Source: a virus. Taken from it: a stretch of 64,000 nt of DNA. The stretch's first letter is position 1, and each line of letters begins with the position of its first letter. Made by a program: the position numbers and the translations under genes. The DNA lies in the IMG/VR virus record IMGVR_UViG_3300029955_000013, positions 19,901 through 83,900 of that record, one strand, 5' to 3'. Below, one piece after another: positions 1-64,000 of this stretch. Under the pieces are notes generated by a model. The model made no database searches, was not told the origin of the DNA, and saw nothing but the letters and a program-made list of their open reading frames with translations.

Positions 1-2
1 GA

Positions 3-347
3 AACAACCAGCTTGCAATAGGCAGCGGAGGGACGACTTGGATAGGTGGCACCGGAGGGGCTATACAGATCCCCAACCTCGCAGGCTCAGGCTCGAGGGT
101 TGTAGTAGCCGACGCGTCAGGAAACCTAACTGCAACACAGCAGTTATCCAACATGTTCGTAACGGACGCTGACATTGTTGCAGCAATAACTGGGGCGACT
201 TACAACTCTGGAAACAATTTTACAGCAGCGATAACACCAGCAAGTCTTAAGGTGTTCAACCAGGGATTCTGGTACAAAGACCCGGCGTCAGCGTTCCTTT
301 ACTATGCCGTAGCAAACAACGCTTCATTCAGAATAACAGGCAGCTAA
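3..347 (+). CDS. partial CDS (5' end outside window), putative tail/virion protein C-terminus
   Basis: Frame is open from position 3; Gly/Thr/Ala-rich (NQLAIGSGGTTWIGG); stop overlaps next ATG. Confidence 0.6.
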   Translation, partial: NNQLAIGSGGTTWIGGTGGAIQIPNLAGSGSRVVVADASGNLTATQQLSNMFVTDADIVAAITGATYNSGNNFTAAITPASLKVFNQGFWYKDPASAFLYYAVANNASFRITGS

Positions 348-1636
348 TGATACCTTGCACGTCGTTCGTTTTTTCAGCCGGGAATCTCATACCATACATA
401 GACGGGTCATTCGTGCTGCGAATGGTAGGTCTAAGATTCCCGCAAACTGCTTCCACAAGCGTCGTGGGGGCTATATCTTTGACATTCAGCGCCCCTACGA
501 GCGTGTATGTTGACTTTGGAGACGGCAACTCGACTACGTATAACACTACGTCGTTTGGGGGTAATAACGTCTTCTACATGGGTGATAAAGGAATTAATTC
601 CACCCAAACCCTGCCACCGTACGCTACGGCGGTACACGTCTATGCGGACGAAACGTCTTCGCCAAGGATAATTTCGTTTAACTTCGACAACAACCTATTA
701 ACAGGCATAACCGTAGCGCTCATGATACTTTCGCATGGAGACCTGGACTTCGAGTTCGCTAATTACTCAAACTTGAAAACCTTCAATTTTCAGCAGGTCT
801 CTTCTGTAGTAAATTTGAATCTTTTAAACGCGTCATTGTCGAGCCAGTTAACAAGTATATATATAAACAATACTTTTACATCGACGTCTCCGTATTACAA
901 CTACATACCATTGGAATTGCTTAACATGCCACTCATCTCGCTTGGCGTTGGCACTGAGGGGTTCGGTGCATCAAATTTCGAAACTAACAATATGGCAAGC
1001 ATCGTAAATTGCGCCGCCACATTACAAACTCTAATAATACAGGGGGCCAACATAGGAGACGACGATCATGGCGAAGGCGCCCTGCCCGCCAACTTTGTCG
1101 ATTTAGTTAACCTGCGCAGCCTCGGTATATACGGGACCCTACACACGACATTTCCAGCCGTTATAAACAGCATGACCTGGCTAACAAGCCTCAATATGGC
1201 TTATACCGGCCACCTTACTGGTTTTGGCGACTTTTCGGCCCTTACAAACCTTACGGCCCTAAGCACCGCTTCTACCCCAAACCTTTCAGTTACGCTTCCT
1301 TCTTGGCTCAACAGCCTCATAAAATTAAAAAGCTGGAATTGGCTTGCAGTAGGCAGCACGATACCTGGCGCGCTTGACACGTTCGTCGGAAACATCTATT
1401 CTTTCGTGACGACGAACGCACCGATAACTGGCGTAAGCACGGACCCCTTCAGGAACATGTCATTCAACATCTCCCCTTACTATATCGGAGACGGCACCGA
1501 GATACCAAGCGGCACCTTCCAACAGCCAACTGGTTACATACTCGGCTCATCAAACGGATCGCCGGCATCGAGCCTGGAGATGATATGGGTCATGACGAAT
1601 CAGTACAAACACAGCTGGGTTTACAGAACAGTCTAA
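347..1636 (+). CDS. leucine-rich-repeat protein with PKD-like N-terminal motif, putative virion/receptor-binding protein
   Basis: VDFGDGNSTTY motif; LxxLxxLxL-type repeats (LVNLRSLGI, LTNLTALST, LIKLKSW). Confidence 0.6.
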   Translation: MIPCTSFVFSAGNLIPYIDGSFVLRMVGLRFPQTASTSVVGAISLTFSAPTSVYVDFGDGNSTTYNTTSFGGNNVFYMGDKGINSTQTLPPYATAVHVYADETSSPRIISFNFDNNLLTGITVALMILSHGDLDFEFANYSNLKTFNFQQVSSVVNLNLLNASLSSQLTSIYINNTFTSTSPYYNYIPLELLNMPLISLGVGTEGFGASNFETNNMASIVNCAATLQTLIIQGANIGDDDHGEGALPANFVDLVNLRSLGIYGTLHTTFPAVINSMTWLTSLNMAYTGHLTGFGDFSALTNLTALSTASTPNLSVTLPSWLNSLIKLKSWNWLAVGSTIPGALDTFVGNIYSFVTTNAPITGVSTDPFRNMSFNISPYYIGDGTEIPSGTFQQPTGYILGSSNGSPASSLEMIWVMTNQYKHSWVYRTV

Positions 1637-1656
1637 GTATATAAATAAATAAAACA

Positions 1657-2394
1657 ATGTGGAACTCAATTATCAGCTTCATTTTGGGCCTCTTCGGCTC
1701 GAATAAGGCAAACACAAGCCAAACACAACAAACGCCCGTAACGGAGCCCGTAACGCCAACCGCGAGCGTCCCTGCCGCACCTGTCGTAGAATCTCCCGCA
1801 GTTACGACGCCTGTCGCGGTCGCGCCTACCCTTGTCGTCGCGCCGGCTGTAAACTACGACAACCCTAAAATAAAAAACGCATACCCAAACGTACCCGTCA
1901 TACAATACCAGAAAACTTCCGTATCTGACGCTGACACGGTGGCGTACATGCTCGGCCTAAACCAACCACTTAACGTAAAGAGAGCCGCGTACACAATATT
2001 CTACATAGAGAGCGCTGACGGCAAGGACGGCTTGAATAACAACTACGAAGGGATTCAGGCGGACGGCGATAAGCTCGGGGAACCGTGGGACGATCTCGTA
2101 ATAGCTACGATCGTAGAGCCCGAGACGATGACCGGCAACCCGAGAAGGTTCTGCGTCTTCGCCAACTGGTCCGACCCTCTCGACTACCTTATAAACAGGG
2201 TATCAGGAAGGGGCCTTTACATAGGCGGCTACGCGCACCCCTACGCAAACATGAACGTCACCGATCCCACGTCGTTCGGCCTCGCTTACTACCGCGAATG
2301 GGTGGAGGGAGACGGAACGGCGACGCCTTCTGCAAGCGACCTAAACGACATCGTGGAGGTCTACAACAAGTCGGTAACAGTAATAACGAAATAA
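1657..2394 (+). CDS. putative glucosaminidase-like (GH73/lysozyme fold) cell wall hydrolase with Pro/Thr/Val-rich linker
   Basis: IES..G..G.NNNYEGIQA resembles ES.WG...NNLFGIK; TATAAATA at 1640 upstream. Confidence 0.4.
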   Translation: MWNSIISFILGLFGSNKANTSQTQQTPVTEPVTPTASVPAAPVVESPAVTTPVAVAPTLVVAPAVNYDNPKIKNAYPNVPVIQYQKTSVSDADTVAYMLGLNQPLNVKRAAYTIFYIESADGKDGLNNNYEGIQADGDKLGEPWDDLVIATIVEPETMTGNPRRFCVFANWSDPLDYLINRVSGRGLYIGGYAHPYANMNVTDPTSFGLAYYREWVEGDGTATPSASDLNDIVEVYNKSVTVITK

Positions 2395-2417
2395 AAAAGG
2401 GAGCATTTGCTCCCTTT
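2394..2417. terminator. bidirectional intrinsic terminator
   Basis: AAAGGGAGC-ATTT-GCTCCCTTT between convergent genes. Confidence 0.7.
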
Positions 2418-2790
2418 ACTTTTTGCCGAACCAGTCGTTCCAACTAACCCAACCATTACCCTCGTACACCTTGTTTGGCGCCGTCGGTATGTTGTCAGGC
2501 CGCTTGCAAGACTTATAATATCTACGCCATTCGTTGAAGCTCTTTATGTTGACATCGTGTATGAACGACCTCGCTTCAACGAATGGCAAAAACGTCTTCT
2601 TATTGTTTATCCAGTCGTTCCAGTTTACCCAGCCACGACCTTTGTAGAATAAGTAAGGGTTAGCCGGCACGTTAGCAGGGCGTTTCCCAGACTCCACGTA
2701 ATCTATCCAGTCGTTGTGCGTCTTTAGTTTAAGCCCATGGACAAACTCCCTCGCCTCCTCAAATGATAAAAAATCTCTCTTAGTGTTCAT
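2416..2790 (-). CDS. integrase-repeat (INT_rpt-like) protein
   Basis: Two ~60-aa repeats F.EAR.F...L.LK...W...P.N.P..P...Y...GW..W.DW. Confidence 0.7.
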   Translation of the reverse strand: MNTKRDFLSFEEAREFVHGLKLKTHNDWIDYVESGKRPANVPANPYLFYKGRGWVNWNDWINNKKTFLPFVEARSFIHDVNIKSFNEWRRYYKSCKRPDNIPTAPNKVYEGNGWVSWNDWFGKK

Positions 2791-2920
2791 AACTAAATTT
2801 TTACTCCTTCTATGTATGTGAACTTCGTCTTTCTTTCCGGTTTAAAACTTTAAATAAAAAATGTCTCGTATCTTACGAATACGAGACAAATATACAAACA
2901 AATCCCTGGTGTACAGCCGC

Positions 2921-3286
2921 TTACGAACCGTAATCAATTGCAACTATTCGGCCGTTTAGCCATCCGAAGCTGTCGCTCTTGTGCTCGACCGGAATTACAT
3001 AATCGCCCATATTGCAGAACTTCTCAACTTTGAAGTGCTTAAACTCTTCGTTTTTCATCACCGCGGCCCTCCTCATGACGTTCAGCAAGCCGAGTGGCAG
3101 ACTGAATACGATCTGGCAGAATTTATCGATCGGAAACGCACCTTCTTTAGCATACTCATAAGTCTTATACTCGAATACGTTTGAACGTAGGCCTCCGAGG
3201 AAGTCGGTATAACTATGAAGGGATGGCAGCTTAAACGCGTACCTACCTAAGCAAATAACCCACCTTGTTGCGCCTTTTCGTATCAT
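2921..3286 (-). CDS. hypothetical protein (possible degenerate kinase-like fold)
   Basis: GATRWV...AFKLP and C-terminal IDYG. Confidence 0.5.
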   Translation of the reverse strand: MIRKGATRWVICLGRYAFKLPSLHSYTDFLGGLRSNVFEYKTYEYAKEGAFPIDKFCQIVFSLPLGLLNVMRRAAVMKNEEFKHFKVEKFCNMGDYVIPVEHKSDSFGWLNGRIVAIDYGS

Positions 3287-3588
3287 TTTACTTTATAGAA
3301 CCTTACAAATTGATTCGGACTGTAATACGCGGAAACTATATCGTTATCTGGATACACACCTACTGCCTGCTCGACCACGAGAATCTGATCCTTGTCGTAC
3401 TGATCGGTGTTGTAGTTGTAGTGGCTCGAGTAGAAGGCATTATAGCAATATATTTTACTGCCGTCCACCATCTCGACGCAGTAGTGTATCTCGCCTGCCT
3501 TGTAGCTCATTTTATCCTCTGTTATGAGAATAAACATAAACAGCCAGATGAAAGCGATAAGTATAAGAATATCACGTATGAACCTCAT
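3283..3588 (-). CDS. hypothetical membrane-anchored protein
   Basis: N-terminal hydrophobic segment; overlaps both neighbours. Confidence 0.55.
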   Translation of the reverse strand: MRFIRDILILIAFIWLFMFILITEDKMSYKAGEIHYCVEMVDGSKIYCYNAFYSSHYNYNTDQYDKDQILVVEQAVGVYPDNDIVSAYYSPNQFVRFYKVK

Positions 3589-4244
3589 TAGTTGTAGAAG
3601 TTGATTAGCTTGTAACCGAGACGCCCTTCGACGCTATCTTTAGTAAGGTCGAGCCTTATCAGGCTGATGTCGTTCTTGGCGTAAATCTTGTTGGCCGCGA
3701 GGAACTCCTCCTTGTGGCCCTTGTAGACGAGTATCTTGTAGTAGTAGTCCGGTATGCTCAACTTGCCGAGCTTCTTGTCAGAGTAGATACAGCCAGTCGT
3801 AACGAAGACGCTATCGTACTGTAAAGCGACCTTCCTGGTGTAGTTCTCCACCATCCTCCACAAACCGCGGTTAAAACTCTTCACCTGCGGTGCGGCGTTC
3901 GTGTAAAGCATAGACTCGGCCTGTGCGATGCTGTCAAACCTAAAGTCGTCGTCTGGTGCGAGGTGACCGCGATCGTAAATGTCGTTGTACTCACTGCCGT
4001 TGCTCTGCAGCCTCTTAGGCAGTGAAGTATCCATCTTGAACGGCGTCCTGTCGTAAGTGCCTACTTCGTGAGCCTTAGTCAACCAATACTCGGTGTAAAG
4101 TGGAACGAACCTCGTCGTGTCGAAATCGCTAACGTAAAAATGCTTCCTCAAAACCACCGAAGGCGAACCGCCATCGTCGAAAGACAACATCAAGCAGACC
4201 ACAAAGAGATACACACAAGTCAATAAACCAATAATCCTCTTCAT
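3588..4244 (-). CDS. secreted DNA/RNA non-specific endonuclease (NucA/EndoG family)
   Basis: Signal peptide; YDRGHLAP, NAAPQ..SFNRGLW, IPDYYYK. Confidence 0.9.
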   Translation of the reverse strand: MKRIIGLLTCVYLFVVCLMLSFDDGGSPSVVLRKHFYVSDFDTTRFVPLYTEYWLTKAHEVGTYDRTPFKMDTSLPKRLQSNGSEYNDIYDRGHLAPDDDFRFDSIAQAESMLYTNAAPQVKSFNRGLWRMVENYTRKVALQYDSVFVTTGCIYSDKKLGKLSIPDYYYKILVYKGHKEEFLAANKIYAKNDISLIRLDLTKDSVEGRLGYKLINFYN

Positions 4245-4313
4245 TCATAAATTTTTACAAATGTAGTACAAAATCCTTGAATATGTCAAAACTGGAGTTA
4301 CATAACACCACAC

Positions 4314-4370
4314 CTGGAACTTTCTATTATAATATATACAATATATCCGTATATAGTGCGCGGATTTCAC
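4314..4370 (+). repeat. 57-bp inverted repeat, left copy
   Basis: Exact reverse complement of 23074-23130. Confidence 0.95.
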
Positions 4371-4390
4371 GGCCAGTATTTAAAAATAAG

Positions 4391-4846
4391 ATGAAAGCAA
4401 AGAAACTAAAACCTCTTAAGCCGCTGAAAACCATTGCAAAGATCAAAAAAAAGAGGAAAAAGAGGCCAATAACGAAGGAAACAGTAGGAACTTCTAAACT
4501 CGAAAAAAAATTCGGGGAATTCATGAATAGCATCGGGATTGAGTTTGATACACAGTTTCAGCTTTCGTGGAAATTCTACGACTTCATCATAAAGGACACC
4601 AATATAGTTGTAGAAATGGATGGTGACTTCTGGCACTGCAACCCTGCGGTTTACAAAAATGGTCCAATAAACAGCCAACAAAAGAAGGCAAAAAAAAACG
4701 ACAAGCTTAAAAATCACTTGGCGGAAGTGGCCGGCTACGACTTAGTAAGAATATGGGAAAAAGACTTCAAAGACAACCAAGACATGGTTAAAGAACTGTT
4801 ACTTAAAAAGCTCGAAAAGTATCATGAGAAGAAGAAAAATAAGTAA
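4391..4846 (+). CDS. Vsr/DUF559-like PD-(D/E)XK endonuclease
   Basis: FYDF...VVEMDGDFWH...GY.LVRIWE; start moved to ATG 4391 after TATTTAAA. Confidence 0.75.
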   Translation: MKAKKLKPLKPLKTIAKIKKKRKKRPITKETVGTSKLEKKFGEFMNSIGIEFDTQFQLSWKFYDFIIKDTNIVVEMDGDFWHCNPAVYKNGPINSQQKKAKKNDKLKNHLAEVAGYDLVRIWEKDFKDNQDMVKELLLKKLEKYHEKKKNK

Positions 4847-4865
4847 TATTTAAAATAAAAAATCA

Positions 4866-5519
4866 ATGTGTGATATAAACAAAAGCTGTTCTTGCGGTTG
4901 CAAAAAAGATCTTAAAGAGAGCATAGAAACCAAAAAGTTCATGATACTCGCGAAAGATCCTGACGGTTCGCTTGAGAGTATAATGAAGGCATTACAAACG
5001 AGAGGAAACACTGGTCACTCATTCTCTGTGGAAATGGACAAAGATGATGATGATGGCGGGGAAATTTTCGGTTGGGATGGCGACGGTGGAGCATACATAA
5101 AGAGCATCGAGGTGGAAACCATCGACGATAAGAAGAAGAAGAACAAGGAGGAACTCGACGAGGACGTGAAGGCTGACGATGCCGCGTATTACGAGAAGGA
5201 AGCAAAGGCCCTCGCCAAGAACGGCTACAAGAGGGAGGCGGCTAAAGTGAAAAACAAAGCTAAGCTCGCAGCGCAAGGCAAGCTCGTAGACGGTGAGCTC
5301 GTCGAGGCGAAGATGAACCTTAAGATCACGTCGAATACGAAGAGGGAGCTCATCAAGCAGGCCAAGACCGCGCTCGACTCGATATACAACATATACAACA
5401 TTTGCGAGAAGCAAGGCATAACTGTAGCGGCGTTCATGAGGGACCTTGACATGGCTTTCGAGGGGACAAACGAGATGCTGACCGCCTTGGTTATACAGGA
5501 CTCTGTGGAAAAGAAATAA
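4866..5519 (+). CDS. hypothetical late protein
   Basis: Charged 217-aa ORF after TATTTAAA, followed by hairpin terminator. Confidence 0.7.
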   Translation: MCDINKSCSCGCKKDLKESIETKKFMILAKDPDGSLESIMKALQTRGNTGHSFSVEMDKDDDDGGEIFGWDGDGGAYIKSIEVETIDDKKKKNKEELDEDVKADDAAYYEKEAKALAKNGYKREAAKVKNKAKLAAQGKLVDGELVEAKMNLKITSNTKRELIKQAKTALDSIYNIYNICEKQGITVAAFMRDLDMAFEGTNEMLTALVIQDSVEKK

Positions 5520-5633
5520 ATACTGATAAAAATGATTATAAATGACGACAATTAGTCGTCATTTTTTATTTATGATGAAATAAAATAAATTCAAAATAAT
5601 TAAAAAATAGCATATATAACCGGATATAAATAA

Positions 5634-8288
5634 ATGGCAAATAAAAAGAGTAATTTCTTCAACAATATGAGTAATTTCTTCAAAAAGGTCGACGGCAGCG
5701 ATCTGATGAAGTTTACAGACAACGGCATTAAGACGTTCGATACGCCTATCTCAAGGAGAGAACTCGATAAGAAAAGGGAACTCCAGGTGTTCAGGCAGTA
5801 CCTCCAGTCGAAGAACTGGACCCAGAAGCACATAGAGTTGTATGACGAATACAGGAGGATGGACAACACGTTCCCTATAATAAATGCAGCTATAAGGTTG
5901 TACGGCCAAGAGGTATGTTTGACTGGGGATACGATAGTTACCACGCCTGGCGGTGACAAGACCATAAGGGAGTTATACAATACTAAGAAGGACTCATTCT
6001 ACGTGAAGTCATTTGACAAGATGTTCAACAGGGTAGAGTGGAATGAGGCGACCAACATACAGAACAATGGTGTCAAGCCGGTATTCAAGGTTACCGTCGC
6101 GAGGAACATAAGCTACGACTCCGCGGAGTGGGACAACAAGCTCGAGGCGTCGTTCAAGTGCACCGACAACCACGAGATAATGGTCGGGCCTGGGTTGTTC
6201 AAGCAACTCAAGGACCTTAGGGTGGGCGACAAGATATGGTCTATGTATTACTCTGTAGACCCCGCATGTAGTTGTAAGGTGGCAAACTTCAACACTACTG
6301 TGATAGAGAGTATAGAATCGGCCGGCGAGGAGGAAGTATTCGATCTCGTACACGTGGTCCCTAACCACCACTTTATGATTAAGTTGACTGATAGCTTCTA
6401 TGTTAGCGTGCATAACTGTACGAAGGACACGGATGGTAACGTTATCAAGATCATAACGGAGGACAAGAGGATAAAGAAACTGCTCGAAGACTGCTTCTAC
6501 AAAAACCTAAAAATAAATTCAACATCGTATTACCACGTAAGGAGCCTGCTGAAATTCGGCAACCACTATTCCTTCTTGGACACGAGGCAGGGTGTAGGTG
6601 TACTTGATCTAATCCATCTGCCACCAGAGTCGATAAGGATACAACTTCTTGACAATTCAGCGAGCCTCGATGATTTCAAGTACACTTGGTACGGTCATGG
6701 TCTTGAGTTCGAGCCTTGGGAGATAGTTCACTGGAAGAACATAGAGGATCTTGAAACTGAGCCGTACGGCCAGTCGATCTTGAGGTCTATAGTAGACACC
6801 TACAGAAGGATAATACTGATGAGGGAGGCTATGATAATATACAGGATTACTCGTGCACCACAGAGGCTCCTTTTCAAAATAGATACTACTGGTCTTGGTG
6901 CTGACGATGCGCTTAGGTATGCTGCAGAGTTGAAGAAGCAGATGATGAAGAGGCCGCTTGTTAATCCAATGACAGGTGAGCTTGACTACAAGCATAATCC
7001 GATCTCTATTATGGAGAACCTTTACATGCCAACTGTTGAGGGTGATACGTCTGACGTTAGGGTGCTCGAAGGTGCAACTAATATGGGCGACCTCGAGGAC
7101 TACAAGATAATAAAGGACGATTTGTTTGCCGGCCTATTGATACCTAAGAGTTACTTGACGTTTGAGGAGGATTTGTGCCTTAGGGAGAACACAAAGATAC
7201 TTACCACAGACGGCGTCCTAACTATAGGCGAGATTTCGAGGCTCCTGGAGAGCGACGAGCCGAAGAAGATATACTCTTTATCTTCAAACAAGTATGGCAT
7301 CATACTTAGCGGCAAGATACTTTGGTGTAAAAAGACAAAAGTCGTGGATATGCTTTATAGGATAACCATAAATGGTAAGCACATAGTTGAATCGACGGAT
7401 AACCACCCATTCATGCTCGAAAACTTGAGCTACAGGAGGGCGGATGAGCTTAAGATCGGTGATAGGTTAAAAAACATATTTGATGAGGACTATTACGTTT
7501 CAGACATAGAGGTTTTGAATCTCGATGTCGAAGAATACGTGTATGACCTTGAGGTTGATGAGTATCACAACTTTGCTCTTGAGAGTGGTGTATTTGTTCA
7601 CAATAGTAACAAAGCCGCCCTCGCGCAAGAGGATTTGCGTTTCGCTGGTGCGATTAGGCAGTATCAGGGCAACTACATAGAGGGGTTGCTGCACATAGCA
7701 CTTGTCCATCTACACATGAATGGCTGTTCGCAAGAGGAACTCGGGTCGTTCCAGATACAGATGAACATAAACTCAACCCTTGCCGAGAAGACTAAGAATG
7801 AACTGTTGCAGCAGAGAATAGACCTTGTTAAGAGTGCTTGGGATCCTTCTAATCCTGGTCTAAATGTTATGTCTTACACTGATAGTTTGAAGGAGTTGCT
7901 TCACTACACCGACGAGGAGATTGAGAAGACTTTCAAGGACCAGATGATAGAGAAAAAGATAAACTGGAGACTTTCACAGTTGAATGAGAATGGGTTCTAC
8001 GAGGAGCCTGCAAGCGAGCAAAGGAAAGCATCGCTGCTTGGTATGAGCAGTGAGAACAACGTGTTTTCAAACCTTAACTTCGAGGGTGTTGATAGTACAC
8101 CAGATATTAAGAGAATACTAACAGAGAAGCTCAATATGGAAATAAATGCGTTGCTGCACAAGGTGACTGCGTCCCCGTCCTTGAAGATGATAGAGTCTGT
8201 TATAAGCGAGAATTATAATTATACGAGCAAGCTTAGCAAGACGAGGAGGAACGCAATACGTGTCAAGAAGGAATTGGGTCTCGATTAA
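5634..8288 (+). CDS. T4 gp20-like portal protein with two mini-inteins
   Basis: YGQSIL, LMREAMIIYRITRAPQRLLFKID, DLFAGLLIPKSYL, EDLRFA portal motifs. Confidence 0.9.
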   Translation: MANKKSNFFNNMSNFFKKVDGSDLMKFTDNGIKTFDTPISRRELDKKRELQVFRQYLQSKNWTQKHIELYDEYRRMDNTFPIINAAIRLYGQEVCLTGDTIVTTPGGDKTIRELYNTKKDSFYVKSFDKMFNRVEWNEATNIQNNGVKPVFKVTVARNISYDSAEWDNKLEASFKCTDNHEIMVGPGLFKQLKDLRVGDKIWSMYYSVDPACSCKVANFNTTVIESIESAGEEEVFDLVHVVPNHHFMIKLTDSFYVSVHNCTKDTDGNVIKIITEDKRIKKLLEDCFYKNLKINSTSYYHVRSLLKFGNHYSFLDTRQGVGVLDLIHLPPESIRIQLLDNSASLDDFKYTWYGHGLEFEPWEIVHWKNIEDLETEPYGQSILRSIVDTYRRIILMREAMIIYRITRAPQRLLFKIDTTGLGADDALRYAAELKKQMMKRPLVNPMTGELDYKHNPISIMENLYMPTVEGDTSDVRVLEGATNMGDLEDYKIIKDDLFAGLLIPKSYLTFEEDLCLRENTKILTTDGVLTIGEISRLLESDEPKKIYSLSSNKYGIILSGKILWCKKTKVVDMLYRITINGKHIVESTDNHPFMLENLSYRRADELKIGDRLKNIFDEDYYVSDIEVLNLDVEEYVYDLEVDEYHNFALESGVFVHNSNKAALAQEDLRFAGAIRQYQGNYIEGLLHIALVHLHMNGCSQEELGSFQIQMNINSTLAEKTKNELLQQRIDLVKSAWDPSNPGLNVMSYTDSLKELLHYTDEEIEKTFKDQMIEKKINWRLSQLNENGFYEEPASEQRKASLLGMSSENNVFSNLNFEGVDSTPDIKRILTEKLNMEINALLHKVTASPSLKMIESVISENYNYTSKLSKTRRNAIRVKKELGLD
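5916..6416 (+). mobile_element. mini-intein 1 in portal (167 aa, no endonuclease)
   Basis: Starts CLTGDT, block B CTDNH, ends VHN followed by Cys. Confidence 0.9.
7176..7604 (+). mobile_element. mini-intein 2 in portal (143 aa, no endonuclease)
   Basis: Starts CLRENT, block B STDNHPF, VYDLEV, ends VHN followed by Ser. Confidence 0.9.
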
Positions 8289-8348
8289 GTGTGTTCGCGT
8301 AGTTTAAAAAACAACGAGAATACTATTTAAAAAAGAAAATTATTAGTA

Positions 8349-8723
8349 ATGAGCATCTTACTGGACACGGGTATTATACAAGGCCTTGGTAATGATATTT
8401 TGGTATCCATAGGTGCTGCCGCTGCTTCATTGATTGGCGGTTACATACTTATCAGGGAGAGGATCCTGAAGAACGAGTTGAAAACCAACGCTATGTCAGA
8501 GTACATCGACGGGAAGTATCAGTTGCTCGAGAACAAGATAGCGGAACTGCAAAAAGACATATTAGAGTTCAAGCAGCTTAACAAGGAGACGACCAACTCG
8601 CTGATAGAAAATACGGCGGCCATAAGGGAATTAAAGGCTGTTCTCTACATACTAAAGGAACAGCTTGGCGTCAAGGGCGCCAGGAAGGTTCGGAACATGA
8701 TTGAAGATGAAATTGAAAATTAA
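8349..8723 (+). CDS. single-TM coiled-coil protein (possible holin)
   Basis: One hydrophobic helix then coiled coil; late motif upstream, terminator downstream. Confidence 0.45.
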   Translation: MSILLDTGIIQGLGNDILVSIGAAAASLIGGYILIRERILKNELKTNAMSEYIDGKYQLLENKIAELQKDILEFKQLNKETTNSLIENTAAIRELKAVLYILKEQLGVKGARKVRNMIEDEIEN

Positions 8724-8791
8724 TATAAATACGAGGCCACCTTATGGTGGCCTCTTTGTTTACTCTAATTAGTATTTAAAATTAAAATGCA

Positions 8792-9247
8792 ATGAGTCAG
8801 CCATCCGGTTTTAATACTTTTACTACTGATTACGACAAGGTTGATCTTATAGACATAAACACTTGGGCGTACAAGAAGACTTACGATGAGAAGCCTTTCC
8901 TTGTTGTGCCGAATTATAAGTTTAACTTAAAGCTCGGCGACACGATGCCTTGTTTCAGATGCTTCGTAAAGAAACTTGGGGAGCAATTCGGCGACCCAAT
9001 AACGTTGCCGAACTTGGACCAGTACGTTATATACTTGAATGTATTTAACTACAGCGACAACATAATATTCAAGGGCAGGATGAATATAGTTAATCTTTCG
9101 TTGGGTGAGCTTGGCTATCAGATGACGCACCTGGACTTCTCTTGCGCTGGTGTTTATTACGCCGAAGTGGAATTCACAGACCCTAACGGGATGATATTTA
9201 CGCTGCCGGACACGCATATTAAGTATGAAATAATAGTAAGAGAGTAA
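8792..9247 (+). CDS. BppU-N-like baseplate/virion protein
   Basis: KLGDTMP...GELGY...D...AGVYYAEVEF...TLP pattern. Confidence 0.55.
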   Translation: MSQPSGFNTFTTDYDKVDLIDINTWAYKKTYDEKPFLVVPNYKFNLKLGDTMPCFRCFVKKLGEQFGDPITLPNLDQYVIYLNVFNYSDNIIFKGRMNIVNLSLGELGYQMTHLDFSCAGVYYAEVEFTDPNGMIFTLPDTHIKYEIIVRE

Positions 9248-9669
9248 TGTCAAGAGGCCAAACAAACTTTTGGAACAACGGCCAGGTTAAGTGGGTCGAC
9301 AAGACCAACAACACGCCTGCACAAGCTGCCGTGGTGCCTTCGTACAACGACATATTAACGCAGAACCTGATAGGCTGTGATGTTAAGACGGACATCGTAA
9401 ACGTGTCCATGAAGATAGAAAAGAATGGCACCATACTGAAGCTTTTCAACATAGCTGATATAGTTTCTTGGCAGATTGACAACAACATAATAAAGCTGTT
9501 TATGAAGTCTTCGGCTCCTTATTCACTTCTGTTCATATCGGTTGCGCAAGCCGTGAAGGCGGACCTGAGGATGTATCTCATTACAAACGGGAACGACATA
9601 CAAGGCTGCGACGATGACCAGGCTTACGTTTGTGGCTCTATTGGAAACTTAAACGCAATATTTGAATAA
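9247..9669 (+). CDS. hypothetical virion protein
   Basis: Coupled ORF in late operon. Confidence 0.65.
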   Translation: MSRGQTNFWNNGQVKWVDKTNNTPAQAAVVPSYNDILTQNLIGCDVKTDIVNVSMKIEKNGTILKLFNIADIVSWQIDNNIIKLFMKSSAPYSLLFISVAQAVKADLRMYLITNGNDIQGCDDDQAYVCGSIGNLNAIFE

Positions 9670-10034
9670 TGCTTACAGGATCAGATTTTTTCTCGGATGG
9701 CAGCCCGATGTGGAGCCCGGTGTACAACAGCTCAAAGGCGGTTACAATAATTCCCGTTTCGCAGGGCCAGAACAACGTCCTGGAGGGGCTCGTGTGTAAC
9801 GACGTGGAGGTGGACAGCAACACGGCTTGTTTCACTGTTAATAAAAACACACAGTTCATATTCGTGGAGAGGGCGCAGATAAACGTCATACAGGTACAGG
9901 GGTCCATGCTGACGGTAAATACGATGGACAACGTGCCGTACGTCATGGTGTTCGTTGACTCCGCCAATATGAATTCGGCATTGACGAGAATAACCGCGAT
10001 GATGAATGGCGAATTTGATCCAGGTTGTGCATAA
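9669..10034 (+). CDS. hypothetical virion protein, probable paralog of upstream gene
   Basis: Similar layout (N.L..L.C.DV; PY.L.F). Confidence 0.6.
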   Translation: MLTGSDFFSDGSPMWSPVYNSSKAVTIIPVSQGQNNVLEGLVCNDVEVDSNTACFTVNKNTQFIFVERAQINVIQVQGSMLTVNTMDNVPYVMVFVDSANMNSALTRITAMMNGEFDPGCA

Positions 10035-10063
10035 TAGTTAATATTTAAAAAACAAATTAATAA

Positions 10064-10777
10064 ATGAGCTTATATTCAGCGAAACAGATTAATAAAATAA
10101 TCACCGCGCCTATTAAAATAACAAACCTTTCGGTGGGCTCCGGTTCGCTGAGTGTGTCTGTCACCTCCGCCCTTACGTCCGCACTGGCTATAGCCGGAAA
10201 CAACGGTGTATCAGTGCCCGTGCAGGTAAGCACTGACGTGTTTACTACTGGCATCATCACGTCTTCGCCTCTCAACAAGGCCGAGGTATTCGATTCCACG
10301 AGCAAGGAGAAACTGTCTACTAATACGAACAATGAAGTGTACGGTAGAATAACCTACTCATCGGGCTACGTGCTTAGTTTCTATTACCTCGACAGTTCTG
10401 GCATAGAGCAGACTTACACGTTTTCCGCCACGCAGAACGTTGATTTCGATTTCGTCTACAGGTTTACTTTCGCGACGCTACCGACAGATGCACTGGTCTC
10501 TTCCGTTTCGAGAAACATAAACCAGGATCCGGTCGGGGCGAGTTCTATACCAAAGACGGAATTGTTGACCGTGACGGCTCTAAATGTTGTGTCCAACCTC
10601 TCTCTGACACCTAACAACGCAGCCAATGTTACTCTTATCGTTAATGGGAAGACGGAGTTTGCTGTTGGGTCGGGCCCTTCGTTCGGCGTCGCCTCTACTA
10701 CGATAACTTGGAACTCATCCAACGCCGGGTACAATCTCGAGACGACGGATATTGTTTACGCACAATACTACATTTAA
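10064..10777 (+). CDS. putative virion structural protein
   Basis: Ser/Thr-rich; C-terminal L.VNG...D.V.A.Y module. Confidence 0.6.
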   Translation: MSLYSAKQINKIITAPIKITNLSVGSGSLSVSVTSALTSALAIAGNNGVSVPVQVSTDVFTTGIITSSPLNKAEVFDSTSKEKLSTNTNNEVYGRITYSSGYVLSFYYLDSSGIEQTYTFSATQNVDFDFVYRFTFATLPTDALVSSVSRNINQDPVGASSIPKTELLTVTALNVVSNLSLTPNNAANVTLIVNGKTEFAVGSGPSFGVASTTITWNSSNAGYNLETTDIVYAQYYI

Positions 10778-11124
10778 TGGCAGGATACAAGGCTAAACAG
10801 TTAGATATTAGTGACGTGTCCAATGGTATTGGAGCGGCTGTTCAAGATTCCCAAACGCTTAGGAATATGTACAACTACAGCCAGTATTCTGCTTACTTCT
10901 TGCAGTCGGCAGCACAGCTAACTGTGGGCCAGGTTAACGTGGATGTCATATATGGTGGTGGCACACCGGCATATTATTTTCTTTTCAGGAACGGCTTGAA
11001 ACTAATAGATACCGTGGATTTTACAGTCACCGTGGCGGATGGATTTAACAACCCGAGATTTGTATTAACAAACCCAATAAATAACAGCGGGACGGAAACG
11101 GTCGAGGCCATTCTGTTCACATAA
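10777..11124 (+). CDS. putative virion structural protein
   Basis: ATG overlaps previous stop; FRNGLKL...DF module. Confidence 0.6.
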   Translation: MAGYKAKQLDISDVSNGIGAAVQDSQTLRNMYNYSQYSAYFLQSAAQLTVGQVNVDVIYGGGTPAYYFLFRNGLKLIDTVDFTVTVADGFNNPRFVLTNPINNSGTETVEAILFT

Positions 11125-11134
11125 TAAACAATAA

Positions 11135-11683
11135 ATGTCTACAGCAAACCTATCTTGGGATCCAGCCAGTGGAGCGGTCGATTATAAAGTTGAGTATAAG
11201 CTAAGCTCCGATTCCTCATACACGTTGTTCAATGCTCACAATTCGACTACGTCTTGTGTAATCACAGGCTTGTCGGAGGGTAATTCCTATGACTTCAGGG
11301 TGACGACGAACTGTTCATCAGGAAGCGCGTCTGGGGTCGTATACACGGCATCAACACCTTGTCTCGACGTTACCGATTACGTAGCATCTTTCTCTGGCAC
11401 TACGGCCAATTTGCAGTGGGACAAAAAACCGACGGCAATATCTTACGCCATAAGTTACAAGCTGCACTCGGATTCGGTCTACACGACTGCATCCGGCTCG
11501 CCACTGTCAAACACAGGTGCGCCAGACCCGGTCCTTTTCTCGATAAGCGGGCTGACATCAGGCGCCGCCTATGACTTCATGGTCGTTGTAAACTGTATAG
11601 ACAGCGCATCATCTGCTGGAGAGGTTGTGTCCGCCACATCTACTTGTCCGAATGTTACTACCTTAACGGCTACTTTTTCTTAA
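11135..11683 (+). CDS. fibronectin type III domain protein (two FN3)
   Basis: LSW...Y.VEY...ITGL...YDFRV repeated. Confidence 0.85.
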   Translation: MSTANLSWDPASGAVDYKVEYKLSSDSSYTLFNAHNSTTSCVITGLSEGNSYDFRVTTNCSSGSASGVVYTASTPCLDVTDYVASFSGTTANLQWDKKPTAISYAISYKLHSDSVYTTASGSPLSNTGAPDPVLFSISGLTSGAAYDFMVVVNCIDSASSAGEVVSATSTCPNVTTLTATFS

Positions 11684-11700
11684 TAGCTAAATAAGAATAG

Positions 11701-11964
11701 ATGACAAAAGAAATGGTGAACCTTTACCTCAGGAAGACCATGGGTGTTCCCATAGAATTCAAAGCTGAAGAAGAGGTGCTTTACATAAAATTCGACTTCC
11801 TGCCTTATAGGGTGAGATCGTTCATACACGCCAAACCAGACTACGATCCATCTAAAATGAAGAAGATGGAGAGGGAGTGTGCTTGTGGGCAAGCTTATTT
11901 CTATGAGGCGGATAGCTTTTACAATTACTTAACAGATTACGAGGATCCAAAATTCACACCATAA
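11701..11964 (+). CDS. hypothetical protein
   Basis: 87-aa ORF between FN3 genes. Confidence 0.55.
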   Translation: MTKEMVNLYLRKTMGVPIEFKAEEEVLYIKFDFLPYRVRSFIHAKPDYDPSKMKKMERECACGQAYFYEADSFYNYLTDYEDPKFTP

Positions 11965-11967
11965 CAA

Positions 11968-13422
11968 ATGTCAACTGTAAACTTATCTTGGGACGCGGCA
12001 AGCGGAGCGGTAGGCTACCAGGTTGACTACCGGATAACCGGTGCTGGCGCCTGGACAAACTCCACTCCAAACGAGCCGAACACTACTTGGAGTATTTCAG
12101 GCCTAACTGACAATACGGATTACGACTTTAGGGTCATAACTATTTGTGCATCCGGTACTTCTACCGGAACGGTCATTGGCAGTGTCATAACGCCAAACTA
12201 CGTGTGGATAGAAGACACCTACGTCTGCGAGCAGGAAGAGGTGTTCGATCTGATTAACTATTGGACAGGCTTTAGTTCGCCGGCATATCTTTTTTATGAT
12301 AGCACGAGCGGCTTGATATATTGCATTGATGAGGATGACGCGACGAGTAACGTGTTTAGTTTCGACCCGGCCGTTCTATCTGCGATTAGCTCCCACTCCG
12401 GTGGATTCAGCAGCGTGACTCATAGGATAGGCCTGACGGATTATATATACGCCGCCAAAATTGATCCTGACAATAGAAGGCTTTATATGGTTGGTAAAAA
12501 TACCGGCGGCTTGGCTGTGTACGACATCAATTCGGATTCTTTTATTCTGCCCTCCTCAAATGCAAATCTCGCCTATGGTTGGGATGTGAACACACACACC
12601 TCAACCGGCAATGGGTTTAACAGATTAAGCTTGTCTTTGTTCAGCACCCAAATAATAGCATACGACGATTATTCTGTTACCTTAACGGTATTTGACAGGG
12701 TGTCGCTTACTAAGACGCTTGATAATGTTGCAATATCGACCATAACAGATGGCTCATCCTATATAGACGGCGGCACTCTGTATTTCGAGGTAAACGGAAA
12801 GGCATGGGTTTTGGTGAATGAATCTTCTGCGGCCGGTCATGATTACATCGCCATATACAACCTCGACTTCTCCGGGACCCCTTCGACTATTAACATCGGT
12901 GCATATAGAGCAGTTGCTTTTTACGGCTCTCAGTATTGGTGTTCTGGTTTTTTTGACAGCTATTACCAAAAGCTTTACATATTCGACTTCGGTTCTAACA
13001 TGATGTTTGTTGTTGATACCGACTCCACGTCTGGTACATACCAGACGGTTGTATACAGTTATACCTTTAACAACAGGCAGGGAAAAAGCAACATATCGTT
13101 TGGCATAATCCAGGACCCTATAACCGGAGAGCTATTTGTATCTGGCAATTACTCTGAAGGCAATCCTGGTGCGGACGGATCACCAATATCCGTTACGTAC
13201 AAAATACAGCGAGATCCGTCCGCACCGGACGCTTACAAAATACAGGAATTATATGCTAACACTGTTTTTTCCACATTGACCCAGGTTGGTGGTACGAACA
13301 CGCTTTTCGGCGCTGCACCAGGGGCACCAAAGTGGTCATACGCAACGAGCTGGGGAACAGTAGATACTGCCTCCTCATCGGTGTGGTCGACCGACGGTCA
13401 AATATCACAATATTCGAGATAA
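11968..13422 (+). CDS. FN3 plus beta-propeller-like virion protein
   Basis: N-terminal FN3; repeated D...RLY/KLY blade motifs. Confidence 0.7.
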   Translation: MSTVNLSWDAASGAVGYQVDYRITGAGAWTNSTPNEPNTTWSISGLTDNTDYDFRVITICASGTSTGTVIGSVITPNYVWIEDTYVCEQEEVFDLINYWTGFSSPAYLFYDSTSGLIYCIDEDDATSNVFSFDPAVLSAISSHSGGFSSVTHRIGLTDYIYAAKIDPDNRRLYMVGKNTGGLAVYDINSDSFILPSSNANLAYGWDVNTHTSTGNGFNRLSLSLFSTQIIAYDDYSVTLTVFDRVSLTKTLDNVAISTITDGSSYIDGGTLYFEVNGKAWVLVNESSAAGHDYIAIYNLDFSGTPSTINIGAYRAVAFYGSQYWCSGFFDSYYQKLYIFDFGSNMMFVVDTDSTSGTYQTVVYSYTFNNRQGKSNISFGIIQDPITGELFVSGNYSEGNPGADGSPISVTYKIQRDPSAPDAYKIQELYANTVFSTLTQVGGTNTLFGAAPGAPKWSYATSWGTVDTASSSVWSTDGQISQYSR

Positions 13423-13865
13423 TGGCAAACACAGGAAATAAAATAGTCTTATTGCTTAAGCAGGTCGACAGTAATCACGGGGACACGCCTACCGGACTAA
13501 CGGAGGCGAACACGGTAGACGTCGCGGGTAGCGATTATATCCCGCCGTACCAGAACCTGACCGAGTGCCCTCTGTCATCGCCAACTACCGATTGCCCTAT
13601 TCCTGTGTATGTGACGAATACGTCGAGCACTACCGTGTTCAATTTTGAGTTCTCACTCAACAGCACGACGTTTACAAACTCTAATATAGCGAAGATAACC
13701 GCTACGATAACCGCATCAGGTCACCCTACATACTCGGTTGACTTTACAATGCCTATGACGAACAACTACTTTTCGGGTTCGTTTACCGGGCTGTCTAACG
13801 CGAGTCTGTACACTCTCGTATTGACATATTACGACGCGAGCAACACACTACTACAAACATGCTAA
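13422..13865 (+). CDS. putative virion structural protein
   Basis: ATG 13422 overlaps previous stop; Thr/Ser-rich. Confidence 0.6.
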   Translation: MANTGNKIVLLLKQVDSNHGDTPTGLTEANTVDVAGSDYIPPYQNLTECPLSSPTTDCPIPVYVTNTSSTTVFNFEFSLNSTTFTNSNIAKITATITASGHPTYSVDFTMPMTNNYFSGSFTGLSNASLYTLVLTYYDASNTLLQTC

Positions 13866-13991
13866 TGAAACAAGCATTAATAAAGTTATTTATAAGGACC
13901 GTAAACCTTATATTTAAGTCCAACCTTTTCTACTTGTACTCTGACGATAACTTCAAGGAGTTAAGGTACAAACACAAAACTGAAGTTGGTA

Positions 13992-14186
13992 ATGGATAAA
14001 GATATTAATACTGAGTTGGCGGAAGTGTTCGACGAGTTACAGAGCAGTAAATCATTCATAATAAATACCGTGAAGTGTTTTGACGGCAACACGGCTTACA
14101 TAGGTATGCAATTAGGGCTTCTGTTGTGCCAACTGACGGATCTCCAGAATAAAATTAAGTCTATAGTAAAAAAGGACGATGAGTAA
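13992..14186 (+). CDS. hypothetical protein
   Basis: Short ORF overlapping glycosyltransferase start. Confidence 0.5.
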   Translation: MDKDINTELAEVFDELQSSKSFIINTVKCFDGNTAYIGMQLGLLLCQLTDLQNKIKSIVKKDDE

Positions 14187-15267
14187 AACAAGCATGCACT
14201 TCGTATCAGAGATGGCTGGATCCATAGGAGAAGTAACCGGTGATCTGTCCGAGTGTTTCGAAAAGGAATTCGAGCTTACAAAAGAATGGGAAAAACAGCA
14301 GCCTTCGAATAAAGAACTGCTGTTTTGTCATTTTATACAGCCAGAGTTTGTCAAGAGCGAAGACTTCCAAGGCTATGACGTCAAAGTGATCATTCAGCCG
14401 ATCGACGGCACCTCAATAAAGGATGATGTGGTAGACATGCTCAACATGTTCGACCTGATAATCACACCAGGCACCGCAGGTAGGTCCATAATGCTCCAGA
14501 ACGGAGTTTTAAAGCCCATTGTGGTCATACCAAACTTTTTTAAGCCTAACATACTGCGTGCGGAAACAAGCCAAGAATTCAAGTCCTATGTCGACCGTGA
14601 GGTAGGCGATAGAACCGTCATATACCACGAGTCGACGTTTCACCCAAGAAAGGGGATAGAAATACTTTACGAGTCTTACATAAAGGCGTTTTCAGACAAG
14701 GTGTATACCAAAGACGTCGTACTGCTGCTCAAAGACTCCAAGCTAAGCCCTGGGACGATTCTAAACAACGAGAGCATGAAGATGAATGCGGTGAGACTAC
14801 AGAGGAAGTACAAACACCCGGCGAAGATATTGAAGATTTCCTGCAACCTGGAAGAAGACGAGCTCGCATACCTGTGGGACCGGTGCGATATATACGCCTC
14901 CTTCTCGAAGATGGAGGGGTTTGGCATCCCGTTGATGAGGATGATGGTGATGGGAAAACCCATTATAACGCTCAATAGCGAAAATAACGGATATATGGAT
15001 TATTTAAACAATGATAACGCGATACTCGTCCCAACAAAAGACGTCGTTGCGAAGGAGGAGTTCATGTGGCTTTACAAGGAAGACACCAAGTGGTCCGTCC
15101 CGAACATAGACGATTGCGTATCAGGATTCGAAAAAATCTATAGTTCTTTAAAGGAAGTAGACTACATAAAAACAAGTAAGGAAGTTTATAGATTCAGCTT
15201 CGAGAATGTTTGCAATATGTACGTCAGCACATTGAAAAGTCTTATAAAATCAAAAAAAATTAAATGA
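14179..15267 (+). CDS. GT-B glycosyltransferase (GT4/Glycos_transf_1)
   Basis: HPRKGIEIL, EGFGIPL, GKPII motifs. Confidence 0.85.
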   Translation: MSKTSMHFVSEMAGSIGEVTGDLSECFEKEFELTKEWEKQQPSNKELLFCHFIQPEFVKSEDFQGYDVKVIIQPIDGTSIKDDVVDMLNMFDLIITPGTAGRSIMLQNGVLKPIVVIPNFFKPNILRAETSQEFKSYVDREVGDRTVIYHESTFHPRKGIEILYESYIKAFSDKVYTKDVVLLLKDSKLSPGTILNNESMKMNAVRLQRKYKHPAKILKISCNLEEDELAYLWDRCDIYASFSKMEGFGIPLMRMMVMGKPIITLNSENNGYMDYLNNDNAILVPTKDVVAKEEFMWLYKEDTKWSVPNIDDCVSGFEKIYSSLKEVDYIKTSKEVYRFSFENVCNMYVSTLKSLIKSKKIK

Positions 15268-15899
15268 GCGAAAAGTTTTTTGCGGAGAAGTTGAAGTATT
15301 CTTCGGAATTCGGCGTTAGGTTCGACAGCAGGGTTATACATGTGTTCGGTGAGCTCACAGAGGACATAGGCTCGATACTCAGGATAAAGTATGAACTAAT
15401 AAAACAGTGGTGGAAAGTAGTAGAGAACAAAGATTTTAACGACATAACGCTCGACATATCGAGCTGCGGCGGCTCGATATATTCTATATCGGCCGCGCTT
15501 GATTTTTACGACGAGCTGAAGAGGGAGGACGGTGTAATAGTTAACACTAAAGCGCAGGGTATATGCATGAGCGCGGCCACTATATTGCTCGCCGGCGGAA
15601 CGGGTGTGAGGTCCGCTACAAAGAGGTGTAAGTTCATGTTACACGACATGCAGATTGAGGGTGTCGGCGGCACAGCGAATCAGGTACAGAACACTGTAAA
15701 AAACATATCTGACGAGCAGCTCGAGTTGTTTGCGCTGTACGCTCACTACTCGCGAAAGGGCCAAGAGGACCTTTCCGAAAAGGAACTCGTAAAAGAGGCG
15801 AAGAAATGGCTCAAGCAGTACACCAAAGACGGGTTCGATCATTACGTCAGCGCGGAGGAAGTACTCGGTCTGAATCTTATAGATAAGATTTTAGTTTAA
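15264..15899 (+). CDS. clpP: ClpP-like serine protease
   Basis: ISSCGGS, GICMSAAT (catalytic Ser), FMLH (His), AEE...LNLIDKI. Confidence 0.85.
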   Translation: MSEKFFAEKLKYSSEFGVRFDSRVIHVFGELTEDIGSILRIKYELIKQWWKVVENKDFNDITLDISSCGGSIYSISAALDFYDELKREDGVIVNTKAQGICMSAATILLAGGTGVRSATKRCKFMLHDMQIEGVGGTANQVQNTVKNISDEQLELFALYAHYSRKGQEDLSEKELVKEAKKWLKQYTKDGFDHYVSAEEVLGLNLIDKILV

Positions 15900-15925
15900 T
15901 ATAACTATGTATCATATTTGTATTT

Positions 15926-16471
15926 ATGGAGAAAGAAAAAATGTCTAACAAAAAAGAATCGGTATTCGAAAACATACCAGAAAGAACAATAGCGCCGGAA
16001 ATGAAGGCACCCATACAACAGGGTGCCTTCGCTGGCGCAGAACTCGAGGTTGTCAACAAGCAGAATAAAATATATTCCATCATGTCCGGCAAGGATGAAG
16101 GCGAGTATTACTCGTTCAACCTGCCAACGTTCGCCGACGGCGAGCTAATAGTGCACGAATACTTCAAAAAGGGTGTCATATCTCAGAAGATACTTAACGA
16201 GAACATAGAGGAGTACTATTGCGACTGGCCAGATGACGAGGACATGAAAATGAGTCTCGACTTCGGCATATTCATGCAGGCATACGAGATCGACAGTATA
16301 TATTGGCTAAACAACACGGTCGTGACGGCGAATCAGAGTCTGCAAGCGAAGGTTATAGAGAAGTACCAAGCGATCGTCCCCAATCTGATTCAGAGGATAA
16401 CAAACCTCGAGAGCCAGCCGGCACACAATAACGTAAAACAAAGGCAGCAGAGCAACCTAATAGAACTTTAA
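15926..16471 (+). CDS. hypothetical protein
   Basis: 181-aa ORF in operon. Confidence 0.65.
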   Translation: MEKEKMSNKKESVFENIPERTIAPEMKAPIQQGAFAGAELEVVNKQNKIYSIMSGKDEGEYYSFNLPTFADGELIVHEYFKKGVISQKILNENIEEYYCDWPDDEDMKMSLDFGIFMQAYEIDSIYWLNNTVVTANQSLQAKVIEKYQAIVPNLIQRITNLESQPAHNNVKQRQQSNLIEL

Positions 16472-16689
16472 TGACTCGTGAAACGGAGATAGAGAAGATA
16501 CTTGATATATGCGAGCTGCTCGCAGAAGTGTGCGCGATGATACCTGACAACCCTGGCGTAACACTGCTTGCGGAGGTGGAGGCGAAAATAGCCGCGATGC
16601 GATTGGTCGAGCTTACTGTGATAGCCAGGCAGGACCTTGCCGCTCTTGATTCTAATCAGATCATAAAGAAAATAAACGATATAAAATGA
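16471..16689 (+). CDS. hypothetical protein
   Basis: Coupled ORF. Confidence 0.55.
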   Translation: MTRETEIEKILDICELLAEVCAMIPDNPGVTLLAEVEAKIAAMRLVELTVIARQDLAALDSNQIIKKINDIK

Positions 16690-17048
16690 TAATGATAAAA
16701 CAAAAGGCAAAGAAGAAGAAGATGCTGGATTATTTTGTATCGTTTAGGAAGAAACAAAATTTTATGGAGACTGACGATTCGTCAATATATTCCATAATAC
16801 CTATAGGTACGGCGCTTAAGTTTAACGTGCTAATAAAGGACTTCTTGCTTCACTCACTTCTTGTCAAGAAGAGGAAATTCTACGAGGATATTGAATTTAT
16901 AACTACTAAGAAAGAGCTTATTGAAATAATAACTAAGGTGCTTGATCTGGAGCTCGTAAAGGAGCCTGGTAAGAGCGAGATGAGCGACGATGCAATCAAC
17001 GAACTCGTCGCGGCGCATACAAGATTAACTAAGAAAAAAGCTAAGTAA
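16686..17048 (+). CDS. hypothetical protein
   Basis: Coupled ORF. Confidence 0.6.
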   Translation: MIMIKQKAKKKKMLDYFVSFRKKQNFMETDDSSIYSIIPIGTALKFNVLIKDFLLHSLLVKKRKFYEDIEFITTKKELIEIITKVLDLELVKEPGKSEMSDDAINELVAAHTRLTKKKAK

Positions 17049-17503
17049 TGGTGAACCAGTATATGTTTGAGGTGGTAGACCAGGTTATCATATTCTCACA
17101 GCAGTTTGCGGCCGAGATAAGGCGGGAAGCGGATGGTCTCGCCAAGTATTACAACAACAACAGGAGCGGTCTTATAGACTCTATGCTGGAGATAAAGAGC
17201 GTCGACGACCAAGACGACTACTACACCAACTACTTTCAGGATGCCGCCGGTAAGGTCATAGAGAACATTGGCAATAATAAATTCAGCTTCAAGGATGAAT
17301 ACCTCATAGACAGCTACGATAAGATACTAAAGCAGATAAACAAAATACCGATAGCCCACAGGCTCGAGAACCCGGTCGTGAAGGTTTTCTTCTACGACCT
17401 GCTCGAGAGCCCAGCAGAGGACACAAACCTGAAGATAATATTGTCCTCTATGTCAATACAGTGGGTCATGTTCCTCGACTTCTATCAAAGGAAGCTTAAT
17501 TAG
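17048..17503 (+). CDS. hypothetical protein
   Basis: Coupled ORF. Confidence 0.6.
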   Translation: MVNQYMFEVVDQVIIFSQQFAAEIRREADGLAKYYNNNRSGLIDSMLEIKSVDDQDDYYTNYFQDAAGKVIENIGNNKFSFKDEYLIDSYDKILKQINKIPIAHRLENPVVKVFFYDLLESPAEDTNLKIILSSMSIQWVMFLDFYQRKLN

Positions 17504-17523
17504 TTGTCGCCACAATTATAATC

Positions 17524-20250
17524 TTAGAAGGCTGGCTGGAAATCATTGTAATCGCTAATCGGTTGAGCGATGTTTGTGTTTGCGTTTTCTTGCGCATAGT
17601 ATGCTGCCTTCTTCTGGCTGTTCAGCAGTGAATTGTAATCTTCTGTACCTATTGATTTCACGCAGCTTATTTCGGAAATAAATTTTCCATCTTCACTTAG
17701 TATGTGTTTAACCGTAGAGATCACATACTGTCCGTCGAATAATCCGGTCCCTTTCATAAAGGCAGGATCCCCAACACTCAGCCAAGGGTGGGCAATTGCT
17801 TTTATGTCAGCGTTTCTAAGAGTAGTTAAATAATAATTCTGTTCTGTTCTTTTCTGTTCGAACGTTATAGCGCCTGTAGTCGGCACATCCGGCGGGTTAA
17901 TCACGTCTTTGTTTATGTTGTTCGCCGCGTTCTGCGCGCCCTGTATCCCTGGACCAGTAGGAGTCGGATTGCCTTTTATTTTTATATCCTCCACAAGCGA
18001 CCCCATAAATCTGAATGAAAACACATCGTCCGGTATGACGAGCCTGTTGGTGCCGGTGACACCTATAAACTGTGTTTGTGAAGTGGATAATATGCTGCTT
18101 TGTTTTATAACGGATTCGTCTGTTAGCTGGACAGGGTCGTCCCATATAATAAAGAACCTTCCGTTAGGATTTGCCAGGTCAGAGTCGCCAGGCCCGCTTA
18201 CTGTCATGTGGTTGTTAGACAACACTGTTTGCACCCAAGTCAACAGAAGTGTGTCGCTGTTTTTGGCATTTATGTTAGTTGTCAAAAACTTCACATCATC
18301 GCCAGTTATATTTATGTGTATGTCGTGCGGCGGCGTTGTTATATTTTGGTGGTTCACCCTCCTAACCTGTAACCACGACGAATCATAAACAGCTGTCGGC
18401 CTTTGATTGTGAGCATAACTCGTATTGATGCCATTAGGATTAGTGTAGGCAGATGAATTTGGATTTATAGCGTTGTTAGAGTACTGACTATAGTTTTGGT
18501 CTTGCTTTAAAAATGCAAAGTTATCGTTTAGGAATGCACTTATAAAGTCGAGCAAGTTTGTAGTCAGACCGTTTTTATCATTTGCAAGCTTATGCATGTT
18601 CATTGCAAGATTTATAGGGCAGAAGCAGTTTGCAAAAGTATTATTGTAACGATAGTGGACGTCTGCGCTAAGCGATCCATCTTGTGAATTAACCGTTATG
18701 TCTGAAGACAGTATAGAAATCAATCCATAGTGTTCTATAGTCAATTGCCTATCTATCTGAAAGACGGCTATGTCGTCAACAGTTTTAATCGTATACCCGG
18801 GGTACCAAAGCGAGTTTATGGAATTTGACTGCGTAAGCGATATTGTATAATCGTTAGCCGCCGCCTTGTTCATTATGTCTTGCTTCAAGGTGCCATTGTC
18901 AAAAAGTATCCAGCCAGGGTGATTCCAGAACTTATAGGCAGAGCTGTTTATGTCCTTATCATCCTTCGGTATCCTTAGCTGCCATCCGTACCTGAAATAG
19001 AAATCGCCGGCCTGCTTCGGCGGGTTTATAAGGAAAGACCACGGTGAAGCTATGTCAAAGAATTTGTTTCCCTGTACGTCAAGAAGTTTTAGGGTTATTA
19101 AAGAGAGGCCCTTGCCGAGCTGCAAGCCGGCTTGTACCTCTATCGACTTAAAGCCAATAGCTCCAGCTTTAGATGTAGAGCCGACGTTTGCCGAAGGGCT
19201 CATGACCAAGCTGCCTAAAATTCTATAGCCGAACCCTCTGCCTGTTGACGTGCTCTTTAATGCCGTGTTCGCGGCGTTGTCCATGTATAACCCGGTAGAG
19301 TAATCTTGAAACGGGTCGAGCGTCATTAAATCTATGCCGCCGTTAGCCTGTATACCACTACTTCCGTCAGCGCCTATCAAAGAAGTCCTCATTGCATTAA
19401 ACCTGCTAATGTCATTTGTATTTAGATCTGTTTCAAGAGCACTCATCCCGGCGTTAGACGCCTGTGGCTGGTCTATGAAAAACACAGGTATCAACTCCAC
19501 AAACGGTATAAACGATTGCGGGTAATACCTTGACGCAAGATACATTATGAACTGCCTCAAACCAATCCAGTCAGAACTTTCGCCCTTATCGGACCGCGAG
19601 CCCCATGTAACATAAGAATTATCGTTCTCTATGTTACTAATGTTTGCATTGAGGTTTGCCAGTTCGTTTAACAACGACAAGTCGTTCGGTGGAGCAATCG
19701 AAGGCGCACTGTAAGGTTTTAAGAAATCTGAAGCATAGTTTACATTCGTTACATCCGATGCAGTGTTAGATAACGGTCCCAGCCCTTTATTCCTGTAATA
19801 GTTAGAACTTACACCACTCAAGTAGTCGGCAGTCTTCCCTGCCACATCTTCCCCAGGTGTGCCATTCAAGAAATAAGAATTCTTAGCGAGTGCGTTTACA
19901 TAACTTGTCGGATCTGTAACGGTAGAAAAATCCGAGTAATGGCGATTCAAGTATCTACCTATTTCCGCCCCTGAGTCAGTAACGTTCGGATAAGCGGCAT
20001 AATAACCGCCACCAGGCTGCGGCCGCCCTTGTGTTATACCGCCAGTCGTCTGACCCACATAGTTATAACCGAACACGTTGTTATCACTCGAGGTGGCCTC
20101 TATCGAATTCCAGTTCTGTCCGCTCTCTTGCTGCGATTGTGCCACGGCAAGGTTAGCGAGCAGGGTCGCCTGATCTGTTGTGTATGGTCCGAATGGCGGC
20201 GCTAATTGTGAATATACGCCATTGTATATCTGATTACCGTAGTCTGGCAT
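17524..20250 (-). CDS. baseplate hub-like protein with N-terminal glucosaminidase/lysozyme-like domain
   Basis: N-term QESG...NNVFG...YAAY; C-term GLFDGQYVISTVKH...F.SEI. Confidence 0.6.
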   Translation of the reverse strand: MPDYGNQIYNGVYSQLAPPFGPYTTDQATLLANLAVAQSQQESGQNWNSIEATSSDNNVFGYNYVGQTTGGITQGRPQPGGGYYAAYPNVTDSGAEIGRYLNRHYSDFSTVTDPTSYVNALAKNSYFLNGTPGEDVAGKTADYLSGVSSNYYRNKGLGPLSNTASDVTNVNYASDFLKPYSAPSIAPPNDLSLLNELANLNANISNIENDNSYVTWGSRSDKGESSDWIGLRQFIMYLASRYYPQSFIPFVELIPVFFIDQPQASNAGMSALETDLNTNDISRFNAMRTSLIGADGSSGIQANGGIDLMTLDPFQDYSTGLYMDNAANTALKSTSTGRGFGYRILGSLVMSPSANVGSTSKAGAIGFKSIEVQAGLQLGKGLSLITLKLLDVQGNKFFDIASPWSFLINPPKQAGDFYFRYGWQLRIPKDDKDINSSAYKFWNHPGWILFDNGTLKQDIMNKAAANDYTISLTQSNSINSLWYPGYTIKTVDDIAVFQIDRQLTIEHYGLISILSSDITVNSQDGSLSADVHYRYNNTFANCFCPINLAMNMHKLANDKNGLTTNLLDFISAFLNDNFAFLKQDQNYSQYSNNAINPNSSAYTNPNGINTSYAHNQRPTAVYDSSWLQVRRVNHQNITTPPHDIHINITGDDVKFLTTNINAKNSDTLLLTWVQTVLSNNHMTVSGPGDSDLANPNGRFFIIWDDPVQLTDESVIKQSSILSTSQTQFIGVTGTNRLVIPDDVFSFRFMGSLVEDIKIKGNPTPTGPGIQGAQNAANNINKDVINPPDVPTTGAITFEQKRTEQNYYLTTLRNADIKAIAHPWLSVGDPAFMKGTGLFDGQYVISTVKHILSEDGKFISEISCVKSIGTEDYNSLLNSQKKAAYYAQENANTNIAQPISDYNDFQPAF

Positions 20251-20255
20251 TCCTG

Positions 20256-20528
20256 TTATATGTCTTTATTGATTAACCATGTCGATGTCACTCTCGTTAG
20301 AGGGTACGGTATCCTTAAAACTGCGTTTATCGGTACCTCGAACTCGTTGTCGAACTGAGGGTTGCCGTACATTATTATCCACGACAAACCAGGGTCGAGG
20401 TAATACACATTAGCAAGATTATCAAGCCTCTCGCCCATCTTGAGCGTATGAAATAGGTCCGTGTTCGCCGGCAATATCTGCCTGATCGGCTGCGGCACGT
20501 CTGTACTTAAGTCATATCTATTAATCAT
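20256..20528 (-). CDS. LysM/tail-X-like baseplate protein
   Basis: GERLDNLANVYY.D..L.WII...NP...LRIP. Confidence 0.8.
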   Translation of the reverse strand: MINRYDLSTDVPQPIRQILPANTDLFHTLKMGERLDNLANVYYLDPGLSWIIMYGNPQFDNEFEVPINAVLRIPYPLTRVTSTWLINKDI

Positions 20529-20558
20529 TGTTGTTAAGATTAAAAATACGTAAAAAAA

Positions 20559-23024
20559 TTAACCAACGTTACTCCCAATATAACTACCAGTGTTAACAAT
20601 ATCGCCTGCCTGACTCGCAGGCGGAATGGCGTTGCTTATAGGTGTTAACTGCGTGCTCGGTGCCGAAGGCGTTGTCTTGACGCTCTTGTTTATTATGTCC
20701 TGCAGTGTTTGAGGCTGGGATACGAGAGGGGCGGTAGTCGATATGTTGTTCGCAGACTTAGGTATCACCACCGGGCTTCCATTTATTATCAAGTCCGTGT
20801 TCGTTATATCTTGGTTACTCGCGCTGCTGCTGTATTGTTTGCTCTGCGTGGTAGTACTGTTGCTGTTCTGAGGGATGGACGCGCCGCCTATGACGGAAAC
20901 ACTGTTGCTACCGATGCCCATTTGCGCGGCTATCTGGTTGGCCACGTAAGCCACCCTTATGTATGCGTTCATAGCATCCTGCGCCGCCTGTTTTGCGGCC
21001 AAAGAGCTCGTTGTATTTTGCGTCACAGTCGTTAAGTTGTTGTAAGAGCTTTTATATGAGCTCAATTGGTTATTGTAATTAGCCGTGCCGTTCTGCAACA
21101 CAGAAGGGTTCGCGCTGGTGCCGTTAACCGGATTCGTCGTAGAGGACCCGGAAGAGTTGTTGTTGTCTATACTCAACAACCCCACACCAGTCTGCCTGCT
21201 TATTTCGCCGTTGTCGAACTCCCTTCTGTTATAGAAACCGAAATAGTTCGACGAAGGCTCGTCGTCGTGTATTACCTGGAGGTTCATATTGACTTTAACG
21301 GCCATTGGTACGTGGCCTATATACGATGGATTCAAGTCGATCATGTTGCTGAAATCGTTGAAGTCGAGTGTATAGTCTTTTATGGTGCAAACGAGGTCGA
21401 ACATGTCGGTTACCCTCAGTCTGATCAGCGGCTGCTCTTTCATTTTGCCGTCAGTTCTGTAGTAAGGATACACGCACTGGGCCAAGAAGTTCAACTTGAG
21501 CCACAACGTGTTAGGTGTGTCCGAATACTTGCCGGGTATGTGGTTTCCTACCTGGCCATCATATTTCTGTATTGGTGGTATCATGTAGCCGTTTCCCCAG
21601 TCGAGCTTTGCGTCCTGTATTGCTTGTATTTGATCGACAACATTCGTCGAGTTGGCGATCGCTTGATTCAATTGCTGCATAGCAGCGAAGTAGTCGAGCG
21701 AGAAGTCTGCGATTATAGAAAAGGATATGCTCATTGACCTCGTAGTGTTCTTATACATGGAAACACTCTCCCCCCTTCCAAGGAAATTGTACTCAGACTT
21801 CTGAGAAGAAAACTGGTCAGAAAACCCATCTATGTAGGCGGAGAAAACCATCCTGTTGCTCAAGTTGTTGTTGCCTGTTATGCCGAGCTGTGACGCAATA
21901 GGGTTCTTCTTATAAGGGTCACCATTGTCGTACCTTCCGTGCAGTTTTTCTATAAAAAATCTGTAGGCTCCTGGAGGGGTGTCGATGCTTGCCTTGCCGT
22001 ACATTTGCTGTATGGAATCGTTTATCTCCTGGCTGAATGGCGTGTCCTTCGTGCTCATCTTGGCCGCGTCTGGTATAAATTTCTTGCCCTTAGGCGTCGT
22101 CCTGCTGGCCCAACCCTTGAATAGCGTTGGGTCGTTTTGAGTGCTTGATGCGCCGTAAAACTGTACGTGTTGCGGGTTGAAGTCCTGATTATTAGCGTTG
22201 AAATCCGATATGTTCTGCATCAGATTGTTATACACGTAATCTTTACCATGTATGGGATAGTTGTCGAGCGGTTGAAATGTATCGACCGTTTTATTGGTCC
22301 CAGAATGAGATATGTCCATGGACCCTGGCGTCTGCTCAAGGTCAAAGCCAACGTTGGTGACGCCTGGAGTGTTAATGTATATTTTTTTGTTGTCTTGTTG
22401 TGATGTAGTGGCTGCGTCTTTGTTTATGTTATAACTATCAGTTGTGTTTCTATTTATAAGTTCAGTATGTACGTGATCGGACACCGCGAGCCAAAGCGGC
22501 TGGATGTCACCGTTGTTGAAGTCTGTGTTTATGTACTGGCTCGTATCAATCGTCTTGTCGTACTTTAACGGGTTCTGAACCGACGGGTCTGGAGCCTGTG
22601 TTATGCTATCAATGTTGTATACGAGCACATCATCAGAAATGTCGCTGGTGTTTGCCAGGTAGTTACTTATGTCACTATTCTGAGAGTTCATCGCATCAAA
22701 TACGTTCGAGTACTGGCTGTCAGCAAGCATCTGGCCGGCCACACCAGCGATTTCGACGTCTTGTACCGCTATTTGAATTCTGCTGTCGGCGTAGTATGCG
22801 AGAGTTGTGGCCTCTATTTCTGTCAGAACCTTAATGTAGTTCTCGTCCATCGTATCGGTAGGGCTGAACAGGCTCGCGCTCGTCTGGTTTATGAGCGCGA
22901 GCAATGCTCCATAAGTCGGGTCAACTCCCGTAACTGCATCCGTCACCGGCAATAGGGCGTTCGTCACGACCGAAGGCACACTGACTGGTATCGATAAGGG
23001 AAGACCTGGAATGTTTATAGGCAT
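20559..23024 (-). CDS. baseplate/tail-tube initiator-like protein
   Basis: GRGESV.MYKNTTRS.SISF, QCVYPYY, PLIRLR; upstream of LysM gene. Confidence 0.55.
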   Translation of the reverse strand: MPINIPGLPLSIPVSVPSVVTNALLPVTDAVTGVDPTYGALLALINQTSASLFSPTDTMDENYIKVLTEIEATTLAYYADSRIQIAVQDVEIAGVAGQMLADSQYSNVFDAMNSQNSDISNYLANTSDISDDVLVYNIDSITQAPDPSVQNPLKYDKTIDTSQYINTDFNNGDIQPLWLAVSDHVHTELINRNTTDSYNINKDAATTSQQDNKKIYINTPGVTNVGFDLEQTPGSMDISHSGTNKTVDTFQPLDNYPIHGKDYVYNNLMQNISDFNANNQDFNPQHVQFYGASSTQNDPTLFKGWASRTTPKGKKFIPDAAKMSTKDTPFSQEINDSIQQMYGKASIDTPPGAYRFFIEKLHGRYDNGDPYKKNPIASQLGITGNNNLSNRMVFSAYIDGFSDQFSSQKSEYNFLGRGESVSMYKNTTRSMSISFSIIADFSLDYFAAMQQLNQAIANSTNVVDQIQAIQDAKLDWGNGYMIPPIQKYDGQVGNHIPGKYSDTPNTLWLKLNFLAQCVYPYYRTDGKMKEQPLIRLRVTDMFDLVCTIKDYTLDFNDFSNMIDLNPSYIGHVPMAVKVNMNLQVIHDDEPSSNYFGFYNRREFDNGEISRQTGVGLLSIDNNNSSGSSTTNPVNGTSANPSVLQNGTANYNNQLSSYKSSYNNLTTVTQNTTSSLAAKQAAQDAMNAYIRVAYVANQIAAQMGIGSNSVSVIGGASIPQNSNSTTTQSKQYSSSASNQDITNTDLIINGSPVVIPKSANNISTTAPLVSQPQTLQDIINKSVKTTPSAPSTQLTPISNAIPPASQAGDIVNTGSYIGSNVG

Positions 23025-23073
23025 TAACTATTTTTATTTTAAATAAGACAGAAGGCTCGTTTTTTACGTTTTT

Positions 23074-23130
23074 GTGAAATCCGCGCACTATATACGGATA
23101 TATTGTATATATTATAATAGAAAGTTCCAG
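23074..23130 (-). repeat. 57-bp inverted repeat, right copy
   Basis: Exact reverse complement of 4314-4370. Confidence 0.95.
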
Positions 23131-23200
23131 AAAATATGGAGCTGTGGTGTGTTCTTCTATCTTATTTGTGCTTTTTGAAACTTATGTACATATTTGCTCT

Positions 23201-23410
23201 ATGAAAAGGAATAGCAAAACATACTTGATTTTCGTAGCGTTAATGCTCGTTTGTATTTTATTGGAAGATTTTTTTTGTCGGCTCGCTTTCGGCACTTGGC
23301 GCGTACAGGAATACCCCGTGTTCGGCATTGTCATTTGGCTATTCAGTTTGATCTGGATCGGGCGAGAGTGTGCAGACCTGAGCATAATTCTTACTGAAAA
23401 CGAAAAATAA
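23201..23410 (+). CDS. small two-TM membrane protein
   Basis: Two hydrophobic segments. Confidence 0.5.
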   Translation: MKRNSKTYLIFVALMLVCILLEDFFCRLAFGTWRVQEYPVFGIVIWLFSLIWIGRECADLSIILTENEK

Positions 23411-23484
23411 ATTTTTTTATTTCGGAATTACCCATATCTTTGTCTTCTAATTGGGTATTTAAAGTATTAGTTCTTTTACATTAT

Positions 23485-23899
23485 GGGGCCAAACAGGTTA
23501 TCGACTTAACGGTGTATGAGTCAGTAGTCATGCAGGGACAATTCGAATTGAGTTCCTCTAATAAATACATTCGATGCTATAAACGCAAAAAACAAAAGAA
23601 TCGCTGAAGGCGGCGCAATTCTAAGAAACATTTTCAGCAAGTCCGAAGCACCTTGTGCTATCGCAGCCTAATAAGCTTGCTGGAGAGTGCGCAAACTACT
23701 AAGTGTTTGCCAAGTGTGGTCGGGTAAATGTGGTTTCGCTTTTCTGCCATTGAGCGTAACTGCAGCACTTAGCAAAATGCTGTTATACCGAGATATAAAT
23801 GCAATCTGATATTCTCCTGGAAGAAACCAGCGATAAGCATGTGAGTTCCTACAGAACGTAAACGTTAAACACGAGGGTTCGACTCCCTCTGGCTCCACC
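23485..23899 (+). ncRNA. ssrA: transfer-messenger RNA
   Basis: 5' GGGGCCA...TCGAC; 3' T-arm GAGGGTTCGACTCCCTC then TGGCTCCACC; G3:U70; tag ORF 23585-23671 ending AIAA TAA TAA. Confidence 0.93.
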
Positions 23900-23938
23900 G
23901 AACCTAAATTTAATAGTATTTAAAGTGTAAAGTTTTGA

Positions 23939-24862
23939 ATGAATTTGAATTTAGGTAAACAGAAATTTTTTGTGATCTATCAGATTACCAATTTATTGAA
24001 TGGTAAGATTTATGTCGGTGCACATTGTACTTATGATGTGAATGATAAGTACATGGGTAGCTCCAAACACCTCAAAAAAGATATTAAAGAGTTAGGCCGA
24101 CAGAATTTTGCGAAGGAGATTTTACATGTCTTTGACAATAAAGAAGACATGATGGCAAAAGAGGCAGAAATTGTTGATCAAGAGTTCTGTCATCGAACTG
24201 ATACTTACAATCGTATGATTGGCGGGATAACAGAAATGTTATGGAATAATATGGTTTCGGTTCGAGATAAGGATGGAAACTATTTGAAAGTGTATAATGA
24301 TGATCCGCGTTATCTTTCCGGAGAATTTGTTGGTTGTACTAATGGTTTTGTTCCAGTAAAAGATGTTGAAGGAAATTTTTTACAAGTTGCTAAAGATGAC
24401 CCACGTTATTTGTCTGGTGAATTAGTTAGTTCTGCAAAAGGAATTTTTAACGCCAAGGATAAAGACGGTAATGTTTATCAAATCAGTAATAAAGATATAA
24501 GGTGGTTATCTGGAGAGTTGGTTGGATTAACTGCTGGTTTACATGGCAATTGTGCGTTCAGTGGTAAAAAACATTCAGAAGAAACAAAAGCCAAGATCGG
24601 AAAGAAAAATTCTTTAGCTCAAAGTGGAAGTGGTAATTCAATGTTTGGTAAAAAGCAAACAAAAGAATCTAACGATAAACGGCTTGATAAGATGGGTAAA
24701 AGTTTTTTTGTATTTGATACTGATGGCAATTTTATTTCGCAAGAATTTGGAATAAATCAATATGCGAATAAAAATAACTTAACTGCCACAAGCATTGTTC
24801 AGTGTTTGAAAGGTAAACAAATAAGTCATAAAGGTTTTAAGTTTTTATACGAAAATATTTGA
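23939..24862 (+). CDS. GIY-YIG homing endonuclease (Seg-like) with NUMOD3
   Basis: IYQITNLLNGKIYVG; GKKHSEETKAKIG; three DKDGN..DPRYLSGE-type repeats; more AT-rich than flanks. Confidence 0.85.
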   Translation: MNLNLGKQKFFVIYQITNLLNGKIYVGAHCTYDVNDKYMGSSKHLKKDIKELGRQNFAKEILHVFDNKEDMMAKEAEIVDQEFCHRTDTYNRMIGGITEMLWNNMVSVRDKDGNYLKVYNDDPRYLSGEFVGCTNGFVPVKDVEGNFLQVAKDDPRYLSGELVSSAKGIFNAKDKDGNVYQISNKDIRWLSGELVGLTAGLHGNCAFSGKKHSEETKAKIGKKNSLAQSGSGNSMFGKKQTKESNDKRLDKMGKSFFVFDTDGNFISQEFGINQYANKNNLTATSIVQCLKGKQISHKGFKFLYENI

Positions 24863-24866
24863 GATT

Positions 24867-25115
24867 ATGGGTAGTTTCAGGATTGAGATTAATGCAGTCG
24901 GTGGTCATGGTGTCGATAGGGATGTAAAGGATGGAGAAATTGTAAACTTCTTTAAGGAGGGAAGTACTACTCCAGATGCGATTGCAAAGTCGATTGTTTT
25001 GATCTTACAGCACCACGGCGTTATGGTTGACACTGCTACTCTAACACACTGGCCGGGCCAGGAAGGAGAAGTCCAGGACAATCTGATAACCGGCAAGCGA
25101 AAAGGAAATTTTTAA
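24867..25115 (+). CDS. hypothetical protein
   Basis: 82-aa ORF. Confidence 0.6.
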   Translation: MGSFRIEINAVGGHGVDRDVKDGEIVNFFKEGSTTPDAIAKSIVLILQHHGVMVDTATLTHWPGQEGEVQDNLITGKRKGNF

Positions 25116-25171
25116 TTTGAAGCCCAACCTCATCGGAATTGGACTGATGTTTGGGTTTTTTAATTTTATTA

Positions 25172-25351
25172 ATGTATGTAGTTATATTCATTTTTACGGT
25201 AGGAATGCTTTTGGTAATTGAACGGTTAATAAAGCGAACACTCGAGGTCAAGCAACATTTGTTTGGTCTCAGGGATGAATTCAAAAAATTAACCGACGAT
25301 ATGATTAAAAGTGATTTTGCTATGAATGAAAAGGCTGCTCTACAAGATTAA
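25172..25351 (+). CDS. small membrane protein
   Basis: N-terminal TM. Confidence 0.45.
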   Translation: MYVVIFIFTVGMLLVIERLIKRTLEVKQHLFGLRDEFKKLTDDMIKSDFAMNEKAALQD

Positions 25352-25539
25352 ATGTGAATGGTTTAAAGTCCACACCTTTAAACGTGATTCTATTTATTTT
25401 TTTAGAGGCAATTTGATCAGGAGGTACAGGTGCATACATTGCGGCGAGACGGTTATAGTGGAGAAGAAATAAAGCAAACGGACACATTTTTGTGTCCTTT
25501 TCTATTTATAACTCTAATATTTAAAATATAAATACTTAA

Positions 25540-27033
25540 ATGGCCAGTAGGGAATTTGCTGAACAATTACAGACAAGACGTTTTGAAGAGGTAAAGGCGC
25601 TTTTCGCGAGTGTTATCAAAAAGGCGAGAATACTTCAGAAAGGCCTTGACAAGGAAAAGAGGTCTACGGACGACTTTGCATACATGATCGGCGAGCTGCT
25701 TGAGATACAGGAGCACTTCCAGAATTACAGCAAGGAAAAAACTGTTGCCGCACCGAGGGAGAACAACTTCGAGTACTTTAAGGCACTTGCCCGCAACGTA
25801 ATGGTCAGCGTTTCAAATCTTTACAAAGAGCTTGTCAAAGGCGGCTATACCACCGACGATCTCGGCTACGTCAAAGGCATCCTCAGGGACCTTAACAATA
25901 GGCTTTCCGGGTATGACACTATAAAGGAGGGCAGGACGCCGGTTGTTCGCACGAACAGGGTTAGGAGTATTATAAACAAGTTCTCTGGCAACATACTTAC
26001 GATAGAGGACGTCGAGGCTTTCTTCGCCGCGCTTACCAACCAACTTGGTATAGATTTTCACCCAGAAGACAGCTTCTATGATTACATAGACAATAACGGC
26101 CACATGACATTCTCGCCTGCGGACGCAACAGACCTCGACGAGATCATGTCCAATTGCGATGATGTTTGTTCGAGTAAAGGCTTGGATGTAAACCAGGTGG
26201 CGCTCGATACGGTCAATAATAACAAAAGCAACCCGCCTGCGGATGATGACGCCTCACAAGTAGAGGACGAGCAGCCGCTTGAGGAAGAGGACGAGCCGGA
26301 TTATAGCGACGAGGACAACGAGCATGAAAATTCACAGCAGGTCGATGACTTCATTTACAACCTTAAGACGGCCGCAGCGGGTAACCCTAACGCCCTCATC
26401 AAGAAGGCGCAAGAGCTTTCACAGAATTTCAGTTTGGATTTCATGGAATACCTAATAGACGTGCTCGAGCAGAATAATTACAGGGCTGCGGCGGCTGGCG
26501 TAAAGCAGAGCTTCGAGCAGAGGAGCAAAAGCGAGGAGTATAATCACTTCAAGGACAAGATTGATATGAACAGTCGCCTGAATTCTTCTAACTTCAACGA
26601 GAGCGAGTTTGATGATTTCGATACACAGCAACAACCTGAGGAGCAGGATGTCGAGGACTATGGCGACATGGACCAAGAGCCAGTATCGCAGGACGTGATT
26701 GACGAGCTTGAGCACTTCATCAAGCAGGTGAAGATAAACGCGTTGAGGAACCAAAATAATATAAACGACGAGGCTGGCGCCGCGTTCGCCCAATCTTCAG
26801 GTTATAGCAAAGAGGAGCTTGCTGAGTTTTTAAAGGTCCTGAAAGATCACGGAGGTTTCGACCAGATTGTCAAAGGCATAACTGAGGCGATGAGCGACGA
26901 CGGTAGCAACGATGAGGCGCCTATGTGTCATGCATGCAACGGTACTGGAGAGGGGCCTGCGAGCGGTACTTCCTGCCGTTCATGTGGAGGAAGCGGCGTG
27001 GAAGATGTAAGAAATACCTACCAGGACTATTAA
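25540..27033 (+). CDS. acidic late protein with C-terminal DnaJ-type zinc finger
   Basis: CHACNGTG...CRSCGGSG; TATTTAAA and TATAAATA upstream. Confidence 0.7.
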   Translation: MASREFAEQLQTRRFEEVKALFASVIKKARILQKGLDKEKRSTDDFAYMIGELLEIQEHFQNYSKEKTVAAPRENNFEYFKALARNVMVSVSNLYKELVKGGYTTDDLGYVKGILRDLNNRLSGYDTIKEGRTPVVRTNRVRSIINKFSGNILTIEDVEAFFAALTNQLGIDFHPEDSFYDYIDNNGHMTFSPADATDLDEIMSNCDDVCSSKGLDVNQVALDTVNNNKSNPPADDDASQVEDEQPLEEEDEPDYSDEDNEHENSQQVDDFIYNLKTAAAGNPNALIKKAQELSQNFSLDFMEYLIDVLEQNNYRAAAAGVKQSFEQRSKSEEYNHFKDKIDMNSRLNSSNFNESEFDDFDTQQQPEEQDVEDYGDMDQEPVSQDVIDELEHFIKQVKINALRNQNNINDEAGAAFAQSSGYSKEELAEFLKVLKDHGGFDQIVKGITEAMSDDGSNDEAPMCHACNGTGEGPASGTSCRSCGGSGVEDVRNTYQDY

Positions 27034-27102
27034 GGAAAACGGGTTTCTGGGAAAAAAACAAGAAAATTTTTGAAAAAATTTTTTTATTCTGGAAAAGTAC
27101 CG

Positions 27103-27110
27103 TACATTTG
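27103..27110 (+). promoter_or_regulatory. Bacteroidota sigma-70 -7 element for tRNA block 1
   Basis: TACATTTG matches TAnnTTTG. Confidence 0.75.
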
Positions 27111-27155
27111 TACTCTAAATAGCAAATAAGCAAATTTAAAGTATATAAAATATAT

Positions 27156-27248
27156 ATGAACAACAAGGTAAACATATTGATATTAGGCACCGAAGGCACA
27201 ACAGAGATTCTCGAAGGAATCCACTGGCTCCCAGCTCTATGTTCGTAA
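27156..27248 (+). CDS. attenuator leader peptide 1, MNNKVNILILGTEGTTEILEGIHWLPALCS
   Basis: 30-codon ORF between promoter and terminator; codons 7-22 are all I/L/G/T/E. Confidence 0.8.
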   Translation: MNNKVNILILGTEGTTEILEGIHWLPALCS

Positions 27249-27270
27249 GTTTACATTATGAATAAATTCG

Positions 27271-27305
27271 AAGCCTGGGAATAATCACCCAGGCTTTTTT
27301 ATTTT
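27271..27305 (+). terminator. attenuator terminator 1
   Basis: AAGCCTGGG/CCCAGGCTT plus U-tract; 5' arm can instead pair with TCCCAG (27229-27234). Confidence 0.85.
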
Positions 27306-27308
27306 AAC

Positions 27309-27384
27309 GGGAAAATCGCATAGTCAGGTCTATTGCCTCTGCCTTCCAAGCAGGTGTTCGTCGGTTCGAATCCGTCTTTTCCCT
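27309..27384 (+). tRNA. tRNA-Gly(TCC)
   Basis: GGGAAAA/TTTTCCC; loop CT-TCC-AA. Confidence 0.85.
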
Positions 27385-27441
27385 CACACGGGGCTCAGAT
27401 ACAAAGGTATCGTCTGCCCATGTTCTTTGACATATTATTAA

Positions 27442-27520
27442 GCCATGGTGGCACAGTGGTCGACTGCACCGGTCTTGTAAACCGGAATACAACACGTGGG
27501 TTCGAATCCCACCCATGGCT
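27442..27520 (+). tRNA. tRNA-Thr(TGT)
   Basis: GCCATGG/CCATGGC; CCGGT-CTTGTAA-ACCGG. Confidence 0.9.
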
Positions 27521-27526
27521 CATTAT

Positions 27527-27598
27527 CATCCTGTAGTCTAACGGTTAGGACGTCAGATTTTCACTCTGGAGATGGGGGTTCGATTCTCCCCAGGATGG
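27527..27598 (+). tRNA. tRNA-Glu(TTC)
   Basis: CATCCTG/CAGGATG; loop TT-TTC-AC. Confidence 0.9.
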
Positions 27599-27631
27599 CG
27601 ATTTTTAAAAGCTAATTTATAAATTCGTTTT

Positions 27632-28351
27632 ATGGAAAATCTTTATGACATTAACGGCCTCGTTTTCTGGAGCAAGAGGGAGATACAGTTTAGGAGGTAT
27701 GCGCAGGAATTTTTTTCGAGGGAGATAAGTGACCTGCTCATATTTGAGAACAAGAGCTGGTCTTTCCATGAGACTGAAGGCCCGCTGCTCATTCCTAAGT
27801 CCTTAATCAACGCCGATTATACCAACGAGGACATTTGGGTACAGGAAGTAATTGGCGACGATAACGAGCTCGTATTGAGGCCTGAGACTACTCCAAGCTC
27901 TTTCCGGTATGCGGTTTCTTTGATAAATAACTATGTTTCGCTCCCACCTATGGTTGTGGAGCAGACCGGCAAGTCATTCAGGCGGGAGCAGGATCAGGTC
28001 TCAAAGAACATGAGGCTCAAGGAATTCTACCAGCAGGAGTTCCAGTGCATTTATGCGGCGGACACCTTTAATGATTATCAGTCTAAGATATTGCCCGGCT
28101 TGGTGGCGGTTTTCCAAAAGCTGATTGGTAAGCCTTGCAGGATGGTAGATAGCGACAGGCTGCCTTCTTACAGCTTAAGGACTGTCGATGTGGAGGTGAA
28201 TAATGGTAACAAGTGGATGGAGGTTTGTTCTGTTTCAAAACGTACGGATTTTCCTATTCAAGTTAAGTTTGGTTCCAAGGAACCGAAGCCTATGCTGGTT
28301 CTCGAGATCGCGATAGGCCTTGACAGGTGCGTTTACAATTACTTTTTATAA
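27632..28351 (+). CDS. minimal class II aminoacyl-tRNA synthetase catalytic domain (GlyRS alpha2-like)
   Basis: LRPET, motif 2 GKSFRRE...EFYQQE, motif 3 EIAIGLDR; ends right after motif 3. Confidence 0.8.
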   Translation: MENLYDINGLVFWSKREIQFRRYAQEFFSREISDLLIFENKSWSFHETEGPLLIPKSLINADYTNEDIWVQEVIGDDNELVLRPETTPSSFRYAVSLINNYVSLPPMVVEQTGKSFRREQDQVSKNMRLKEFYQQEFQCIYAADTFNDYQSKILPGLVAVFQKLIGKPCRMVDSDRLPSYSLRTVDVEVNNGNKWMEVCSVSKRTDFPIQVKFGSKEPKPMLVLEIAIGLDRCVYNYFL

Positions 28352-28368
28352 TATTTTGCGGCCGAAAA

Positions 28369-28439
28369 GCATTTGTAGTTCAGTGATAGAACATGCCTCT
28401 CGTAAAGGTAAAACAGCAGTTTGATTCTGCTCTAATGCT
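28369..28439 (+). tRNA. tRNA-Thr(CGT), degenerate
   Basis: TGCCT-CTCGTAA-AGGTA; T-loop TTTGATT and D-loop lacking GG. Confidence 0.65.
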
Positions 28440-28496
28440 CATAAAGTTTTATTACTCTGGGGATTTCGATGTACATTTGCTTTGAAACATTATTCT

Positions 28497-29015
28497 ATGT
28501 ACAACATAAACAAGCGAGCGTTGGATATAAGGAAGATGTTTGGTGAGATTGCAGACATGAACAGTCCTTATGCTGGAACTCTGGATCTCGTTGTTAGGGA
28601 GGAAAAGATTTTCTGCATACTTGCCGAGTCGGTTAGCCAAACGCAGGCGAACTTCATGGTTCAAGAAATCTCAATGTCTTTCTTCCAGGACACGAAGAAC
28701 ATGTTGCTGTCGCAGGCCAAACTGATGCAGAATTTCATAGACACTTATTCTTCGTACGGTCCTGAGTTTAAGATAATAGAAGGGCAGCGAATGGCGTACC
28801 AGAATATGCTTAATTCAATAAATGGTTTGATCGAAGATGTTGACTCACATATAGAATTGTACACTCAATATATTGCGACCAACAACATAATAAAGAAAAG
28901 TATGAAGAAGACTATGAGGGAATGGAAGAAGAACGGTTTTCCTGATCGTTTTGCCGACTCGAGAGATATTCAGATAGTTCCAGACATAATGGGTAATGGT
29001 ACCACACCACCATAA
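28497..29015 (+). CDS. hypothetical protein
   Basis: Preceded by TACATTTG at 28472. Confidence 0.6.
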   Translation: MYNINKRALDIRKMFGEIADMNSPYAGTLDLVVREEKIFCILAESVSQTQANFMVQEISMSFFQDTKNMLLSQAKLMQNFIDTYSSYGPEFKIIEGQRMAYQNMLNSINGLIEDVDSHIELYTQYIATNNIIKKSMKKTMREWKKNGFPDRFADSRDIQIVPDIMGNGTTPP

Positions 29016-29023
29016 ATTAAAAT

Positions 29024-29095
29024 GCTCCGCTCTTCTAACGGTTAGGATGTGACCCTCTCACGGTTACGATACGGGTTCGATTCCCGTGCGGAGTA
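29024..29095 (+). tRNA. tRNA-Glu(CTC)
   Basis: GCTCCGC/GCGGAGT; loop CT-CTC-AC. Confidence 0.9.
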
Positions 29096-29110
29096 CAAAA
29101 AATAATTGAA

Positions 29111-29308
29111 ATGGGTTGGAAATGTACGCAGATTTTGACGAGACAGGAGGCGATAAATTTGATTGTTAGGTTGTCTGATGTGAGCATCTTGGAGAGCCTT
29201 TCTGACGACGATTTGTCAAACGTGGTTGACGGATTTTGTGGAGATAACATGGATATGCCTTATTATGGCTGCAACTTCATGGTCTCCGATGTTATAGATA
29301 ATGATTAA
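29111..29308 (+). CDS. hypothetical protein
   Basis: Small ORF between tRNAs. Confidence 0.55.
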   Translation: MGWKCTQILTRQEAINLIVRLSDVSILESLSDDDLSNVVDGFCGDNMDMPYYGCNFMVSDVIDND

Positions 29309-29312
29309 ATAA

Positions 29313-29384
29313 GCAGGAATAGCACAATGGCCAGTGTACGGGTTTGCCAAATCTGATATGGGAGTTCGATTCTCCCCTCCTGCT
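29313..29384 (+). tRNA. tRNA-Gly(GCC)
   Basis: GCAGGAA/CTCCTGC; loop TT-GCC-AA. Confidence 0.85.
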
Positions 29385-29465
29385 CTGTGTGTGCAAATAA
29401 AGTTCGAATCTTTACCTTATGTACCGGTTAGGGTAGGGTTAGTTCAATTGGTAGAACGGCACAGT
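29385..29465 (+). ncRNA. circularly permuted tRNA-like element (T-arm, closed acceptor stem, D-arm)
   Basis: TGTGC...AAAG-TTCGAAT-CTTT, ACCTTAT/GTAGGGT, GTTC-AATTGGTA-GAAC, GCACA. Confidence 0.65.
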
Positions 29466-29468
29466 GTC

Positions 29469-29541
29469 GGGCATGTAACTCAGCGGTTAGAGTAGTTCGC
29501 TCATAACGAAAAGGTCGTAGGTTCGATTCCTACCTCGCCCA
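29469..29541 (+). tRNA. tRNA with CAT anticodon, probably Ile2 (lysidine type)
   Basis: GGGC acceptor start, loop CT-CAT-AA, A73; two acceptor mismatches. Confidence 0.7.
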
Positions 29542-29561
29542 CCTTAAAAGCAAGAATACGA

Positions 29562-29771
29562 ATGGATAAAAATGAGTTAAAGAAGGTTATTTACAAGACA
29601 CAACCGATTGCGATTTTGCTTAATGTCAGGAAAGACGGATTGTCTTATGCTGCGAGTGTCGATAACAAGATAGTAAAGTTCTTTATACCATACGATGAGA
29701 TTGGTGAAGTGGTTTGGTTTGCAGAGATGCCGGCAAAGTTGCTGATAAGGTATTTGATAGATGTTGATTAA
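29562..29771 (+). CDS. hypothetical protein
   Basis: 69-aa ORF. Confidence 0.6.
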   Translation: MDKNELKKVIYKTQPIAILLNVRKDGLSYAASVDNKIVKFFIPYDEIGEVVWFAEMPAKLLIRYLIDVD

Positions 29772-29780
29772 ATATTTTTT

Positions 29781-30062
29781 ATGGAAGCCAAAGAGAAAAG
29801 ATTTCAGGGCCCTAATGGCGAGTTCGTACCGAGTAAACCGCTCAAGAAAGGCTACCTTTCTATAAAGCAAGCTGATGAAATATGTGAGTGGGTTTATTGT
29901 CACGACTCGTTTAGCGACGAAGAGAAGTTAAAAATGATACTTGGGGTGGAGACGCTGATCGGGGACATAATATCTGAGAACCTTGGAGACTTCAATGTGG
30001 CTTATGTTCCAACCTGGTCAACAAAGTTTAATGACAAAACGCCAATATCGTCTAACGGTTAG
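29781..30062 (+). CDS. hypothetical protein
   Basis: 3' end overlaps the next tRNA. Confidence 0.5.
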   Translation: MEAKEKRFQGPNGEFVPSKPLKKGYLSIKQADEICEWVYCHDSFSDEEKLKMILGVETLIGDIISENLGDFNVAYVPTWSTKFNDKTPISSNG

Positions 30063-30113
30063 GATTGCTCGTTTTCAGCGAGAAAGATGTCGGTTCGAAT
30101 CCGTCTATTGGTT
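30041..30113 (+). tRNA. tRNA-Glu(TTC), second copy
   Basis: GCCAATA/TATTGGT; CTCG-TTTTCAG-CGAG; U discriminator. Confidence 0.75.
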
Positions 30114-30198
30114 CAAAACTTGGAGGAATCTGGGTCTATCCTGAATTAATAAAGTGCGAGCAAGTGTACATATCTCGCCGCAATAAAGTAAGAGGGAT

Positions 30199-30270
30199 CG
30201 TGGATTAGCTCAGTGGTAGAGTAGCAGGCTGATGGACTGTTGGTCGGTGGTTCAAATCCACCATCCACAA
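30199..30270 (+). tRNA. atypical tRNA, GAT anticodon with C1:A72 mismatch
   Basis: CGTGGAT/ATCCACA; loop CT-GAT-GG; T-loop TTCAAAT. Confidence 0.7.
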
Positions 30271-30352
30271 CAAACCAGATAGGAATGTCTGGTGTGCTCT
30301 GGTAATGAGAGTGTGAATAAGCGCGAATAAAACACACTGGTAAGAAACAGAG

Positions 30353-30424
30353 TGTACTATAGGGTAGTGGTAGCCCGTCGGCATCAACAGCCGAAGATCT
30401 CAGGTTCGATTCCTGGTAGTGCAA
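30353..30424 (+). tRNA. atypical tRNA, CAA anticodon with short variable loop
   Basis: TGTACTA/TAGTGCA; TCGGC-ATCAACA-GCCGA. Confidence 0.7.
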
Positions 30425-30430
30425 CAATTT

Positions 30431-30769
30431 ATGGCTGAATATTATCATATAACTAATAGTAAAAACCTTAGTAATATCCTTACGGAAGGCCTGATACCAA
30501 ACAAGGGATATGGCATGAGCCGTAGGTTAATAAAGCATAACAAAAACTTTATTACGGATAATATTGCCTACATAATTCATAAGCAGATAGGCTTCAAAAG
30601 GTTTATTACAAAAGATTATGTAGTTCTTAATATCGAGCCATACGGTTTAAATATCAAAGAACACACTTATTGGGATCATATAAACCATAAACATGAAGTT
30701 GCAAAGCATGAGTTTGTTTGTTTTGACGTAATATTACCGAACAAAATTAGTGTAATGCAGAACAATTAA
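30431..30769 (+). CDS. ART-fold protein (Tpt1/KptA C-terminal-like)
   Basis: YHIT...L.NIL.EGL.P motif. Confidence 0.5.
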   Translation: MAEYYHITNSKNLSNILTEGLIPNKGYGMSRRLIKHNKNFITDNIAYIIHKQIGFKRFITKDYVVLNIEPYGLNIKEHTYWDHINHKHEVAKHEFVCFDVILPNKISVMQNN

Positions 30770-30778
30770 AATAATTTT

Positions 30779-31651
30779 ATGAACACACGTATTGCGCCTT
30801 CCCCAACAGGCTTTTTTCATCTGGGGACTGCACGGACAGCTTATCACAACTGGCTTGTGGCTCGCGCAACGGGTGGCTTGTTCACCCTGAGGATCGACGA
30901 CACCGACGACGACAGGAACGATGAGGGTCATGTACAGATGATCTACGACTGCATGGACTGGCTTGGTCTCGATTATGACGATACTTTCAGGCAGAGCGAC
31001 CGGAACAAGATTTATGTTGATTACGCTCAGTTCCTTTTGGACATTGATTATGCTACTGTTGCCGACAATGGTGCTATAATGTTTAGATTTCGTGATGAAG
31101 ATTTAATTCACTTTTTTAACGACACTATCGCCGGCAAGATAGAAACTAAGCAGGATGACATCGACAATCTTAGGAGCCTTGTTCTTATGAAGTCTGATGG
31201 TAACCCTACTTATAACTTCTGTTCCATTGTCGACGACTACCTAAGCAAGATAGACTGGATAATTCGTGGCGCCGATCACATAAAGAATACGATAAAACAG
31301 CTACATGTCATAGAGGCAGTTCAGTCTTTGGATAATCCGGTTAATTATTGGAAACCAAAGTTCACCCATGTGGGCCTTATACACGACATGAGCAACAAGA
31401 AGCTGTCCAAGAGGACCGGTGCGAAAAGCGTGCTCGACTACAAGAACGAAGGCGTAAAGCCGGGTGCTCTGCTCAACACGCTGCTTAGGATTGGCTGGGC
31501 GCCTACCGACCCGAACTTCGACTCGAAGCATAAGATCGTGACGAAGGACATGGCGGTGGACATGATACTCAAGGAAGGTAACTTCAGGTCTGCTCCCGGT
31601 AAGTTCGATCCGATGAAACTCGCATACTACAATAAAAAGCATAGTAATTAA
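30779..31651 (+). CDS. minimal glutamyl-tRNA synthetase catalytic domain (GluRS/GluQRS-like)
   Basis: TRIAPSPTG.HLGT, LRIDDTD, IRGADH, KLSKR; 290 aa, no anticodon-binding domain. Confidence 0.9.
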   Translation: MNTRIAPSPTGFFHLGTARTAYHNWLVARATGGLFTLRIDDTDDDRNDEGHVQMIYDCMDWLGLDYDDTFRQSDRNKIYVDYAQFLLDIDYATVADNGAIMFRFRDEDLIHFFNDTIAGKIETKQDDIDNLRSLVLMKSDGNPTYNFCSIVDDYLSKIDWIIRGADHIKNTIKQLHVIEAVQSLDNPVNYWKPKFTHVGLIHDMSNKKLSKRTGAKSVLDYKNEGVKPGALLNTLLRIGWAPTDPNFDSKHKIVTKDMAVDMILKEGNFRSAPGKFDPMKLAYYNKKHSN

Positions 31652-31679
31652 AAAAATGTCGCACATCAGTGCGACACTC

Positions 31680-31750
31680 GCCCGTATAATTTAATGGAAG
31701 ACTAATCCTTTGGTATGGGATATGCATCAGTTCGATTCTGATTATGGGCT
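31680..31750 (+). tRNA. tRNA-Thr(GGT)
   Basis: GCCCGTA/TATGGGC; ATCCT-TTGGTAT-GGGAT; weak D-arm. Confidence 0.75.
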
Positions 31751-31766
31751 CATAAAATTTCAATTA

Positions 31767-31937
31767 ATGCAGTTATCGTTTGGTATTGGTGATACGGTTT
31801 ACGCGAACGTTGGTGGCCAGGAGATGAAAATATTGGATGTCTCTGGCAACACGTATATTTGTCAGGTAATTGTTGACGGTAAGACGGAAAAGGTTAACTT
31901 CGAAAAGGGAACAGTACACAAGAAAATAAGGAAATAA
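31767..31937 (+). CDS. small YodC-like hypothetical protein
   Basis: F.IGD.V....GG..M pattern. Confidence 0.45.
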   Translation: MQLSFGIGDTVYANVGGQEMKILDVSGNTYICQVIVDGKTEKVNFEKGTVHKKIRK

Positions 31938-31991
31938 TTTATAAATGGAAAACATTCACGTCTCGTCTGGATAGCTCATCATTGATCAACA

Positions 31992-32195
31992 ATGATGACT
32001 ACAATTACAAGAACTCGATTTTGGAGAGTCGAGTGGATCCATAGAAATGGATACCGTGCACCACATTCGTTTGTGGAAGCAAAAAACAAGAAAGAGGCTG
32101 TGAAAATAGCCCAAGATAATTCCAGGTTTACTGATTTTCCCAAGACTTGGTCCTTTAATCTTGTCCGCTTAGTGGAGAAGGGAGAGGAAGAATAA
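31992..32195 (+). CDS. hypothetical protein
   Basis: VEAKNKKEAVKIA phage-type motif. Confidence 0.55.
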   Translation: MMTTITRTRFWRVEWIHRNGYRAPHSFVEAKNKKEAVKIAQDNSRFTDFPKTWSFNLVRLVEKGEEE

Positions 32196-32313
32196 ATGAC
32201 TTAAAACCGAACGGGTTTGTGGACAAGCAACAACCTGCTCCTGGCCAGCAATGGTATATGGAAAAACCACTTTAAATATGTTGTCGTGAAAGGGGGCGGT
32301 GACCCTTTCAAAT

Positions 32314-32384
32314 GCGGGAGTAGCACAATGGTAGTGCACGGGCTTGCCAAGTCTGATACGAGGGTTCGATTCCCTTCTCCCGCT
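32314..32384 (+). tRNA. tRNA-Gly(GCC), second copy
   Basis: GCGGGAG/CTCCCGC; loop TT-GCC-AA. Confidence 0.92.
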
Positions 32385-32419
32385 CAGGGTTAAAAAGAGT
32401 TTAAAATAAAAACAATTCT

Positions 32420-32692
32420 ATGAGTAATTTAAAGATACCTTCTTTTGAAGAGGTATTAGCGAATGATGGCAAGGCTGAAGACCTTGAGCTTATTAAGATA
32501 GAAAAGCAATCTCAGCTTGACACCCAGGTCAGGACCATAGAGGTTAAGATAGCAAGGGCACGCAAGCTTTTTGCGAAGTCTGTGATCGACCCGAAGATTG
32601 ACACTTTGGCGATTGCCTCAGAACTAAAGATATTGACTGCGGAACTCGAGCTTGCGAAGGAAATAAGAGAGGCGGTTTTCCCAAAAAATTAA
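32420..32692 (+). CDS. hypothetical coiled-coil protein
   Basis: 90-aa ORF. Confidence 0.6.
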   Translation: MSNLKIPSFEEVLANDGKAEDLELIKIEKQSQLDTQVRTIEVKIARARKLFAKSVIDPKIDTLAIASELKILTAELELAKEIREAVFPKN

Positions 32693-32696
32693 TTTG

Positions 32697-33476
32697 ATGA
32701 GCGTTATTGATGAACTTTGGAAACCTCAGCAAGAATCCGTTCACGATTATGACGACACTGTAAAAGAACTGCATCCGTACAAGGATTATATCCAGGAGAA
32801 GTATCGGCCGGAGCCTTGCGATTACAACAATTCGCCGCCTCGTTTTTATTATGGTTATGGCAACAGTTCTATTTTAATCACCAAGCAGCGTGGAAGGCGT
32901 AGGCATCTTGGGAAGCATATCATCATCAAAAAGACGCTTAAAAGCACCTATCTCGATTTTGAGCTTCCTGACAAACTTTACGTTACTGTAGAGGGTTTGA
33001 TCGTACATGAAAGCGATTTCTATTGTACTGATGACTCGTTCATGGAGGCGGAATACTTTACTAACAAGTCCATTTACCTGCAGTTTAAAGACGTTAGTTG
33101 CGACATCAACTTAATAGCTTATTTCTTGACCAATAAGGAGTATGATGATTACGAGAAGGAAGACTATCGGTATAGGAGCATGGGCATGATGAGTCCTGTG
33201 CTGGAAATTTACAAGTATCTGCACGAGGGTCGTTCGAAGATAGAGATCGTTTACTGCAATACCTTCTTTGATGATCCGAACAAGCATGTCATAAATAACA
33301 TGTTAAATACGAGTAAGTTTTTGATAGACCCGGTGGCCCCAATCGTACAAAGTGTTTGTGATCTCGGCCGGCATCTGTTCGTCAGCTCTAATGGTTACAT
33401 CTGTCACTGGAAGTTTTATACCAGATTAGATACAGACTTACTGATAAGACATGCTAAAAAACTTGTATTTCTATGA
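32697..33476 (+). CDS. hypothetical protein
   Basis: ~259-aa ORF. Confidence 0.6.
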   Translation: MSVIDELWKPQQESVHDYDDTVKELHPYKDYIQEKYRPEPCDYNNSPPRFYYGYGNSSILITKQRGRRRHLGKHIIIKKTLKSTYLDFELPDKLYVTVEGLIVHESDFYCTDDSFMEAEYFTNKSIYLQFKDVSCDINLIAYFLTNKEYDDYEKEDYRYRSMGMMSPVLEIYKYLHEGRSKIEIVYCNTFFDDPNKHVINNMLNTSKFLIDPVAPIVQSVCDLGRHLFVSSNGYICHWKFYTRLDTDLLIRHAKKLVFL

Positions 33477-33964
33477 ACATATTTGTGCTCGGCGGTACCA
33501 AGTCCGGTAAATCCACCATTGCGAAGTATATTGCTGATACGTATGGCTTCAAACTCATACAGATGTCCAAGCCGCTGAAAGATAGGTTCGAGCGTGGGGA
33601 TCTGAACATAGACGTTTACACGAACATGTTGGTTAAGACCACGCTTAGTTACATAGGTTCCAAAGAGAGGCGTAAATCTGAGTATTTCTTGAATTACGCT
33701 TTGCTGGAAATGGGGCCTAATAATGTGTTCGACGGTGTGCGGAACCCTCGTGACTTCATGAGGCTTTTCAATCACTTCGAGGACATGGTTATAAAGATGC
33801 CTGGCGAAGGCATAAATGCTTTTGAGGTGGATGGCTTAAGAGCTATATTCGGCTGCCACAGGTATATGTACAAGTACATGAGCGCAAAGCCGCTGATCAA
33901 GTACCATTACGATCTGGAGCTATCCATAGAGGAGAATTTCCAGAACAACAAAATAGTCATTTAA
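33473..33964 (+). CDS. P-loop nucleotide kinase-like protein
   Basis: GGTKSGKST, FDGVRN. Confidence 0.7.
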   Translation: MNIFVLGGTKSGKSTIAKYIADTYGFKLIQMSKPLKDRFERGDLNIDVYTNMLVKTTLSYIGSKERRKSEYFLNYALLEMGPNNVFDGVRNPRDFMRLFNHFEDMVIKMPGEGINAFEVDGLRAIFGCHRYMYKYMSAKPLIKYHYDLELSIEENFQNNKIVI

Positions 33965-33973
33965 AAGTAGCTT

Positions 33974-35185
33974 ATGGTTTCTAAATTCGCAATGGACGAC
34001 GCTTATGCTGTACAGGCAGACATTATAGAAGGTTGGTACACGAAGTACAAGTCCATGGATTTGCCTAACGGCTTCAAGAGGGTGTTGTATAGCTTTTCTA
34101 AAAGCGGCGTATCTGTTGCTCTCGGCAGGAATGAAAAATACGGGTATTTCATCTGCGCTTACGGTCAGGGCGAATATTCTTTCGTGATGACAGAAGCTGA
34201 TAGCGAGAACATTCCTGCCGAGGAAGTCTTTGACGTTAAAACTAAGGAAGGATTTATAAAGCATTTCGAGAGGTTTTGCAGGGAGTATAATTACTTGGAT
34301 TTCGAGGTAGTCGATAATGTAAGAGCCTATGATGACACGACGCTTTTCTGCCCGGCCGGGATGCAGAAGTATAAGAACGTGTTTAAGGCGGAGTGCCCAG
34401 AGGATGCTGACAAGGCCGTAAGGCGTCAGTACATGAAGCTAAATGAGAGTGTTATAGCAAATATTCAACCTTGCATAAGGATGAACGATTTGGATGATAT
34501 TGGTGACGGCACGCATTTGCTTTACTTCAACATGATGGGCCTTTTTGCATTTAGGACTCCTGGCTTTGGTGTTAGGCATGCTGTAAAATTTTGGCTTGAT
34601 TTCCTTGAGACGATCGGCTTGAAACCGGATCTTGTTACTGTCCACCCAGACAAGCAAGATTGGATATTTTATTACCAAGATGAAACGGTAGAGCAGAAAT
34701 ATGTAGACGATTTTCTTCAGTATAACGGGCCTGATTTCCTGCTCGATCCAGATTGCACGTGGACTGATGGCGAGATTGGAGGTTACTGTACGGAGTTCTA
34801 CATAAAGGACGTGGAGATAGGCAACATTGTGAATCCGCTTGGTAACTGCATAGATTGCGGCTTTGGCCTCGAGAGGATTCTGTATATACTCAATAATGAG
34901 TTGACTATCGCAACCGATTTGGACACGCTTAAGGAAACCATACTTAAGATATTAGACAGCGGTTACACGCCATCTAATCTCAAACAGGGCTATGTTTTAA
35001 GGAAGCTGTTGAGGGAGTTCGTCAAGAAGGGCGGCGAGATGGATCACGAGGTGTTTCTCGACGAGAAGGATAGGCAGCGAAAAATATATGACAGGTGGCT
35101 GCTGCTCAAGGATAAGCACAAGGACAAGAGCCCTGAATGGTGGTATGATACGCACGGGATTGATTTGAAAATGATAAACGGTTAA
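33974..35185 (+). CDS. minimal alanyl-tRNA synthetase (aminoacylation domain only) with N-terminal extension
   Basis: TLFCPAGMQ, QPCIRMND, H..YFNMMG.F, IDCGFGLERI, GYVLRKLLR, YDTHG. Confidence 0.88.
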   Translation: MVSKFAMDDAYAVQADIIEGWYTKYKSMDLPNGFKRVLYSFSKSGVSVALGRNEKYGYFICAYGQGEYSFVMTEADSENIPAEEVFDVKTKEGFIKHFERFCREYNYLDFEVVDNVRAYDDTTLFCPAGMQKYKNVFKAECPEDADKAVRRQYMKLNESVIANIQPCIRMNDLDDIGDGTHLLYFNMMGLFAFRTPGFGVRHAVKFWLDFLETIGLKPDLVTVHPDKQDWIFYYQDETVEQKYVDDFLQYNGPDFLLDPDCTWTDGEIGGYCTEFYIKDVEIGNIVNPLGNCIDCGFGLERILYILNNELTIATDLDTLKETILKILDSGYTPSNLKQGYVLRKLLREFVKKGGEMDHEVFLDEKDRQRKIYDRWLLLKDKHKDKSPEWWYDTHGIDLKMING

Positions 35186-35188
35186 TTT

Positions 35189-35506
35189 ATGACCAAAGCG
35201 CCTTTTGACGTCTTCTTTACTTTTGATATAAGTTTGAATATTGTGTCTTATGATTCGGATAGTGATACAATGAATTGGTTTAGCCGGTCTGTTCGTAATC
35301 AGATTAAGCTTCACGAGGAAGTTGGAAAGAAGATGGAAGACAGAGGCTATCTTTATGGCTGGTATGAAATATTGGAGACTGATTTTAACTTTCTCACACC
35401 GGCTAAAGAGTCGATCCAGGATAAAAAGGTAAAAGTAAAAGTCGGCGCCTATAAGGATGAACAGTTTATGTATTCTAAGAAAGAATTGGAAAAAATGGTA
35501 AGTTGA
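35189..35506 (+). CDS. hypothetical protein
   Basis: 105-aa ORF. Confidence 0.55.
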   Translation: MTKAPFDVFFTFDISLNIVSYDSDSDTMNWFSRSVRNQIKLHEEVGKKMEDRGYLYGWYEILETDFNFLTPAKESIQDKKVKVKVGAYKDEQFMYSKKELEKMVS

Positions 35507-35516
35507 TAAGTAAGAT

Positions 35517-35592
35517 GGGCGATTACTCCCTCACCCTTATAAGGTGTTGAAAGGATAGTTGGTACAGTTCGGTTCGATCCCGAAATCGCCTA
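35517..35592 (+). tRNA. non-canonical D-armless tRNA with TAT (Ile) anticodon
   Basis: GGGCGAT/ATCGCCT; CACC-CTTATAA-GGTG; TTCGG-TTCGATC-CCGAA. Confidence 0.7.
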
Positions 35593-35594
35593 CA

Positions 35595-36071
35595 ATGATT
35601 TACGATGAATTGTGTGGAGAGATTTATGACGAGGTGATAAAGTTTAATATTTTTAAACAGTACCTCGAGAATTACGATGTAGATTTGCCTAAGTTAAGAG
35701 TTGAGACGCTCGATTTTTGTTCACAGACAGTCGATGGCAGGGATGCGGATTATATGGCCAGGATTGCCGCGGCAAAGCCGAAGATTTATTTCGCTACTCT
35801 TATAAAGAGCAAGATACTTGGCGAGCTCGTTAAAATCAAGAAACGTCAAGATTTACTCGAGAAATGGCAGGCATCAGGCATATTGGATGGCTTACACCAG
35901 GGAGTTAACACTAATATTGTTGCATTGATGGAAAGCCAGTCGGAGCAGAGTATTACTGAAAACAGGAGCGCTGAGTTCTATTGGGACACAGTAAGGCTTC
36001 CGCTCGTAAGGAGTGTGTTAATTGATTCTTTAATCAAAGAAGCAGAGCATGACCAGGAAGAAAAGGTATGA
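35595..36071 (+). CDS. hypothetical protein with segment resembling T4-like major capsid N-terminus
   Basis: LLEKW..SG.LDGL...NI..LMESQ...LPLVR.V. Confidence 0.55.
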   Translation: MIYDELCGEIYDEVIKFNIFKQYLENYDVDLPKLRVETLDFCSQTVDGRDADYMARIAAAKPKIYFATLIKSKILGELVKIKKRQDLLEKWQASGILDGLHQGVNTNIVALMESQSEQSITENRSAEFYWDTVRLPLVRSVLIDSLIKEAEHDQEEKV

Positions 36072-36429
36072 ACTTACGAAATCGTCTGCCGATAAATTGA
36101 CAGACGCCATTGGGTGCAAGATAGATTTTAAGATAAAAGAGCTTGTAGTTTATCTTAACTTAAATAAGTTCGTTACATTTGCATCTTGTCAGGGACATAG
36201 GAGTCACGGCTTGCGTTACCCTTGGATTGATTTCGACATAAAGTCATACAATGGTTTATTCGATTTTATAAAGAGGCACAAAATCGTCGGCCTTGAAATA
36301 AAGCTCTTGGAAAGCGGTGATGGTTTCGTTATGAGGCTACAACCGGTAGACAAGACCAGGATAAAGGCGGCGAGGGATATTTTTCACATGCTTGAGAAGA
36401 AGTTAAGTAAAAGTTTTTGGAATAAATAA
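36049..36429 (+). CDS. hypothetical protein (T.ASC.GH motif)
   Basis: FVTFASCQGH...PWIDF. Confidence 0.55.
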   Translation: MTRKKRYELTKSSADKLTDAIGCKIDFKIKELVVYLNLNKFVTFASCQGHRSHGLRYPWIDFDIKSYNGLFDFIKRHKIVGLEIKLLESGDGFVMRLQPVDKTRIKAARDIFHMLEKKLSKSFWNK

Positions 36430-36480
36430 GTGATTCTTAGTTTCATCGCTGTAGGGATTCTATTAATCAAAACAGTTAAA

Positions 36481-36834
36481 ATGAAAGATCTAAGAATGGC
36501 CTTTGAGGGTTTGAGGAAAAACCCAGTATTCGTTGAAAATTTCTCTTGTGTAGAAGACGTCTTTAATGGTTTTGTCACATCGGAAGAACAAGAGCAGGGA
36601 GTAGAGATACTATATGCTGCTTACCATAGACCAGATTGGGAAGGCTATGCTACAGTTTACTTCTACAATGCGATCTCCGGAAAGTATTACGAGGTACACG
36701 GCTCACACTGTTCCTGCTACGGCTTGGAAGGTCAATGGGTCCCAGAGGAATTATCGTTAGAGGGATTGCAATACATCCTCGACAATGGTAATTCACACGA
36801 GTATGACGACTTTAGAGAAATCTTGGGAAGTTAA
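36481..36834 (+). CDS. hypothetical phage protein
   Basis: GSHCSCYGLEGQW.PE motif. Confidence 0.7.
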   Translation: MKDLRMAFEGLRKNPVFVENFSCVEDVFNGFVTSEEQEQGVEILYAAYHRPDWEGYATVYFYNAISGKYYEVHGSHCSCYGLEGQWVPEELSLEGLQYILDNGNSHEYDDFREILGS

Positions 36835-36887
36835 AAAAATGGTATCAAAGTATTGGGTGAGATTCCCAGTATTCCCTGATACCAAAC

Positions 36888-36960
36888 AGGCCTGTATATC
36901 ATCGGTTAGATAGCCATGCTGATAACATGGAAGCAGTTGGTTCGACTCCAACCTGGCCTA
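36888..36960 (+). tRNA. tRNA-Ile(GAT)
   Basis: CCATG-CTGATAA-CATGG. Confidence 0.88.
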
Positions 36961-36975
36961 CACTAAAAGAATTTT

Positions 36976-38142
36976 ATGAAAGTAGATGTTAACCAGTTCA
37001 AGGAGATACCTTCTCCTCACGGAGTTGGATTGTGTGTCTACGGCGGCATGAGCGATGAAATCAAGGCATGGACCGAGTATCACGATATAAAGACAGAATT
37101 CCACGGAAGATTTACTAATTTTCTGTTTGACGGCCAGGATCTCGATAATTGTTTCAACGAGGGGAAGGTGTACGATTACGTGGATGGTTTTTCGCCGAAT
37201 CTTAATAAGCATTTGCACCTCGGTCATGCGTCTAATTTTGTAATAGCGAAAGCGTTGCAGAACATGGGAATTGGCAAGAAGTACATTGCGAACCTTGGTG
37301 ATACTGTTACTGGAGCTGTTGATAAGTTCGAGGCGCTCGAGGCTTTGAGTGACCTTTGGGACAAGTTTGATTACAAGGTCGATAAGATTTACTTCGCTAC
37401 ACAATTGGTAGGCGATGTTGAGATGGAGGATGGTACTGGCGATTATGTCGGCACGAAGGTTTTCGACGTGAACGGTCAGAAGATAGTTGGCCAGAAGAGC
37501 AACGGTAATTATAGTTACTTTTACCATGACGTCGTTCTCGCGAGCAAGTTGAAAGGCGAGACTCTGTATATGACCGGTTTCGAGCAGAAGGAGCACTTTG
37601 AGAGCTTGAAGTGTCTTTACCCCGGCACTAACCACCTGATGCTTGGCCTCGTGACGATCGACGGCAGGAAGATGTCGAGTAGCGAGGGTAACGTGATTAT
37701 GTTGGCGGACGTCATGGACACGCTCAGGACCGAATTTGGAGACGATCACCTTGCTTGGAATGTTTTGAGTGGTTATATACTCAAGTCAGACGTGGACTCG
37801 GTTAAGGACATCAATATGGCCAACATAGACAACCCACGACAGTCTCTCGGTTTGTACTTCAGTTACACGCTCGCAAAGTTGAAGAGCGCCGGCATGAATG
37901 TGGAGCTGAAGGAAAAGTTTAATTCTTTTCGGATGCAGTACAAGTTCTTGAAGGCAAAGACGAACCTGCAGCCGAGAATATTGTTCGACGGCATTTTCGA
38001 TGTTGCAAAGAAGATTAGTACTCTATACGTAAACCACCACATAGCAGGCAACAAGAAAAACCAGGAGCTGTACCAGCCTTTGATGGAGGATTTGCTGCTC
38101 GGCATGGTAAAGCTTGGCATGTTTGACGTAGATAAGGTTTAA
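36976..38142 (+). CDS. compact arginyl-tRNA synthetase-like protein
   Basis: SPNLNKHLHLGH, EQ.EHF, KMSSSEGNVI, LYFSYTLAKLKS, LG..KLG; 388 aa. Confidence 0.85.
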   Translation: MKVDVNQFKEIPSPHGVGLCVYGGMSDEIKAWTEYHDIKTEFHGRFTNFLFDGQDLDNCFNEGKVYDYVDGFSPNLNKHLHLGHASNFVIAKALQNMGIGKKYIANLGDTVTGAVDKFEALEALSDLWDKFDYKVDKIYFATQLVGDVEMEDGTGDYVGTKVFDVNGQKIVGQKSNGNYSYFYHDVVLASKLKGETLYMTGFEQKEHFESLKCLYPGTNHLMLGLVTIDGRKMSSSEGNVIMLADVMDTLRTEFGDDHLAWNVLSGYILKSDVDSVKDINMANIDNPRQSLGLYFSYTLAKLKSAGMNVELKEKFNSFRMQYKFLKAKTNLQPRILFDGIFDVAKKISTLYVNHHIAGNKKNQELYQPLMEDLLLGMVKLGMFDVDKV

Positions 38143-38249
38143 AGATAGTGCACCGGGATGGGATACCGGAACAGAATGCGATCCTCAAAGAATATAGCAA
38201 TTAGGCCGCCTGTGGCTATGTGTTAAATGGTATGAGGCATCCCAACAAT

Positions 38250-38323
38250 GGGGAGGTGGCCAAATGGTGAAGGCACTTGACTGATAATCAAGAGATGTGT
38301 GAGTTCGAGCCTCACTCTCCCCA
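38250..38323 (+). tRNA. tRNA-Ile(GAT)
   Basis: GGGGAGG/TCTCCCC; CTTGA-CTGATAA-TCAAG. Confidence 0.88.
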
Positions 38324-38468
38324 CGAGGCAATAGCAGGTAGCTCATGTACGTACCCTTCTGCAGACGTGGTCAAATCGTGAGCGAAGCATCAATCGTACC
38401 TGTCCACTGTAACGTGCAGTAGTAGCTGACTAAAAATACGAGACAAGTTGCGGAGAGACGCAACAAAC

Positions 38469-38547
38469 GGTGAGGTGATGGAATTGGCAGACATTGGGGA
38501 TAGGATTCCCCTGCGCAAGCGTGGAGGTTCGAGTCCTCCCCTTACCA
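38469..38547 (+). tRNA. Leu-type tRNA body with 6-nt anticodon loop (pseudo or non-canonical)
   Basis: GGTGAGG/CCTTACC; GGAATTGGCAGAC; GGGGA-TAGGAT-TCCCC. Confidence 0.65.
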
Positions 38548-38562
38548 CTTAAATTTAACGTT

Positions 38563-38829
38563 ATGACAAGTTTATTGAAGTTTAACAAGTCTGTTACCGA
38601 CAGGTTTACGCCTGCCGAGATCGGTGACATGTTGGTTGGCGAAAAGAAGTATGCCTTAGAGGTTGAGGGTGGTAACCGCGAGCCTACGGGCATCTTTAAG
38701 GACGAGGATGGCGACCTGTATGTTACCATACATGGTTACAAGGTTGGCCGCACAGACCTCGAGGTAGAGTTCGTGGTATTTCCACAATATGACAATCACA
38801 CAATTTTTCAAGCGAGGGTACAGATTTAA
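38563..38829 (+). CDS. hypothetical protein
   Basis: ATG after tRNA. Confidence 0.55.
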   Translation: MTSLLKFNKSVTDRFTPAEIGDMLVGEKKYALEVEGGNREPTGIFKDEDGDLYVTIHGYKVGRTDLEVEFVVFPQYDNHTIFQARVQI

Positions 38830-38911
38830 TGGTAAAGAAGATATTGAGATTTTTCGGTTTGTGTAAACCAGAGAGCGTAGAAGATTTTAAACAGCGTATA
38901 TCCAATAGGTA

Positions 38912-39334
38912 ATGGCAAACTATTTCACGGTTCGGGATCTTATTGAGTTCATAACGAATAACAACATCCCAATGGATGCAAGGATTTATATGCAGCGTGT
39001 GGAAGACGTCTATTTCAACGGAGTGGATATTGGTGGGTGTGGCGGCTATGTGGACGATAACGGTGTTCGCAGTTGTTTTCCGCCTGGTTCTAAAGCTGAT
39101 GGGTGGAAGACTGTCAAGAAAGAGGGTTATGCTTATCGTAAGGCTTTGGAGTTGAACAGAAGGGTAGATGCTGGAGATTTTCACAACAAGGAAGATTTCC
39201 CGGATCTGGAAGACCCTGAGGTTTTAAGGTCGAGCGAGGAAAGGCTCGAGGAGCTCAAGGAACAGTATTATCCTTGCTTCTCTCCGGTTTACTATGCTGA
39301 TCAGAAGGATTTGTTTTTGGATGCACACTATTAA
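38912..39334 (+). CDS. hypothetical protein
   Basis: 140-aa ORF. Confidence 0.65.
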   Translation: MANYFTVRDLIEFITNNNIPMDARIYMQRVEDVYFNGVDIGGCGGYVDDNGVRSCFPPGSKADGWKTVKKEGYAYRKALELNRRVDAGDFHNKEDFPDLEDPEVLRSSEERLEELKEQYYPCFSPVYYADQKDLFLDAHY

Positions 39335-39345
39335 ATAAAAATTAT

Positions 39346-39564
39346 ATGGGATTGGTAGTTAACGTTACTTCTAAAGAGATTATTAGTGGCAAGTTTATGA
39401 AAACGCTCATGAAGTTGCAGGGTTATATTCAGGAAGCCAAGGGTGACATTGAGGTTAGCCAGAGTTACAGTGCTAAAGCTGTGCACTCACGGATGGAGCG
39501 GATCATGGAACTTATGGAAGAAGACATGACCGCATTGGCAAACTCGATACAATTACCAGAATGA
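39346..39564 (+). CDS. hypothetical protein
   Basis: 72-aa ORF. Confidence 0.55.
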   Translation: MGLVVNVTSKEIISGKFMKTLMKLQGYIQEAKGDIEVSQSYSAKAVHSRMERIMELMEEDMTALANSIQLPE

Positions 39565-39806
39565 ACAAGTTTCTGCAAGAGGATTTTAAGGAAATTATTG
39601 ATCAGTTGTCAGAAAAGCTTGATCCAGGTAGCAAAAAAGTATTGCAAGAGGTGATAATGGATAATCTTGTCGAAATAAAAGAGAAATATCGTCTTTACAA
39701 GAATTCAGGCTCTGGCAGGATTAGCCTTAATTATACCCGTATTGCTATTGATTACTGGAGCCAAGTGCCTCATTTGATTGAGTTTCTTGAAAAATTTTTA
39801 GAGTAA
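39561..39806 (+). CDS. hypothetical protein
   Basis: Coupled ORF. Confidence 0.55.
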   Translation: MNKFLQEDFKEIIDQLSEKLDPGSKKVLQEVIMDNLVEIKEKYRLYKNSGSGRISLNYTRIAIDYWSQVPHLIEFLEKFLE

Positions 39807-39807
39807 T

Positions 39808-39880
39808 GGCACTGTAGACCAACGGGAGAGTCAACGGCTTTAAACCCCGTCAAGTGTCGGTTCGAGTCCGACCAGTGCTA
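39808..39880 (+). tRNA. tRNA-Leu(TAA), short variable loop
   Basis: GGCACTG/CAGTGCT; loop TT-TAA-AC. Confidence 0.8.
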
Positions 39881-39894
39881 CAAAAAATAAAAGC

Positions 39895-40428
39895 ATGCCG
39901 CAATCTACGATTGAGTTAAGGGATAAGTTTTGGCACAGGGACGAAGATGGTGTTCCAACGTCGGATGGGATAGAGGAGTGTGAGGACATACTAAGGAAGT
40001 ATGGCGTTACATTTGCTCGTGGGTACATAAGTACCACCGGAATCGATGTTGACATATCTGAAGAACTTAACGATGCCATCGAGTTCTTGGTTTATGAGTG
40101 GGACTATGCTTTCGACGGTTACGTCCAGGACAGGAGTCCGGAGAAAGAGACAGTATCAATATCCAAGGAACTTGCGATAGAGATCATAAAGGTCATAACT
40201 GATAAGACGGATAACGGTTATGAGTGGCGCAATCTCGCAGGCATAGAGTATGAGTTGTTCAAGTTCATGTTCATAGAGGAGATGCCTTATAACTCATACA
40301 AGGACCTAAGCGACGACGAGCTGCGTAAAGCAGTTCACATCTATGCGAAGGACAATCAGTACAGGTGGTATGGTCAGCCCATAGATCAAATAGAAGACGT
40401 GGAAGTAAATGCGGAGGATTTTGGTTAA
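39895..40428 (+). CDS. hypothetical protein
   Basis: 177-aa ORF. Confidence 0.65.
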   Translation: MPQSTIELRDKFWHRDEDGVPTSDGIEECEDILRKYGVTFARGYISTTGIDVDISEELNDAIEFLVYEWDYAFDGYVQDRSPEKETVSISKELAIEIIKVITDKTDNGYEWRNLAGIEYELFKFMFIEEMPYNSYKDLSDDELRKAVHIYAKDNQYRWYGQPIDQIEDVEVNAEDFG

Positions 40429-40534
40429 TAAAGTCGGTGGCATTGTTTGACTTGTGATTTTTTAGTGTAATAAAGTCGGTGCGAATTCTGGATTCGAGTT
40501 GTAAACCGAATAATAAAAACTAAAATTGAAGCAA

Positions 40535-40891
40535 ATGTTTAAGTATGTGTCTATTGACGAGTTAGTTGGTAAGGTCTTTAAAGAAGTAACTGCAAGTGTT
40601 GACGAAATGTATTTTATCGCGGAGACGGGAGAGAGATACACGTTCTATCACGACCAGGACTGTTGTGAGTGTGTTAGCATAGAGGATATTGATGGAGACA
40701 TCAGTGATCTTGTTTGCACTCCGATCACGATGGCTGAGGAGACTGTAATGGCAGCAACGGAAGAAGAGTGTAGTGAAAGTGGCACCTGGACTTACTACCG
40801 TTTTGCGACTGTAAGAGGTTACGTTACGGTTAGGTGGTTTGGTTCTTCTAACGGCTATTATTCTGAGGGCGTTTCGTTCGTGAAGTGTTAA
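40535..40891 (+). CDS. conserved hypothetical phage protein
   Basis: HDQDCCE.V, TWTYY.FAT..G.VT.RW.G.SNGYYSE. Confidence 0.75.
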   Translation: MFKYVSIDELVGKVFKEVTASVDEMYFIAETGERYTFYHDQDCCECVSIEDIDGDISDLVCTPITMAEETVMAATEEECSESGTWTYYRFATVRGYVTVRWFGSSNGYYSEGVSFVKC

Positions 40892-40920
40892 GATGTTTGG
40901 GGTGAAACTCCCCATAAATT

Positions 40921-40993
40921 GGTCCTGTAGCCCAATGGCAGAGGCGATAGGCTTAGAACCTATTTAGTGTCAGTTCGAGTCTGACCAGGACTA
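40921..40993 (+). tRNA. tRNA-Leu(TAG), short variable loop
   Basis: GGTCCTG/CAGGACT; ATAGG-CTTAGAA-CCTAT. Confidence 0.88.
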
Positions 40994-41195
40994 CTTTAAA
41001 ATGAGCAAATGGGTGTTGTAATTTTCTTTGCGTTATTGTTAGCAGCTTTTTTGATCGCTATGGTTATCGTTGCTTATGATTTTTACTGCGAGAGGAAGGA
41101 GAAAGATGGCAACTTGACATGGAAGCAATATTTTGATAACAAGAAACCTGATATGGGTGACTATTAACGTTTAATATTGCTCTATAAATAATTTT

Positions 41196-41657
41196 ATGAA
41201 AGATTTTGTTAAGAAGATCGACTCTATAGATCAGTTTCCGCCAGAATGTCTTGCGGAATGTTTGCCTGATTTTTTAAAGAAGTCTCGTTCGAAAGATAAT
41301 GAGCTTGAGTTGGACGATCTGATAGAGGTCATAGTTTGTTATGGCGATCGCGAGGAGTCAATCGAATCGCTTTACGTTAATTTCACTTATAGCTACACAA
41401 CAAAGAACTGGTTGTTCCAAGCTTTCGGTAGCCAGTATCGTAAGGGTGATTTGCTTTGTGATGAGGAAAATGAAAACTACATAACGGTTACAGACATTGC
41501 TGCGAAGAATAAGTACAATGAAGAGCGGCATGATAAGAAGAAGGAGGCTCGCATAAGGCAGTGGGGTGATTTGTTTTCGAGGCACACGAAAGAAGAGTTA
41601 CTTGTAGTGCTGAGCCAAATTGATTTCCCTAAAAGCATTATCGGCAAGATAAGATAG
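41196..41657 (+). CDS. hypothetical protein
   Basis: 153-aa ORF. Confidence 0.6.
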   Translation: MKDFVKKIDSIDQFPPECLAECLPDFLKKSRSKDNELELDDLIEVIVCYGDREESIESLYVNFTYSYTTKNWLFQAFGSQYRKGDLLCDEENENYITVTDIAAKNKYNEERHDKKKEARIRQWGDLFSRHTKEELLVVLSQIDFPKSIIGKIR

Positions 41658-41670
41658 TTATAAAAATGTT

Positions 41671-41742
41671 AATCGAGTACCTCAGAGGCCAGAGGCCAGA
41701 GGGATCGACGGAAAGTCGGTGGTTCGACTCCACTCTCGATTT
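41671..41742 (+). pseudogene. tRNA-like element lacking a proper anticodon arm
   Basis: AATCGAG/CTCGATT acceptor and GGTGG-TTCGACT-CCACT intact; AGAGGCC tandem duplication in D region. Confidence 0.6.
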
Positions 41743-41757
41743 CAATAAATTATTCAC

Positions 41758-42066
41758 ATGATAGTCAAGAAGAGATTTCCAAGTTTTTTCAGCGGCTACG
41801 AGGCCGACAAGACGATACACGAGGTATCTACGCATGATGAGCTGATGGAAATAAATTGGGTAAAGGACAAGGTTAAAATTCCAGGTCACATTGGGATTTT
41901 CTACTCGAAGATTCACTTGAACGATACGCCTTATTATCTCATGGCTCTTTCCAAAAGTGATAAAGAAATTATTTATTCTGTTATAGGATACGTGTACGGT
42001 GATGCGGCCCTTTTAGGTTTGACCGACTATACAGACTATATCAAGAAATACAACAGTACCAAGTGA
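41758..42066 (+). CDS. hypothetical protein
   Basis: 102-aa ORF. Confidence 0.6.
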   Translation: MIVKKRFPSFFSGYEADKTIHEVSTHDELMEINWVKDKVKIPGHIGIFYSKIHLNDTPYYLMALSKSDKEIIYSVIGYVYGDAALLGLTDYTDYIKKYNSTK

Positions 42067-42112
42067 AATTAGCTGTACCGCTTCAAGAGATAGTGGAGTT
42101 TGCGGTACGAAT

Positions 42113-42214
42113 GCCCGGTTGGCGAAACTGGTAGACGCACTGCCTTGTACTTTTAACGAGGAACAAGGTGGCAGCGCCCGAAAGGGTGTGGGAGTTCGAA
42201 TCTCCCATCGGGTA
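42113..42214 (+). tRNA. tRNA-Leu(GAG) with 18-nt insertion (42148-42165) inside the anticodon
   Basis: Removing the insert gives CTGCC-TTGAGGT-GGCAG; Leu D-loop and long variable arm intact. Confidence 0.8.
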
Positions 42215-42284
42215 GGAGTATAAAGTTAATACCTGCACGTGGTATGCTCTGCACACAGATTTATTCTGTGACTAAATTTAACTT

Positions 42285-42521
42285 ATGATCGCGGAATTTA
42301 CTGACGACCTGGTTGATTTCGTCGATCACCATGATTGTTCCATGCACCTCGACATGTTCGACAGCGCCAAGGATAAGGTTTTTAAGTTCGGCGACTGGAA
42401 GCTTAGGTTTGTCCACGACGAAATTGCTGATTGTGATGTTTTTTACGTTTCTTTGATCTCAGATTTAAAGAGACTGAACAATGAGTACAAGCCATACCCG
42501 AATTCCGGAAAGCCTCGATGA
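42285..42521 (+). CDS. hypothetical protein
   Basis: 78-aa ORF. Confidence 0.5.
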   Translation: MIAEFTDDLVDFVDHHDCSMHLDMFDSAKDKVFKFGDWKLRFVHDEIADCDVFYVSLISDLKRLNNEYKPYPNSGKPR

Positions 42522-42885
42522 GGCGGTAGACATAATAGTATCAAGCACCTCGCCGGAGGTGATAGAGAAATACAAGACCCTCACTGAAAAAGAGATCCTC
42601 AGCGGATCGCACCACTCGCTCGGCATGAGCATTAGGAACAACTGGCACCTATGGTGGGAGGAAAGTCATACTTACGATGAGTGGCCAAAAGAAAAACCAA
42701 AGTTAGTAGAAGAGTTTAATGCGCTCGGCATATACCATGCAGACGACATGAGCGGCATCATATTGTCTTCCGCCATAAGGCGGATACAGGACAAGCCACG
42801 TAAGCTCAATGAGGAAGTTGCGAAGTACAAGAAGTTCTGGGCGAAGCAGGGCTTCGAGGATGGGATATTTAAACCTAAAAAATAA
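42481..42885 (+). CDS. conserved hypothetical protein
   Basis: H.SLGM.IRN.W.LW...GI.HADDMS.II. Confidence 0.7.
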   Translation: MSTSHTRIPESLDEAVDIIVSSTSPEVIEKYKTLTEKEILSGSHHSLGMSIRNNWHLWWEESHTYDEWPKEKPKLVEEFNALGIYHADDMSGIILSSAIRRIQDKPRKLNEEVAKYKKFWAKQGFEDGIFKPKK

Positions 42886-42900
42886 TTATATTTTACATAA

Positions 42901-44037
42901 ATGTTTGGACAGATTAACACAAGGAAGGACTTGCCGCACTATGGTTACCCTTCGATCGAGCAGTTTAGGACGGTGATACACAATGTGAACCACAAGGCTC
43001 ACTACGTTGGCCAGGACGAGAACGGAGATGCCATATACGATCAGACGAGACAGAAGCCGACGCTAAAATTCATCGGTACCACGAAGCTGCATGGCACTAA
43101 CTGCGCGGTGGTAATTGACATCAAGAACGAGATAGTTTACTTCCAGTCGAGAGATAACGTGATAACGCCGGCTGAGGACAATGCGGGAGCAGCTACTTAC
43201 CTCGCCTCTATACAGCAGGACATTGTGAATATGGTTAAGGAGGTGATCCAGGAAGAATTCTACGCAAACGAAGTGTATAATTTCACGATACTCGAGACTA
43301 TGCACAAAGAGGACAAGAACAAGTTCGATACGATAGTTATTTACGGCGAGTGGTGCGGCGGCAGCATTCAGAAGGGAGTGGCTTTGAACGGGCTTGACAA
43401 GATGTTCGTAGTGTTCGACGTCGCCTTCATAGACAGCACCGCCGAGATAAAGCACAAGCGCTGGAAGTCTTACGATTTCGTGCAGAGGATCAAGTTGCCA
43501 AGCAAGAGGGTTTACAACATACTCGACTACAAGGTTTGGGACATCGACATCGATTTTAAGGCGCCTACGTTGTCGCAAAATGATTTGATTGACATAACTA
43601 CTGAGGTTGAGGCTCACTGTCCCGTTGGGCTTGCTTTTGGCAAGGATGGCATAGGAGAGGGAGTTGTTTGGAAGTGCATTACGCCGCCCTACGACGGTGA
43701 TTCGGGCTACTGGATGAAGGTCAAGGGGGAGAAACACTCTTCCTCGAAGGTGAAGACAATTGCGGCAGTCGATGTTGAGAAAGTAAGGAACGTGATTGAG
43801 TTCGTCGACAACGTCGTGACGGAGAGCAGGTGTCTGCAGTCGATCGACAAATTGAGGGAGGCTGGCAAGCCGCTGACGAGAGCGAGCCTCGGCGATTACC
43901 TCAGGTGGATATTCAACGACATCGTAAAGGAGGAGACCGACACGATGGTCGCGAACGGCATAGAGGCCAAGGCTGTTGGCGGTGCGATTTCCAACAAGGC
44001 GAGGGAGTGGTTCTTCGCGAACGAGTTGAATTTTTAA
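42901..44037 (+). CDS. RNA ligase, Rnl2 family
   Basis: Motif I KLHGTN, YGEW.G, FVVFD, GEGVV, KVK. Confidence 0.85.
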   Translation: MFGQINTRKDLPHYGYPSIEQFRTVIHNVNHKAHYVGQDENGDAIYDQTRQKPTLKFIGTTKLHGTNCAVVIDIKNEIVYFQSRDNVITPAEDNAGAATYLASIQQDIVNMVKEVIQEEFYANEVYNFTILETMHKEDKNKFDTIVIYGEWCGGSIQKGVALNGLDKMFVVFDVAFIDSTAEIKHKRWKSYDFVQRIKLPSKRVYNILDYKVWDIDIDFKAPTLSQNDLIDITTEVEAHCPVGLAFGKDGIGEGVVWKCITPPYDGDSGYWMKVKGEKHSSSKVKTIAAVDVEKVRNVIEFVDNVVTESRCLQSIDKLREAGKPLTRASLGDYLRWIFNDIVKEETDTMVANGIEAKAVGGAISNKAREWFFANELNF

Positions 44038-44084
44038 ACATAATAAATGGGAGGAGGCATAAAGGCTTCCTTCCTCTTTTAAGC

Positions 44085-44537
44085 ATGAAACCTATACTGG
44101 AGATAAAGAGCAAAACAGGCGTGTTGCATTTCAGGCGTTGGAAGCTGTTCGGTACGGCCTGGTTCAGCGTTTTCCTGCACGGTATCTATGAGAGCGACAA
44201 AGACAAACACATGCACAACCATCCGTGGTCCTATTGCTCGATAATAGTCAAGGGTGAGTATGTTGAGGAGTATCTCGATGGATCGGACACGAAGATTAGG
44301 TTCAGAAATTCGAGGCCTTTGAGGAACTTTTACAATCCAAAGTACTGGCCTCAACTGTTCAAGTTTCAGCCATCGACGAGGTTCCACAAGATTCTAAAAC
44401 TGGTTACGCCGGTTGTTTACTCAATCGTAATCGCGAGGACGAACGACACGAGGCTTTGGGGATATAACGTTGACGGCAAATTCATCGACAACATTACTTA
44501 CAGGGAATTGAAGAATAATGGGAAACTTGAAGATTGA
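44085..44537 (+). CDS. hypothetical cupin-like protein
   Basis: HNHPW...G.Y.E...FH motif. Confidence 0.6.
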   Translation: MKPILEIKSKTGVLHFRRWKLFGTAWFSVFLHGIYESDKDKHMHNHPWSYCSIIVKGEYVEEYLDGSDTKIRFRNSRPLRNFYNPKYWPQLFKFQPSTRFHKILKLVTPVVYSIVIARTNDTRLWGYNVDGKFIDNITYRELKNNGKLED

Positions 44538-44585
44538 TATAACCACCGGTTTCAGTTAAAATGTTTTTATTAAATTTTAAGTAGA

Positions 44586-44846
44586 ATGACGAGGCTTGAG
44601 AAGATAAATGGTTTCCTGTCAGATCCTGTATTTATGGCCAAGGCGAAGCCTGAGGTTATAGAAAAGTTCAAGAAAGAGGCTGCTTACCTTGATGGGGTGG
44701 TATTCGATACGATCGTATTGCCGGTTGTGGAGTGGCTCAAGAGCACAAAAGTGAAAGTTAATTTCGACCCCGAGAATAAGTTCGTACATTTGAAGTTCAG
44801 AAGCGACATAAAAAACCACGTAATACATGAGATACACTTCTCTTAA
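44586..44846 (+). CDS. small protein resembling ValRS C-terminal coiled-coil arm
   Basis: L.DP.FMAKA..EVIEK. Confidence 0.5.
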   Translation: MTRLEKINGFLSDPVFMAKAKPEVIEKFKKEAAYLDGVVFDTIVLPVVEWLKSTKVKVNFDPENKFVHLKFRSDIKNHVIHEIHFS

Positions 44847-44855
44847 AACAATTTT

Positions 44856-45053
44856 ATGAAGATAGTAGACACTTTTCTGGTATACGATGCTGACGATCGC
44901 TATTACAAGACCTTTAAGAAGATACATTTGCTTGTAAATGGCAGTTACGTAGAGGAGATTCCGGGCATGAAGGACACGGATTATAAGGTAGTGTCGAAGG
45001 AAGACTTCGACCGTTGGTCCGCAATGATGTCCGAGAAATTAAAAGTTAGTTAG
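44856..45053 (+). CDS. hypothetical protein
   Basis: 65-aa ORF. Confidence 0.5.
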   Translation: MKIVDTFLVYDADDRYYKTFKKIHLLVNGSYVEEIPGMKDTDYKVVSKEDFDRWSAMMSEKLKVS

Positions 45054-45134
45054 CCCCTTGCTGTAATTGGTTAGCCAGGTTGGTCTCAAAAACCAGCGCA
45101 GAAATGCATGAGGGTTCGATTCCCTCAGGGGTTA
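45052..45134 (+). tRNA. tRNA-Leu(CAA)
   Basis: AGCCCCT/AGGGGTT; TTGGT-CTCAAAA-ACCAG; variable arm GCA-GAAA-TGC. Confidence 0.85.
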
Positions 45135-45225
45135 CGCAGTCTTTTCTGTGGTCGTAAAAATATAATTTTGGACTTAATTTTTTTTTCATTTACTCCGTTG
45201 TATTTAAAGAAAAAACGGGGTAAAA

Positions 45226-46056
45226 ATGAAACTGGAAGCAGTGGTAGTGTCTATAAATTATAGCGATTTTCTCAAACACACTCTATCTCAGAACAAGCAG
45301 TTCTTCGACAAAATTGTCGTTGTTACTGATGATAAGGACTTGGATACCAAGAAGGTGTGTGATTTTTACGGCGTCGAGTGTGTTTGCACCGGCCTCGTTT
45401 ACGAGGGTGACAGTAAGGTTCCCAACAAGGGGATTGCTATTAACGAGGGCCTGAAGAGGCTCGATTTGGACGGATGGGTCATTCAGCTCGATGCTGATAT
45501 ATGGTTGCCAAAGCTTACCAGGGAGTTGCTCGACAGGTTCCCGCTCCAGAAAGACCACATTTACGGCGTTGACAGGTTCATGTGTAACTCTTATGAGGAT
45601 TGGATGAAGTTCTTAAATGAGAACAAGAAACCAATGCACGAGAGCTGGATCTACATGCACACCGATTTCTTCCCAATAGGGACGAGGCTCGTTCAGTACA
45701 AAGGTGAGGGATATTGGCCGATAGGATTCTTCCAACTTTGGAATCCGAACGGGAGTGGTGTAAAGACTTACCCTACTCATAAGGTTGGTTTCGACAGGAC
45801 CGACGTTCTTCACCTGAAGCAGTTCAAGAAGGGGAAGAGGTCTTTCATACCGGACTTCATTTGCGTTCACCTTGCGAGCCAATCACACGCACAGGGCCAA
45901 AACTGGAGGGGAAGGAGCACGGCTAAATTCGGTCCTAAGGACGATAGCCTTACGGAGGTGCCTAAGAAGTCTATTTGGAAAAAAATATTTGACATATTAA
46001 CCTTTGTATTGGATTTGTTCCTAAATTTGTTTAGGAAAGGATACAAATCAGAATAA
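45226..46056 (+). CDS. GT-A glycosyltransferase (GT2-like)
   Basis: NKG.AIN.G, LDADI (DxD), GFFQL; late motif upstream. Confidence 0.8.
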   Translation: MKLEAVVVSINYSDFLKHTLSQNKQFFDKIVVVTDDKDLDTKKVCDFYGVECVCTGLVYEGDSKVPNKGIAINEGLKRLDLDGWVIQLDADIWLPKLTRELLDRFPLQKDHIYGVDRFMCNSYEDWMKFLNENKKPMHESWIYMHTDFFPIGTRLVQYKGEGYWPIGFFQLWNPNGSGVKTYPTHKVGFDRTDVLHLKQFKKGKRSFIPDFICVHLASQSHAQGQNWRGRSTAKFGPKDDSLTEVPKKSIWKKIFDILTFVLDLFLNLFRKGYKSE

Positions 46057-46062
46057 AAATTT

Positions 46063-46473
46063 ATGAACCAGTTAGGCAAGCTTCTGTTCGATATACATAC
46101 TCATGCAGAAATCGTGAGTGACGAGAACTCGGACCAGATCGTTTACAGGGAGAAGGATGTGATAGAGCTACTGATAGACCTTGGACATGATAAGCCTGAT
46201 TTTTCGCTGTCTACAGCGGAATTGGTACGCATACCACAAGAAGTGGTTGCTAAGGTTGACAATAGTTTTGAGGCCAAACTTCAGAATGATCTTGGTGGTG
46301 ATTATAAGAGGGTGTGGATAGGAAGGGGGAGATACAGTCTTATAGTTACGCTTTTTTCGAATGCGGGTGATTACAAGATACTGGTCTTCAAGGAAGTGTT
46401 CCATGGTTTAAGCCAGGAACTTGTTTATGAAGATGTGTTGAAATTAGTTTTAGATAAAGTGAAGGAGCCTTAA
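46063..46473 (+). CDS. hypothetical protein
   Basis: 136-aa ORF. Confidence 0.6.
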   Translation: MNQLGKLLFDIHTHAEIVSDENSDQIVYREKDVIELLIDLGHDKPDFSLSTAELVRIPQEVVAKVDNSFEAKLQNDLGGDYKRVWIGRGRYSLIVTLFSNAGDYKILVFKEVFHGLSQELVYEDVLKLVLDKVKEP

Positions 46474-46487
46474 CTGGCTCCTCAAAT

Positions 46488-46561
46488 GGCGGTTAACCTA
46501 TGTGGCGTGGGAGCAGTCTGCAAAACTGTGTGAGTTGGTTCGAATCCAACAGCCGCTTCCA
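46488..46561 (+). tRNA. tRNA-Cys(GCA)
   Basis: GCAGT-CTGCAAA-ACTGT; U73 and encoded CCA. Confidence 0.85.
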
Positions 46562-46576
46562 ACTTAGCAGGAGGCA

Positions 46577-46606
46577 AAGGGAATTCAGAAATGAGTTCCT
46601 TTTTTT
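46577..46606 (+). terminator. intrinsic terminator ending tRNA block 1
   Basis: GGGAATTCA-GAAA-TGAGTTCCT plus U-tract. Confidence 0.75.
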
Positions 46607-46636
46607 ATTTCGGGGATTCGGTGCTACATTTGTTCT

Positions 46637-46900
46637 ATGAAATATCTGATAGTAATTTTCGCTTTTGCGACGTTAGGTTGTGACTGGTCATGGAATGTGC
46701 CAGTTTATAAGAGATACAATGGAATAGTAGTGGACAAACTGATTGTTCCACAAGACAGAGCTCTAACTGAGTATTACGTAGTTTTCAAGGCAGACTCACT
46801 CAGCAAGAACATTTCTGTTGAAATGGAATGGAAAAGGTATATAAATACCAAAGTTGGCCAGAGAATATCCTTTAATTTAACCGAAAGCGACATAAAATGA
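46637..46900 (+). CDS. small lipoprotein (paralog 1)
   Basis: Lipobox TLGC; TACATTTG at 46625. Confidence 0.7.
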   Translation: MKYLIVIFAFATLGCDWSWNVPVYKRYNGIVVDKLIVPQDRALTEYYVVFKADSLSKNISVEMEWKRYINTKVGQRISFNLTESDIK

Positions 46901-47172
46901 GATACATAATATTGACAGCTGCAATATTTTTAGCATCTTGTAATTCGGATTACACTGAGGTGAAGATGCATACTGGCATAATAGTAGACAAATTCATGAG
47001 ATCATCTGGGGACGATAATGGAGGTTCAACTCCAGTAATCGTAATGAGGGACGATTCTATTGTTAGAAACATACCAGTATACGTTAATCTTGGAATCTAT
47101 ACGAACGTGTGGGTTGGAAAAAAAGTGACACTATACTTATCGCAAGAAGCTATTGATACTTACTCGAGATAA
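46897..47172 (+). CDS. small lipoprotein (paralog 2)
   Basis: Lipobox LASC; G.IVDK...DS...Y.N..VG. Confidence 0.7.
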   Translation: MRYIILTAAIFLASCNSDYTEVKMHTGIIVDKFMRSSGDDNGGSTPVIVMRDDSIVRNIPVYVNLGIYTNVWVGKKVTLYLSQEAIDTYSR

Positions 47173-47185
47173 ATAAATTTGCAAA

Positions 47186-47482
47186 ATGAGAAGGAATAAT
47201 TGGAGTATAATCGTGTGTGCATTCATAGGCATGTTTCTGTTTGGCATTGCAGTTGGTTGTAAGCCTGGTCGGACGTACCATATTGCCGGCAAGGTGACCT
47301 CAAAGTTTACTCTTGCACGTGGTAAGAGTGATGATGATTTGTTTATAGTCGTTTACAGCGACTCTATGCACCAGAAGGTGCCGATCGAAGTTACCATGTC
47401 GACCTACATCAACCATGACGTGGGTGAATACATCGAGTTCGATCTCGACCAGTTCGACATAGATCGGGCGTTGAACTACTGA
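47186..47482 (+). CDS. small lipoprotein (paralog 3)
   Basis: Lipobox AVGC; DS...YIN..VG..I.F.L. Confidence 0.7.
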   Translation: MRRNNWSIIVCAFIGMFLFGIAVGCKPGRTYHIAGKVTSKFTLARGKSDDDLFIVVYSDSMHQKVPIEVTMSTYINHDVGEYIEFDLDQFDIDRALNY

Positions 47483-47579
47483 TTTCTGGAACGCCGGCAA
47501 AATAACTGCCCGGTTTGTTTGTTGTGGTAATATTGCCTATTTTTATGTCGATATATTGTATCACATATAAATAAAAGTA

Positions 47580-47738
47580 ATGATTATTATCTTGATTTTG
47601 ACGCACATAGGTGCATTTGCTGCCGGCGCATTGGTGTTCCGTAATAACTCGTCAAAGATTGAAACTACCGTGGACGCTGTGACAGCAACGGAGAAGACTG
47701 TTGTAGCCGACGTAAAAGATGTCGCCGCAAAAGTTTAA
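47580..47738 (+). CDS. 52-aa single-TM late protein (not in ORF track)
   Basis: MIIILILTHIGAFAAGALVFRNN...; TATAAATA at 47566. Confidence 0.55.
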   Translation: MIIILILTHIGAFAAGALVFRNNSSKIETTVDAVTATEKTVVADVKDVAAKV

Positions 47739-47767
47739 AAAAATTTTTTTTAGTATTTAAAATATTG

Positions 47768-47775
47768 TATATTTG
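47768..47775 (+). promoter_or_regulatory. Bacteroidota sigma-70 -7 element for tRNA block 2
   Basis: TATATTTG matches TAnnTTTG. Confidence 0.75.
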
Positions 47776-47793
47776 CATCGTAATAATAAAGCA

Positions 47794-47871
47794 ATGAAAA
47801 ATTTATCATCATACAGCTCAAGTTGGTCTTGGTCCTCTAAAAGGGATGAGAGCGGAACTGTATTGTGGTAA
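47794..47871 (+). CDS. attenuator leader peptide 2, MKNLSSYSSSWSWSSKRDESGTVLW
   Basis: 25 codons with 9 Ser and 3 Trp, between promoter and terminator. Confidence 0.82.
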   Translation: MKNLSSYSSSWSWSSKRDESGTVLW

Positions 47872-47894
47872 GTGAAATACTTTAAATACATTTG

Positions 47895-47927
47895 AGCCTC
47901 GTCCTAAACAGACGAGGTTTTTTATTT
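47895..47927 (+). terminator. attenuator terminator 2
   Basis: AGCCTCGTC/GACGAGGTT plus U-tract; 5' arm can instead pair with GGATGAG (47844-47850). Confidence 0.85.
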
Positions 47928-47930
47928 ACA

Positions 47931-48004
47931 TACGTCGTAGCATAATGGTATGCACCCGGTCTCCAAAACCGTGGATAGACAGAGTTCGATTCTCTGACGG
48001 CGTG
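47931..48004 (+). tRNA. tRNA-Trp(CCA)
   Basis: CGGT-CTCCAAA-ACCG; CAGAG-TTCGATT-CTCTG. Confidence 0.8.
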
Positions 48005-48019
48005 CTTTAAAAAGTGATA

Positions 48020-48277
48020 ATGAAGGCAAGTGAGTTGATTGTGAAGTTGCAGAAGGCTGTGAGCGAGCATGGAGACATGTTGGTGTTGGTCCAGGAAAAC
48101 GGTTTCGGTGGTTACTCCATGAAGATAGCGGAATCGGATGAGGGCGACTTGATGTACTTAGGTGACAAAGAACTCGAGAATCTCGACGATGACGAAATTA
48201 AAGAGCACGGCATCAAGGTGAATGAGGACAATTTTGTGTTTACGATCAACAGCCATACGACTTTGTTTTCGACTTAA
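48020..48277 (+). CDS. hypothetical protein
   Basis: MKASELI.KLQ...HGD phage-type start. Confidence 0.6.
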   Translation: MKASELIVKLQKAVSEHGDMLVLVQENGFGGYSMKIAESDEGDLMYLGDKELENLDDDEIKEHGIKVNEDNFVFTINSHTTLFST

Positions 48278-48287
48278 CAAAATATAC

Positions 48288-48358
48288 ACGGGTGTAGTTC
48301 AATGGTAGAATAAGAGTCTCCAAAACTCCAGATGTGGGTTCGAATCCGTCCATCCGTG
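48288..48358 (+). tRNA. tRNA-Trp(CCA), second copy
   Basis: ACGGGTG/CATCCGT; GAGT-CTCCAAA-ACTC. Confidence 0.88.
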
Positions 48359-48385
48359 CTTTTTTCAAATGCTAAGTATTGTGCA

Positions 48386-48583
48386 ATGGATATGTTGAAA
48401 TGTAGAAAAGGAAGCCATATTGCGGTTAAAGTGCCCATGATAGGGCTGGAGACGTTCGCCAAGGACGAGCGGGACGTCCCGGTTGCGATTTCGGAGGCCG
48501 TGGTCGCGTTCTGTATCGCGGCCGAGAAGTTTGGCCGCGGGATCGAGGTGGAGCTGGCGGAGGCGATCGAAAACGAGTTATAG
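48386..48583 (+). CDS. HicB-like small protein
   Basis: P.IGLETFA.DE.D...AI.EA...F. Confidence 0.4.
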   Translation: MDMLKCRKGSHIAVKVPMIGLETFAKDERDVPVAISEAVVAFCIAAEKFGRGIEVELAEAIENEL

Positions 48584-48678
48584 CGTGGACTAAAAATTTA
48601 GATCTTTGACATTGTGGAGGCTAATAAATGATTGTATTAGTCAGTATTATCTGTTATATTCGTGTAACAAATAAGTTA

Positions 48679-49629
48679 ATGGATAGGAAGGATGTTTATG
48701 CCGTGATAGACGGCGAGAGGAATTACCAGGATAACAAGTGGGGCCCGCAGGCTAATTCAAACAAACCGGTTGAGAGCTACATAGTTTACATGCAGGCTTA
48801 CTTGGCCGATGCCATACAGGCGATCTCCAAGAACGCCGGTACAAAGCTCGCTCTCGACGAGCTGAGGAAAGTGGTTGCTCTCGGCGTGTCTTGTTTTGAA
48901 GTCAACGGCGTCCCTAATAGAAAAGCAACGGTAGAGAATGAAGATGGACTTACGACGCCGGAAAAGTTTATCGAGTTCATTTCCGAAAATTGGATCAGGA
49001 GCGGCCTTTACAAGGAAAATCAGTTTTATAAGAGCTTTTACGCTATTGAGCCGATCTCTTTCGAAGAAAAAGAGGTGAAGTCTAAGTTCAATTTTGGCAC
49101 GGAGCTGTTCCAGTCTATTTGTTCCAGCTATACTTGTACGCCTAAAGAAGATTTGCTTTCCGAGTTGTACGGGATGTTCATGGAGCAGCTGTGTATGGAA
49201 GCTTTGACTGCTACTGTTAAAATGCTTGATGTTGAAGTTAAGGACATGACTTTCGTTAAGTCTGTTGATTCCATTCCTTTCGTCGGAAACATGATGATGG
49301 GTCCAGAGATGTTGGCTAATTTGTATCATGATTATAAATGCACGCCTAACAATATTAGCGATTTTTCCCCGCTTTTTATGGGGGCTGAGAGGTGTGCGAA
49401 GTTCAAAGACAAGAATGTATACGTTAATCCTTTTTTACCGGAAGACGTATTTCTGTTGTTCAATGAGGGCTTCATGAACTTCGATATTCTGTTCGATCCA
49501 AGGAAATCTGATTATGGCTATTACATGTTCAATTTGAAGATAAGGGTGAATAAGAATAACGTCAGGAGGTATAAAATTTCCGACGCACCGAGGTGGGAAC
49601 ACCCGGCATATTGTAACATTTTTAAATAG
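48679..49629 (+). CDS. protein with N-terminal MazG-like helical domain
   Basis: I..ER.YQD.KWG...ELRKV.AL.V.C.E. Confidence 0.5.
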   Translation: MDRKDVYAVIDGERNYQDNKWGPQANSNKPVESYIVYMQAYLADAIQAISKNAGTKLALDELRKVVALGVSCFEVNGVPNRKATVENEDGLTTPEKFIEFISENWIRSGLYKENQFYKSFYAIEPISFEEKEVKSKFNFGTELFQSICSSYTCTPKEDLLSELYGMFMEQLCMEALTATVKMLDVEVKDMTFVKSVDSIPFVGNMMMGPEMLANLYHDYKCTPNNISDFSPLFMGAERCAKFKDKNVYVNPFLPEDVFLLFNEGFMNFDILFDPRKSDYGYYMFNLKIRVNKNNVRRYKISDAPRWEHPAYCNIFK

Positions 49630-49637
49630 GTTGTAAT

Positions 49638-49952
49638 ATGTTTGAACACATTGGTTTCTATTTCAGCAAGGACACGTACGGCGGCAACTGTTGGAAAAGC
49701 TTCGAGACCGTTGATGAGCTGAAGAGGTATAAGACTGAGTACGAGATGTTGTATGCAAATATACAGCAATGCGTCTCGACCGTGCCTACGCCGAGATTCA
49801 AAATAAAGCTTAACGTGAGGGGTACTTTTTATGTAGCAGACATGCAATACGTCAACGTAAGGGATACAATAGTTAAGACGGCAGAGGATGCGATCGAACT
49901 TATAAAAAACTGGAGAGAATATGACCCCGTTGAAACACAAGATTTATCTTGA
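49638..49952 (+). CDS. hypothetical protein
   Basis: 104-aa ORF. Confidence 0.55.
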   Translation: MFEHIGFYFSKDTYGGNCWKSFETVDELKRYKTEYEMLYANIQQCVSTVPTPRFKIKLNVRGTFYVADMQYVNVRDTIVKTAEDAIELIKNWREYDPVETQDLS

Positions 49953-50580
49953 CAAGATTCCGGCCCAAGGCCGTTTCGGCGCCATAAGGAAGCATGACAT
50001 CCACACTGGCGTTGACCTACACTGTCCTGAGTTTGCACTCGTGTATGCGATGGAGACTGGCACCGTAGTGAACATCTGTCCTTTCACTGGGGATGACGCA
50101 GGATCACCCTGGTGGAATGACACGTCAGCCGTTCTAATCAAGGGAAGATCCGGCATTGTTTTGTACGGCGAGGTTGGCCTCATAAAAGTAAAGGTAGGCG
50201 ACAGAGTCACAAAGGGCGATAACTTTGCTTGCGTATTCAAGGTTTTGAAGAACGATAAAGGCCTGCCTACGAGCATGCTTCACGTAGAGCTATATCATAA
50301 GGACTATATCGGGGATGGCGAGTGGTGGAAGCACGACGAGCCGCAGCCGAGACACCTGAAGAATGTAGAGGCAATGCTTAAGAGGGTTGACGAGAGGAAC
50401 GATCCTTATCTACAGATGAAGAAGCGAGGGCTTACAGATGCGGAGATCGCTGATGGAACAGTATTCGATGCTTCGTATTACATGGAGCCGCTCGAGGCGG
50501 AAAGGTCGGGGAAGGAAATAATGGAAGAGTTTAGGAAGCACAGACAAAAAATGAAAAATGAAATTGAAGCTGGTAATTGA
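49921..50580 (+). CDS. M23 family peptidase
   Basis: HTGVDL, VKVGDRV.KG, LH.E. Confidence 0.8.
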   Translation: MTPLKHKIYLDKIPAQGRFGAIRKHDIHTGVDLHCPEFALVYAMETGTVVNICPFTGDDAGSPWWNDTSAVLIKGRSGIVLYGEVGLIKVKVGDRVTKGDNFACVFKVLKNDKGLPTSMLHVELYHKDYIGDGEWWKHDEPQPRHLKNVEAMLKRVDERNDPYLQMKKRGLTDAEIADGTVFDASYYMEPLEAERSGKEIMEEFRKHRQKMKNEIEAGN

Positions 50581-50785
50581 ATATTGTGATACGATAGCGT
50601 TGGAGGATCCAAGCGCAGCATACATTGGGTATTTTGATGATTTCCCGATATGCGTCGTCGGAAGCAGCCCGGAGCATGTCTTCGAGGAAGTGATGACCTC
50701 TATAAAGATAAAGATTGCGCACGACTCTGGTTTATCACATTTAATTCTGAAAGGCAATGACAAGAAAGAGCAGCTTACAGCTTAA
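50558..50785 (+). CDS. HicB-like small protein
   Basis: YIGYF.DFP.CVV.G.SPE....E. Confidence 0.45.
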   Translation: MKLKLVIEYCDTIALEDPSAAYIGYFDDFPICVVGSSPEHVFEEVMTSIKIKIAHDSGLSHLILKGNDKKEQLTA

Positions 50786-50969
50786 GAGCCTGTTCGATTC
50801 GAAGGGTGCATTGTCTATCTGGGTGAAGAGTGCCCCGGAGCCGTATTTTAAGAACTTAAAACCTGGCAGCATAGAGATGGACGACGCAGGGAATCTTTGG
50901 ATCGACCAGGGCACAACGGTGTGCTACGTACCGGAGCACAACATCGCGCAAATTGTGTTCAAACCGTAG
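50757..50969 (+). CDS. hypothetical protein
   Basis: 70-aa ORF. Confidence 0.5.
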   Translation: MTRKSSLQLKSLFDSKGALSIWVKSAPEPYFKNLKPGSIEMDDAGNLWIDQGTTVCYVPEHNIAQIVFKP

Positions 50970-50985
50970 GAATATTGTAATATAA

Positions 50986-51077
50986 GGAAGGTTGGGCGAG
51001 TGGTTTATGCCGTTAGTTTTGAAAACTAAAGATCGTGTGATGAGCATGATCCGTCGGTTCGAATCCGACATCTTCCT
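50986..51077 (+). tRNA. tRNA-Ser(TGA)
   Basis: TTAGT-TTTGAAA-ACTAA; long variable arm. Confidence 0.9.
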
Positions 51078-51089
51078 CAAAATATAATT

Positions 51090-51440
51090 ATGGAATTTGA
51101 GCTTTTCACAGTCATCAGTATAGACGACAGCAATTGCATCGTTTTTATAAATAACTACGAGCGTCCTGATGCCGTTTTGGTTGATTTGCAAGACCAGCTT
51201 CGTACGCTCGATTTCAACGGCGAGGTTTATTTTGATCTGCTTCTTCCGAACGGCCCAAGTCAAAGGTTCTTTTCAATGAACTTCGACGGCTACGTATTTG
51301 AGCTGAATACGATGAAAGCATTGGAGTTTGTGCCGGACGATGTGTTTGGTGTATCGAGTAAGTACTTCAAGGAGAACAAGCATTTGTTGGGACGAGGCGT
51401 TTTGCTGAAGTATCAGATTGAAGAGTTTATGAATGCTTAA
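51090..51440 (+). CDS. RnlB-family antitoxin
   Basis: E.P...L...GEVYFDLLLPNGP..RF resembles the RnlB core GEILFDLL..NGP..RF; similar length. Confidence 0.75.
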   Translation: MEFELFTVISIDDSNCIVFINNYERPDAVLVDLQDQLRTLDFNGEVYFDLLLPNGPSQRFFSMNFDGYVFELNTMKALEFVPDDVFGVSSKYFKENKHLLGRGVLLKYQIEEFMNA

Positions 51441-51451
51441 CTGCATTACAA

Positions 51452-51536
51452 GGAGAGGTGTCAGAGTGGTCTATCGTAACAGTTTGCTAAACTGTTGACT
51501 GTAACAGGTCCAGGGGTTCGAATCCCCTCCTCTCCT
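51452..51536 (+). tRNA. tRNA-Ser(GCT)
   Basis: GGAGAGG/CCTCTCC; ACAGT-TTGCTAA-ACTGT. Confidence 0.9.
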
Positions 51537-51565
51537 CTGAAAAACAAAATGACAAATACATTTAC

Positions 51566-51922
51566 ATGCCACTACTTACGGATTATTTTATGGGTATTGA
51601 TATTGGGGATGGCACCATAGATAACTTATCATGTTTGGTGGTTATGAATAGCGATAAACTTGTTATATATCAAACTCTTATATGTGATAAAAAGCAGTTT
51701 AAAGAGGAGGTTAACAGGGTAAAAAAGTTTTATAATATCCCAAGTGAAAATATTTTAATTGTTAAACATAACATAAATAAAAGGAGTGTCTACACTACCG
51801 ATTTTCATGCAGAATTATTGGAGGGTTGGCAGAGCGGTCGAATGCGGCAGTCTCGAAAACTGTTGGCTGTAACAGGTCCGGGAGTTCGAATCTCCCACCC
51901 TCCTCCGGGTATTAATGTCTAA
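51566..51922 (+). CDS. hypothetical AT-rich ORF with RNase H-like start; reads through tRNA-Ser(CGA)
   Basis: YFMGIDIG motif; real 3' end doubtful. Confidence 0.4.
   Translation: MPLLTDYFMGIDIGDGTIDNLSCLVVMNSDKLVIYQTLICDKKQFKEEVNRVKKFYNIPSENILIVKHNINKRSVYTTDFHAELLEGWQSGRMRQSRKLLAVTGPGVRISHPPPGINV
51820..51904 (+). tRNA. tRNA-Ser(CGA)
   Basis: GGAGGGT/ACCCTCC; GCAGT-CTCGAAA-ACTGT. Confidence 0.92.
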
Positions 51923-51932
51923 GTTCGTGGTC

Positions 51933-52019
51933 AAGAAGTGAACCGGCTGGATCAGGAGCCAGTTGTGAAAGGCTGGTGGGCTCTAACAGGCCTTGGGAGT
52001 TCGAGTCTCCTCACTTATT
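51933..52019 (+). tRNA. non-canonical Ser-type tRNA (8/4- or 9/4-like fold, irregular anticodon loop)
   Basis: AAGTGA/TCACTT; GGAG-TTCGAGT-CTCC; CCAGT-TGTGAAAG-GCTGG; variable arm like neighbouring Ser tRNAs. Confidence 0.6.
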
Positions 52020-52087
52020 CTTTGGTTTAAACCATTATTAATTCGTTGTATTCTTTTGGGTTTGTATTTAAAGTATAAACGTTATTA

Positions 52088-52660
52088 ATGTCGTACAACG
52101 TGTTTGATATATACTTTATAACTATCGTCCTAATCGTTGCTGTACTTTGGTTTGTGAAGACTTACCTCAATACCTCTCGCATTGGGTTCTTCAGGAACCA
52201 AGAGCAGAAGATACAGGACTCGGAGGAAATATCGAGCACGCTTGGCAAGATAGTTATGGATTTTGGTGCGTTCAGGGCGTTCATCTTCAAGTGTTTTGGC
52301 GATCCGGACCCGAAGTACGGCAACGATTGGTTTTTGAAGATATTGTTTCAGCAGGGGTACACCGAAGGCATGCTGCCTAAGTACGACTGGAGGACCCTTG
52401 ACCACGTGTATTTGGGCATGATTGCAAAGACCGCTAAGGACGGCATTAATGCTTTCTACATTGAAGACCTTCCGGAGTGTCTTACGAAGAGGTTGTATAA
52501 GGAGCTTAATGTTGATTATGCTGTTATGTACTACCTGCAGGGTGACTCGCACAATATAATATATTCGAGCATTAGTTTCAAGAGGGCGCAAGACTTTTTT
52601 GACAACAAGGATGACATCATGAAGATGTTTAAGAGGCTTGGTAAGCTTTACAAAAAATAA
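52088..52660 (+). CDS. N-terminal TM protein with GAF-like soluble domain (possible T4 T-like holin)
   Basis: One TM, then globular domain; TATTTAAA upstream. Confidence 0.4.
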   Translation: MSYNVFDIYFITIVLIVAVLWFVKTYLNTSRIGFFRNQEQKIQDSEEISSTLGKIVMDFGAFRAFIFKCFGDPDPKYGNDWFLKILFQQGYTEGMLPKYDWRTLDHVYLGMIAKTAKDGINAFYIEDLPECLTKRLYKELNVDYAVMYYLQGDSHNIIYSSISFKRAQDFFDNKDDIMKMFKRLGKLYKK

Positions 52661-52714
52661 TTTATGAGTTGATCGTTCTACGAATCCCACTTATTTATGT
52701 TATAAAAATATTTT

Positions 52715-53086
52715 ATGGTAGGTATATTCGACGAGCCTATGCCGCTCGATAGGGTTAATGAGTTTCTGCAGAAGCCTACAAACATAGGCGTCGAGGCCTT
52801 CCACAAGCTGCTGTGGTGCCTCAGCATCGGGACTATAAAGTTCTTCGATAGGCTTTTAGTTGAAGGTTCGTTGTTCGAATGCATCGTCAACATAGGCTTC
52901 ATGGAGTCCAAGGGCGACATACGCAGGATGATGAAGAACAACGGCCTGAAGGTGTCGGGCAAGATGCTGACGGAGAAGTTCGTCGTGTCGGAAGATTGCT
53001 GGTTTGATGTTGAAGGTTCAAAGATAAAGTTTCTCGTGTTGCAGAAGGGCAGGAAAAGTTTTGACTTACTATTTAAAGTTATATAA
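52715..53086 (+). CDS. stand-alone S4 domain resembling TyrRS C-terminus
   Basis: G..ESKGDIRR.....GLKV.G...LVLQKGRK.F. Confidence 0.7.
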   Translation: MVGIFDEPMPLDRVNEFLQKPTNIGVEAFHKLLWCLSIGTIKFFDRLLVEGSLFECIVNIGFMESKGDIRRMMKNNGLKVSGKMLTEKFVVSEDCWFDVEGSKIKFLVLQKGRKSFDLLFKVI

Positions 53087-53093
53087 ATTTTGA

Positions 53094-53621
53094 ATGAAAG
53101 CGAACAAATTAGACGAGTTGAACACTACATCTTACGCGAAAGCTATGGACAGCACTGAAAACTTCCCCTTTGCGCAGATGCTTGCGGGCGACAACAAGGA
53201 TTTTAAGAATCGTGCCGACAAAATGGCAAACGTCAACAGCCTTGCGAAAAGAGGCTTCGAGGCGAGCTGGAATAAGGAGTTCAAGGGTACGCCCATAACC
53301 TTCATAGGCAAGAAGACGAACAAGGCTTATACCTACCCTGTTTTTGGCTTGAAGTTCAACGCGAACTACACGAACTTCGACATACTTTTGTCTACGGACG
53401 GCGATCTCGGCAGGTCCTTGATTTGGGTCAAGAATCCTTTGTACATAGACCAGCACGGCATGGAAAAAATCGCTCCCGAGCCAGTGACGTTGGACCCGAA
53501 GTCGAGGGAAATGTTCAAGAAGATGTTCTCGTTTGGTTTCAGTGCGGATCATGCCAGCAGGGGTCAGATAGGTGAGAGCATTGTGGAAAAGATAATGAAA
53601 GAAGCTGTAAGCAGCAAATAA
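53094..53621 (+). CDS. hypothetical late protein
   Basis: TATTTAAA at 53070; LDEL...Y start. Confidence 0.65.
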   Translation: MKANKLDELNTTSYAKAMDSTENFPFAQMLAGDNKDFKNRADKMANVNSLAKRGFEASWNKEFKGTPITFIGKKTNKAYTYPVFGLKFNANYTNFDILLSTDGDLGRSLIWVKNPLYIDQHGMEKIAPEPVTLDPKSREMFKKMFSFGFSADHASRGQIGESIVEKIMKEAVSSK

Positions 53622-53710
53622 GGAGAGGTGCCCGAGTGGTTGATGGGGCTCGCCTGGAAAGCGTGTTGTCGGGTCAAACTGGCACAAGGGTTCGAATCCC
53701 TTCCTCTCCT
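53622..53710 (+). tRNA. tRNA-Ser(GGA)
   Basis: GGAGAGG/CCTCTCC; loop CT-GGA-AA; long variable arm. Confidence 0.92.
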
Positions 53711-53791
53711 CCGAATTTAATTTTCGATTAGTGTTTGTTTGGTTTTCTATGATATTTTTTATACGAATATTTAAAAACCAAACAGCCCTGA

Positions 53792-55486
53792 ATGAATCTA
53801 CACGATCTAAACATATACTTACAACAGGTCAAAAATGCTAATAGGCCGCTCGTGTTAGATCCGAGAATAAAGCTTTCAATACCGCAGCAGGAGGCCATAG
53901 AAATTGGCGGTGGTGGAGGCATAGTAGAAATCGCTCTCGCGGACATTACAACTCTCATAAGTACTTCTTCTTTATCGCCAGGCACTTACTACGTTATTAG
54001 TGGCGTCGACGTCGGTTTATACGGAGGCACGACGATAATACTGCAAGCTATTACGGCTTCATACATGGCGCAGTCCGGCTTCGGACAGTTCCAGAACCCT
54101 TTGTATTCATCGTATTCGATGTGGGATCCAGGCAACTCATACGAGACCGGCATGTACGCGATATGGGGCGGCAAGGTTTGGGTGAGCAGCAACGGCGAGA
54201 CAGGCAGCTCTATAGACCGCTTTAACCTTGATGATAACTGGACGGTAGTCAACGACCAATCTTTCTACAATACGGTTTGGGACCAGATAACTTATTCTTT
54301 TCAGTTTGATTTCATTACATCAAGGTTTGACGTAAACGTGAACAATTATGTCGCATGCGATTACGTCTCCAATGAGTGGTTCGAGGAAGGAACTCGTTCT
54401 ATAGCCGTGTTCAAATGGGGTTACTATTCGAATTTCGAGCAGGTAGTTTCTGATTGCTTCATAGAGAACTCTTACATAGATTGTTTGAACGTGCTTGGCT
54501 CGATCCAGAACTTGAACATGACAAACTACAGCTACGTTTCTGGCCTATACCTCGACGCCGACTCCATATTCGGCGTGGCGAACATAGAGAATTTTTGCTA
54601 CATAACGGGGATAACGATAACAGGCTCTGAGGTTTATAATTTGCATTTGAACAACGCGAGCTATATGTCGAGTGTTACTTTTGCCAATGCTTCTGTTTTA
54701 AACCTTGATATGTTCAACGAGTCCTCAATTAGCGACAGCACGATTACTTCTGGTGCTTTTGAGGACGTTTTATTGTCGAACACCTCTATTTGGACTAATA
54801 ATAATCTGACGAGTAGCACTGTAAACGGGTGTGTCTTCGTTAATAATTCTTACTTGGGTTCGAACACGTTAAACAGTTCTGAGATGAACAACGTGAACCT
54901 TGACGGCTCTTCTATTGGCTCTTTGAATTTGACGGAATCTTACATAAACTTTTTGTACATGAGGGATGGAGAGTTTGGCAACTTTACCACCACTTCTTCT
55001 ACTCTGAACAATGTGTTTATTGATGCTTTTACTGTTTATCCGGCATCTGTAGACGGAATAATTTGGGGCGTTGCGAGGTTCATAGTTAACACGATCAATT
55101 ACCAGTTTGGCTTAAGCTTTAGCGGTGATGATGGCGCAGGTGGCATAGGAGCCATAACGTTGCCTTATATGATGGTGCCTGGCGGCTTCTACATCGAGAG
55201 GGTTATAATAAGCCAGCAGAACATGGCTGGAGATCCAGGGGCTGTCATCAACCTCGGCATATCAAACGGGACCGGTACGGAAGGAATCAACAACACCACT
55301 GGCTTGAAGTCAAACCTCGACAACAAGATTTCCTATTTCGACATGTCTAACGGCTTGGTGTCCGGCCTGCCGTCCGGAGGTATGAGTACTATAGTCGCGT
55401 CAGTCCAGAATGACGTAATATCTGAAGGCACCTGGGAGGTTGAGATAGTCTTAAAAAATATTAATTATGTTTCAACAAACGAATAA
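53792..55486 (+). CDS. beta-helix-like putative virion protein
   Basis: Asn/Ser-rich short repeats; L.PGTYY.I motif; late motif upstream. Confidence 0.6.
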   Translation: MNLHDLNIYLQQVKNANRPLVLDPRIKLSIPQQEAIEIGGGGGIVEIALADITTLISTSSLSPGTYYVISGVDVGLYGGTTIILQAITASYMAQSGFGQFQNPLYSSYSMWDPGNSYETGMYAIWGGKVWVSSNGETGSSIDRFNLDDNWTVVNDQSFYNTVWDQITYSFQFDFITSRFDVNVNNYVACDYVSNEWFEEGTRSIAVFKWGYYSNFEQVVSDCFIENSYIDCLNVLGSIQNLNMTNYSYVSGLYLDADSIFGVANIENFCYITGITITGSEVYNLHLNNASYMSSVTFANASVLNLDMFNESSISDSTITSGAFEDVLLSNTSIWTNNNLTSSTVNGCVFVNNSYLGSNTLNSSEMNNVNLDGSSIGSLNLTESYINFLYMRDGEFGNFTTTSSTLNNVFIDAFTVYPASVDGIIWGVARFIVNTINYQFGLSFSGDDGAGGIGAITLPYMMVPGGFYIERVIISQQNMAGDPGAVINLGISNGTGTEGINNTTGLKSNLDNKISYFDMSNGLVSGLPSGGMSTIVASVQNDVISEGTWEVEIVLKNINYVSTNE

Positions 55487-55788
55487 TGGGCAAACACAAA
55501 GATCTTATTAACGCTGTTAAGAAGGACAGCTTCGATAAAAACAAAAAATTGCTCGTGCAGCCGAACGAAAAAACCATGAAGATAGCTGTCGCCGACTTTA
55601 TCACGTTCGTGTCTAAGGTCTACAAGAGCACTTCGGCCCAAGCTATGAACGCAATAACGAATGGCGACGTATCAGTTAACGGCGAGATAGTGAGCGTGAC
55701 TACATACATAGTTAAGGCTGGTGATGTGGTTAGGGTGGACATAGGCCACTACCTAAGGAATTCTGGGTACATGGCTGTGGCCGAGTAA
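55486..55788 (+). CDS. S4 RNA-binding domain protein
   Basis: S..QA..AI..G.V.VNG......VK.GD.V. Confidence 0.7.
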   Translation: MGKHKDLINAVKKDSFDKNKKLLVQPNEKTMKIAVADFITFVSKVYKSTSAQAMNAITNGDVSVNGEIVSVTTYIVKAGDVVRVDIGHYLRNSGYMAVAE

Positions 55789-55831
55789 ATATTTTTACGT
55801 TCCGTGGATTATCTATAATATTGTGTTATAA

Positions 55832-56287
55832 ATGGAAGCGAGAACAATAAAATCTACCAAGAGGATAGCCCTCGTAGCACACGACAACAAGAAAGCCGAC
55901 CTGGTCGACTGGGCGGTCTTCAACAAGACGACGCTTTCTAAGCACGAAATATATGCCACTGGCACTACTGGCAAGCTGCTCGAGGATAATCTCGGCATAG
56001 AGGTTGTAAAGCTAATGAGCGGGCCTTACGGTGGCGACCAGCAGATAGGATCTATGATCGCAGAGGGAAACCTCGACATGCTTATCTTCTTCTGGGATCC
56101 TCTCGAGGCTCAGCCGCATGATAGCGATGTTAAGGCGCTGCTTAGGCTTGGCGTTCTGTGGAACATACCGATAGCGTGCTGCAGGTCTACTGCCGATTTT
56201 ATTCTAACATCGAAGCTGATGGACCAGGATTATGAGCCTTTCCTTCCGGATTATGGCACTTACCTTTCGAGGGATGATAAAAATTAA
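55832..56287 (+). CDS. mgsA: methylglyoxal synthase
   Basis: IALVAHD.KK, ATGTTG, SGP.GGDQQIG, FFWDPL..QPHD.DVKALLR. Confidence 0.95.
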
Positions 56288-56290
56288 TAT

Positions 56291-56734
56291 ATGAGGCGAA
56301 TTTACGTGGACATGGATGACACACTCTGCAAGTTTATGCAGAGGTACCAGGAGATGATGCAAAAGAACCCGTCTATACGCTACCCCCAGTCGCAATACGG
56401 CTTCTTTACGGACCTCGAGCCGATAGACGACGCAATATCAAGCATGCACACGTTGCGCGAGGTGTATGACGTCTGGATACTCACCAGGCCGTCCTACATG
56501 AATCCGCTGTGCTACACCGAGAAGAGGGTTTGGGTGGAGAAGCACTTAGGCATCAATTTTTGCAAGAAGCTGATACTTTGCCCGGATAAGTCTTTATTGA
56601 AGGGTGATTACCTCATTGACGACATAAAGTGGCCTGGTTTCGAGGGTGAGCAGATACTTTTCGGGTCTGAGAAGTATAGGAATTGGAAAGCTGTAATAGA
56701 TTACTTATATTGGGATAAATACTGGGAGAGGTAA
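56291..56734 (+). CDS. 5'(3')-deoxyribonucleotidase (NT5C, HAD)
   Basis: YVDMDDTL, EK..W...H, GDYLIDD. Confidence 0.85.
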   Translation: MRRIYVDMDDTLCKFMQRYQEMMQKNPSIRYPQSQYGFFTDLEPIDDAISSMHTLREVYDVWILTRPSYMNPLCYTEKRVWVEKHLGINFCKKLILCPDKSLLKGDYLIDDIKWPGFEGEQILFGSEKYRNWKAVIDYLYWDKYWER

Positions 56735-56925
56735 TGGAAAAATACAAGGGTTATACCGAGGAGGATGGCATAGTGTACGTGCAGGATCCGGTATCCGGCC
56801 ACTACACTGTTTTCCTCGCAAGAAGGCCTTACGTCATTGCTGAGGATGAAACAAAAGAGAAGGCGAAAGATCGACTTATGAACTTACTTGATATATTTGT
56901 AGACATGGAGGGACTGAACAGATGA
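56734..56925 (+). CDS. HicB-like small protein
   Basis: G.YTVF....P.VIAE.ETKE.A. Confidence 0.45.
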   Translation: MEKYKGYTEEDGIVYVQDPVSGHYTVFLARRPYVIAEDETKEKAKDRLMNLLDIFVDMEGLNR

Positions 56926-57182
56926 TAGCTAATTGGATGGTGCTTTGTTATAAGGATAACGGGCCTGTGGAAGACGGCAGGAACATAATCGTAAAGCACA
57001 CTTGTGTGTATGAGGACGAGCCGAACGATAATGACATAACAAGTCTCATTAACGAGCTTAGCACTGTTGCAGACTTCGGTATGGTTGGTGACGAGGATTA
57101 CGATATGGCCAAGTTCAATCGCAATACTGAAATGGGTCAGTTCTGGTTTAAGCAGATGAATATACCAGAGGGGATAATTTAA
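56922..57182 (+). CDS. hypothetical protein
   Basis: 86-aa ORF. Confidence 0.55.
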   Translation: MIANWMVLCYKDNGPVEDGRNIIVKHTCVYEDEPNDNDITSLINELSTVADFGMVGDEDYDMAKFNRNTEMGQFWFKQMNIPEGII

Positions 57183-57190
57183 AAGATTTA

Positions 57191-57586
57191 ATGGCAAGAA
57201 TATTTTTGGGCGGAACATGTAACAATTCTACATGGAGAGATGATTTGATTAAGAAGTTGGAAGTAGATTACTTTAATCCAGTAGTACCAGACTGGACGGA
57301 GGAGGCTTACCAACAGGAGTTGGCAGAGCGAGAAACTTGTGACAAGTGTTTGTATGTGATAACGCCTAAGATGACAGGCGTTTATTCGATAGCTGAAGTA
57401 GTTGATGATTCGAATAAGAGGCCTGAAAAGACCGTGTTTTGTTTCATTGGATTCGATCAGGGGTTGGCCTTCGACAAGGGACAGGCCAAGAGCCTCGACA
57501 AGGTTGGCGTGATGGTCGAAAGCAATGGCGGCAAGTACTTAAAGACGCTTGATCAGGTTGCCAATTATCTCAACAGCAGTATATAA
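57191..57586 (+). CDS. nucleoside 2-deoxyribosyltransferase-like protein
   Basis: IFLGGTC..S.WR, YFNPVV..W, SIAE. Confidence 0.75.
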   Translation: MARIFLGGTCNNSTWRDDLIKKLEVDYFNPVVPDWTEEAYQQELAERETCDKCLYVITPKMTGVYSIAEVVDDSNKRPEKTVFCFIGFDQGLAFDKGQAKSLDKVGVMVESNGGKYLKTLDQVANYLNSSI

Positions 57587-57596
57587 TATTATACAT

Positions 57597-57668
57597 GGCG
57601 TATTCGTATAATGGCAAGTACAAAGCTCTCATAAAGCTTCGGAGGTGGTTCGATTCCACTATACGCTA
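57597..57668 (+). tRNA. tRNA-Met(CAT), probably elongator
   Basis: GGCGTAT/ATACGCT; AAGCT-CTCATAA-AGCTT. Confidence 0.85.
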
Positions 57669-57750
57669 CTTTTTTCAAATGGTAAAGTACCTTTGGTTTG
57701 TAACCTATAAGGCCTTGTTCATTGGGCCAGCTAACCAACGAATTTTTTGA

Positions 57751-57969
57751 ATGGAAGTAACCAGTGTTGTTGTGAGCGATTTATTTTATGTCGGCGATGG
57801 TTTTTCACCGAGGAAAGAGGCGGTAATAACATTCAATTACGATCCTGAAATAATACAGGATCTTTATGGATTAAATACTTTTGACTTAGAGGAGCAGCTT
57901 GCGGAGATTTATGGAAAAAAATTGATAAGAGCTCTTGTAGATTACAAGGTTTGCACAACTGAGAAATAA
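57751..57969 (+). CDS. hypothetical protein
   Basis: TACCTTTG at 57688 upstream. Confidence 0.5.
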   Translation: MEVTSVVVSDLFYVGDGFSPRKEAVITFNYDPEIIQDLYGLNTFDLEEQLAEIYGKKLIRALVDYKVCTTEK

Positions 57970-57971
57970 TA

Positions 57972-58044
57972 TGCAGGTTAGAGCAGTGGTAGCTCGCCAG
58001 GTTCATTTCCTGGAGGTCATGGCGTTCGAATCCCATACCCGCAA
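57972..58044 (+). tRNA. initiator-like tRNA-Met(CAT), degenerate
   Basis: GAGCAGTGGTAGCTCG D-arm; CCAGG-TTCATTT-CCTGG. Confidence 0.7.
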
Positions 58045-58164
58045 CAGAGTTTAAATAATACAACGCTCCGTGCGTCTGAAGGTAGGGCCGAAAGGTTAGC
58101 ACCGTTCCCGTATTATTAAAGTGCGATTTTCAACTCACCCCGCCTGGGATAGCATCCCAGGTCC

Positions 58165-58197
58165 GACCATCCTCACGAGGGATGGTTTCTTTTTTTT
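58165..58197 (+). terminator. intrinsic terminator
   Basis: ACCATCCT...GGGATGGT plus U-tract. Confidence 0.75.
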
Positions 58198-58246
58198 ACG
58201 TATGCTTTGGGGAATCGCTTGTATATTCGTATCAAATTGAAAAGTA

Positions 58247-58825
58247 ATGGACAAGCCGTCTCTGATATTCGCCACGAACAACCAGGACAAGATAAGGGAA
58301 GTTGTTTCATACTTGGGCGACACGTTCGACGTGATAACGCTCAAGCAGGCCAACATCGACATAGACATCCCGGAACCGTACGACACAATACAGGAAAACG
58401 CTTTTATCAAGGCGAAGACTATCTACAACATGACCGGCAATAACTGCTTTAGCGAAGACACCGGCTTCTTCGTTGACGCATTGTACGGCAAACCCGGCGT
58501 TAAGGCGGCAAGGTATGCCGGCGAAAAGGCCACGTACCAGCAGAATATCGACAAGATGCTTTCAGAAATGCAAGGAAAGGCTAACAGGAGGGCCTATTTC
58601 AGGACGTGCATGATACTGCTGGTTAATGGTGTTCAGTATTCATTCGAAGGCGATTGTTTCGGCACCATAACCGAAGAACGACACGGCACCGGCTTTGGCT
58701 ACGATCCAATTTTTATACCTGATGGCGCCGATAAGACCTTCTCTGAAATGGACGTGAGCGAAAAAGCCCTGTACAGCCATAGGATTAGTGCGCTTAAGAA
58801 AATGATTAGTTTTCTCGGTAGGTAA
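58247..58825 (+). CDS. rdgB: RdgB/HAM1 non-canonical purine NTP pyrophosphatase
   Basis: FATNN..K, ENA..KA, EDTG, GFGYDPIF, SHR. Confidence 0.92.
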   Translation: MDKPSLIFATNNQDKIREVVSYLGDTFDVITLKQANIDIDIPEPYDTIQENAFIKAKTIYNMTGNNCFSEDTGFFVDALYGKPGVKAARYAGEKATYQQNIDKMLSEMQGKANRRAYFRTCMILLVNGVQYSFEGDCFGTITEERHGTGFGYDPIFIPDGADKTFSEMDVSEKALYSHRISALKKMISFLGR

Positions 58826-59021
58826 GTATATAAATCATAATAGAACTCAATGAGCCTCTCCACGATGCGCAACTACACAGAACTGAATTAACAGTTATCG
58901 CGCTTGGTCAATCATGATACACGGCCAGCGAGTGAGTCATTTTATTAGAATGCAGGATGATGCCTCTGTCGGGCGTTTTTCCTGCATTCTTGTTTTGCAT
59001 ATATTCATGCAAAGTAAATGA

Positions 59022-59270
59022 ATGTTAGAGGAAAGCGGTTTTATAAATGGAACTGATTTGGTGTTTACGGATATATCATCCGAGGATTTCAGGGTGTATG
59101 AGTTCGAGGCGATGAATCTCGTCAGGATAGAAAAGCCTTTGAGGTTGCACGTTAGCGCAAGCGGCGGCCACAGAATATTTGACGCACAGGGATTCAGCCA
59201 TTACATACCGTCTGGATGGCGCCGGCTTATGTGGAAGGCTAAGCCTGGCCAACCGAACTTCGTGAAATAA
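59022..59270 (+). CDS. hypothetical phage protein
   Basis: DISSE..R.YEF...VS.SGGHR. Confidence 0.65.
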   Translation: MLEESGFINGTDLVFTDISSEDFRVYEFEAMNLVRIEKPLRLHVSASGGHRIFDAQGFSHYIPSGWRRLMWKAKPGQPNFVK

Positions 59271-59324
59271 TTTATGGCACCTCTGGTGCTTTTTTTATGT
59301 CCTATTTTAATATTTAAAACTGTA

Positions 59325-59930
59325 ATGAAGAACTTACAAGATATAACACTTGACGACGTCAAGACGCTATTGGTCTCGAAATCTTATAAAACATTTACGG
59401 ACGGCAAGCCTAACATAGTCGGCATAAGGAACGCTTCGCCGGACGCCGATGATTCATTCAACGACCTGTGTTGGGTGTGGTGGACGGATGGCGGCCAGGA
59501 GGTGTCTCACAGCTATACGATTACGACCCACCCGGGCTTCACCTACCTGCAGAATCCGATCGCGGGCACTACTGGGACTGCGATTCTCGTTCCGGGCCAG
59601 TATTTTGACACATGGGAGCTCGGGATGCATAAAGGCAAGCAGTTCGCGTTATGTCAGAATGATGGGCCTGTAAAGGTCTACAGGGACAATAATAAGGACA
59701 CCATACTTACTTGCGATCCTAAAACGATAGAGTCGGGGTACTTCGGGATTGATTTGCACCACGGTTCTATAAACGACACGAACGTGATAGGCCCTTGGTC
59801 CGCCGGCTGCCAGGTCTGGCGCTTTAGCGGGCCGCACGAGGACCTGATGCAGGATTTAAAGGCGTTGTCTGCGAAGTACGGCTACAGCTCTTTTTCTTAT
59901 ACGTTGGTTAACCAGGAAGACTTCGCCTAA
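59325..59930 (+). CDS. putative L,D-peptidase-like cell wall enzyme
   Basis: GI..H...WSAGCQ (His/Cys); late motif at 59311. Confidence 0.5.
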   Translation: MKNLQDITLDDVKTLLVSKSYKTFTDGKPNIVGIRNASPDADDSFNDLCWVWWTDGGQEVSHSYTITTHPGFTYLQNPIAGTTGTAILVPGQYFDTWELGMHKGKQFALCQNDGPVKVYRDNNKDTILTCDPKTIESGYFGIDLHHGSINDTNVIGPWSAGCQVWRFSGPHEDLMQDLKALSAKYGYSSFSYTLVNQEDFA

Positions 59931-59946
59931 TATTTAAAAAATAAAA

Positions 59947-61305
59947 ATGTTTGCTTACAATACATTTATCGCCGCTTATGGTAGCAACGACCGTACTATT
60001 AGGGTGCTTGATACGACAGGTGCTGTTGCCTATACTTTAAATGTGTGTAACTACCAGAAGAGTTCTGTCAACGGCTCGAGCCTTAACATATCCATGCAGG
60101 ACAACTCAACCGAGTACTCCCTGCCGTTCTCATCCAACAACGAGGCCAAGCTCGCCATAGTTGCCTTCAAGGTTGCCATAGATACGCTCAGGGTGAATTG
60201 CAATCCTTCTTCCGGGTCCTCTTCGAGTCCGTCAACTGCTATAGCGGTAAGTTATTTGCAATACAAAGCCATGGCTTCAGTGGCTGGGCTTACTGAACTC
60301 CAGTGGTACGACGTGACGGATTCTACGAATCTGCTTTTTCAAGATGCCACCTATACGATGAGGCTGTTTGCTAAGACGAACAACGACAAGCATCCGAGGG
60401 GGCAGCTTAACGCTAATCAGGCTTATGTTTCGATAGATGTGGCGAACAACAAGGTGCTGAGCTACGAGTACGCCGCGAACAGCATTTACATATTGAACAG
60501 CGTGCTGTATTCAACGTTCAGCGGTAGCAGTAACATCAGCGTTATAAACAACAGCCGTGTGCAAGCCACAAACACCTCTTACGTCGTTGTTGAGAACAAT
60601 TCCATAGCCGTGTTGGACACGTGCTCTAATCTAAAGATAAGCAACTCTTCTAACGTGACTGTTAGCAATGCCAGTAATTGCACGATAGACAATATACAAC
60701 AGGATTTGACCACCATGGGTTTCAACTTGAGTAACGTAGCAATTGACAGGAATTTAAGCGTTGGCCTCGCCGGCTCGAATCTAAATGTTAATTCTGGAAG
60801 CTTCGGCCTACTCGCCTATAGGGATAAGACCGATCAGATTATAAATTTCACGAACAGCCATAACAATATCTCTATTACGTTGGATAACCAGATAGTGCAG
60901 GCCAACGCGGTTTTTAGGTTGAAATATGTCGGGTCTGGATCTAACAACACTATACAAATACTGGACGCCTCAGGCGATGTATTGTTTACGATAGTAGATG
61001 GTTACAAGAACTGCGTTGCGTTGTTTGCGTTCAATGTCGGCAACGGCCAATTTGAGTTTAAAGAAATCGAGCTCGACATGTCTAACAAGTTGACTATCAA
61101 CACATTCACGCCTACCAATAACCAGACGGTTTTCGCTTTGACTGTCGCTCCGGTTGACTCATCTAAGCTTGAGATGTTCATAAATGGCCAGAAGCAACTG
61201 ATCTCTTTGGACTTCACTTACAACGGTTCAAACAACACGGTAGTATATACAAATAGGAATTTCTCCCTTTCCACTACGGATGAGATGGAAATAAGAATAT
61301 ACTAA
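59947..61305 (+). CDS. putative virion structural protein
   Basis: Beta-helix-like repeats; C-terminal FINGQKQ module. Confidence 0.6.
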   Translation: MFAYNTFIAAYGSNDRTIRVLDTTGAVAYTLNVCNYQKSSVNGSSLNISMQDNSTEYSLPFSSNNEAKLAIVAFKVAIDTLRVNCNPSSGSSSSPSTAIAVSYLQYKAMASVAGLTELQWYDVTDSTNLLFQDATYTMRLFAKTNNDKHPRGQLNANQAYVSIDVANNKVLSYEYAANSIYILNSVLYSTFSGSSNISVINNSRVQATNTSYVVVENNSIAVLDTCSNLKISNSSNVTVSNASNCTIDNIQQDLTTMGFNLSNVAIDRNLSVGLAGSNLNVNSGSFGLLAYRDKTDQIINFTNSHNNISITLDNQIVQANAVFRLKYVGSGSNNTIQILDASGDVLFTIVDGYKNCVALFAFNVGNGQFEFKEIELDMSNKLTINTFTPTNNQTVFALTVAPVDSSKLEMFINGQKQLISLDFTYNGSNNTVVYTNRNFSLSTTDEMEIRIY

Positions 61306-61351
61306 TTCTAAAAACATAACTTTTTATTTATATTTAAGGATAAAGAGTTAA

Positions 61352-62668
61352 ATGTATTACAGGCTATATCCGTGCAAAAACAATACCATATTTAAGTATA
61401 CGCAGTCAGATGGCGTATCAGACGTTGCATGGTCTACCAGCATCAATACTGGCCAGAGCTCGATAATGGAGATGCAGGACGGTGCCGGCCAGAGTCGTTT
61501 ACTGTTCGGTTTCGACATACCGGCTTGGCTGAGCAGTAAGCTGACTGACTATAGCTTTACGGCTAACTTGAAGCTTTTCGATGCTGGCGCGTTGTACAAC
61601 AGCCTTGCTGCGCTGAAGAATGTTACATTAAATTTATTTTACAACGATTTCAGCGAGGGTGACGGCTGGTCTTTCCTACAACCAACTGCGATCTCCGAAA
61701 CCTCAAACTGGGGTTTCAGTCAGGACGGTATCGCTTGGGACTTCACTACCTTCCAGAAGATAACGGATTACTTCCCCAACAGTTTCCATGAGGATTTTGT
61801 TTTCGACGTTAGCGCCGCTTTTGCTCAGGCTGTGTCGTTAAACGATTCGCCTAATTTTTCCTTAAACATAACGGATCACGCTTATGCAGCAAACGTGCAA
61901 GCCAAGTTCATATACAGCAAGTATACGAGGACGGTTTTCCAGCCTTATGTAGAGTTTTTTATAAATGACGAGATTATAGATGGGTGCTTTAATATGACTG
62001 CTGGGTTGTCTAATAAGATATTCTTTGTGAATGAGAACGGCATGGACTTCTCTGGCGTCATAACAGCAACCGCAATACTTAACAGCAATACGATCGTTAA
62101 TCTATCCTCCACCAAGGTTTCAACTGGTGTTTATTACGTAGAAGTAATACCTGCCGAGCCAATGTACTCTAACAAGAAGGAGTACGTCATATTGACATGG
62201 CAGATTGGTGGCGTTGACTACTACAAGCAGACTATACAGGTACAGCCGCAGAACAAGCTGTCCACTGGCCCTAACCTGGCGAATCTGTTCTTCTATCCGG
62301 CCACTCCATACTCACACAACATCGTTAGGCAGGGTGACATAATGCCGTTCGAAGTCGTTTCGCAGATAAGAGGTTCTGGCAATATAGTAGACACTGATTA
62401 TCAGTTCAAAGTGGTCACTATGGATGGCTTCGAGATGATACCTTGGATGCCGGTTAGTACGTACAGGGAGAAGATGTACTTTTTCATCGACACTTCCTTC
62501 TTTTTCCCGGAGCAGACATACGAGGTGATAACGAGGAACGTGAAACCTAACTTCACAATATCCTCTAATCTGACTTATAAATTCCAGCTGGTGCAAGACG
62601 CGCAGAGTCAATTGAGGGAGCTCAACGCGAGCCCTTACTATGCCAGGGATTCATTCTTTTCAAAATAA
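61352..62668 (+). CDS. putative virion structural protein
   Basis: 438-aa late ORF; NTG...E...SR.L..FD and F.S..T.T...P motifs. Confidence 0.6.
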   Translation: MYYRLYPCKNNTIFKYTQSDGVSDVAWSTSINTGQSSIMEMQDGAGQSRLLFGFDIPAWLSSKLTDYSFTANLKLFDAGALYNSLAALKNVTLNLFYNDFSEGDGWSFLQPTAISETSNWGFSQDGIAWDFTTFQKITDYFPNSFHEDFVFDVSAAFAQAVSLNDSPNFSLNITDHAYAANVQAKFIYSKYTRTVFQPYVEFFINDEIIDGCFNMTAGLSNKIFFVNENGMDFSGVITATAILNSNTIVNLSSTKVSTGVYYVEVIPAEPMYSNKKEYVILTWQIGGVDYYKQTIQVQPQNKLSTGPNLANLFFYPATPYSHNIVRQGDIMPFEVVSQIRGSGNIVDTDYQFKVVTMDGFEMIPWMPVSTYREKMYFFIDTSFFFPEQTYEVITRNVKPNFTISSNLTYKFQLVQDAQSQLRELNASPYYARDSFFSK

Positions 62669-62673
62669 CAAAA

Positions 62674-63822
62674 ATGCAGAATCAATTACTTAAGTACATC
62701 ATAACAGACAACACCGTTGACAATAACTATGCTATAAATCCTACTAAGCAACAGTTGTTTTACGTACCGAAGGAAGAGAGCCAGATGATAACCGGGAAGA
62801 CGTTTAGTTTTACCGGCACGAGGCCGGTCGGCTACAACAACGACCCGCTTAACGAGACTGTAAACAGGGACTCTACCGTAGCTAATGGAATTACGGCGAA
62901 CACCTCCTTTACCGATACTGATTACGTGGGGTTGTCTGTATACGACGTGCCTACATTTCTCGTGGAGGGTTATTACGATTTCACGATTATAGACCTCATA
63001 AGGACGAGGAATATGATAGTGAACACGACCAATAACTATTTGACCAACGTAGCAAATGGCATACAGTTAATAAGGGTGCCTTCTGGTTTGTTAAATGTGG
63101 TGCTGACTGACGCGACGGCTATAGCAGCGAACAACGGCAGCACTCTGAAAAAATACTACGGCGATTACTACTTTACCATAACGCCTAAGTTCTTTACGAC
63201 TTCCGTTATCGCCGTGGATAGCAGGGGTCAGTATGACACTAACAATTTGAACGATGATGTTAATAGTACGGATCCTGATAACATAGTTCCTACATACAAG
63301 AGGAGAACCGTCTACGAGTGCAACAAGACAGATGGTCTTGGACTATTGTGGAACTTTGAGCAGAATGGTTTGCAGTCGGGCAGGCTGATAGGCTCTGTTG
63401 TCGAAGTGTGGGACTCTTCGCAAACCGTGTTGAAGCAAGTGAAGGTGATAAACGAAAGCGAGTTTAATTTCACAGACGTCTCGAAGAACTTTAATATCGT
63501 TATGAGTCCCGACACTGTAGGGTATGATTCGCCCGTTCAGGCAGTTGGTGTCGGTGACGTGCTTAAGATATACCCGAGAGAAACGAGCTTTAACCAATTG
63601 ACGATACTGCTGTCTTACCAGAACCAATCAACGCAAACTTCGAGCGCGCTATCATTTTTGATGAATGACGTTGCGAGGGACATGACCACCGGTGTGTATG
63701 AAATATACGACAGCAACGGTATTACTATAGACTCGAGCGGTAATTTCAACGGCAATGTAATTCAGCAGTACCAAATAACGCAAGTAAACGGTTACGAGAT
63801 AAGAAAGAGAATAAATGGCTAA
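62674..63822 (+). CDS. putative virion structural protein
   Basis: Asn/Thr-rich late ORF. Confidence 0.6.
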   Translation: MQNQLLKYIITDNTVDNNYAINPTKQQLFYVPKEESQMITGKTFSFTGTRPVGYNNDPLNETVNRDSTVANGITANTSFTDTDYVGLSVYDVPTFLVEGYYDFTIIDLIRTRNMIVNTTNNYLTNVANGIQLIRVPSGLLNVVLTDATAIAANNGSTLKKYYGDYYFTITPKFFTTSVIAVDSRGQYDTNNLNDDVNSTDPDNIVPTYKRRTVYECNKTDGLGLLWNFEQNGLQSGRLIGSVVEVWDSSQTVLKQVKVINESEFNFTDVSKNFNIVMSPDTVGYDSPVQAVGVGDVLKIYPRETSFNQLTILLSYQNQSTQTSSALSFLMNDVARDMTTGVYEIYDSNGITIDSSGNFNGNVIQQYQITQVNGYEIRKRING

Positions 63823-64000
63823 TCTAATTAACAACAATCCTCTTGGTGCGGATTCGATCAAGGGCGGTATATTTTTTGGTTCAAACTTAACACCGAATGG
63901 TACGTTTCCTAATGTGCCATCTTTTTATACGCCAGCCCAGATAACCCAGCAGGAGCCTGCTCTTATGCTTACGCTGCAGAAGGTGAAGGAGTCGCTCGCG
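63815..64000 (+). CDS. partial CDS running off the window end
   Basis: MANLINNNPLG..., open to the end. Confidence 0.55.
   Translation, partial: MANLINNNPLGADSIKGGIFFGSNLTPNGTFPNVPSFYTPAQITQQEPALMLTLQKVKESLA

Follow-up and report, generated by a model that had tools for sequence, protein, structure and literature searches.

Probable leader-peptide attenuators at the heads of two tRNA gene blocks in a huge phage

What controls the tRNA genes of a peat phage that keeps them sorted by amino acid? The window analysed here, 64,000 nucleotides of IMG/VR record IMGVR_UViG_3300029955_000013 (positions 19,901 to 83,900), encodes 27 tRNA genes and a tmRNA, every one on the + strand (ARAGORN), as are all features described below; a whole-window Rfam scan at the gathering score supported 24 tRNAs and the tmRNA. 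These ARAGORN/Rfam gene calls bear out the sorting of the tRNAs into two blocks by amino acid that a first-pass annotation had described. Block 1 (27309-46561) comprises Gly (three), Thr (three), Glu (three), Ile (three), Leu (four), one CAU tRNA, one doubtful Pro(agg) and one Cys. It opens with Gly(tcc), Thr(tgt) and Glu(ttc) at 27309..27599, followed at 28369..46561 by 16 tRNAs interspersed with protein genes (Thr, Glu, Gly, CAU, Glu, Ile, Leu, Thr, Gly, Ile, Ile, Pro?, Leu, Leu, Leu, Cys), and is closed 3' of tRNA-Cys by a terminator (46576..46610) whose T tract overlaps the next extended promoter (46600-46632). The only tRNAs of block 2 (47932..53712) are two Trp (47932, 32.1 bits in a local Rfam scan, and 48288) and four Ser (tga at 50986, gct at 51452, cga at 51820 and gga at 53622); by our own count, the chance of six Trp/Ser genes being contiguous among 27 is 22/296,010. 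Two further CAU tRNAs, missing from the first-pass annotation, are located at 57597 and 57972.

Each block is headed by a unit that we regard, with good confidence, as a ribosome-mediated (leader-peptide) transcription attenuator, and the phage probably makes the tRNAs of a block in response to their shortage at the ribosome. The four parts previously described for each block (promoter motif, mini-ORF, antiterminator-compatible sequence and terminator) are present at both heads. In unit 1, a putative promoter with the extended motif TTTTTTTATTCTGG...TACATTTG (27079..27110) contains a Bacteroidota-type -7 box TAnnTTTG (TACATTTG, 27103-27110), and is followed by an ATG-initiated leader ORF of 30 codons plus stop (MNNKVNILILGTEGTTEILEGIHWLPALCS, 27156..27248), the region upstream of which is AT-rich. 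Codons 7-22 of this leader (ILILGTEGTTEILEGI, 27174..27221) form an uninterrupted run of 16 Ile, Leu, Gly, Thr or Glu codons, for which we calculate a chance of 0.339^16, or ~3e-8 per position; its composition (Ile4 Leu3 Gly3 Thr3 Glu3) mirrors the gene counts of block 1 (Ile3 Leu4 Gly3 Thr3 Glu3), and the local log-likelihood segment score of the run against the downstream tRNA set is 12.0. Region 2 of this unit (UCCCAGCUC, codons 25-28, 27229..27237) pairs in partial folds either with the upstream Gly/Thr/Glu codon region or with the 5' arm of the terminator. The latter is a strong, U-tailed intrinsic terminator (27270..27307) with a 10-11 bp stem (GAAGCCUGGG/CCCAGGCUUU, 27270-27297) and the tail TTTTTTATTTT, and the distance from the terminator end to tRNA-Gly (27309) is 11 nt.

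Unit 2 repeats this layout with other codons. A putative -7 box (TATATTTG, 47768..47775), which has an A/T tract 5' of it, precedes an ATG ORF of 25 codons plus stop (MKNLSSYSSSWSWSSKRDESGTVLW, 47794..47871) that includes nine Ser and three Trp codons, ahead of a block of two Trp and four Ser tRNAs. Trp and Ser account for 12 of the 24 residues after Met1 vs 1.8 expected (binomial ~4e-8, -log10 P 7.4). Five different Ser codons are used (TCA, TCT, TCC, AGC and AGT), so that the Ser richness is not a DNA repeat, and all nine Ser codons are readable by the anticodons of the four downstream tRNA-Ser. The regulatory run occupies codons 4-15 (LSSYSSSWSWSS, 47803..47838), and its scored core, SSYSSSWSWSS (codons 5-15), has a local segment score of 18.8. 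Region 1 (GGUCUUGGUCCU, 47825..47836), composed of Trp-Ser-Trp-Ser codons, pairs with region 2 (GGGAUGAGAGC, 47843..47853), which can instead pair with 47896-47905 as an antiterminator of 10 bp with a one-base bulge. The intrinsic terminator (GAGCCUCGUC/GACGAGGUUU plus TTTTTTATTT, 47894..47930, stem 47894-47920), likewise strong and U-tailed, again has its end 11 nt from the first tRNA, tRNA-Trp (47932). Residue counts agree with the earlier claim that each leader is rich in the amino acids of its own block and not in those of the other: leader 1 has 20 block-1 residues (12.2 expected) and two Trp/Ser (2.2 expected), and leader 2 has only five block-1 residues (10.1 expected).

Mutually exclusive 1:2, 2:3 and 3:4 pairings were identified in both units. 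The minimum-energy fold of each consists of a leader hairpin and the terminator (z -3.6 in both cases), and when the 3' arm of the terminator is removed, region 2 pairs with the 5' arm. These pairings suggest a switch in which translation of the mini-ORF, stalling of the ribosome, control of read-through and the extent of the read-through RNA are predictions from sequence. The host is uncultured, and no RNA sequencing run was found to contain this phage. Transcription would start at the Bacteroidota-type promoter, and a ribosome would translate the mini-ORF. Fast decoding of the regulatory run would bring the ribosome to the stop codon, where it would cover region 2, part of the final third of the ORF; the terminator, 20-22 nt past the stop, would then form and end the transcript 11 nt short of the first tRNA. 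With charged tRNA for these codons scarce, slow decoding would stall the ribosome within the run, where it would mask region 1; region 2 could then pair with the 5' arm of the terminator, and RNA polymerase would read into the tRNA genes. The tRNAs, together with co-transcribed aminoacyl-tRNA synthetase (aaRS)-like genes in block 1, would be the output that relieves the stall. Because region 2 follows the run so closely (after 4-6 nt in the window and 2-14 nt in most relatives, the two overlapping in three), only stalls early or in the middle of the run would be expected to leave region 2 free.

Whether such units could have arisen by coincidence, with random small ORFs and the usual terminators of preceding transcription units falling before tRNA genes, was addressed using related huge phages from IMG/VR, found via their GlyRS-like and portal genes; the GlyRS-like gene alone gave 31 related loci. 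These relatives have at least 17 more mini-ORF/terminator units ahead of tRNA arrays, each with a peptide that reflects the array behind it. Thus, the leader SRSRSSRS precedes Ser, Arg, Ser, Ser, Arg, Ser; IYIGYIAEGGYEAG precedes Glu (three), Tyr (two), Gly (three), Ile and Ala (two); SSHKHFSKSNKWFSHS precedes His, Trp, Phe, His, Phe, Lys (three) and Ser; QQVQQQQ precedes four Gln; NNNNAN precedes two Asn; LHHFYLNL precedes Phe, Tyr, Tyr, Asn, Asn, His, His, Leu; and IQIPQQPRR precedes Pro, Gln, Ile, Gln, Arg, Pro. The co-variation of leader codons with downstream anticodons, proposed earlier as a check, is found in divergent huge phages. In an unbiased permutation test of all 103 cluster-initial tRNAs and 136 upstream mini-ORFs, 15 units had a local score of at least 10, against an expectation of 1.09 and no more than 6 in any of 2000 permutations. 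The matching extends to individual codons, with 202 of 239 regulatory codons readable by downstream anticodons (183 expected from codon usage): AGY Ser codons are absent where tRNA-Ser(gct) does not follow, and ATA is used ahead of tRNA-Ile(tat). TAnnTTTG is common (44 occurrences on the + strand of the window) and small ORFs are plentiful, and one cluster in a relative (L036:16061) has a preceding terminator without a matching leader; the design is also not universal, the 430-kb record behind that locus showing almost none of it. Nevertheless, the permutation result, the probability calculated for leader 2, the conserved geometry and the codon-level matching make coincidence scarcely credible. 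Together with the pairings in both units, this recurrence upholds the first-pass reading of trpL/thrL-type attenuators with leader codons fitting the downstream tRNAs.

A different possibility is that the mini-ORFs are matched and translated as proposed but that control does not pass through the terminator/antiterminator, acting instead by Rho-dependent termination, RNase cleavage or precursor stability, or that the terminator merely insulates and a separate promoter drives the tRNAs. The antiterminator of unit 1 leaves room for this, since its duplex (-10.6 kcal/mol vs -9.3 in shuffles, z -0.6) is by itself not significant, and its 1:2 pairing is interrupted; the duplex of unit 2 is stronger than in shuffles (-13.2 vs -8.8 kcal/mol; z -2.4, p 0.02). 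The short gaps between run and region 2 also fit the classical footprint model imperfectly, and two promoter motifs, at 28447 and 47887, could drive tRNAs independently. The motif at 47887..47894 is a second TAnnTTTG (TACATTTG) that abuts the unit 2 terminator stem; it is possibly a bypass promoter, or chance, and it has no upstream T-tract/GG element and no counterpart in unit 1 or the relatives. Its placement is such that transcripts could begin within the terminator arm. Against control by other means, the strongest complement of the terminator 5' arm occupies one and the same position in 17 units, the 3' part of the ORF past the regulatory run, and greatly surpasses that in dinucleotide shuffles (mean z -2.3, n=17; negative in 16 of 17, with four between -3.8 and -6.6). 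Of 19 units, 15 have 20-26 nt between the stop codon and a stem of 10-14 bp, a conserved spacing of the kind that a ribosome-footprint switch needs, and the terminator lies 6-17 nt from the first tRNA in most of those 15. The relatives, moreover, have no conserved promoter motif between leader and tRNA. We therefore consider control by these other routes quite unlikely, and attenuation remains the preferred reading.

The reach of each attenuator is a separate matter. The extended promoter form occurs at only four places in the window (23412, 27079, 28447 and 46600), all intergenic. The copy at 28447..28479, of the same extended type as that of unit 1, confirms an earlier caveat about an internal promoter near 28472; it is constitutive-looking and could feed much of block 1 independently. 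Its position 1.1 kb past attenuator 1 restricts the control that unit 1 can exert by itself. Among the amino acids sampled by leader 1 are Ile and Leu, the tRNAs for which are 3-18 kb downstream, past this promoter. A further caveat, a hairpin near 44050, also holds (44049-44074, with a poor T tail). Thus, although the core attenuator idea of the first-pass annotation is strongly supported, its extension to one attenuator governing the whole 19-kb block, including the synthetase-like genes and the RNA ligase, is not. The synthetases it described are present as short catalytic-core paralogues of 239-403 aa rather than full-length enzymes: a class II aaRS core closest to GlyRS (27632..28351, 239 aa; Pfam PF00587), which matches the NCBIfam glycine--tRNA ligase model at 3e-13, far under the cut-off; a GluRS/GluQRS-like protein (30779-31651, 290 aa); an AlaRS-like protein (33974-35185, 403 aa); and a class-I aaRS-like protein (36976-38142, 388 aa). 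Block 1 also encodes an Rnl2 RNA ligase (42901-44037), and block 2 an M23 peptidase (49921-50580) among ORFs without assigned function. The antitoxin also claimed for this region was absent from Pfam, PHROGs and NCBIfam scans.

The Rnl2-family ligase, the several aaRS-core paralogues and the phage tmRNA, all in or adjoining the blocks, would suit a counter-defence sensor, in which the leaders detect tRNA depletion by host anticodon nucleases and induce replacement tRNAs and repair functions; the mechanism would indeed answer the loss of any decodable tRNA. However, there is no sequence tie between the sensed amino acids and known nuclease targets, and at least 19 amino acids are represented in the leaders of the window and relatives combined, a breadth more suggestive of general supply control than of a response to a specific threat. 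The ligase is 15 kb from attenuator 1, with the internal promoter in between, and no polynucleotide kinase/phosphatase partner for it was identified among the proteins scanned (Pfam, PHROGs, NCBIfam). A dedicated counter-defence role is thus unlikely, and general control of tRNA supply by attenuation is favoured.

Leader-peptide attenuators are familiar from trpL, hisL, leuL and pheL of Escherichia coli and Salmonella, the multivalent thrL and ilvL, and pheST (pheM). The phage units resemble these amino-acid operon attenuators in their short codon-rich leader ORF, exclusive 1:2/2:3/3:4 hairpins and intrinsic terminator directly 5' of the regulated genes, and several phage leaders are multivalent like thrL and ilvL, sampling 2-7 amino acids each. 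They differ in being viral, with Bacteroidota-type promoters and without a Shine-Dalgarno sequence, and in regulating tRNA genes (with aaRS-like genes) rather than biosynthetic enzymes. With tRNA genes as outputs, the sensed quantity and the output would be one class of molecule, giving direct feedback on tRNA supply; if true, this loop would match phage tRNA supply to demand for each amino-acid group separately. In whole-window and local scans, the phage leaders resemble none of the Rfam leader families in sequence, and our literature search found no published account of trp-operon-style control over tRNA genes. T-box riboswitches bind uncharged tRNA directly via a specifier codon, and translation is not needed. 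As in T-boxes, the state of specific tRNAs would be sensed and a terminator/antiterminator switched 5' of translation-related genes; unlike T-boxes, the phage leaders are small ORFs with codon runs, and Rfam scans of the window gave no match to T-box models. The trn operon of Anabaena sp. PCC 7120 is a 26-gene tRNA array induced under translational stress (PMC8421152), controlled by the RHH protein repressor TrcR at promoters (PMC10272220). That array is cellular, and no attenuator or leader peptide is mentioned in either account (PMC8421152, PMC10272220). Little expressed or silent by default, this supplementary array is switched on by impaired translation (PMC8421152), as the phage blocks would be.

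The window makes up the 3′-terminal 64 kb of a virus record of 83.9 kb in IMG/VR and includes genes for portal, tail proteins, and glycosyltransferase. The same DNA is present in several peat metagenomes, and the sequencing runs listed for window positions 44001-54000 are all peat metagenome DNA runs, stored as contigs, with no RNA run among them. From 23.4 kb onward, the window carries a translation island that lies wholly on the + strand, with 27 tRNA genes and one tmRNA gene (23485-23899, +; Rfam 60.8 bits; tag AKNKRIAEGGAILRNIFSKSEAPCAIAA), the latter directly followed by a GIY-YIG/NUMOD homing endonuclease gene (23939-24862). The island also encodes four aminoacyl-tRNA synthetase (aaRS) paralogues, all on the + strand: GlyRS-like (27632-28351), GluRS/GluQRS-like (30779-31651), AlaRS-like (33974-35185), and class-I-like (36976-38142). 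These are cut down to catalytic cores (239-403 aa), with scores far under NCBIfam cut-offs. The GlyRS-like and GluRS/GluQRS-like genes are placed among Gly and Glu tRNAs; the AlaRS-like gene occurs in a window that has no tRNA-Ala. An Rnl2 RNA ligase (42901-44037, +), an M23 peptidase, and a Ham1 pyrophosphatase are also encoded in the island.

The first-pass annotation had described the tRNAs as sorted by amino acid into two blocks, each starting with the same four parts and with a leader rich in the amino acids of its own block, and each of these points is borne out. Block 1 (27309-46561) contains tRNAs for Gly (three), Thr (three), Glu (three), Ile (three), and Leu (four), together with one CAU tRNA, one Pro(agg) called by ARAGORN only, and one Cys, and block 2 (47932-53712) contains Trp (two) and Ser (four) only. 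Two CAU tRNAs are located further on, at 57.6-58.0 kb (57597 and 57972), with no leader ORF before them; the first is directly preceded by a near-consensus sigma-70-type promoter (TTGCCA-18-TATAAT, 11/12; 57558-57587), which differs in type from the TAnnTTTG promoters elsewhere in the window. The Pro(agg) call (38469-38548, 80 nt) is below the Rfam gathering score and may represent an aberrant tRNA or an erroneous call. The only CAU tRNA in block 1 (29469-29543) might be tRNA-Ile2 (lysidine) instead of tRNA-Met; the leader of block 1 contains ATA twice and lacks any internal Met.

Promoter, leader ORF, antiterminator sequence, and terminator are present at the head of each block. In the unit heading block 1, a −7 box (TACATTTG, 27103, +) is followed by a predicted ATG leader ORF of 30 codons (27156-27248, +) and a terminator hairpin (27270-27297, +), with tRNA-Gly 11 nt later; in the unit heading block 2, the −7 box (TATATTTG, 47768, +) is followed by a predicted ATG leader ORF of 25 codons (47794-47871, +) and a terminator hairpin (47894-47920, +), with tRNA-Trp likewise 11 nt later. 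Both hairpins have a GC-rich stem of 10-11 bp plus a T run, begin 21-22 nt from the leader stop codon, and are the strongest among the + strand terminator candidates that precede tRNAs. The remaining strong + strand terminators are located behind tRNA-Cys (46576) and behind the last CAU tRNA (58165).

Codon content ties each leader to its own block, with the amino acids of the other block not enriched. Leader 2 (MKNLSSYSSSWSWSSKRDESGTVLW) has nine Ser and three Trp, i.e., Ser/Trp fill 12 of the 24 positions that follow Met1, where 1.8 would be expected (P ~4e-8). Its Ser residues are specified by five different codons, and all nine are readable by the four downstream tRNA-Ser species, with AGC/AGT read by tRNA-Ser(gct). 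Leader 1 (MNNKVNILILGTEGTTEILEGIHWLPALCS) has 16 residues in a row that are all Ile, Leu, Gly, Thr, or Glu, and the composition of this run (Ile4, Leu3, Gly3, Thr3, Glu3) mirrors the gene counts of block 1 (Ile3, Leu4, Gly3, Thr3, Glu3).

Each leader transcript folds as a long hairpin across the ORF, plus the terminator (z −3.6 each). In unit 2, the codons for Trp-Ser-Trp-Ser (region 1, 47825-47836) pair with a segment nearer the stop codon (region 2, GGGAUGAGAGC, 47843-47853); when the terminator 3′ arm is withheld, region 2 pairs instead with the terminator 5′ arm (47896-47905) over 10 bp, and this antiterminator duplex beats 98% of dinucleotide shuffles of the leader (p 0.02). In unit 1, the corresponding segment is UCCCAGCUC (27229-27237, codons 25-28), for which a 9-bp pairing with the 5′ arm (27270-27280) is available; its partner in the minimum-energy fold is the region of the Gly-Thr-Glu codons, and that pairing is weaker. 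Taken singly, the unit 1 antiterminator is not in significant excess over shuffles (z −0.6). Region 2 falls within the last third of the ORF in both units. Given this position and the 21-22 nt separating the stem from the stop codon, region 2 would be covered once a ribosome reaches the stop codon, which would permit termination; region 2 would be left free if the ribosome stalled early in the run or midway through it.

Close relatives were absent from GenBank phages: megablast of 23 kb returned only a 69-nt tRNA-like match, and tblastn with the Rnl2 ligase returned only relatives of ≤46% identity in unrelated phages. The GluRS-like gene and the M23 peptidase found no relatives as IMG/VR queries, and a 333-aa window protein had no homologue but itself among 5.8 billion proteins and no match in PDB, Pfam, NCBIfam, or PHROGs. 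Relatives were obtained from IMG/VR via the GlyRS-like protein (31 loci, many in phages of 400-560 kb) and via the portal (six more), and tRNA-rich stretches from seven of those relatives’ records were added. The arrangement recurs in these phages: the end of a strong terminator lies 6-17 nt ahead of an array's first tRNA, an ATG mini-ORF precedes such a terminator in seven of eight cases of the first relative set, and ATG mini-ORFs occupy the same position in at least 17 units of the relatives.

Leader codons in these related huge phages co-vary with the downstream tRNA sets, both in individual units and in a permutation test. A leader with the run SRSRSSRS precedes tRNAs Ser Arg Ser Ser Arg Ser, YEGYYYEEE precedes Tyr Glu Glu Glu Tyr Tyr, LHHFYLNL precedes Phe Tyr Tyr Asn Asn His His Leu, KRKRRI precedes Arg Arg Lys Ile Ile, and IQIPQQPRR precedes Pro Gln Ile Gln Arg Pro. 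Other runs head arrays for Glu (three), Tyr (two), Gly (three), Ile, and Ala (two) (IYIGYIAEGGYEAG); Glu, Ser, Tyr, Gly, and Cys (SYSYCYYGSSSSSVSYGYESEE); His, Trp, Phe, His, Phe, Lys (three), and Ser (SSHKHFSKSNKWFSHS); Asp (three), Glu, Pro (two), and Gln (four) (QVQPDPQ); and Gln (three), Arg, Cys, Arg, and Cys (CARCFFQQRCRR). Runs of nearly one residue also occur, with QQVQQQQ and QQQQQQ before Gln arrays and NNNNAN before two tRNA-Asn. A natural experiment is provided by two related loci with nearly identical terminators (L008:8587 and L009:7292): the L008:8587 run is devoid of Tyr and Glu codons, and there the Tyr and Glu tRNAs are upstream of the leader, not downstream.

The permutation test used 103 cluster-initial tRNAs and, with no pre-selection, 136 ATG ORFs of 10-50 codons ending 25-150 nt upstream, each given the score of its best-matching local segment when compared with the make-up of the ten tRNAs that follow. 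This local-segment score replaced whole-peptide statistics (binomial and global log-likelihood), which are weak for multivalent leaders because they penalise non-regulatory N and C termini. When tRNA sets were permuted among units, 1.09 units would be expected to score ≥10 (maximum of six in 2000 permutations) and 0.64 to score ≥12; the counts found were 15 and 12, respectively. In 15 of 19 units, a stem of 10-14 bp lies 20-26 nt from the stop codon, with the first tRNA 6-17 nt after the terminator in most of those units. The best complement to the terminator 5′ arm is in the 3′ part of the ORF, downstream of the run (mean z against shuffles −2.3 over 17 units, with 16 of the 17 negative; best −6.6 and −6.2), and ~1-39 nt separate the end of region 2 from that of the stop codon downstream (17 units). 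Regulatory codons are readable by downstream anticodons in 202 of 239 cases, compared with 183 expected from codon usage.

The reading of both heads as attenuators, already proposed in the first-pass annotation, is supported by their parts, codon bias, alternative pairings, and relatives, and the simplest account of these sequences is classical ribosome-mediated attenuation with tRNA genes as output. Because its output relieves the stall, such a circuit would control by feedback how much of particular (charged) tRNAs is supplied. Candidate triggers would be host tRNA supply that does not match the codon demand of the phage, disappearance of host tRNAs as infection proceeds, or anticodon nuclease attack. 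For the last of these, it had been hypothesised that the units constitute a depletion sensor that induces synthetases, ligase, and an antitoxin against anticodon nucleases; the antitoxin could not be identified. At least 19 amino acids are sampled by the leaders of the window and relatives together, a breadth that speaks more for general control of supply than for a reaction to a single defence system; the two are not mutually exclusive. More tentatively, leader-peptide attenuation might be a general organiser of huge-phage tRNA islands, with tRNAs sorted into amino-acid regulons that are each gated by a multivalent “test peptide,” such that the phage would measure decoding by codon group and top up tRNAs, aaRS-like helpers, and RNA repair only where needed, including after anticodon nuclease attack. 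On that broader reading, tRNA genes governed by translational-speed feedback would be without precedent, and the leaders would form a ready-made set of natural sensors for nearly every amino acid.

The units share with classical attenuators a leader ORF, a run of cognate codons, an intrinsic terminator, and a competing antiterminator, and their leaders are multivalent, as are thrL and ilvL. They are set apart because the first regulated genes are tRNAs, whereas the scope of classical attenuators is amino-acid biosynthesis enzymes or aaRS. No match was found to Rfam leader families (including Trp_leader, His_leader, Leu_leader, and Thr_leader) or T-box, with only tRNA and tmRNA passing in the window, and local Rfam scans with E up to 1 gave chance-level sRNA matches only. 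The nearest published regulated supplementary tRNA array is the trn operon of Anabaena, which is induced by translational stress and controlled by the protein repressor TrcR (PMC8421152, PMC10272220). Searches of full-text literature returned no description of attenuators before tRNA genes or phage tRNA arrays. Control of the TrcR type involves an RHH repressor that binds an 8-bp site at the array promoter, and scans of the larger ORFs of the window against Pfam, PHROGs, and NCBIfam detected no RHH protein.

Current work on why phages carry tRNA genes, and on how these are controlled, stresses codon-usage compensation and escape from tRNA-targeting defences and, to our knowledge, treats phage tRNA arrays as constitutively expressed. 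If the attenuator reading is true, these units would show huge phages keeping watch on decoding speed and adjusting tRNA supply per amino-acid group, and would widen the reach of attenuation to viruses, to tRNA genes as a new output, and to expression signals of the Bacteroidota type. The grouping of tRNA genes by amino acid fits gating by group-specific leaders, and a control loop readable from sequence would make the question of supply versus defence directly testable. The leaders would also be compact natural sensors of specific aminoacyl-tRNA pools and are possible tools.

The reach of each unit depends on the other promoters. A phage-specific extended promoter motif (TTTTTATTyyGGrrAwt-N-TAyMTTTG) occurs exactly four times in the window, always intergenic: at 23412, before the tmRNA, which has its own promoter of the leader 1 type; at 27079, before leader 1; at 28447-28479; and at 46600-46632. 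The T tract of the terminator after tRNA-Cys also serves as upstream element of the last copy (46576-46632). Given the copy at 28447-28479, 1.1 kb behind attenuator 1, the genes that the putative unit 1 alone would certainly gate are limited to the tRNAs Gly(tcc), Thr(tgt), and Glu(ttc), the GlyRS-like gene, and tRNA Thr(cgt); leader 1 also samples Ile and Leu, whose tRNAs are beyond this promoter. TACATTTG is also present at 47887, directly adjoining the terminator of unit 2, where it might serve as a bypass promoter; it is without the upstream element and has no counterpart elsewhere.

A weak hairpin (44049-44074) lies between the Rnl2 ligase gene and the next gene. The ORF just after the ligase (43830-44537) has a match to PHROG 4786 (“cysteine dioxygenase,” 3e-20) confined to residues 85-218, and its true start would thus fall after this hairpin. 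A short ORF before tRNA-Cys (46361-46411, ..WSSRKCSM..) was rejected as a chance leader: it is in another frame inside the 46063-46473 gene and has no terminator.

In many related huge phages, a CTA-anticodon tRNA (a TAG reader) is encoded upstream of the GlyRS-like gene, at a distance of a few hundred bases (loci L012, L018, L019, L020, L024, L025, L027, L028, L041, and L047), which suggests that TAG is recoded or suppressed in those lineages. The window encodes no CTA-anticodon or other suppressor tRNA, and code 11 translates its ORFs normally. Between the two tRNA blocks, behind their own promoter, are three tandem small ORFs (46637-47482; 87, 91, and 98 aa) of similar length and with lipoprotein-like N termini (a hydrophobic stretch, then Cys), which look like paralogues of one another.

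Follow-up and report, generated by a model that had tools for sequence, protein, structure and literature searches.

The stretch of DNA analyzed here (the window) is the final 64 kb of an 83.9-kb virus record and carries a tmRNA gene and 27 tRNA genes, all called by ARAGORN on the + strand; Rfam recovered the tmRNA and 24 of the 27 tRNAs. Truncated GlyRS-, GluRS-, AlaRS- and ArgRS-like genes and an RNA ligase gene are interspersed among the tRNA genes. With the GlyRS-like gene as query, the relatives recovered were phage records of 277–561 kb with 36–68 tRNA matches each (nine searched), and the window represents a huge phage's translation island. The interval 23485–24862, which precedes the tRNA units, holds the tmRNA gene (ARAGORN and Rfam, 60.8 bits) and, directly after it, a GIY-YIG/NUMOD homing-endonuclease-like ORF (23939–24862).

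Closely related DNA was recovered from peat metagenomes, which contain contigs near-identical to the window. Around the leader at 27156 (region 26900–27700), contigs from four further peat runs are identical wherever they overlap and thus supply no informative variants. Among the sequencing runs listed as containing this sequence, none is an RNA run. Megablast of 26–31 kb of the window against GenBank phages gave no match, and the 497-aa protein encoded upstream, used as an anchor against viral contigs, returned no relatives. A scan of metagenomes anchored on the GlyRS-like gene yielded 79 loci, almost none of them near tRNA arrays and with only two weak terminator/tRNA pairs; no close relative of leader 1 was found among these loci.

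Organization of the tRNA genes

Unit 1 (27309–46561, + strand) comprises 19 ARAGORN-called tRNA genes: three each for Gly, Thr, Glu and Ile, four for Leu, one with anticodon CAT, one for Cys, and one ambiguous class-II-like gene. GlyRS-, GluRS-, AlaRS- and ArgRS-like cores, an RNA ligase gene and small ORFs lie between them. A terminator identified by the terminator scan (46576–46603, + strand) directly follows the tRNA-Cys gene and probably ends the unit. Within 25 nt past this terminator are a second copy of the promoter-like TACATTTG box (46627–46634) and an ATG (46637), so that positions 46576–46640 form a compact terminator/promoter junction between transcription units. Since unit 1 probably ends at the terminator after tRNA-Cys, the window resolves into two promoter/leader/terminator/tRNA units. 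Unit 1 is 19 kb long and contains many ORFs, and internal promoters may be present.

The anticodons called in unit 1 by ARAGORN and Rfam are TCC, TGT, TTC, CGT, CTC, GCC, CAT, GAT, CAA, GGT, TAA, TAG and GCA. These account for most of the list drawn up in an earlier sequence-only reading of this DNA; the remaining two, Ile(TAT) and Leu(GAG), were based on unusual tRNA-like sequences and were called by neither program. One class-II tRNA-like sequence (42113–42214), with no ARAGORN or Rfam call, lies ~690 nt upstream of the RNA ligase gene (42901–44037) and contains ~18 extra nucleotides within its anticodon loop; with the insert removed, the loop reads TTGAGGT and corresponds to Leu-GAG. The gene at 38469–38548, called Pro(AGG) by ARAGORN, has a long, class-II-like variable arm and an apparent 8-nt anticodon loop, ATAGGATT; it falls under the Rfam gathering score, and its identity is thus doubtful. 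The ARAGORN calls tRNA-Trp (47932–48005) and tRNA(CAT) (57972–58045), both in unit 2, are likewise absent at the Rfam gathering threshold and may be divergent tRNAs.

Leader 1 and its terminator

Immediately upstream of unit 1 is a compact series of elements on the + strand, in the order promoter-like box, start codon, 16-codon run, 21-nt gap, terminator and first tRNA. The leader 1 mini-ORF (27156–27248) has 30 codons followed by TAA, and its ATG is the earliest start past the in-frame stop at 27120. It has an AT-rich 5' UTR and no Shine-Dalgarno sequence, and its translation is predicted. The promoter-like TAnnTTTG box (TACATTTG, 27103–27110) lies 53 nt upstream of the ATG and is preceded by an A/T tract. 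The box is of the Bacteroidota -7 promoter type. Such boxes occur no more than 110 nt upstream of seven of the ten leaders examined, and genome-wide at about chance density, with an expectation of ~0.06 per 110 nt. A TAATATATA-like motif is found 4–35 nt ahead of many leader ATGs (L003, L033, L034 and L002; positions 27141–27155 in the window), and leader N-termini are alike, of the type M-[KN]-[TN]-[LTI] and written in A-rich codons. The motif and the shared N-termini may represent an initiation-enhancing context for translation lacking a Shine-Dalgarno sequence, or a phage promoter element.

Codons 7–22 of leader 1 (27174–27221) form a regulatory run, ILILGTEGTTEILEGI, of 16 consecutive Ile, Leu, Gly, Thr or Glu codons written with 12 different triplets. 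Conceptual translation confirmed this composition as first read from the sequence, together with CTA and TGT at codons 28–29. A run of this length within the five-residue set was reached by none of 20,000 random peptides of background composition, and tRNA genes for all five amino acids are present in the downstream operon. The sequence-only reading went further, proposing a match almost isoacceptor by isoacceptor in which every anticodon except Thr(CGT) has an exact codon. At this level the claim is unsupported: because Leu(GAG) is uncalled, the two CTC codons are left without a called cognate tRNA, and the TGT codon is read by GCA through wobble only. Resampling of synonymous codons gave P = 0.10 for leader 1 and 0.13 for ten leaders; anticodon coverage is thus not unusual given the amino acids and phage codon usage, and the match is one of amino acids, with no demonstrable match of isoacceptors. 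The tail of the leader (27222–27245) reads H W L P A L C S, and for four of its residue types, Trp, Ser, Cys and Leu, there are tRNA genes farther along the window. No such correspondence is seen in the tails of other leaders, and the one here may reflect chance or the constraint imposed by the antiterminator strand.

The intrinsic terminator (27270–27305; hairpin 27270–27297 plus T-run) has a 10-bp stem with six GC pairs and an 8-nt loop, a predicted stability of -16.9 to -17.5 kcal/mol, and the first rank in the terminator scan of 22–41 kb. Its stem begins after a gap of 21 nt from the leader stop codon and stops 11 nt short of tRNA-Gly(TCC) at 27309, too close for a separate promoter to fit in between. 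Three further structures are predicted. A long hairpin (regions 1:2, 27168–27254, -20.1 kcal/mol) sequesters the antiterminator strand in the untranslated leader. The 5' strand of the antiterminator (region 2, TCCCAGCTC, 27229–27237, codons 25–28) pairs with the terminator 5' arm (27270–27280), which is thus common to the terminator and the predicted antiterminator. Inside the antiterminator helix, a small hairpin (27240–27264) spans the stop codon and contributes -6.2 kcal/mol alone, against -15.3 kcal/mol for the antiterminator as a whole. This arrangement, with TCCCAG(CTC) paired to the terminator arm and enclosing the stop-codon hairpin, had been proposed beforehand and emerged as the minimum free-energy structure of the nascent transcript with a ribosome masked at codons 7–16.

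The outcome of folding with the ribosome footprint masked depended on how the transcript was treated. At equilibrium the antiterminator loses, and the terminator forms with P ≥ 0.95 at every masked ribosome position; the switch can therefore only be kinetic. The trp attenuator is likewise a kinetic switch in which the terminator is the more stable hairpin. Since equilibrium folding is uninformative for such a switch, we used nascent-transcript folding instead, in which only the RNA between the leading edge of the ribosome and the terminator loop is folded. In this model the probability of sequestration of the leader 1 terminator 5' arm is 0.77 when the A site is at codons 7–21, and it drops to 0.13–0.20 from codon 23 to the stop codon (0.13 at the stop). 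The footprint-masking check proposed with the original reading gives a predicted switch in its nascent-transcript version and a dominant terminator throughout in its equilibrium version. Taken individually, the leader 1 antiterminator duplex does not outperform shuffled controls (z = -0.07), and its sequestration switch is not significant against mononucleotide shuffles (p = 0.11). Long-range pairing to the terminator arm was also possible when partial transcripts were folded without a ribosome.

A second cassette and cassettes in related huge phages

Only one further strong terminator in the window lies immediately ahead of a tRNA gene, at 47894–47927 (stem 47894–47920, ending 11 nt before tRNA-Trp at 47932), and it belongs to a cassette built in the same way on the + strand. 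A promoter-like TATATTTG box (47768–47775) is followed by the leader 2 mini-ORF (47794–47871; 25 codons), whose codons 5–15 (47806–47838) encode SSYSSSWSWSS and use five of the six Ser codons together with TGG. Twelve of the 24 leader 2 residues are Ser, Trp or Met, compared with a background of 0.11 (p = 3.5e-6). Pairing is predicted between the 5' arm of the cassette 2 terminator and 47844–47854 within leader 2. Downstream, unit 2 (47932–58045, + strand) carries two tRNA-Trp genes, four tRNA-Ser genes (TGA, GCT, CGA and GGA) and two tRNA(CAT) genes with interleaved ORFs, and a further terminator (58165–58187, + strand) lies past its end. The amino-acid sets of the two units are disjoint except for the shared CAT (Met-type) tRNAs.

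To these two modules, six related huge-phage records add 15 further cassettes, giving 17 modules in seven records. A terminator scan with fixed criteria covered 775 kb of loci and returned 372 terminator-like hairpins, of which only 13 are followed or flanked by a tRNA on the same strand at a distance of 60 nt or less. All ten strong tRNA-proximal terminators (dG ≤ -13.7) are preceded by a short ATG-initiated ORF that ends 21–27 nt before the stem. The leader core IYIGYIAEGGYEAG (L003) stands ahead of tRNAs for Glu, Tyr, Gly, Ile and Ala, and the core SYSYCYYGSSSSS...GYESEEGS ahead of tRNAs for Glu, Ser, Tyr, Gly and Cys. A 20-residue T/L/V/N/M/I run precedes tRNAs for Leu, Asn, Thr, Arg, Ile, Val and Met; QQVQQQQ precedes four tRNAs for Gln; SSHKHFSKS.KWFSHS precedes His, Lys, Trp, Phe and Ser; and SRSRSSRS precedes Ser and Arg. 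Several of these cassettes (Gln x4; Ser/Arg) have only tRNA genes in the array stretches examined. Looser inspection, in which terminator and first tRNA were separated by 100–130 nt, added a leader LSKLLRRRKWLRR (tRNAs for Arg, Trp, Leu and Lys), an S/H/C-rich leader (Ser, Cys and His), an E/Y leader (Glu and Tyr) and a second S/R leader.

Across the 17 modules, the leaders correspond to their own arrays. The summed enrichment (trace Z) is 67.4, compared with 6.3 ± 7.3 for permuted pairings (z = 8.3), and none of 300,000 permuted leader–array pairings reached the observed value. Thirteen of the 17 leaders match their own array best; L033a fits its array poorly, with 3 of 24 residues. Especially telling is a natural experiment offered by two related phages. 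L003 has a single leader (I, Y, G, A, E) ahead of a single array; in its relative L002 the array is split (L002a/L002b), the Glu and Tyr tRNAs following an E/Y leader and the Ile, Gly and Ala tRNAs an I/A/G leader. As judged from these sequences, the leader repertoire divides along with the array.

The structural logic recurs as well. In each of the ten modules modelled, the probability of sequestration of the terminator 5' arm is 0.55–0.91 when the A site is in the run and only 0.04–0.33 when the ribosome is at the stop codon, and the drop starts near the end of the matched-codon run. The sequence that pairs with the terminator arm is in every case located in the distal leader, just past the run, and the nested layout of leader 1 is found in other modules. 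In silico, these results bear out the proposal that a ribosome at the stop codon blocks the antiterminator and a stalled one permits it. Per-module p-values were obtained from mononucleotide shuffles, and their Fisher combination, calculated by hand, is ~1e-6. Complementarity between leaders and their own terminators (-100.6) exceeds that of cross pairings (-75.9 ± 6.5), with 15 of 100,000 permutations reaching the observed value. The leader of L032 repeats 11 nt of the terminator 3' arm, and in the homologous pair L034b and L130a the terminator stem is preserved by one compensatory and two wobble-compatible changes.

Cassettes are mostly missing from more distant, TAG-recoding relatives (G002–G004), with one weak candidate (L037). 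In G002–G004 a very strong terminator lies after tRNA-Ala(TGC), and the arrays begin 450–1200 nt past it. Many relatives (L006, L012–L014, L018–L022 and L038) have a tRNA whose anticodon is CTA, which suggests that TAG is read as sense in these phages.

Proposed regulatory model, alternatives and known systems

We propose that the leader 1 system is a ribosome-mediated leader-peptide transcription attenuator gating a phage tRNA operon, an assignment that we regard as likely. Transcription would begin at the promoter ~40 nt upstream of leader 1, and a ribosome would translate the 30-codon leader closely trailing RNA polymerase. Slow decoding of any Ile, Leu, Gly, Thr or Glu codon in the run, as when the charged tRNA is scarce, would stall the ribosome upstream of 27229, leaving 27229–27237 free to pair with 27270–27280 and so blocking the terminator hairpin; the polymerase would then continue into the tRNA, synthetase-like and RNA-ligase genes. 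With fast decoding, the ribosome would move on through the distal codons to the stop codon, covering the antiterminator strand; the terminator would form, and transcription would halt 11 nt before the first tRNA. The logic would be that of an OR gate across five amino acids, as the sequence-only reading had it. Support for this multi-amino-acid reading comes mainly from comparison between cassettes, with 17 of them in seven records and leaders that follow their own arrays. Cassette 2 would act likewise on its tRNAs for Trp and Ser. Since each unit yields the very tRNAs that decode its leader's test codons, the arrangement would amount to a negative-feedback, self-limiting and demand-driven tRNA supply, and the phage probably makes these tRNAs only during a shortage of tRNA at the ribosome. 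Candidate triggers include codon-usage mismatch, host shut-off and an anticodon nuclease.

Three other readings of the locus can be weighed against this attenuator. A classical amino-acid sensor, comparable to thrL and ilvL and responding to Ile, Leu, Gly, Thr or Glu starvation, would have the synthetase-like genes as its targets and the tRNAs as passengers. GlyRS- and GluRS-like cores do lie within unit 1, E. coli pheST is under such control, and a leader is unable to tell lack of an amino acid from lack of its tRNA. Yet AlaRS- and ArgRS-like genes are also present in unit 1 and the run contains no Ala or Arg codons, which indicates that the leader tracks the tRNAs and not the synthetase-like genes; conversely, no Ile, Leu or Thr synthetase gene was identified in unit 1 despite the codons for these amino acids in the run. 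Cassette 2, like the Gln and Ser/Arg cassettes noted above, is tRNA-only in the stretches examined, and extra tRNA would give no relief from amino-acid starvation. We therefore consider an amino-acid sensor quite unlikely.

The thermodynamic dominance of the terminator and the individually non-significant antiterminator of leader 1 would also be expected of a constitutive, leaky insulator or of the end of a small independent gene, with a mini-ORF that is untranslated or has another role and with no switching by ribosomes. Such an element, which we judge very unlikely, leaves unexplained why 17 leaders track their own tRNA sets, why a leader split accompanies an array split, why the spacing from stop codon to stem is fixed at 21–27 nt, and why the terminator arm in every case has its pairing partner just past the run. 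A response of opposite sign, or by another route, appears more improbable still: stalling would uncouple ribosome and polymerase and lead to Rho-dependent or hairpin termination, with tRNAs made only under good decoding. Untranslated tRNA arrays are natural Rho targets, and the folds give an ambiguous picture of the default state without translation. Every module nevertheless has an intrinsic terminator, and in ten of ten a ribosome in the run frees the antiterminator partner and one at the stop codon covers it; partner exposure of this kind implies that shortage would lead to read-through, the direction that the attenuator reading predicts.

The reasons for the dozens of tRNA genes in large phages, and the way these genes are deployed, are debated; compensation for codon usage, host shut-off and evasion of anticodon nucleases have all been proposed. 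A leader gauging the speed of decoding at codons read by the phage's own tRNAs would, if the attenuator reading is correct, be a previously undescribed regulation of tRNA genes, and phages would provide tRNAs on demand, by amino-acid group. Leader reporter fusions would then report the decoding shortages that arise during infection. As the leaders are recognizable from sequence alone, they mark tRNA operon boundaries in uncultivated phage genomes. More tentatively, and with some doubt on our part, the cassettes could also serve as counter-defence sensors: depletion of particular host tRNAs by a host anticodon nuclease or by phage shut-off would stall ribosomes in the matching leader and switch on only that group's replacement tRNAs, along with the unit's RNA ligase and synthetase-like genes. 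In that event the tRNA repertoire of the phage would consist of independently gated, damage-responsive modules.

No account of leader-peptide or attenuator (trp-operon-style) control of phage tRNA genes was found in full-text searches of the literature. A silent accessory tRNA array that is induced on impaired translation is known from Anabaena PCC 7120, in its long tRNA operon (trn) (PMC8421152, PMC10272220). Unlike the phage cassettes, trn resides on a cellular megaplasmid and is controlled by a protein repressor, TrcR, and the words leader, attenuator and terminator are absent from both papers (PMC8421152, PMC10272220). T-box riboswitches resemble the cassettes in sensing a specific tRNA state and choosing between terminator and antiterminator; a T-box, however, binds uncharged tRNA directly, with neither ribosome nor ORF. 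An Rfam search of 22–60 kb gave no T-box, leader family or other regulatory RNA at gathering score.

Leader-peptide attenuation of a component of the translation apparatus is exemplified by the E. coli pheST attenuator with its pheM leader. This system controls one synthetase operon in response to one amino acid, whereas the phage leaders track tRNAs and ignore the AlaRS- and ArgRS-like genes. The closest parallels are the attenuators of enterobacterial amino-acid operons, some of which are multivalent, as in thrL (Thr/Ile) and ilvL of ilvGMEDA (Ile/Val/Leu); others are trpL, hisL, leuL and pheL. The phage cassettes share with them a promoter-proximal mini-ORF, a multi-amino-acid run, a terminator 5' arm predicted to pair into or just after the leader, and a predicted choice of hairpin set by ribosome position. 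They differ in having no sequence or Rfam-family similarity to these attenuators, in a run of mixed codons for five amino acids, and in occurring several to a genome, each for one amino-acid group of tRNAs. They differ also in what is regulated—phage tRNA genes, with synthetase-like cores and an RNA ligase, in place of biosynthetic enzymes—such that the output would act directly back on the quantity sensed. The cassette is a real, recurrent element in which a known regulatory mechanism is probably applied to a new class of target.

Follow-up and report, generated by a model that had tools for sequence, protein, structure and literature searches.

Truncated synthetase paralogues with other acceptors are known, namely GluQRS, EpmA/PoxA and the amino-acid:carrier-protein ligases. 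The carrier-protein ligases of Bradyrhizobium and Agrobacterium are reportedly SerRS-like and activate glycine or alanine (Mocibob et al. 2010). GluQRS (YadB) is a GluRS-derived protein of about 300 aa which lacks an anticodon-binding domain and glutamylates queuosine-34 of tRNA-Asp. The GluRS and GlyRS of cellular systems both rely strongly on the anticodon for tRNA identity; the D-arm (GUCU/GGAC) and the 4-nt variable loop are major GluRS determinants beyond it (PMC9976931). An engineered C-truncated E. coli GluRS, consisting of the catalytic domain, was reported to stay specific for, or to prefer, tRNA-Glu (Dubois 2009, as cited in PMC2777447) and, according to the title of that work, is stimulated by its free distal domain. 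Since the truncated enzyme reportedly keeps this specificity, a GluRS core alone need not switch to queuosine modification. In huge phages, synthetase genes adjoin tRNA arrays in very large genomes (Al-Shayeb et al. 2020, PMC7162821); in the passages searched, tRNA synthetases are treated as relatives of host enzymes, and core-only families without anticodon domains are not described.

Two synthetase cores in a phage tRNA array

The window analyzed here is a stretch of 64,000 nt (positions 19,901 to 83,900) of IMGVR_UViG_3300029955_000013, a virus of peat soil. The parent contig is 83.9 kb long with a completeness of about 41%, and the virus is a large (jumbo-class) phage. The following features belong to one tRNA/synthetase array (tRNA genes by ARAGORN):

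27309..27385, + strand: tRNA-Gly(UCC), with G1:C72 and U73
27527..27599, + strand: tRNA-Glu(UUC), with D-arm GUCU/GGAC and 4-nt variable loop (bacterial tRNA-Glu type)
27632..28351, + strand: GlyRS-like class IIa catalytic core (P0002), 239 aa, with motifs 1-3 and without insertion domains or HGTP anticodon-binding domain
29024..29096, + strand: tRNA-Glu(CUC)
29313..29385, + strand: tRNA-Gly(GCC), with G1:C72, C2:G71 and U73
30041..30114, + strand: tRNA-Glu(UUC), second copy
30779..31651, + strand: GluRS-like catalytic core of bacterial type (P0001), 290 aa, with HLGT and KLSKR and without the zinc-binding segment (E. coli 98-132) or the anticodon-binding domain (E. coli 313-471)
32314..32385, + strand: tRNA-Gly(GCC), with G1:C72, C2:G71, G3:C70 and U73
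33974..35185, + strand: AlaRS-like catalytic fragment, 403 aa
36976..38142, + strand: divergent class I ArgRS-like protein, 388 aa

The first-pass annotation had described two synthetase-like ORFs of 239 and 290 aa, located among tRNA-Gly and tRNA-Glu genes, that keep their catalytic motifs but lack an anticodon-binding domain. All of this was borne out: both ORFs lie on the plus strand as listed, 3 tRNA-Gly and 3 tRNA-Glu genes surround them, and both proteins are catalytic cores without an anticodon-binding domain. A gap of 33 nt separates the first tRNA-Glu(UUC) gene from the start of the GlyRS-like ORF, and a tRNA-Thr gene is situated 18–29 nt past the stop codon of each core ORF (ARAGORN); no tRNA-Asp gene was detected by the same program within the 64-kb window. 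Since contigs from 4 other peat metagenome runs span both stop codons with zero differences to the stretch, the truncations are not assembly artefacts. In locus L113, homologues of the AlaRS-like fragment immediately precede the GlyRS-like gene, and in locus L028 a homologue of the ArgRS-like protein immediately follows the GluRS-like gene. The array also contains an RNA ligase gene.

Relationships of the cores and their families

By sequence and predicted structure, the 290-aa ORF is a bacterial-type GluRS catalytic domain. It matched Pfam tRNA-synt_1c (PF00749) with 192 bits (cut-off 23.4) and gltX_bact (TIGR00464) with 256.4 bits, the latter under the equivalog cut-off of 289.95, a shortfall that fits the absence of the C-terminal domain. 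Aligned to E. coli GluRS across 273 residues, it is 40% identical; HLGT (the HIGH motif, residues 14–17) aligns to E. coli H16 and KLSKR (residues 208–212) to K237–R241, and KLSKR as well as the family-invariant residues are retained. Its last residue corresponds to N312 of the 471 residues of E. coli GluRS, i.e. the border between the catalytic and the anticodon-binding domain. The AF2 model (pLDDT 93.8) superimposes on bacterial GluRS with a TM of 0.86 (32–35% identity) and, as in GltX, retains the stem-contact domain facing the tRNA D-arm. Unlike GltX, the phage core lacks not only the anticodon-binding domain but also the zinc-binding segment, 35 residues of the connective insertion that are absent from all aligned family members shown; Methylacidiphilum GluRS (8jpv) aligns with the phage core without this gap. 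Unlike the engineered enzyme, the phage core represents a natural, free-standing gene family.

The 239-aa ORF scored 34 bits against Pfam tRNA-synt_2b, over the cut-off, and its top NCBIfam model was GlyRS; however, with 49 bits against NF003211 (cut-off 312), the equivalog level was not reached. A family profile built from 50 members and run against PDB chains matched dimeric GlyRS structures with an E value of 6.5e-21 (78 bits), compared with about 1e-6 for ProRS and SerRS and no more than 30 bits for ProRS, SerRS, HisRS and PylRS. The AF2 model has a pLDDT of 95, with GlyRS as the top Foldseek match. The protein carries motif 2 as FRRE and motif 3 as GLDR, and ends 7 residues beyond the latter. 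The signatures RPET, FRxE, SDRLPSYS..T.DIE and E..G.DR are shared with the dimeric (alpha2-type) GlyRS of M. tuberculosis (8t5n) and T. thermophilus (1ati), which have the same class IIa fold with motifs 1-3; in contrast to those enzymes of 440–690 aa, the phage core has neither insertion domains nor a match to the C-terminal HGTP anticodon domain (PF03129).

Among the 50 family members, R117 and R232, the arginines of motifs 2 and 3, are nearly invariant, P106, E119 and Q138 are conserved, and E85, E136 and E225 show little or no variation. The offset from the 1b76/1ati alignment places E85 at E188 and E136 at E239 of T. thermophilus GlyRS, and E225 corresponds to the Glu of the motif-3 'IEP'/'LEL' in the M. 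tuberculosis and N. equitans enzymes. These acidic residues align with the glycine pocket, which we take to consist of E188, E239 and E359 in T. thermophilus (residue roles after Arnez et al. 1999). Sequence profiles and the modelled fold indicate that the nearest kin of this core is dimeric GlyRS and that its class IIa catalytic domain is complete. Glycine specificity, a motif-based guess in the first-pass annotation, is now assigned on profile, fold and pocket-residue evidence.

Both families are large, mostly viral and uncharacterised, and occur in huge-phage contigs as well as in cultured jumbo phages. The cultured phages with family members are those of Caulobacter, Brevundimonas, Xanthomonas and Sinorhizobium, with CcrBL9, XbC2 and Phosso as examples. 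The best GenBank phage match for both cores is LR745206.1, a metagenomic genome from Al-Shayeb et al. 2020 (PMC7162821). The best 120 GluRS-like relatives listed are all 280–365 aa long with a common C-terminal end. The GlyRS-like family comprises at least 247 clusters at 50% identity, and of the best 150 relatives listed in a single-sequence HMMER search nearly all are shorter than 290 aa and none exceeds 352 aa. One tight clade of this family resides in alphaproteobacterial chromosomes (Rhizobium, Phenylobacterium, Devosia, Caulobacter and others), where the genes stand alone in ordinary, non-conserved contexts; the proteins are 67–78% identical between genera, yet share no neighbour gene, and are labelled in RefSeq only as 'aminoacyl--tRNA ligase-related protein'.

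The majority of family loci have no tRNA gene within 2.5 kb. In at least five loci (L010, L011, L016, L020 and L033), the GluRS-like gene is immediately preceded on the same strand by 3–4 tRNA-Glu(UUC/CUC) genes in tandem. Of the 28 tRNAs within 500 bp of GluRS-like genes, 14 are tRNA-Glu, most of them having the GUCU/GGAC D-arm and the 4-nt variable loop; the enrichment of tRNA-Glu over GlyRS-like loci is not significant (p = 0.05–0.15). Among tRNA-bearing loci, a tRNA-Gly gene is found near the GlyRS-like gene in 10 of 36 and near the GluRS-like gene in none of 20 (Fisher p = 0.01); for the enrichment of tRNA-Gly near GlyRS-like family members, p is 0.01–0.03. In one clade of huge phages, including the cultured Sinorhizobium phage Phosso, the GlyRS-like core is encoded just downstream of an amber-suppressor tRNA(CUA). 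No conserved neighbour gene was found across 67 and 80 loci of the two families.

Alternative explanations

The first-pass annotation had drawn an analogy between the GluRS-like core and GluQRS/YadB. The two share an architecture, a GluRS core of about 290–300 aa without anticodon domain, but the analogy did not hold up and a queuosine-modifying enzyme of this type is very improbable. The core yields 136.4 bits against TIGR03838 (cut-off 276.7) while giving 256 bits with gltX_bact, shows 27% identity to E. coli GluQRS versus 40% to E. coli GluRS, and has a TM of 0.73 to GluQRS versus 0.86 to GluRS. Moreover, the zinc segment common to the E. coli GluRS and GluQRS is deleted in the phage core, and the tRNAs adjoining family members are tRNA-Glu arrays, with no tRNA-Asp in the window. 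The core is a separate lineage, whose similarity to GluQRS in sequence and structure is much lower. Less credible still is that the ORFs are decaying or inactive pieces of host-derived full-length genes. Both do fall under the NCBIfam equivalog cut-offs; however, hundreds of relatives with 30–60% identity agree in length, in their termini and in invariant catalytic residues, both folds are predicted completely and with confidence, and the identical sequence is found on independent metagenome contigs. The cores could also be real synthetases needing a tRNA-binding partner in trans, from the host or from another phage gene. With a contig completeness of about 41%, partners may lie elsewhere in the same genome; many ORFs without assigned function are present within the array, and the stimulation of truncated E. 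coli GluRS by its free domain is a precedent. Against this, neither PF19269 (the GluRS anticodon domain) nor PF03129 matched anywhere on the 83.9-kb contig, PF19269 had no match in four related phage genomes that are 93–100% complete, and neither family has a conserved neighbour. In the same four genomes, the PF03129 matches were confined to two sizes of open frame, 423 and 500 aa, and in the case examined, a 488-aa ORF in L121, it belongs to a ThrRS. The first-pass annotation had named missing domains that are encoded elsewhere and required in trans as one outcome that would overturn its reading; no such GluRS-type domain was found in these sequences, and dependence on a partner seems unlikely.

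A more serious contender, though still a doubtful one, is that one or both cores activate an amino acid and pass it to a protein, carrier, small molecule or nucleic-acid base. This concerns mainly the GlyRS-like core, for which the clade in alphaproteobacterial chromosomes makes a non-tRNA acceptor possible: the gene is kept stand-alone in many Alphaproteobacteria, like other repurposed synthetase paralogues, its chromosomal copies are well conserved across genera without a conserved neighbour, and its association with tRNA-Gly is only moderate. The motif-2 loop, which in synthetases touches the tRNA acceptor end, nevertheless keeps the GlyRS length and its arginine, and the phage copies of both genes lie repeatedly within tRNA arrays; for the GluRS-like core, the tandem tRNA-Glu genes directly upstream in at least five loci also argue against another acceptor. 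The GlyRS-like family resembles the amino-acid:carrier-protein ligases in being a truncated class II core found in Alphaproteobacteria and linked to a small amino acid, but those ligases have another parent (SerRS-like with zinc). Against this candidate, no such ligase chain was among the PDB profile matches and no carrier-protein gene or conserved partner adjoins either gene in phage or bacterial loci. Glycyl chemistry in phage DNA modification does have a precedent in Mom of phage Mu, which draws, however, on ordinary Gly-tRNA (PMC13219725).

Proposed function and implications

We favor the reading, at a probability of roughly 50%, that both proteins are real minimalist synthetases, which recognize tRNA-Glu and tRNA-Gly by the acceptor stem and D-arm and charge them. 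Taken separately, the case for an active synthetase is stronger for the GluRS-like core, where it is probable, than for the GlyRS-like core, where it falls somewhat short of even odds. The phage would express both enzymes together with its own tRNA array. The GluRS-like core, composed of a Rossmann fold, a shortened connective insertion and a stem-contact fold, would glutamylate the 3' end of tRNA-Glu(UUC/CUC), selecting it by the acceptor stem, the Glu-specific D-arm and the short variable loop rather than by the anticodon. The GlyRS-like core, presumably derived from dimeric GlyRS, would activate glycine in its conserved acidic pocket and hand it to tRNA-Gly through acceptor-end contacts only. 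Adenylation, amino-acid specificity, the use of tRNA as acceptor and indifference to the anticodon are all inferred for both cores; charging blind to the anticodon is a possibility suggested by the architecture. As the anticodon is a strong identity element in cells, the cores may charge poorly or lack specificity. Insertion domains of GlyRS help to hold the acceptor stem, and their complete absence may count against charging of tRNA-Gly.

A further proposal, which we regard as speculative and rather improbable, is that these are natural synthetases reading only an acceptor-stem/D-arm 'operational code', with defence-proof charging and a possible amber-suppressor pair. If the anticodon loop is ignored, hypomodified or anticodon-altered tRNAs, and those that defence systems have damaged, could still be charged by the phage, and such charging could also bypass attacks on host GluRS or Gly-tRNA. 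In the Phosso clade, the GlyRS-like core might charge the adjoining tRNA(CUA), making the two a candidate self-contained suppressor pair.

According to the 'operational RNA code' idea, modern synthetases descend from free-standing cores that charged tRNAs without anticodon reading. Natural and abundant core-only synthetases, if confirmed as such, would make this idea testable in living systems, and both families could show how a tRNA is chosen without reading its anticodon. The presence of members in cultured phages and in Rhizobium chromosomes puts genetic and biochemical work within immediate reach. Anticodon-independent synthetase and tRNA pairs are also raw material for genetic-code expansion. 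Should the acceptor of the GlyRS-like core be something other than tRNA, this core would add a new member to the repurposed synthetase paralogues. Activity, if shown, would reveal how very small genes suffice for jumbo phages to service the tRNA sets they encode.

The two cores and their place in the contig

The window, part of an 83.9-kb viral contig from IMG/VR with a CheckV-estimated completeness of 41%, carries 27 tRNAs and one tmRNA, nearly all on the plus strand; no match to the region was found among GenBank phages by megablast. The relevant features are, in window coordinates:

5634–8288: T4-like portal gene, split by an intein
23485–24862: tmRNA whose predicted tag is long, with a GIY-YIG/NUMOD homing-endonuclease-like gene immediately after it
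27632–28351 (+): ORF A, GlyRS-like core, 239 aa
30779–31651 (+): ORF B, GluRS-like core, 290 aa
33974–35185: AlaRS-like catalytic fragment of 403 aa, extended at the N-terminus by about 90 residues; a homologue abuts the GlyRS-like gene in the related locus L113
36976–38142: ArgRS-like class I protein of 388 aa, very divergent; a homologue abuts the GluRS-like gene in the related locus L028
42901–44037: RNA ligase gene inside the tRNA array

Both ORFs lie where the first-pass annotation had placed them, among the tRNA genes it had described (tRNA-Gly at 27309, 29313 and 32314; tRNA-Glu at 27527, 29024 and 30041). Two tRNA-Thr genes begin 18 nt past the stop codon of ORF A and 29 nt past that of ORF B, respectively, and neither frame has space for an additional domain. 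Many peat metagenome runs contain the window sequence (no RNA run is among those listed for it), and the stretch 27300–32400, with both stop codons bridged, showed zero differences in contigs of four runs besides the probable source. Since these independent contigs are identical across both stops, the ORFs and their ends are real. Summed contig depth in peat metagenomes rises to 10–100 times that of the flanks at 29352–29693 (tRNA-Met) and 32259–32400 (the last tRNA-Gly), with many loose ends, probably owing to similar tRNA sequences in other organisms of the samples. No Shine-Dalgarno-like purine run precedes either synthetase-like gene (27615–27631 and 30762–30778) and the leaders are A+T-rich, which may hint at a host not dependent on Shine-Dalgarno pairing. 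The ArgRS-like protein found no match in a PDB sequence search, and the window contains neither tRNA-Ala nor tRNA-Arg.

Assignment of the catalytic cores

ORF A descends from dimeric GlyRS and amounts to a minimal class IIa core. Searched on its own, it barely passed the Pfam model tRNA-synt_2b (34 bits), and its best NCBIfam model was GlyRS (49 bits). A family profile built from 50 members matched GlyRS structures at E values of 6.5e-21 (M. tuberculosis), 3e-16 (N. equitans) and 2e-13 (T. thermophilus); ProRS, SerRS, HisRS and PylRS appeared only at 1e-6 or worse. GlyRS chains also headed the Foldseek list for the AF2 model (pLDDT 95.2). The family retains the motif-2 arginine R117, the motif-3 arginine R232, a motif-2 loop of GlyRS length and the GlyRS-specific stretch SDRLPSYS..T.DIE...W.E..S.S.RTDF, as well as E85 and E136, which align with T. 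thermophilus E188 and E239, and E225, which aligns with the glutamate opening motif 3 in GlyRS. The acidic residues aligned with these three reportedly form the glycine-binding pit of GlyRS (Arnez 1999). Glycine specificity, at first a guess from motifs, is therefore reasonably supported by the profile, fold, motif and acidic-residue evidence.

ORF B is the catalytic domain of a bacterial-type GluRS. It scored 192 bits with Pfam tRNA-synt_1c and 256 bits with NCBIfam gltX_bact, just below the cut-off of 290, as expected because one domain is absent. KLSKR (E. coli 237–241) and the HIGH-motif residue H14 are kept, and in the alignment the C-terminus falls on N312 of the 471-residue E. coli enzyme, where the catalytic domain gives way to the anticodon-binding one, as had been proposed. 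ORF B thus differs from E. coli GluRS in lacking both the anticodon-binding half and the cysteine-rich zinc segment (residues 98–132). Since the solved GluRS 8jpv aligns across the position of this segment as a single stretch, the compact insertion alone is no sign of lost function.

The first-pass annotation had also compared ORF B with GluQRS/YadB, a GluRS core that modifies queuosine in tRNA. This analogy was not borne out: the GluQRS model gave 136 bits against a cut-off of 277, identity to the E. coli enzymes was 27% for GluQRS versus 40% for GluRS, and the AF2 model (pLDDT 93.8) had a TM score of 0.73 against GluQRS versus 0.86 against bacterial GluRS. The original interpretation was right in part, the feature itself, the core-only architecture and the glycine assignment having stood.

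The ORFs are not remnants. Searching with the GluRS-like protein gave thousands of matches, of which the best 120 are all 280–365 aa long and 44–75% identical, with a common C-terminal end; this family was located in viral contigs with an alignment-based query, the single-sequence query with ORF B giving no loci. An exhaustive HMMER search with ORF A gave 247 clusters at 50% identity, and nearly all of its best 150 matches are shorter than 290 aa, with none above 352 aa. In IMG/VR, 67 GluRS-like and more than 80 GlyRS-like loci were found, many on contigs of 200–600 kb. The two genes occur together on at least 9 contigs, separated by more than 10 kb; a tblastn search with ORF A against the 67 GluRS-like loci found no match, the genes on shared contigs being usually that far apart. 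GlyRS-like members, with loose or hypothetical annotation, occur in the cultured jumbo phages Sinorhizobium Phosso, Xanthomonas XbC2, Brevundimonas phages, Caulobacter CcrBL9 and CcrSC, and relatives. In Phosso (L153), RNA ligase, CysRS and peptidyl-tRNA hydrolase genes lie near the GlyRS-like gene.

Predicted tRNA charging and its alternatives

Both cores are predicted to be minimalist synthetases that would select tRNAs through the acceptor stem and D-arm, a joint reading to which we give a probability of about 0.5. A striking pattern is seen in a subset of loci: three or four tandem tRNA-Glu(UUC/CUC) genes lie directly upstream of the GluRS-like gene, on the same strand, in five of them (L010, L011, L016, L020 and L033), tRNA-Glu is nearby in two more (L012 and L013), and of the 28 tRNAs found less than 500 bp from GluRS-like genes, 14 are tRNA-Glu. 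The GUCU/GGAC D-arm and 4-nt variable loop, the main features outside the anticodon that determine recognition by bacterial GluRS (PMC9976931), are present in most of these tRNA-Glu and in the window's tRNA-Glu(UUC) at 27527. [quoted passage not shown] The GluRS-like core thus probably charges tRNA-Glu. The link of the GlyRS-like gene with tRNA-Gly is looser; tRNA-Gly is its commonest tRNA neighbour, in 10 of 36 tRNA-bearing loci versus 0 of 20 for the GluRS-like gene (p = 0.01). About two thirds of GluRS-like and half of GlyRS-like loci lack any tRNA within 2.5 kb.

In one huge-phage clade, the GlyRS-like gene has as its neighbour a tRNA(CUA), an amber suppressor whose discriminator base is G73:

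L077, L083, L084, L085, L089, L090, L092, L093: 53–1875 bp upstream of the match at about 10001, same strand
L129: 1752 bp downstream, opposite strand (the sole strand exception)
L153:5594–5669 (Sinorhizobium phage Phosso): same strand

No clear TAG-specific rise in coding density was found at these loci, and the tRNAs nearest to tRNA(CUA) in the comparison vary in type (Arg, Lys, Gly, Phe).

The missing domains might be supplied in trans. However, neither PF19269 (GluRS anticodon domain) nor PF03129 (class IIa anticodon domain) had a match on the contig, and PF19269 had none in four related huge-phage genomes that are 93–100% complete and contain both families. PF03129 was confined there to open frames 423 and 500 aa long; the frame examined, in a 608-kb phage (L121:8078–9544), encodes a 488-aa ThrRS two genes upstream of the GlyRS-like gene. 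This ThrRS aligns with the thrS model in the C-terminal portion only (positions 247–551 of 565) and has the anticodon domain. Neither family has a neighbour gene that is conserved from locus to locus. A dedicated cis-encoded partner is therefore unlikely, and a tRNA-binding partner from the host or encoded far off on the phage genome is possible. Two ORFs considered as partners, of 177 aa (28482–29015) and 116 aa (30419–30769), were rejected, as Pfam and PHROG gave no match for them and related loci hold no homologue.

The GlyRS-like family in bacteria and its implications

A scan of species-representative genomes identified 120 GlyRS-like relatives, sharing about 50% identity along their whole length and encoded on the chromosomes of numerous Rhizobium species and of Phenylobacterium, Devosia, Shinella, Labrys, Caulobacter and others (among L155–L234, e.g. 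L194:5995–6744, L211:5995–6747, L181:5995–6744 and L179:6001–6756), labelled 'aminoacyl--tRNA ligase-related protein' in RefSeq. The Rhizobium neighbourhood is ordinary chromosome (Mla-type transporter, GGDEF protein, D-Ala-D-Ala carboxypeptidase), and no neighbour is common to the bacterial genera although the proteins are 67–78% identical; the gene stands alone. In a quick, unrooted maximum-likelihood tree, 13 chromosomal sequences form a single short-branched clade (SH-aLRT 95) beside a viral contig, within a far more diverse viral and metagenomic set. The remaining three 'bacterial' rows are small MAG contigs; one, from a gammaproteobacterial bin (L156), encodes a protein identical to that of the IMG/VR viral contig L086 and is probably a phage contig in the wrong bin. 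The ESM Atlas fits this picture, with several clusters that are 70–88% viral and one that is proteobacterial. The simplest reading of the unrooted tree is a single transfer from phage to Alphaproteobacteria.

The absence of a phage tRNA array from these bacteria shows that the GlyRS-like core has a self-contained function, and this lowers confidence in tRNA-Gly as its acceptor; charging of tRNA-Gly is thus a tentative prediction, a little short of an even chance. In five alphaproteobacterial genomes with this core, the phage GluRS-like family was not found, only full-length GluRS and GluQRS-like genes.

According to Al-Shayeb et al. (PMC7162821), huge phages encode up to 15 synthetases each, and the core-only distinction is not made in the parts of that paper that we draw on; a literature search found no paper describing either core-only family. 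Both are best filed as phage-encoded synthetases, a known kind, here as conserved core-only families. Their architecture, free of an anticodon domain, predicts indifference to the anticodon, and one idea is that this would be of benefit with hypomodified, altered or cleaved tRNAs, or in evading host toxins. The question they raise is of general importance, and is testable at once in cultured systems.

Follow-up and report, generated by a model that had tools for sequence, protein, structure and literature searches.

An 18-nt insert splits the anticodon of a tRNA-Leu(GAG) gene in a T4-like peat phage, upstream of an Rnl2-type RNA ligase gene: a possible minimal tRNA intron or a recently disabled gene

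The window analyzed here is a stretch of 64 kb taken from an 83.9-kb IMG/VR record, estimated to be about 41% complete, that derives from peat metagenomes. At positions 42113 to 42214 (+) lies a tRNA-Leu(GAG) gene with an 18-nt insertion that splits the anticodon, as a preliminary description of this DNA had claimed. The Rfam tRNA model (RF00005) matches the locus over model positions 1 to 71 with 38.9 bits (gathering score, 29) and leaves 21 nt of the anticodon loop unaligned. A leucine-specific covariance model, R1, which was built from 37 phage and bacterial tRNA-Leu genes with long variable arms, scores the locus at 64.0 bits (E value, 3.9e-15; rank 4 within the window) and likewise places all of the extra bases within the anticodon loop. 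Default ARAGORN makes no call at these positions, but when the exons are joined in silico the resulting 84 nt are called as tRNA-Leu(GAG), and their fold is a clean cloverleaf that includes a variable arm. The 5' exon (42113 to 42147, +) comprises the 5' strand of the acceptor stem, the D arm, the 5' strand of the anticodon stem, U32, U33, and G34. The insert, TACTTTTAACGAGGAACA (42148 to 42165, +), stands between anticodon bases 34 and 35. The 3' exon (42166 to 42214, +) opens with A35, G36, G37, and U38 and continues with the 3' strand of the anticodon stem, a GAAA-capped variable arm, the T arm, the 3' strand of the acceptor stem, and the discriminator A73; CCA is not encoded. With the insert removed, the gene has the Leu-type D arm, long variable arm, A73, and UUGAGGU loop of a bacterial type II tRNA-Leu(GAG).

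The boundaries of the insert are exact, because intact tRNA-Leu(GAG) contigs of other organisms, from four independent peat runs, align up to position 42147, continue with AGGTGGTAGCG, and resume at 42166. These contigs also settle that the insert lies at 34/35 and not at 37/38, and the expectation that deleting 42148 to 42165 would give back a canonical loop holds well. The 27-mer formed by the joined flanks, GGTAGACGCACTGCCTTGAGGTGGCAG, is part of bacterial tRNA-Leu(GAG) genes and occurs exactly in at least 120 GTDB genomes, mostly of Alphaproteobacteria (Hyphomonadaceae, Terricaulis, Pseudolabrys, and others). The best full-length match to the joined tRNA agrees at 69 of 84 positions without a gap. 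Read by eye, the acceptor stem carries wobble pairs at G1-U72 and G6-U67 where the bacterial homologues look fully paired. With introns allowed (ARAGORN -i), the locus was instead parsed as a tRNA-Val(AAC) whose stem is shifted and holds an intron of 15 nt; we rejected this parse because the body is of the Leu type and the 34/35 junctions are fixed by the outside tRNAs. The locus is a real tRNA-Leu(GAG) gene of the alphaproteobacterial type, carried by a T4-like phage from peat.

The insert is present, unchanged, in independent peat assemblies, namely on a 10-kb contig (X3) and on a 398-nt contig that spans the insert (X5), and no phage contig in the Logan peat assemblies joins across or skips it. 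A divergent patch at 41693 to 41708 distinguishes two haplotypes, and the insert occurs on both, X3 carrying the variant patch and the window the reference form; this statement rests on contigs that span both the insert and the patch. The earlier suggestion that the insertion might be an assembly error did not hold up, since X3 and X5, Logan assemblies of other peat samples, show no differences over both junctions and no contig lacks the insert; an assembly or chimera artefact is now so improbable as to be negligible. The patch itself belongs to a neighboring tRNA-like gene (41671 to 41742, +), which scores 34.1 bits with Rfam, was missed by ARAGORN, and has a noncanonical anticodon arm. Compared with the window, this arm in X3 and X5 shows eight substitutions and one inserted G. 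The anticodon arm of this gene is strain variable, and the variant form has a perfect 5-bp stem, CCGAC/GTCGG, as read by eye.

The phage is T4-like, and its T4-type portal gene (5634 to 8288, +) holds an intein splicing domain. The record carries a tmRNA gene, 27 tRNAs called by ARAGORN, and cut-down homologues of aminoacyl-tRNA synthetases, and directly after the tmRNA gene stands a gene for a SegE-like GIY-YIG homing endonuclease (23939 to 24862, +). The codons CTT and CTC together make up 40% of the leucine codons in the phage open reading frames (ORFs), and ARAGORN finds no second CUY-reading tRNA in the fragment. Ahead of the first tRNA lies a leader ORF of 30 codons (27156 to 27248, +), MNNKVNILILGTEGTTEILEGIHWLPALCS, which indeed contains the two CTC codons pointed out in the preliminary description. 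Six tRNAs between 38250 and 45135 (+) have Leu-type bodies that score 56 to 73 bits with R1. The long variable arm is missing in the tRNAs at 39808 (UAA) and 40921 (UAG), and the one at 30353 (CAA; 38.5 bits) likewise has short-arm length. The tRNA at 38250 carries the Ile anticodon GAU, and that at 38469 has AGG or an odd loop on a Leu body. From their sequences, the Leu-type bodies at 38250 to 45135 look like a family of paralogues remodelled at the anticodon. A weak tRNA-like match with a good T arm (51934 to 52020, +; 22.2 bits with R1) was not called by ARAGORN and did not reach the Rfam gathering score. A tRNA-Thr proposed by ARAGORN -i at 35328 to 35593, with a 171-nt "intron," has a poor acceptor stem and an "intron" that resembles an ordinary ORF, and we regard it as a false call. 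Many Alphaproteobacteria from soil and freshwater (L167 to L286) have exactly the anticodon arm that the split gene would have if uninterrupted (the joined flanks of 42130 to 42174). This identity, together with the affinity of the phage RNA ligase to those of Caulobacter and Rhizobium phages, hints at an alphaproteobacterial host.

The RNA ligase gene (42901 to 44037, +) begins 687 nt downstream of the split tRNA gene, in agreement with the distance of about 690 nt given for an Rnl2 ligase at the outset. Its 378-amino-acid product matches Pfam RNA_ligase (4.5e-17), phrog_548 (6e-61), and the profile of T4 Rnl2 (2HVQ; 2e-11), and it shares 44 to 46% identity with the RNA ligases encoded by phages RsoM2USA and Cr30, of which the Cr30 gene is annotated as RNA ligase. 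The gene is intact and keeps the residues that are invariant in the alignment, K62, H64, G65, T66, and N67 as well as K273 and K275, which we take to be nucleotidyl-transferase motifs I and V, respectively. It is a candidate for the enzyme that would seal the split tRNA. Just upstream of it, at 42481 to 42885 (+), is a gene for a DUF6794 protein, which is also present on a longer, 146-kb contig of the phage. Its predicted model is confident (pLDDT, 91) and all helical, and the comparison with solved structures gave no match (best Foldseek E value, 1.9; best VIA Z score, 4.1). Across 43 mostly viral homologues the residues H44, R52, N53, H86, D88, D89, and S91 are invariant, so the protein may be an enzyme; none of the other fetched loci has DUF6794 beside Rnl2. 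A neighboring 276-amino-acid protein is glycosyltransferase-like, the remaining neighbors have no Pfam or PHROG match, and no neighbor looks nuclease-like. Over the 83.9-kb record, about 41% of the genome, there was no match to tRNA_int_endo (PF01974), RNase III, Tpt1, AAA_33, or PNK3P, which leaves the fragment with neither an endonuclease gene for such cuts nor a Pnkp-type end-healing gene.

In the minimum-energy fold of the unspliced arm, the anticodon stem is shifted by three bases, and the insert and its flanks form a 9-bp helix that runs from C28-G59 to U36-A51. An A/A mismatch separates this helix from a weak stem of 4 bp, which is closed by a UAAC loop. The extension of the arm by CCTTGT/ACAAGG pairing, noted by eye at the start, is part of this fold. 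The proposal that the extended arm presents TAA at its tip as an anticodon finds no support and was rejected: in place of a 7-nt anticodon loop with U33, the weak stem there carries a loop of 4 nt, UAAC. The arm has an energy of -12.6 kcal/mol, compared with -8.4 +/- 1.9 kcal/mol for shuffled inserts, a stability that 3.5% of the shuffled inserts match or exceed. In the GAG register, both junctions fall within one helix with a 2-nt 3' stagger (arm pairs 6-27, 7-26, 8-25, and 9-24). About 6 to 7% of shuffled or random 18-mers also place one helix over both junctions, since the flanks CCUU and AAGG already favor it. The extended helix and the 2-nt stagger are thus weakly nonrandom, and the fold is suggestive, not compelling. 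The insert also creates a T-rich run, TTGTACTTTT, right after a weak 5-bp hairpin, GGTAG/CTGCC (stem, 42130 to 42144; whole region, 42130 to 42157, +), and this terminator-like site could in principle truncate the transcript. A possible mini-ORF, with GAGGA at 42158 to 42162, GTG at 42168, and a frame of 15 codons, was dropped, having no parallel in other loci.

The insert fits no known cutting rule among the three that we applied, those of group I introns, of the bulge-helix-bulge, and of Escherichia coli RNase III. A group I intron usually spans some 200 nt or more, is built around a conserved catalytic core (P3 to P8), begins after a U at the end of the exon, and has G as its last base. The remark that the insert is too short for this class was correct: it has 18 nt, is preceded by G34, and has A as its last base, and no Rfam intron family was found in 41500 to 43000 at a relaxed threshold or in the whole window at the gathering threshold. 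A bulge-helix-bulge has two 3-nt bulges that hold the splice sites, with a 4-bp helix between them. Here G29-C30-C31-U32 would need to pair with insert bases 13 to 16 (GGAA), only two of the four pairs can form, and the predicted folds place the junctions inside a continuous helix, not in bulges. The 2-nt 3' overhang across one helix is of the RNase III type, as it is in 6 to 7% of random inserts. However, for E. coli RNase III at least 11 bp must separate the cut from the tetraloop, as in its minimal hairpin substrate uR1.1 (Pertzev and Nicholson 2006, PMC1540722). The arm offers 8 bp on the tRNA side and about six layers on the intron side, with two G-U pairs and the A/A mismatch counted among these layers.

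Collections of viral, metagenome, and genome contigs held no match to a pattern for tRNA-Leu(GAG) interrupted at 34/35 by 8 to 38 nt; the uninterrupted form is common. The 18-mer has no second copy in the window and is not a repeat or mobile unit, and its four viral matches elsewhere are all chance occurrences within coding sequence. The same insert does not recur in related phages or in other tRNAs, as it would in a conserved family of phage tRNA mini-introns. A megablast search against phages gave no match, a single-protein search of viral contigs with Rnl2 gave no close relative, and the loci found by searching with an Rnl2 alignment share no neighboring protein with the window and so offer no usable synteny. 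The closest Rnl2 relatives are 56 to 59% identical; as this phage lineage is so poorly sampled, missing conservation of the insert is weak evidence either way. We screened 160 Rnl2-bearing loci with ARAGORN, introns allowed, and with R1. Two Rnl2-bearing phage loci have tRNAs that pass the Rfam threshold and carry anticodon-loop inserts, one of 34 nt (L029, 18757 to 18866) and one of 48 nt (L074, 9262 to 9391). A Leu-type body in L084 (528 to 634; 45.6 bits) has 34 nt in place of 13 model positions in the arm and lies 2.5 kb upstream of its own Rnl2 gene, whose product is 50% identical to the peat phage Rnl2. Leu-type bodies in L288 (330 to 431) and L289 (899 to 1001) have remodelled anticodon arms. 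These five cases hold 26 to 50 extra bases in or around the anticodon arm and share no common geometry; the D arms in L084, L288, and L289 are of the Leu type and nearly identical to that of the split tRNA-Leu. Scrambled tRNA-like genes occur in related phages (L043, L288, and L289). Short words are common to the peat insert and other inserts (AACGAGGA with L013, AGGAACA with L029, and AACGAG with L043; shuffle P values, 0.023 and 0.0007), and these were picked before the P values were computed, the motif is not enriched overall, and the contexts differ. Two of the three carriers, L013 and L043, score below the Rfam gathering threshold, and we treat the words as a lead, not as evidence.

Our preferred reading, held tentatively and at somewhat less than even chances, is that the insert is a mini-intron removed by proteins. 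We infer a pathway in which the gene would be transcribed and the insert would pair with the flanks of the anticodon loop in the precursor, masking the anticodon in a long hairpin. A host or phage endonuclease would then cut both junctions across one helix of the folded arm, with a 2-nt 3' stagger and with 3'-OH and 5'-phosphate ends, and an RNA ligase such as the neighboring Rnl2 would seal G34 to A35. The product would be the sole CUY-reading tRNA of the phage's array. This reading is favored by the canonical tRNA that clean excision yields from an intact, strongly Leu-type body, by the extension of the anticodon helix with both junctions in one helix, by an insert that independent peat assemblies share and that occurs on two haplotypes, by the lack of another CUY reader in a fragment with so many CUY codons, and by an Rnl2 with family-invariant residues 687 nt downstream. 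The 34- and 48-nt inserts of L029 and L074 in Rnl2-bearing loci point the same way. Against it stand the singleton insert, the missing bulge-helix-bulge, a hairpin short of the RNase III length, a fragment without an endonuclease gene, the weak structural statistics, and the scrambled arms at 41671 to 41742 and in L084, L043, L288, and L289, which clean excision could not repair. In T4, broken anticodon loops fall to a specialized ligase, Rnl1, and Rnl2 acts preferentially at nicks in duplex RNA, which also disfavors the mini-intron; moreover, the proximity of Rnl2 would be expected anyway, because the gene sits inside a general tRNA island. Introns that are not group I have been published for tRNAs of the Lak megaphages (PMC6784885), and they too favor the mini-intron. 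The more specific proposition, that this is a true intron and the smallest case so far of protein-dependent tRNA splicing in bacterial viruses, with an excising enzyme guided by distance from the tRNA body or by a short duplex and with Rnl2 as the sealing enzyme, we consider possible but less likely than not.

The same observations would also suit a young pseudogene, an explanation to which we give about one chance in three. The tRNA-Leu(GAG), probably taken from an alphaproteobacterial host lineage, would have been hit by an 18-bp insertion, a scar of repair or recombination, and would no longer yield a decoding tRNA, the rest of the gene not yet having decayed. The absence of any homologue of the insert from three collections, its failure to fit an endonuclease rule, the ease with which 3.5 to 7% of random inserts reach its fold and stagger, the acceptor wobbles, and the several aberrant tRNA-like genes in the arrays of this phage and its relatives all agree with such an accident. 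Less easily explained as an accident are a 64-bit tRNA body with no other lesion, the persistence of the insert on two haplotypes, its position exactly within the anticodon, the site class reported for other phage tRNA inserts, and the loss of the only CUY reader from a phage in which CUY codons make up 40% of the leucine codons. An unlikely third explanation is that the 102-nt form is itself functional, processed and leucylated without splicing, with a long anticodon arm that bars it from decoding. Leucyl-tRNA synthetase does not read the anticodon, so the 102-nt RNA could still be leucylated; its role could be to decoy anticodon nucleases or other defenses aimed at tRNAs, or it could be a leucine donor or regulator. 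Its acceptor, D, variable, and T arms and its A73 are all intact and of the Leu type, other phages have Leu-type bodies with expanded or remodelled arms (L084, L288, and L289), and the arm of the neighbor at 41671 to 41742 differs between strains by eight substitutions and one insertion. However, the expanded arms share no conserved sequence or structure, a function of this kind is not documented for such RNAs, and the model does not require the clean restoration of a canonical loop. The small probability that remains falls to other explanations.

If the mini-intron is real, the split tRNA would be a natural substrate for Rnl2, and the phage's only CUY-reading leucine tRNA would be switched on after transcription. 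If the gene is dead, it documents how phage tRNA arrays, this one probably seeded from alphaproteobacterial tRNAs, decay or are remodelled at the anticodon arm. To our knowledge, protein-catalyzed tRNA splicing has not been demonstrated in bacteria or their viruses, and we know of no natural substrate for the phage Rnl2 ligases. Since its junctions are exact and confirmed by outside sequences, and since a ligase gene lies close by, the 102-nt precursor makes a very small and cheap substrate that can test whether such a pathway exists.

Among known systems, the tRNA introns of archaea and eukaryotes, removed by EndA/Sen enzymes at a bulge-helix-bulge, are often about 11 to 60 nt long and extend the anticodon stem by pairing. 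The peat phage insert resembles them in length and in its pairing with the anticodon region and differs in having no bulge-helix-bulge at 34/35 and no tRNA_int_endo match in the 84-kb fragment; we know of no bacterium or bacteriophage in which tRNA splicing by an EndA/Sen-type enzyme has been shown. The group I intron of cyanobacterial and plastid tRNA-Leu(UAA) genes lies between bases 34 and 35, as Xu et al. reportedly described in 1990. The kind of tRNA and, on that account, the site are alike, but the peat phage insert is 18 nt long, comes after G34, has a terminal A, and matches no Rfam intron. In T4 tRNA repair, PrrC breaks the anticodon loop of host tRNA-Lys, Pnkp heals the ends, and Rnl1 ligates them. 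A phage RNA ligase acting on a break in the anticodon loop would be common to both, whereas the ligase here is of the Rnl2 type, not Rnl1, and no Pnkp-type match was found in the fragment. RNase III leaves 5'-phosphate and 3'-OH ends, so after cuts of that type Rnl2 could seal without healing. Like the RNase III substrate uR1.1, the arm has its junctions over one helix such that cuts would give a 2-nt 3' overhang, with about six layers to the loop compared with the 11 bp needed in uR1.1 (PMC1540722). The Lak megaphages have tRNA introns that were described as "enigmatic" and left unexplained (Devoto et al. 2019, PMC6784885). Like the peat phage insert, they interrupt phage tRNA genes, are not recognizable as self-splicing introns, and have no known removal mechanism; the peat phage insert differs in being a singleton and a plain hairpin. 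The insert is either the smallest example so far of these unexplained short tRNA introns of large phages or the mark of a recently disabled gene.
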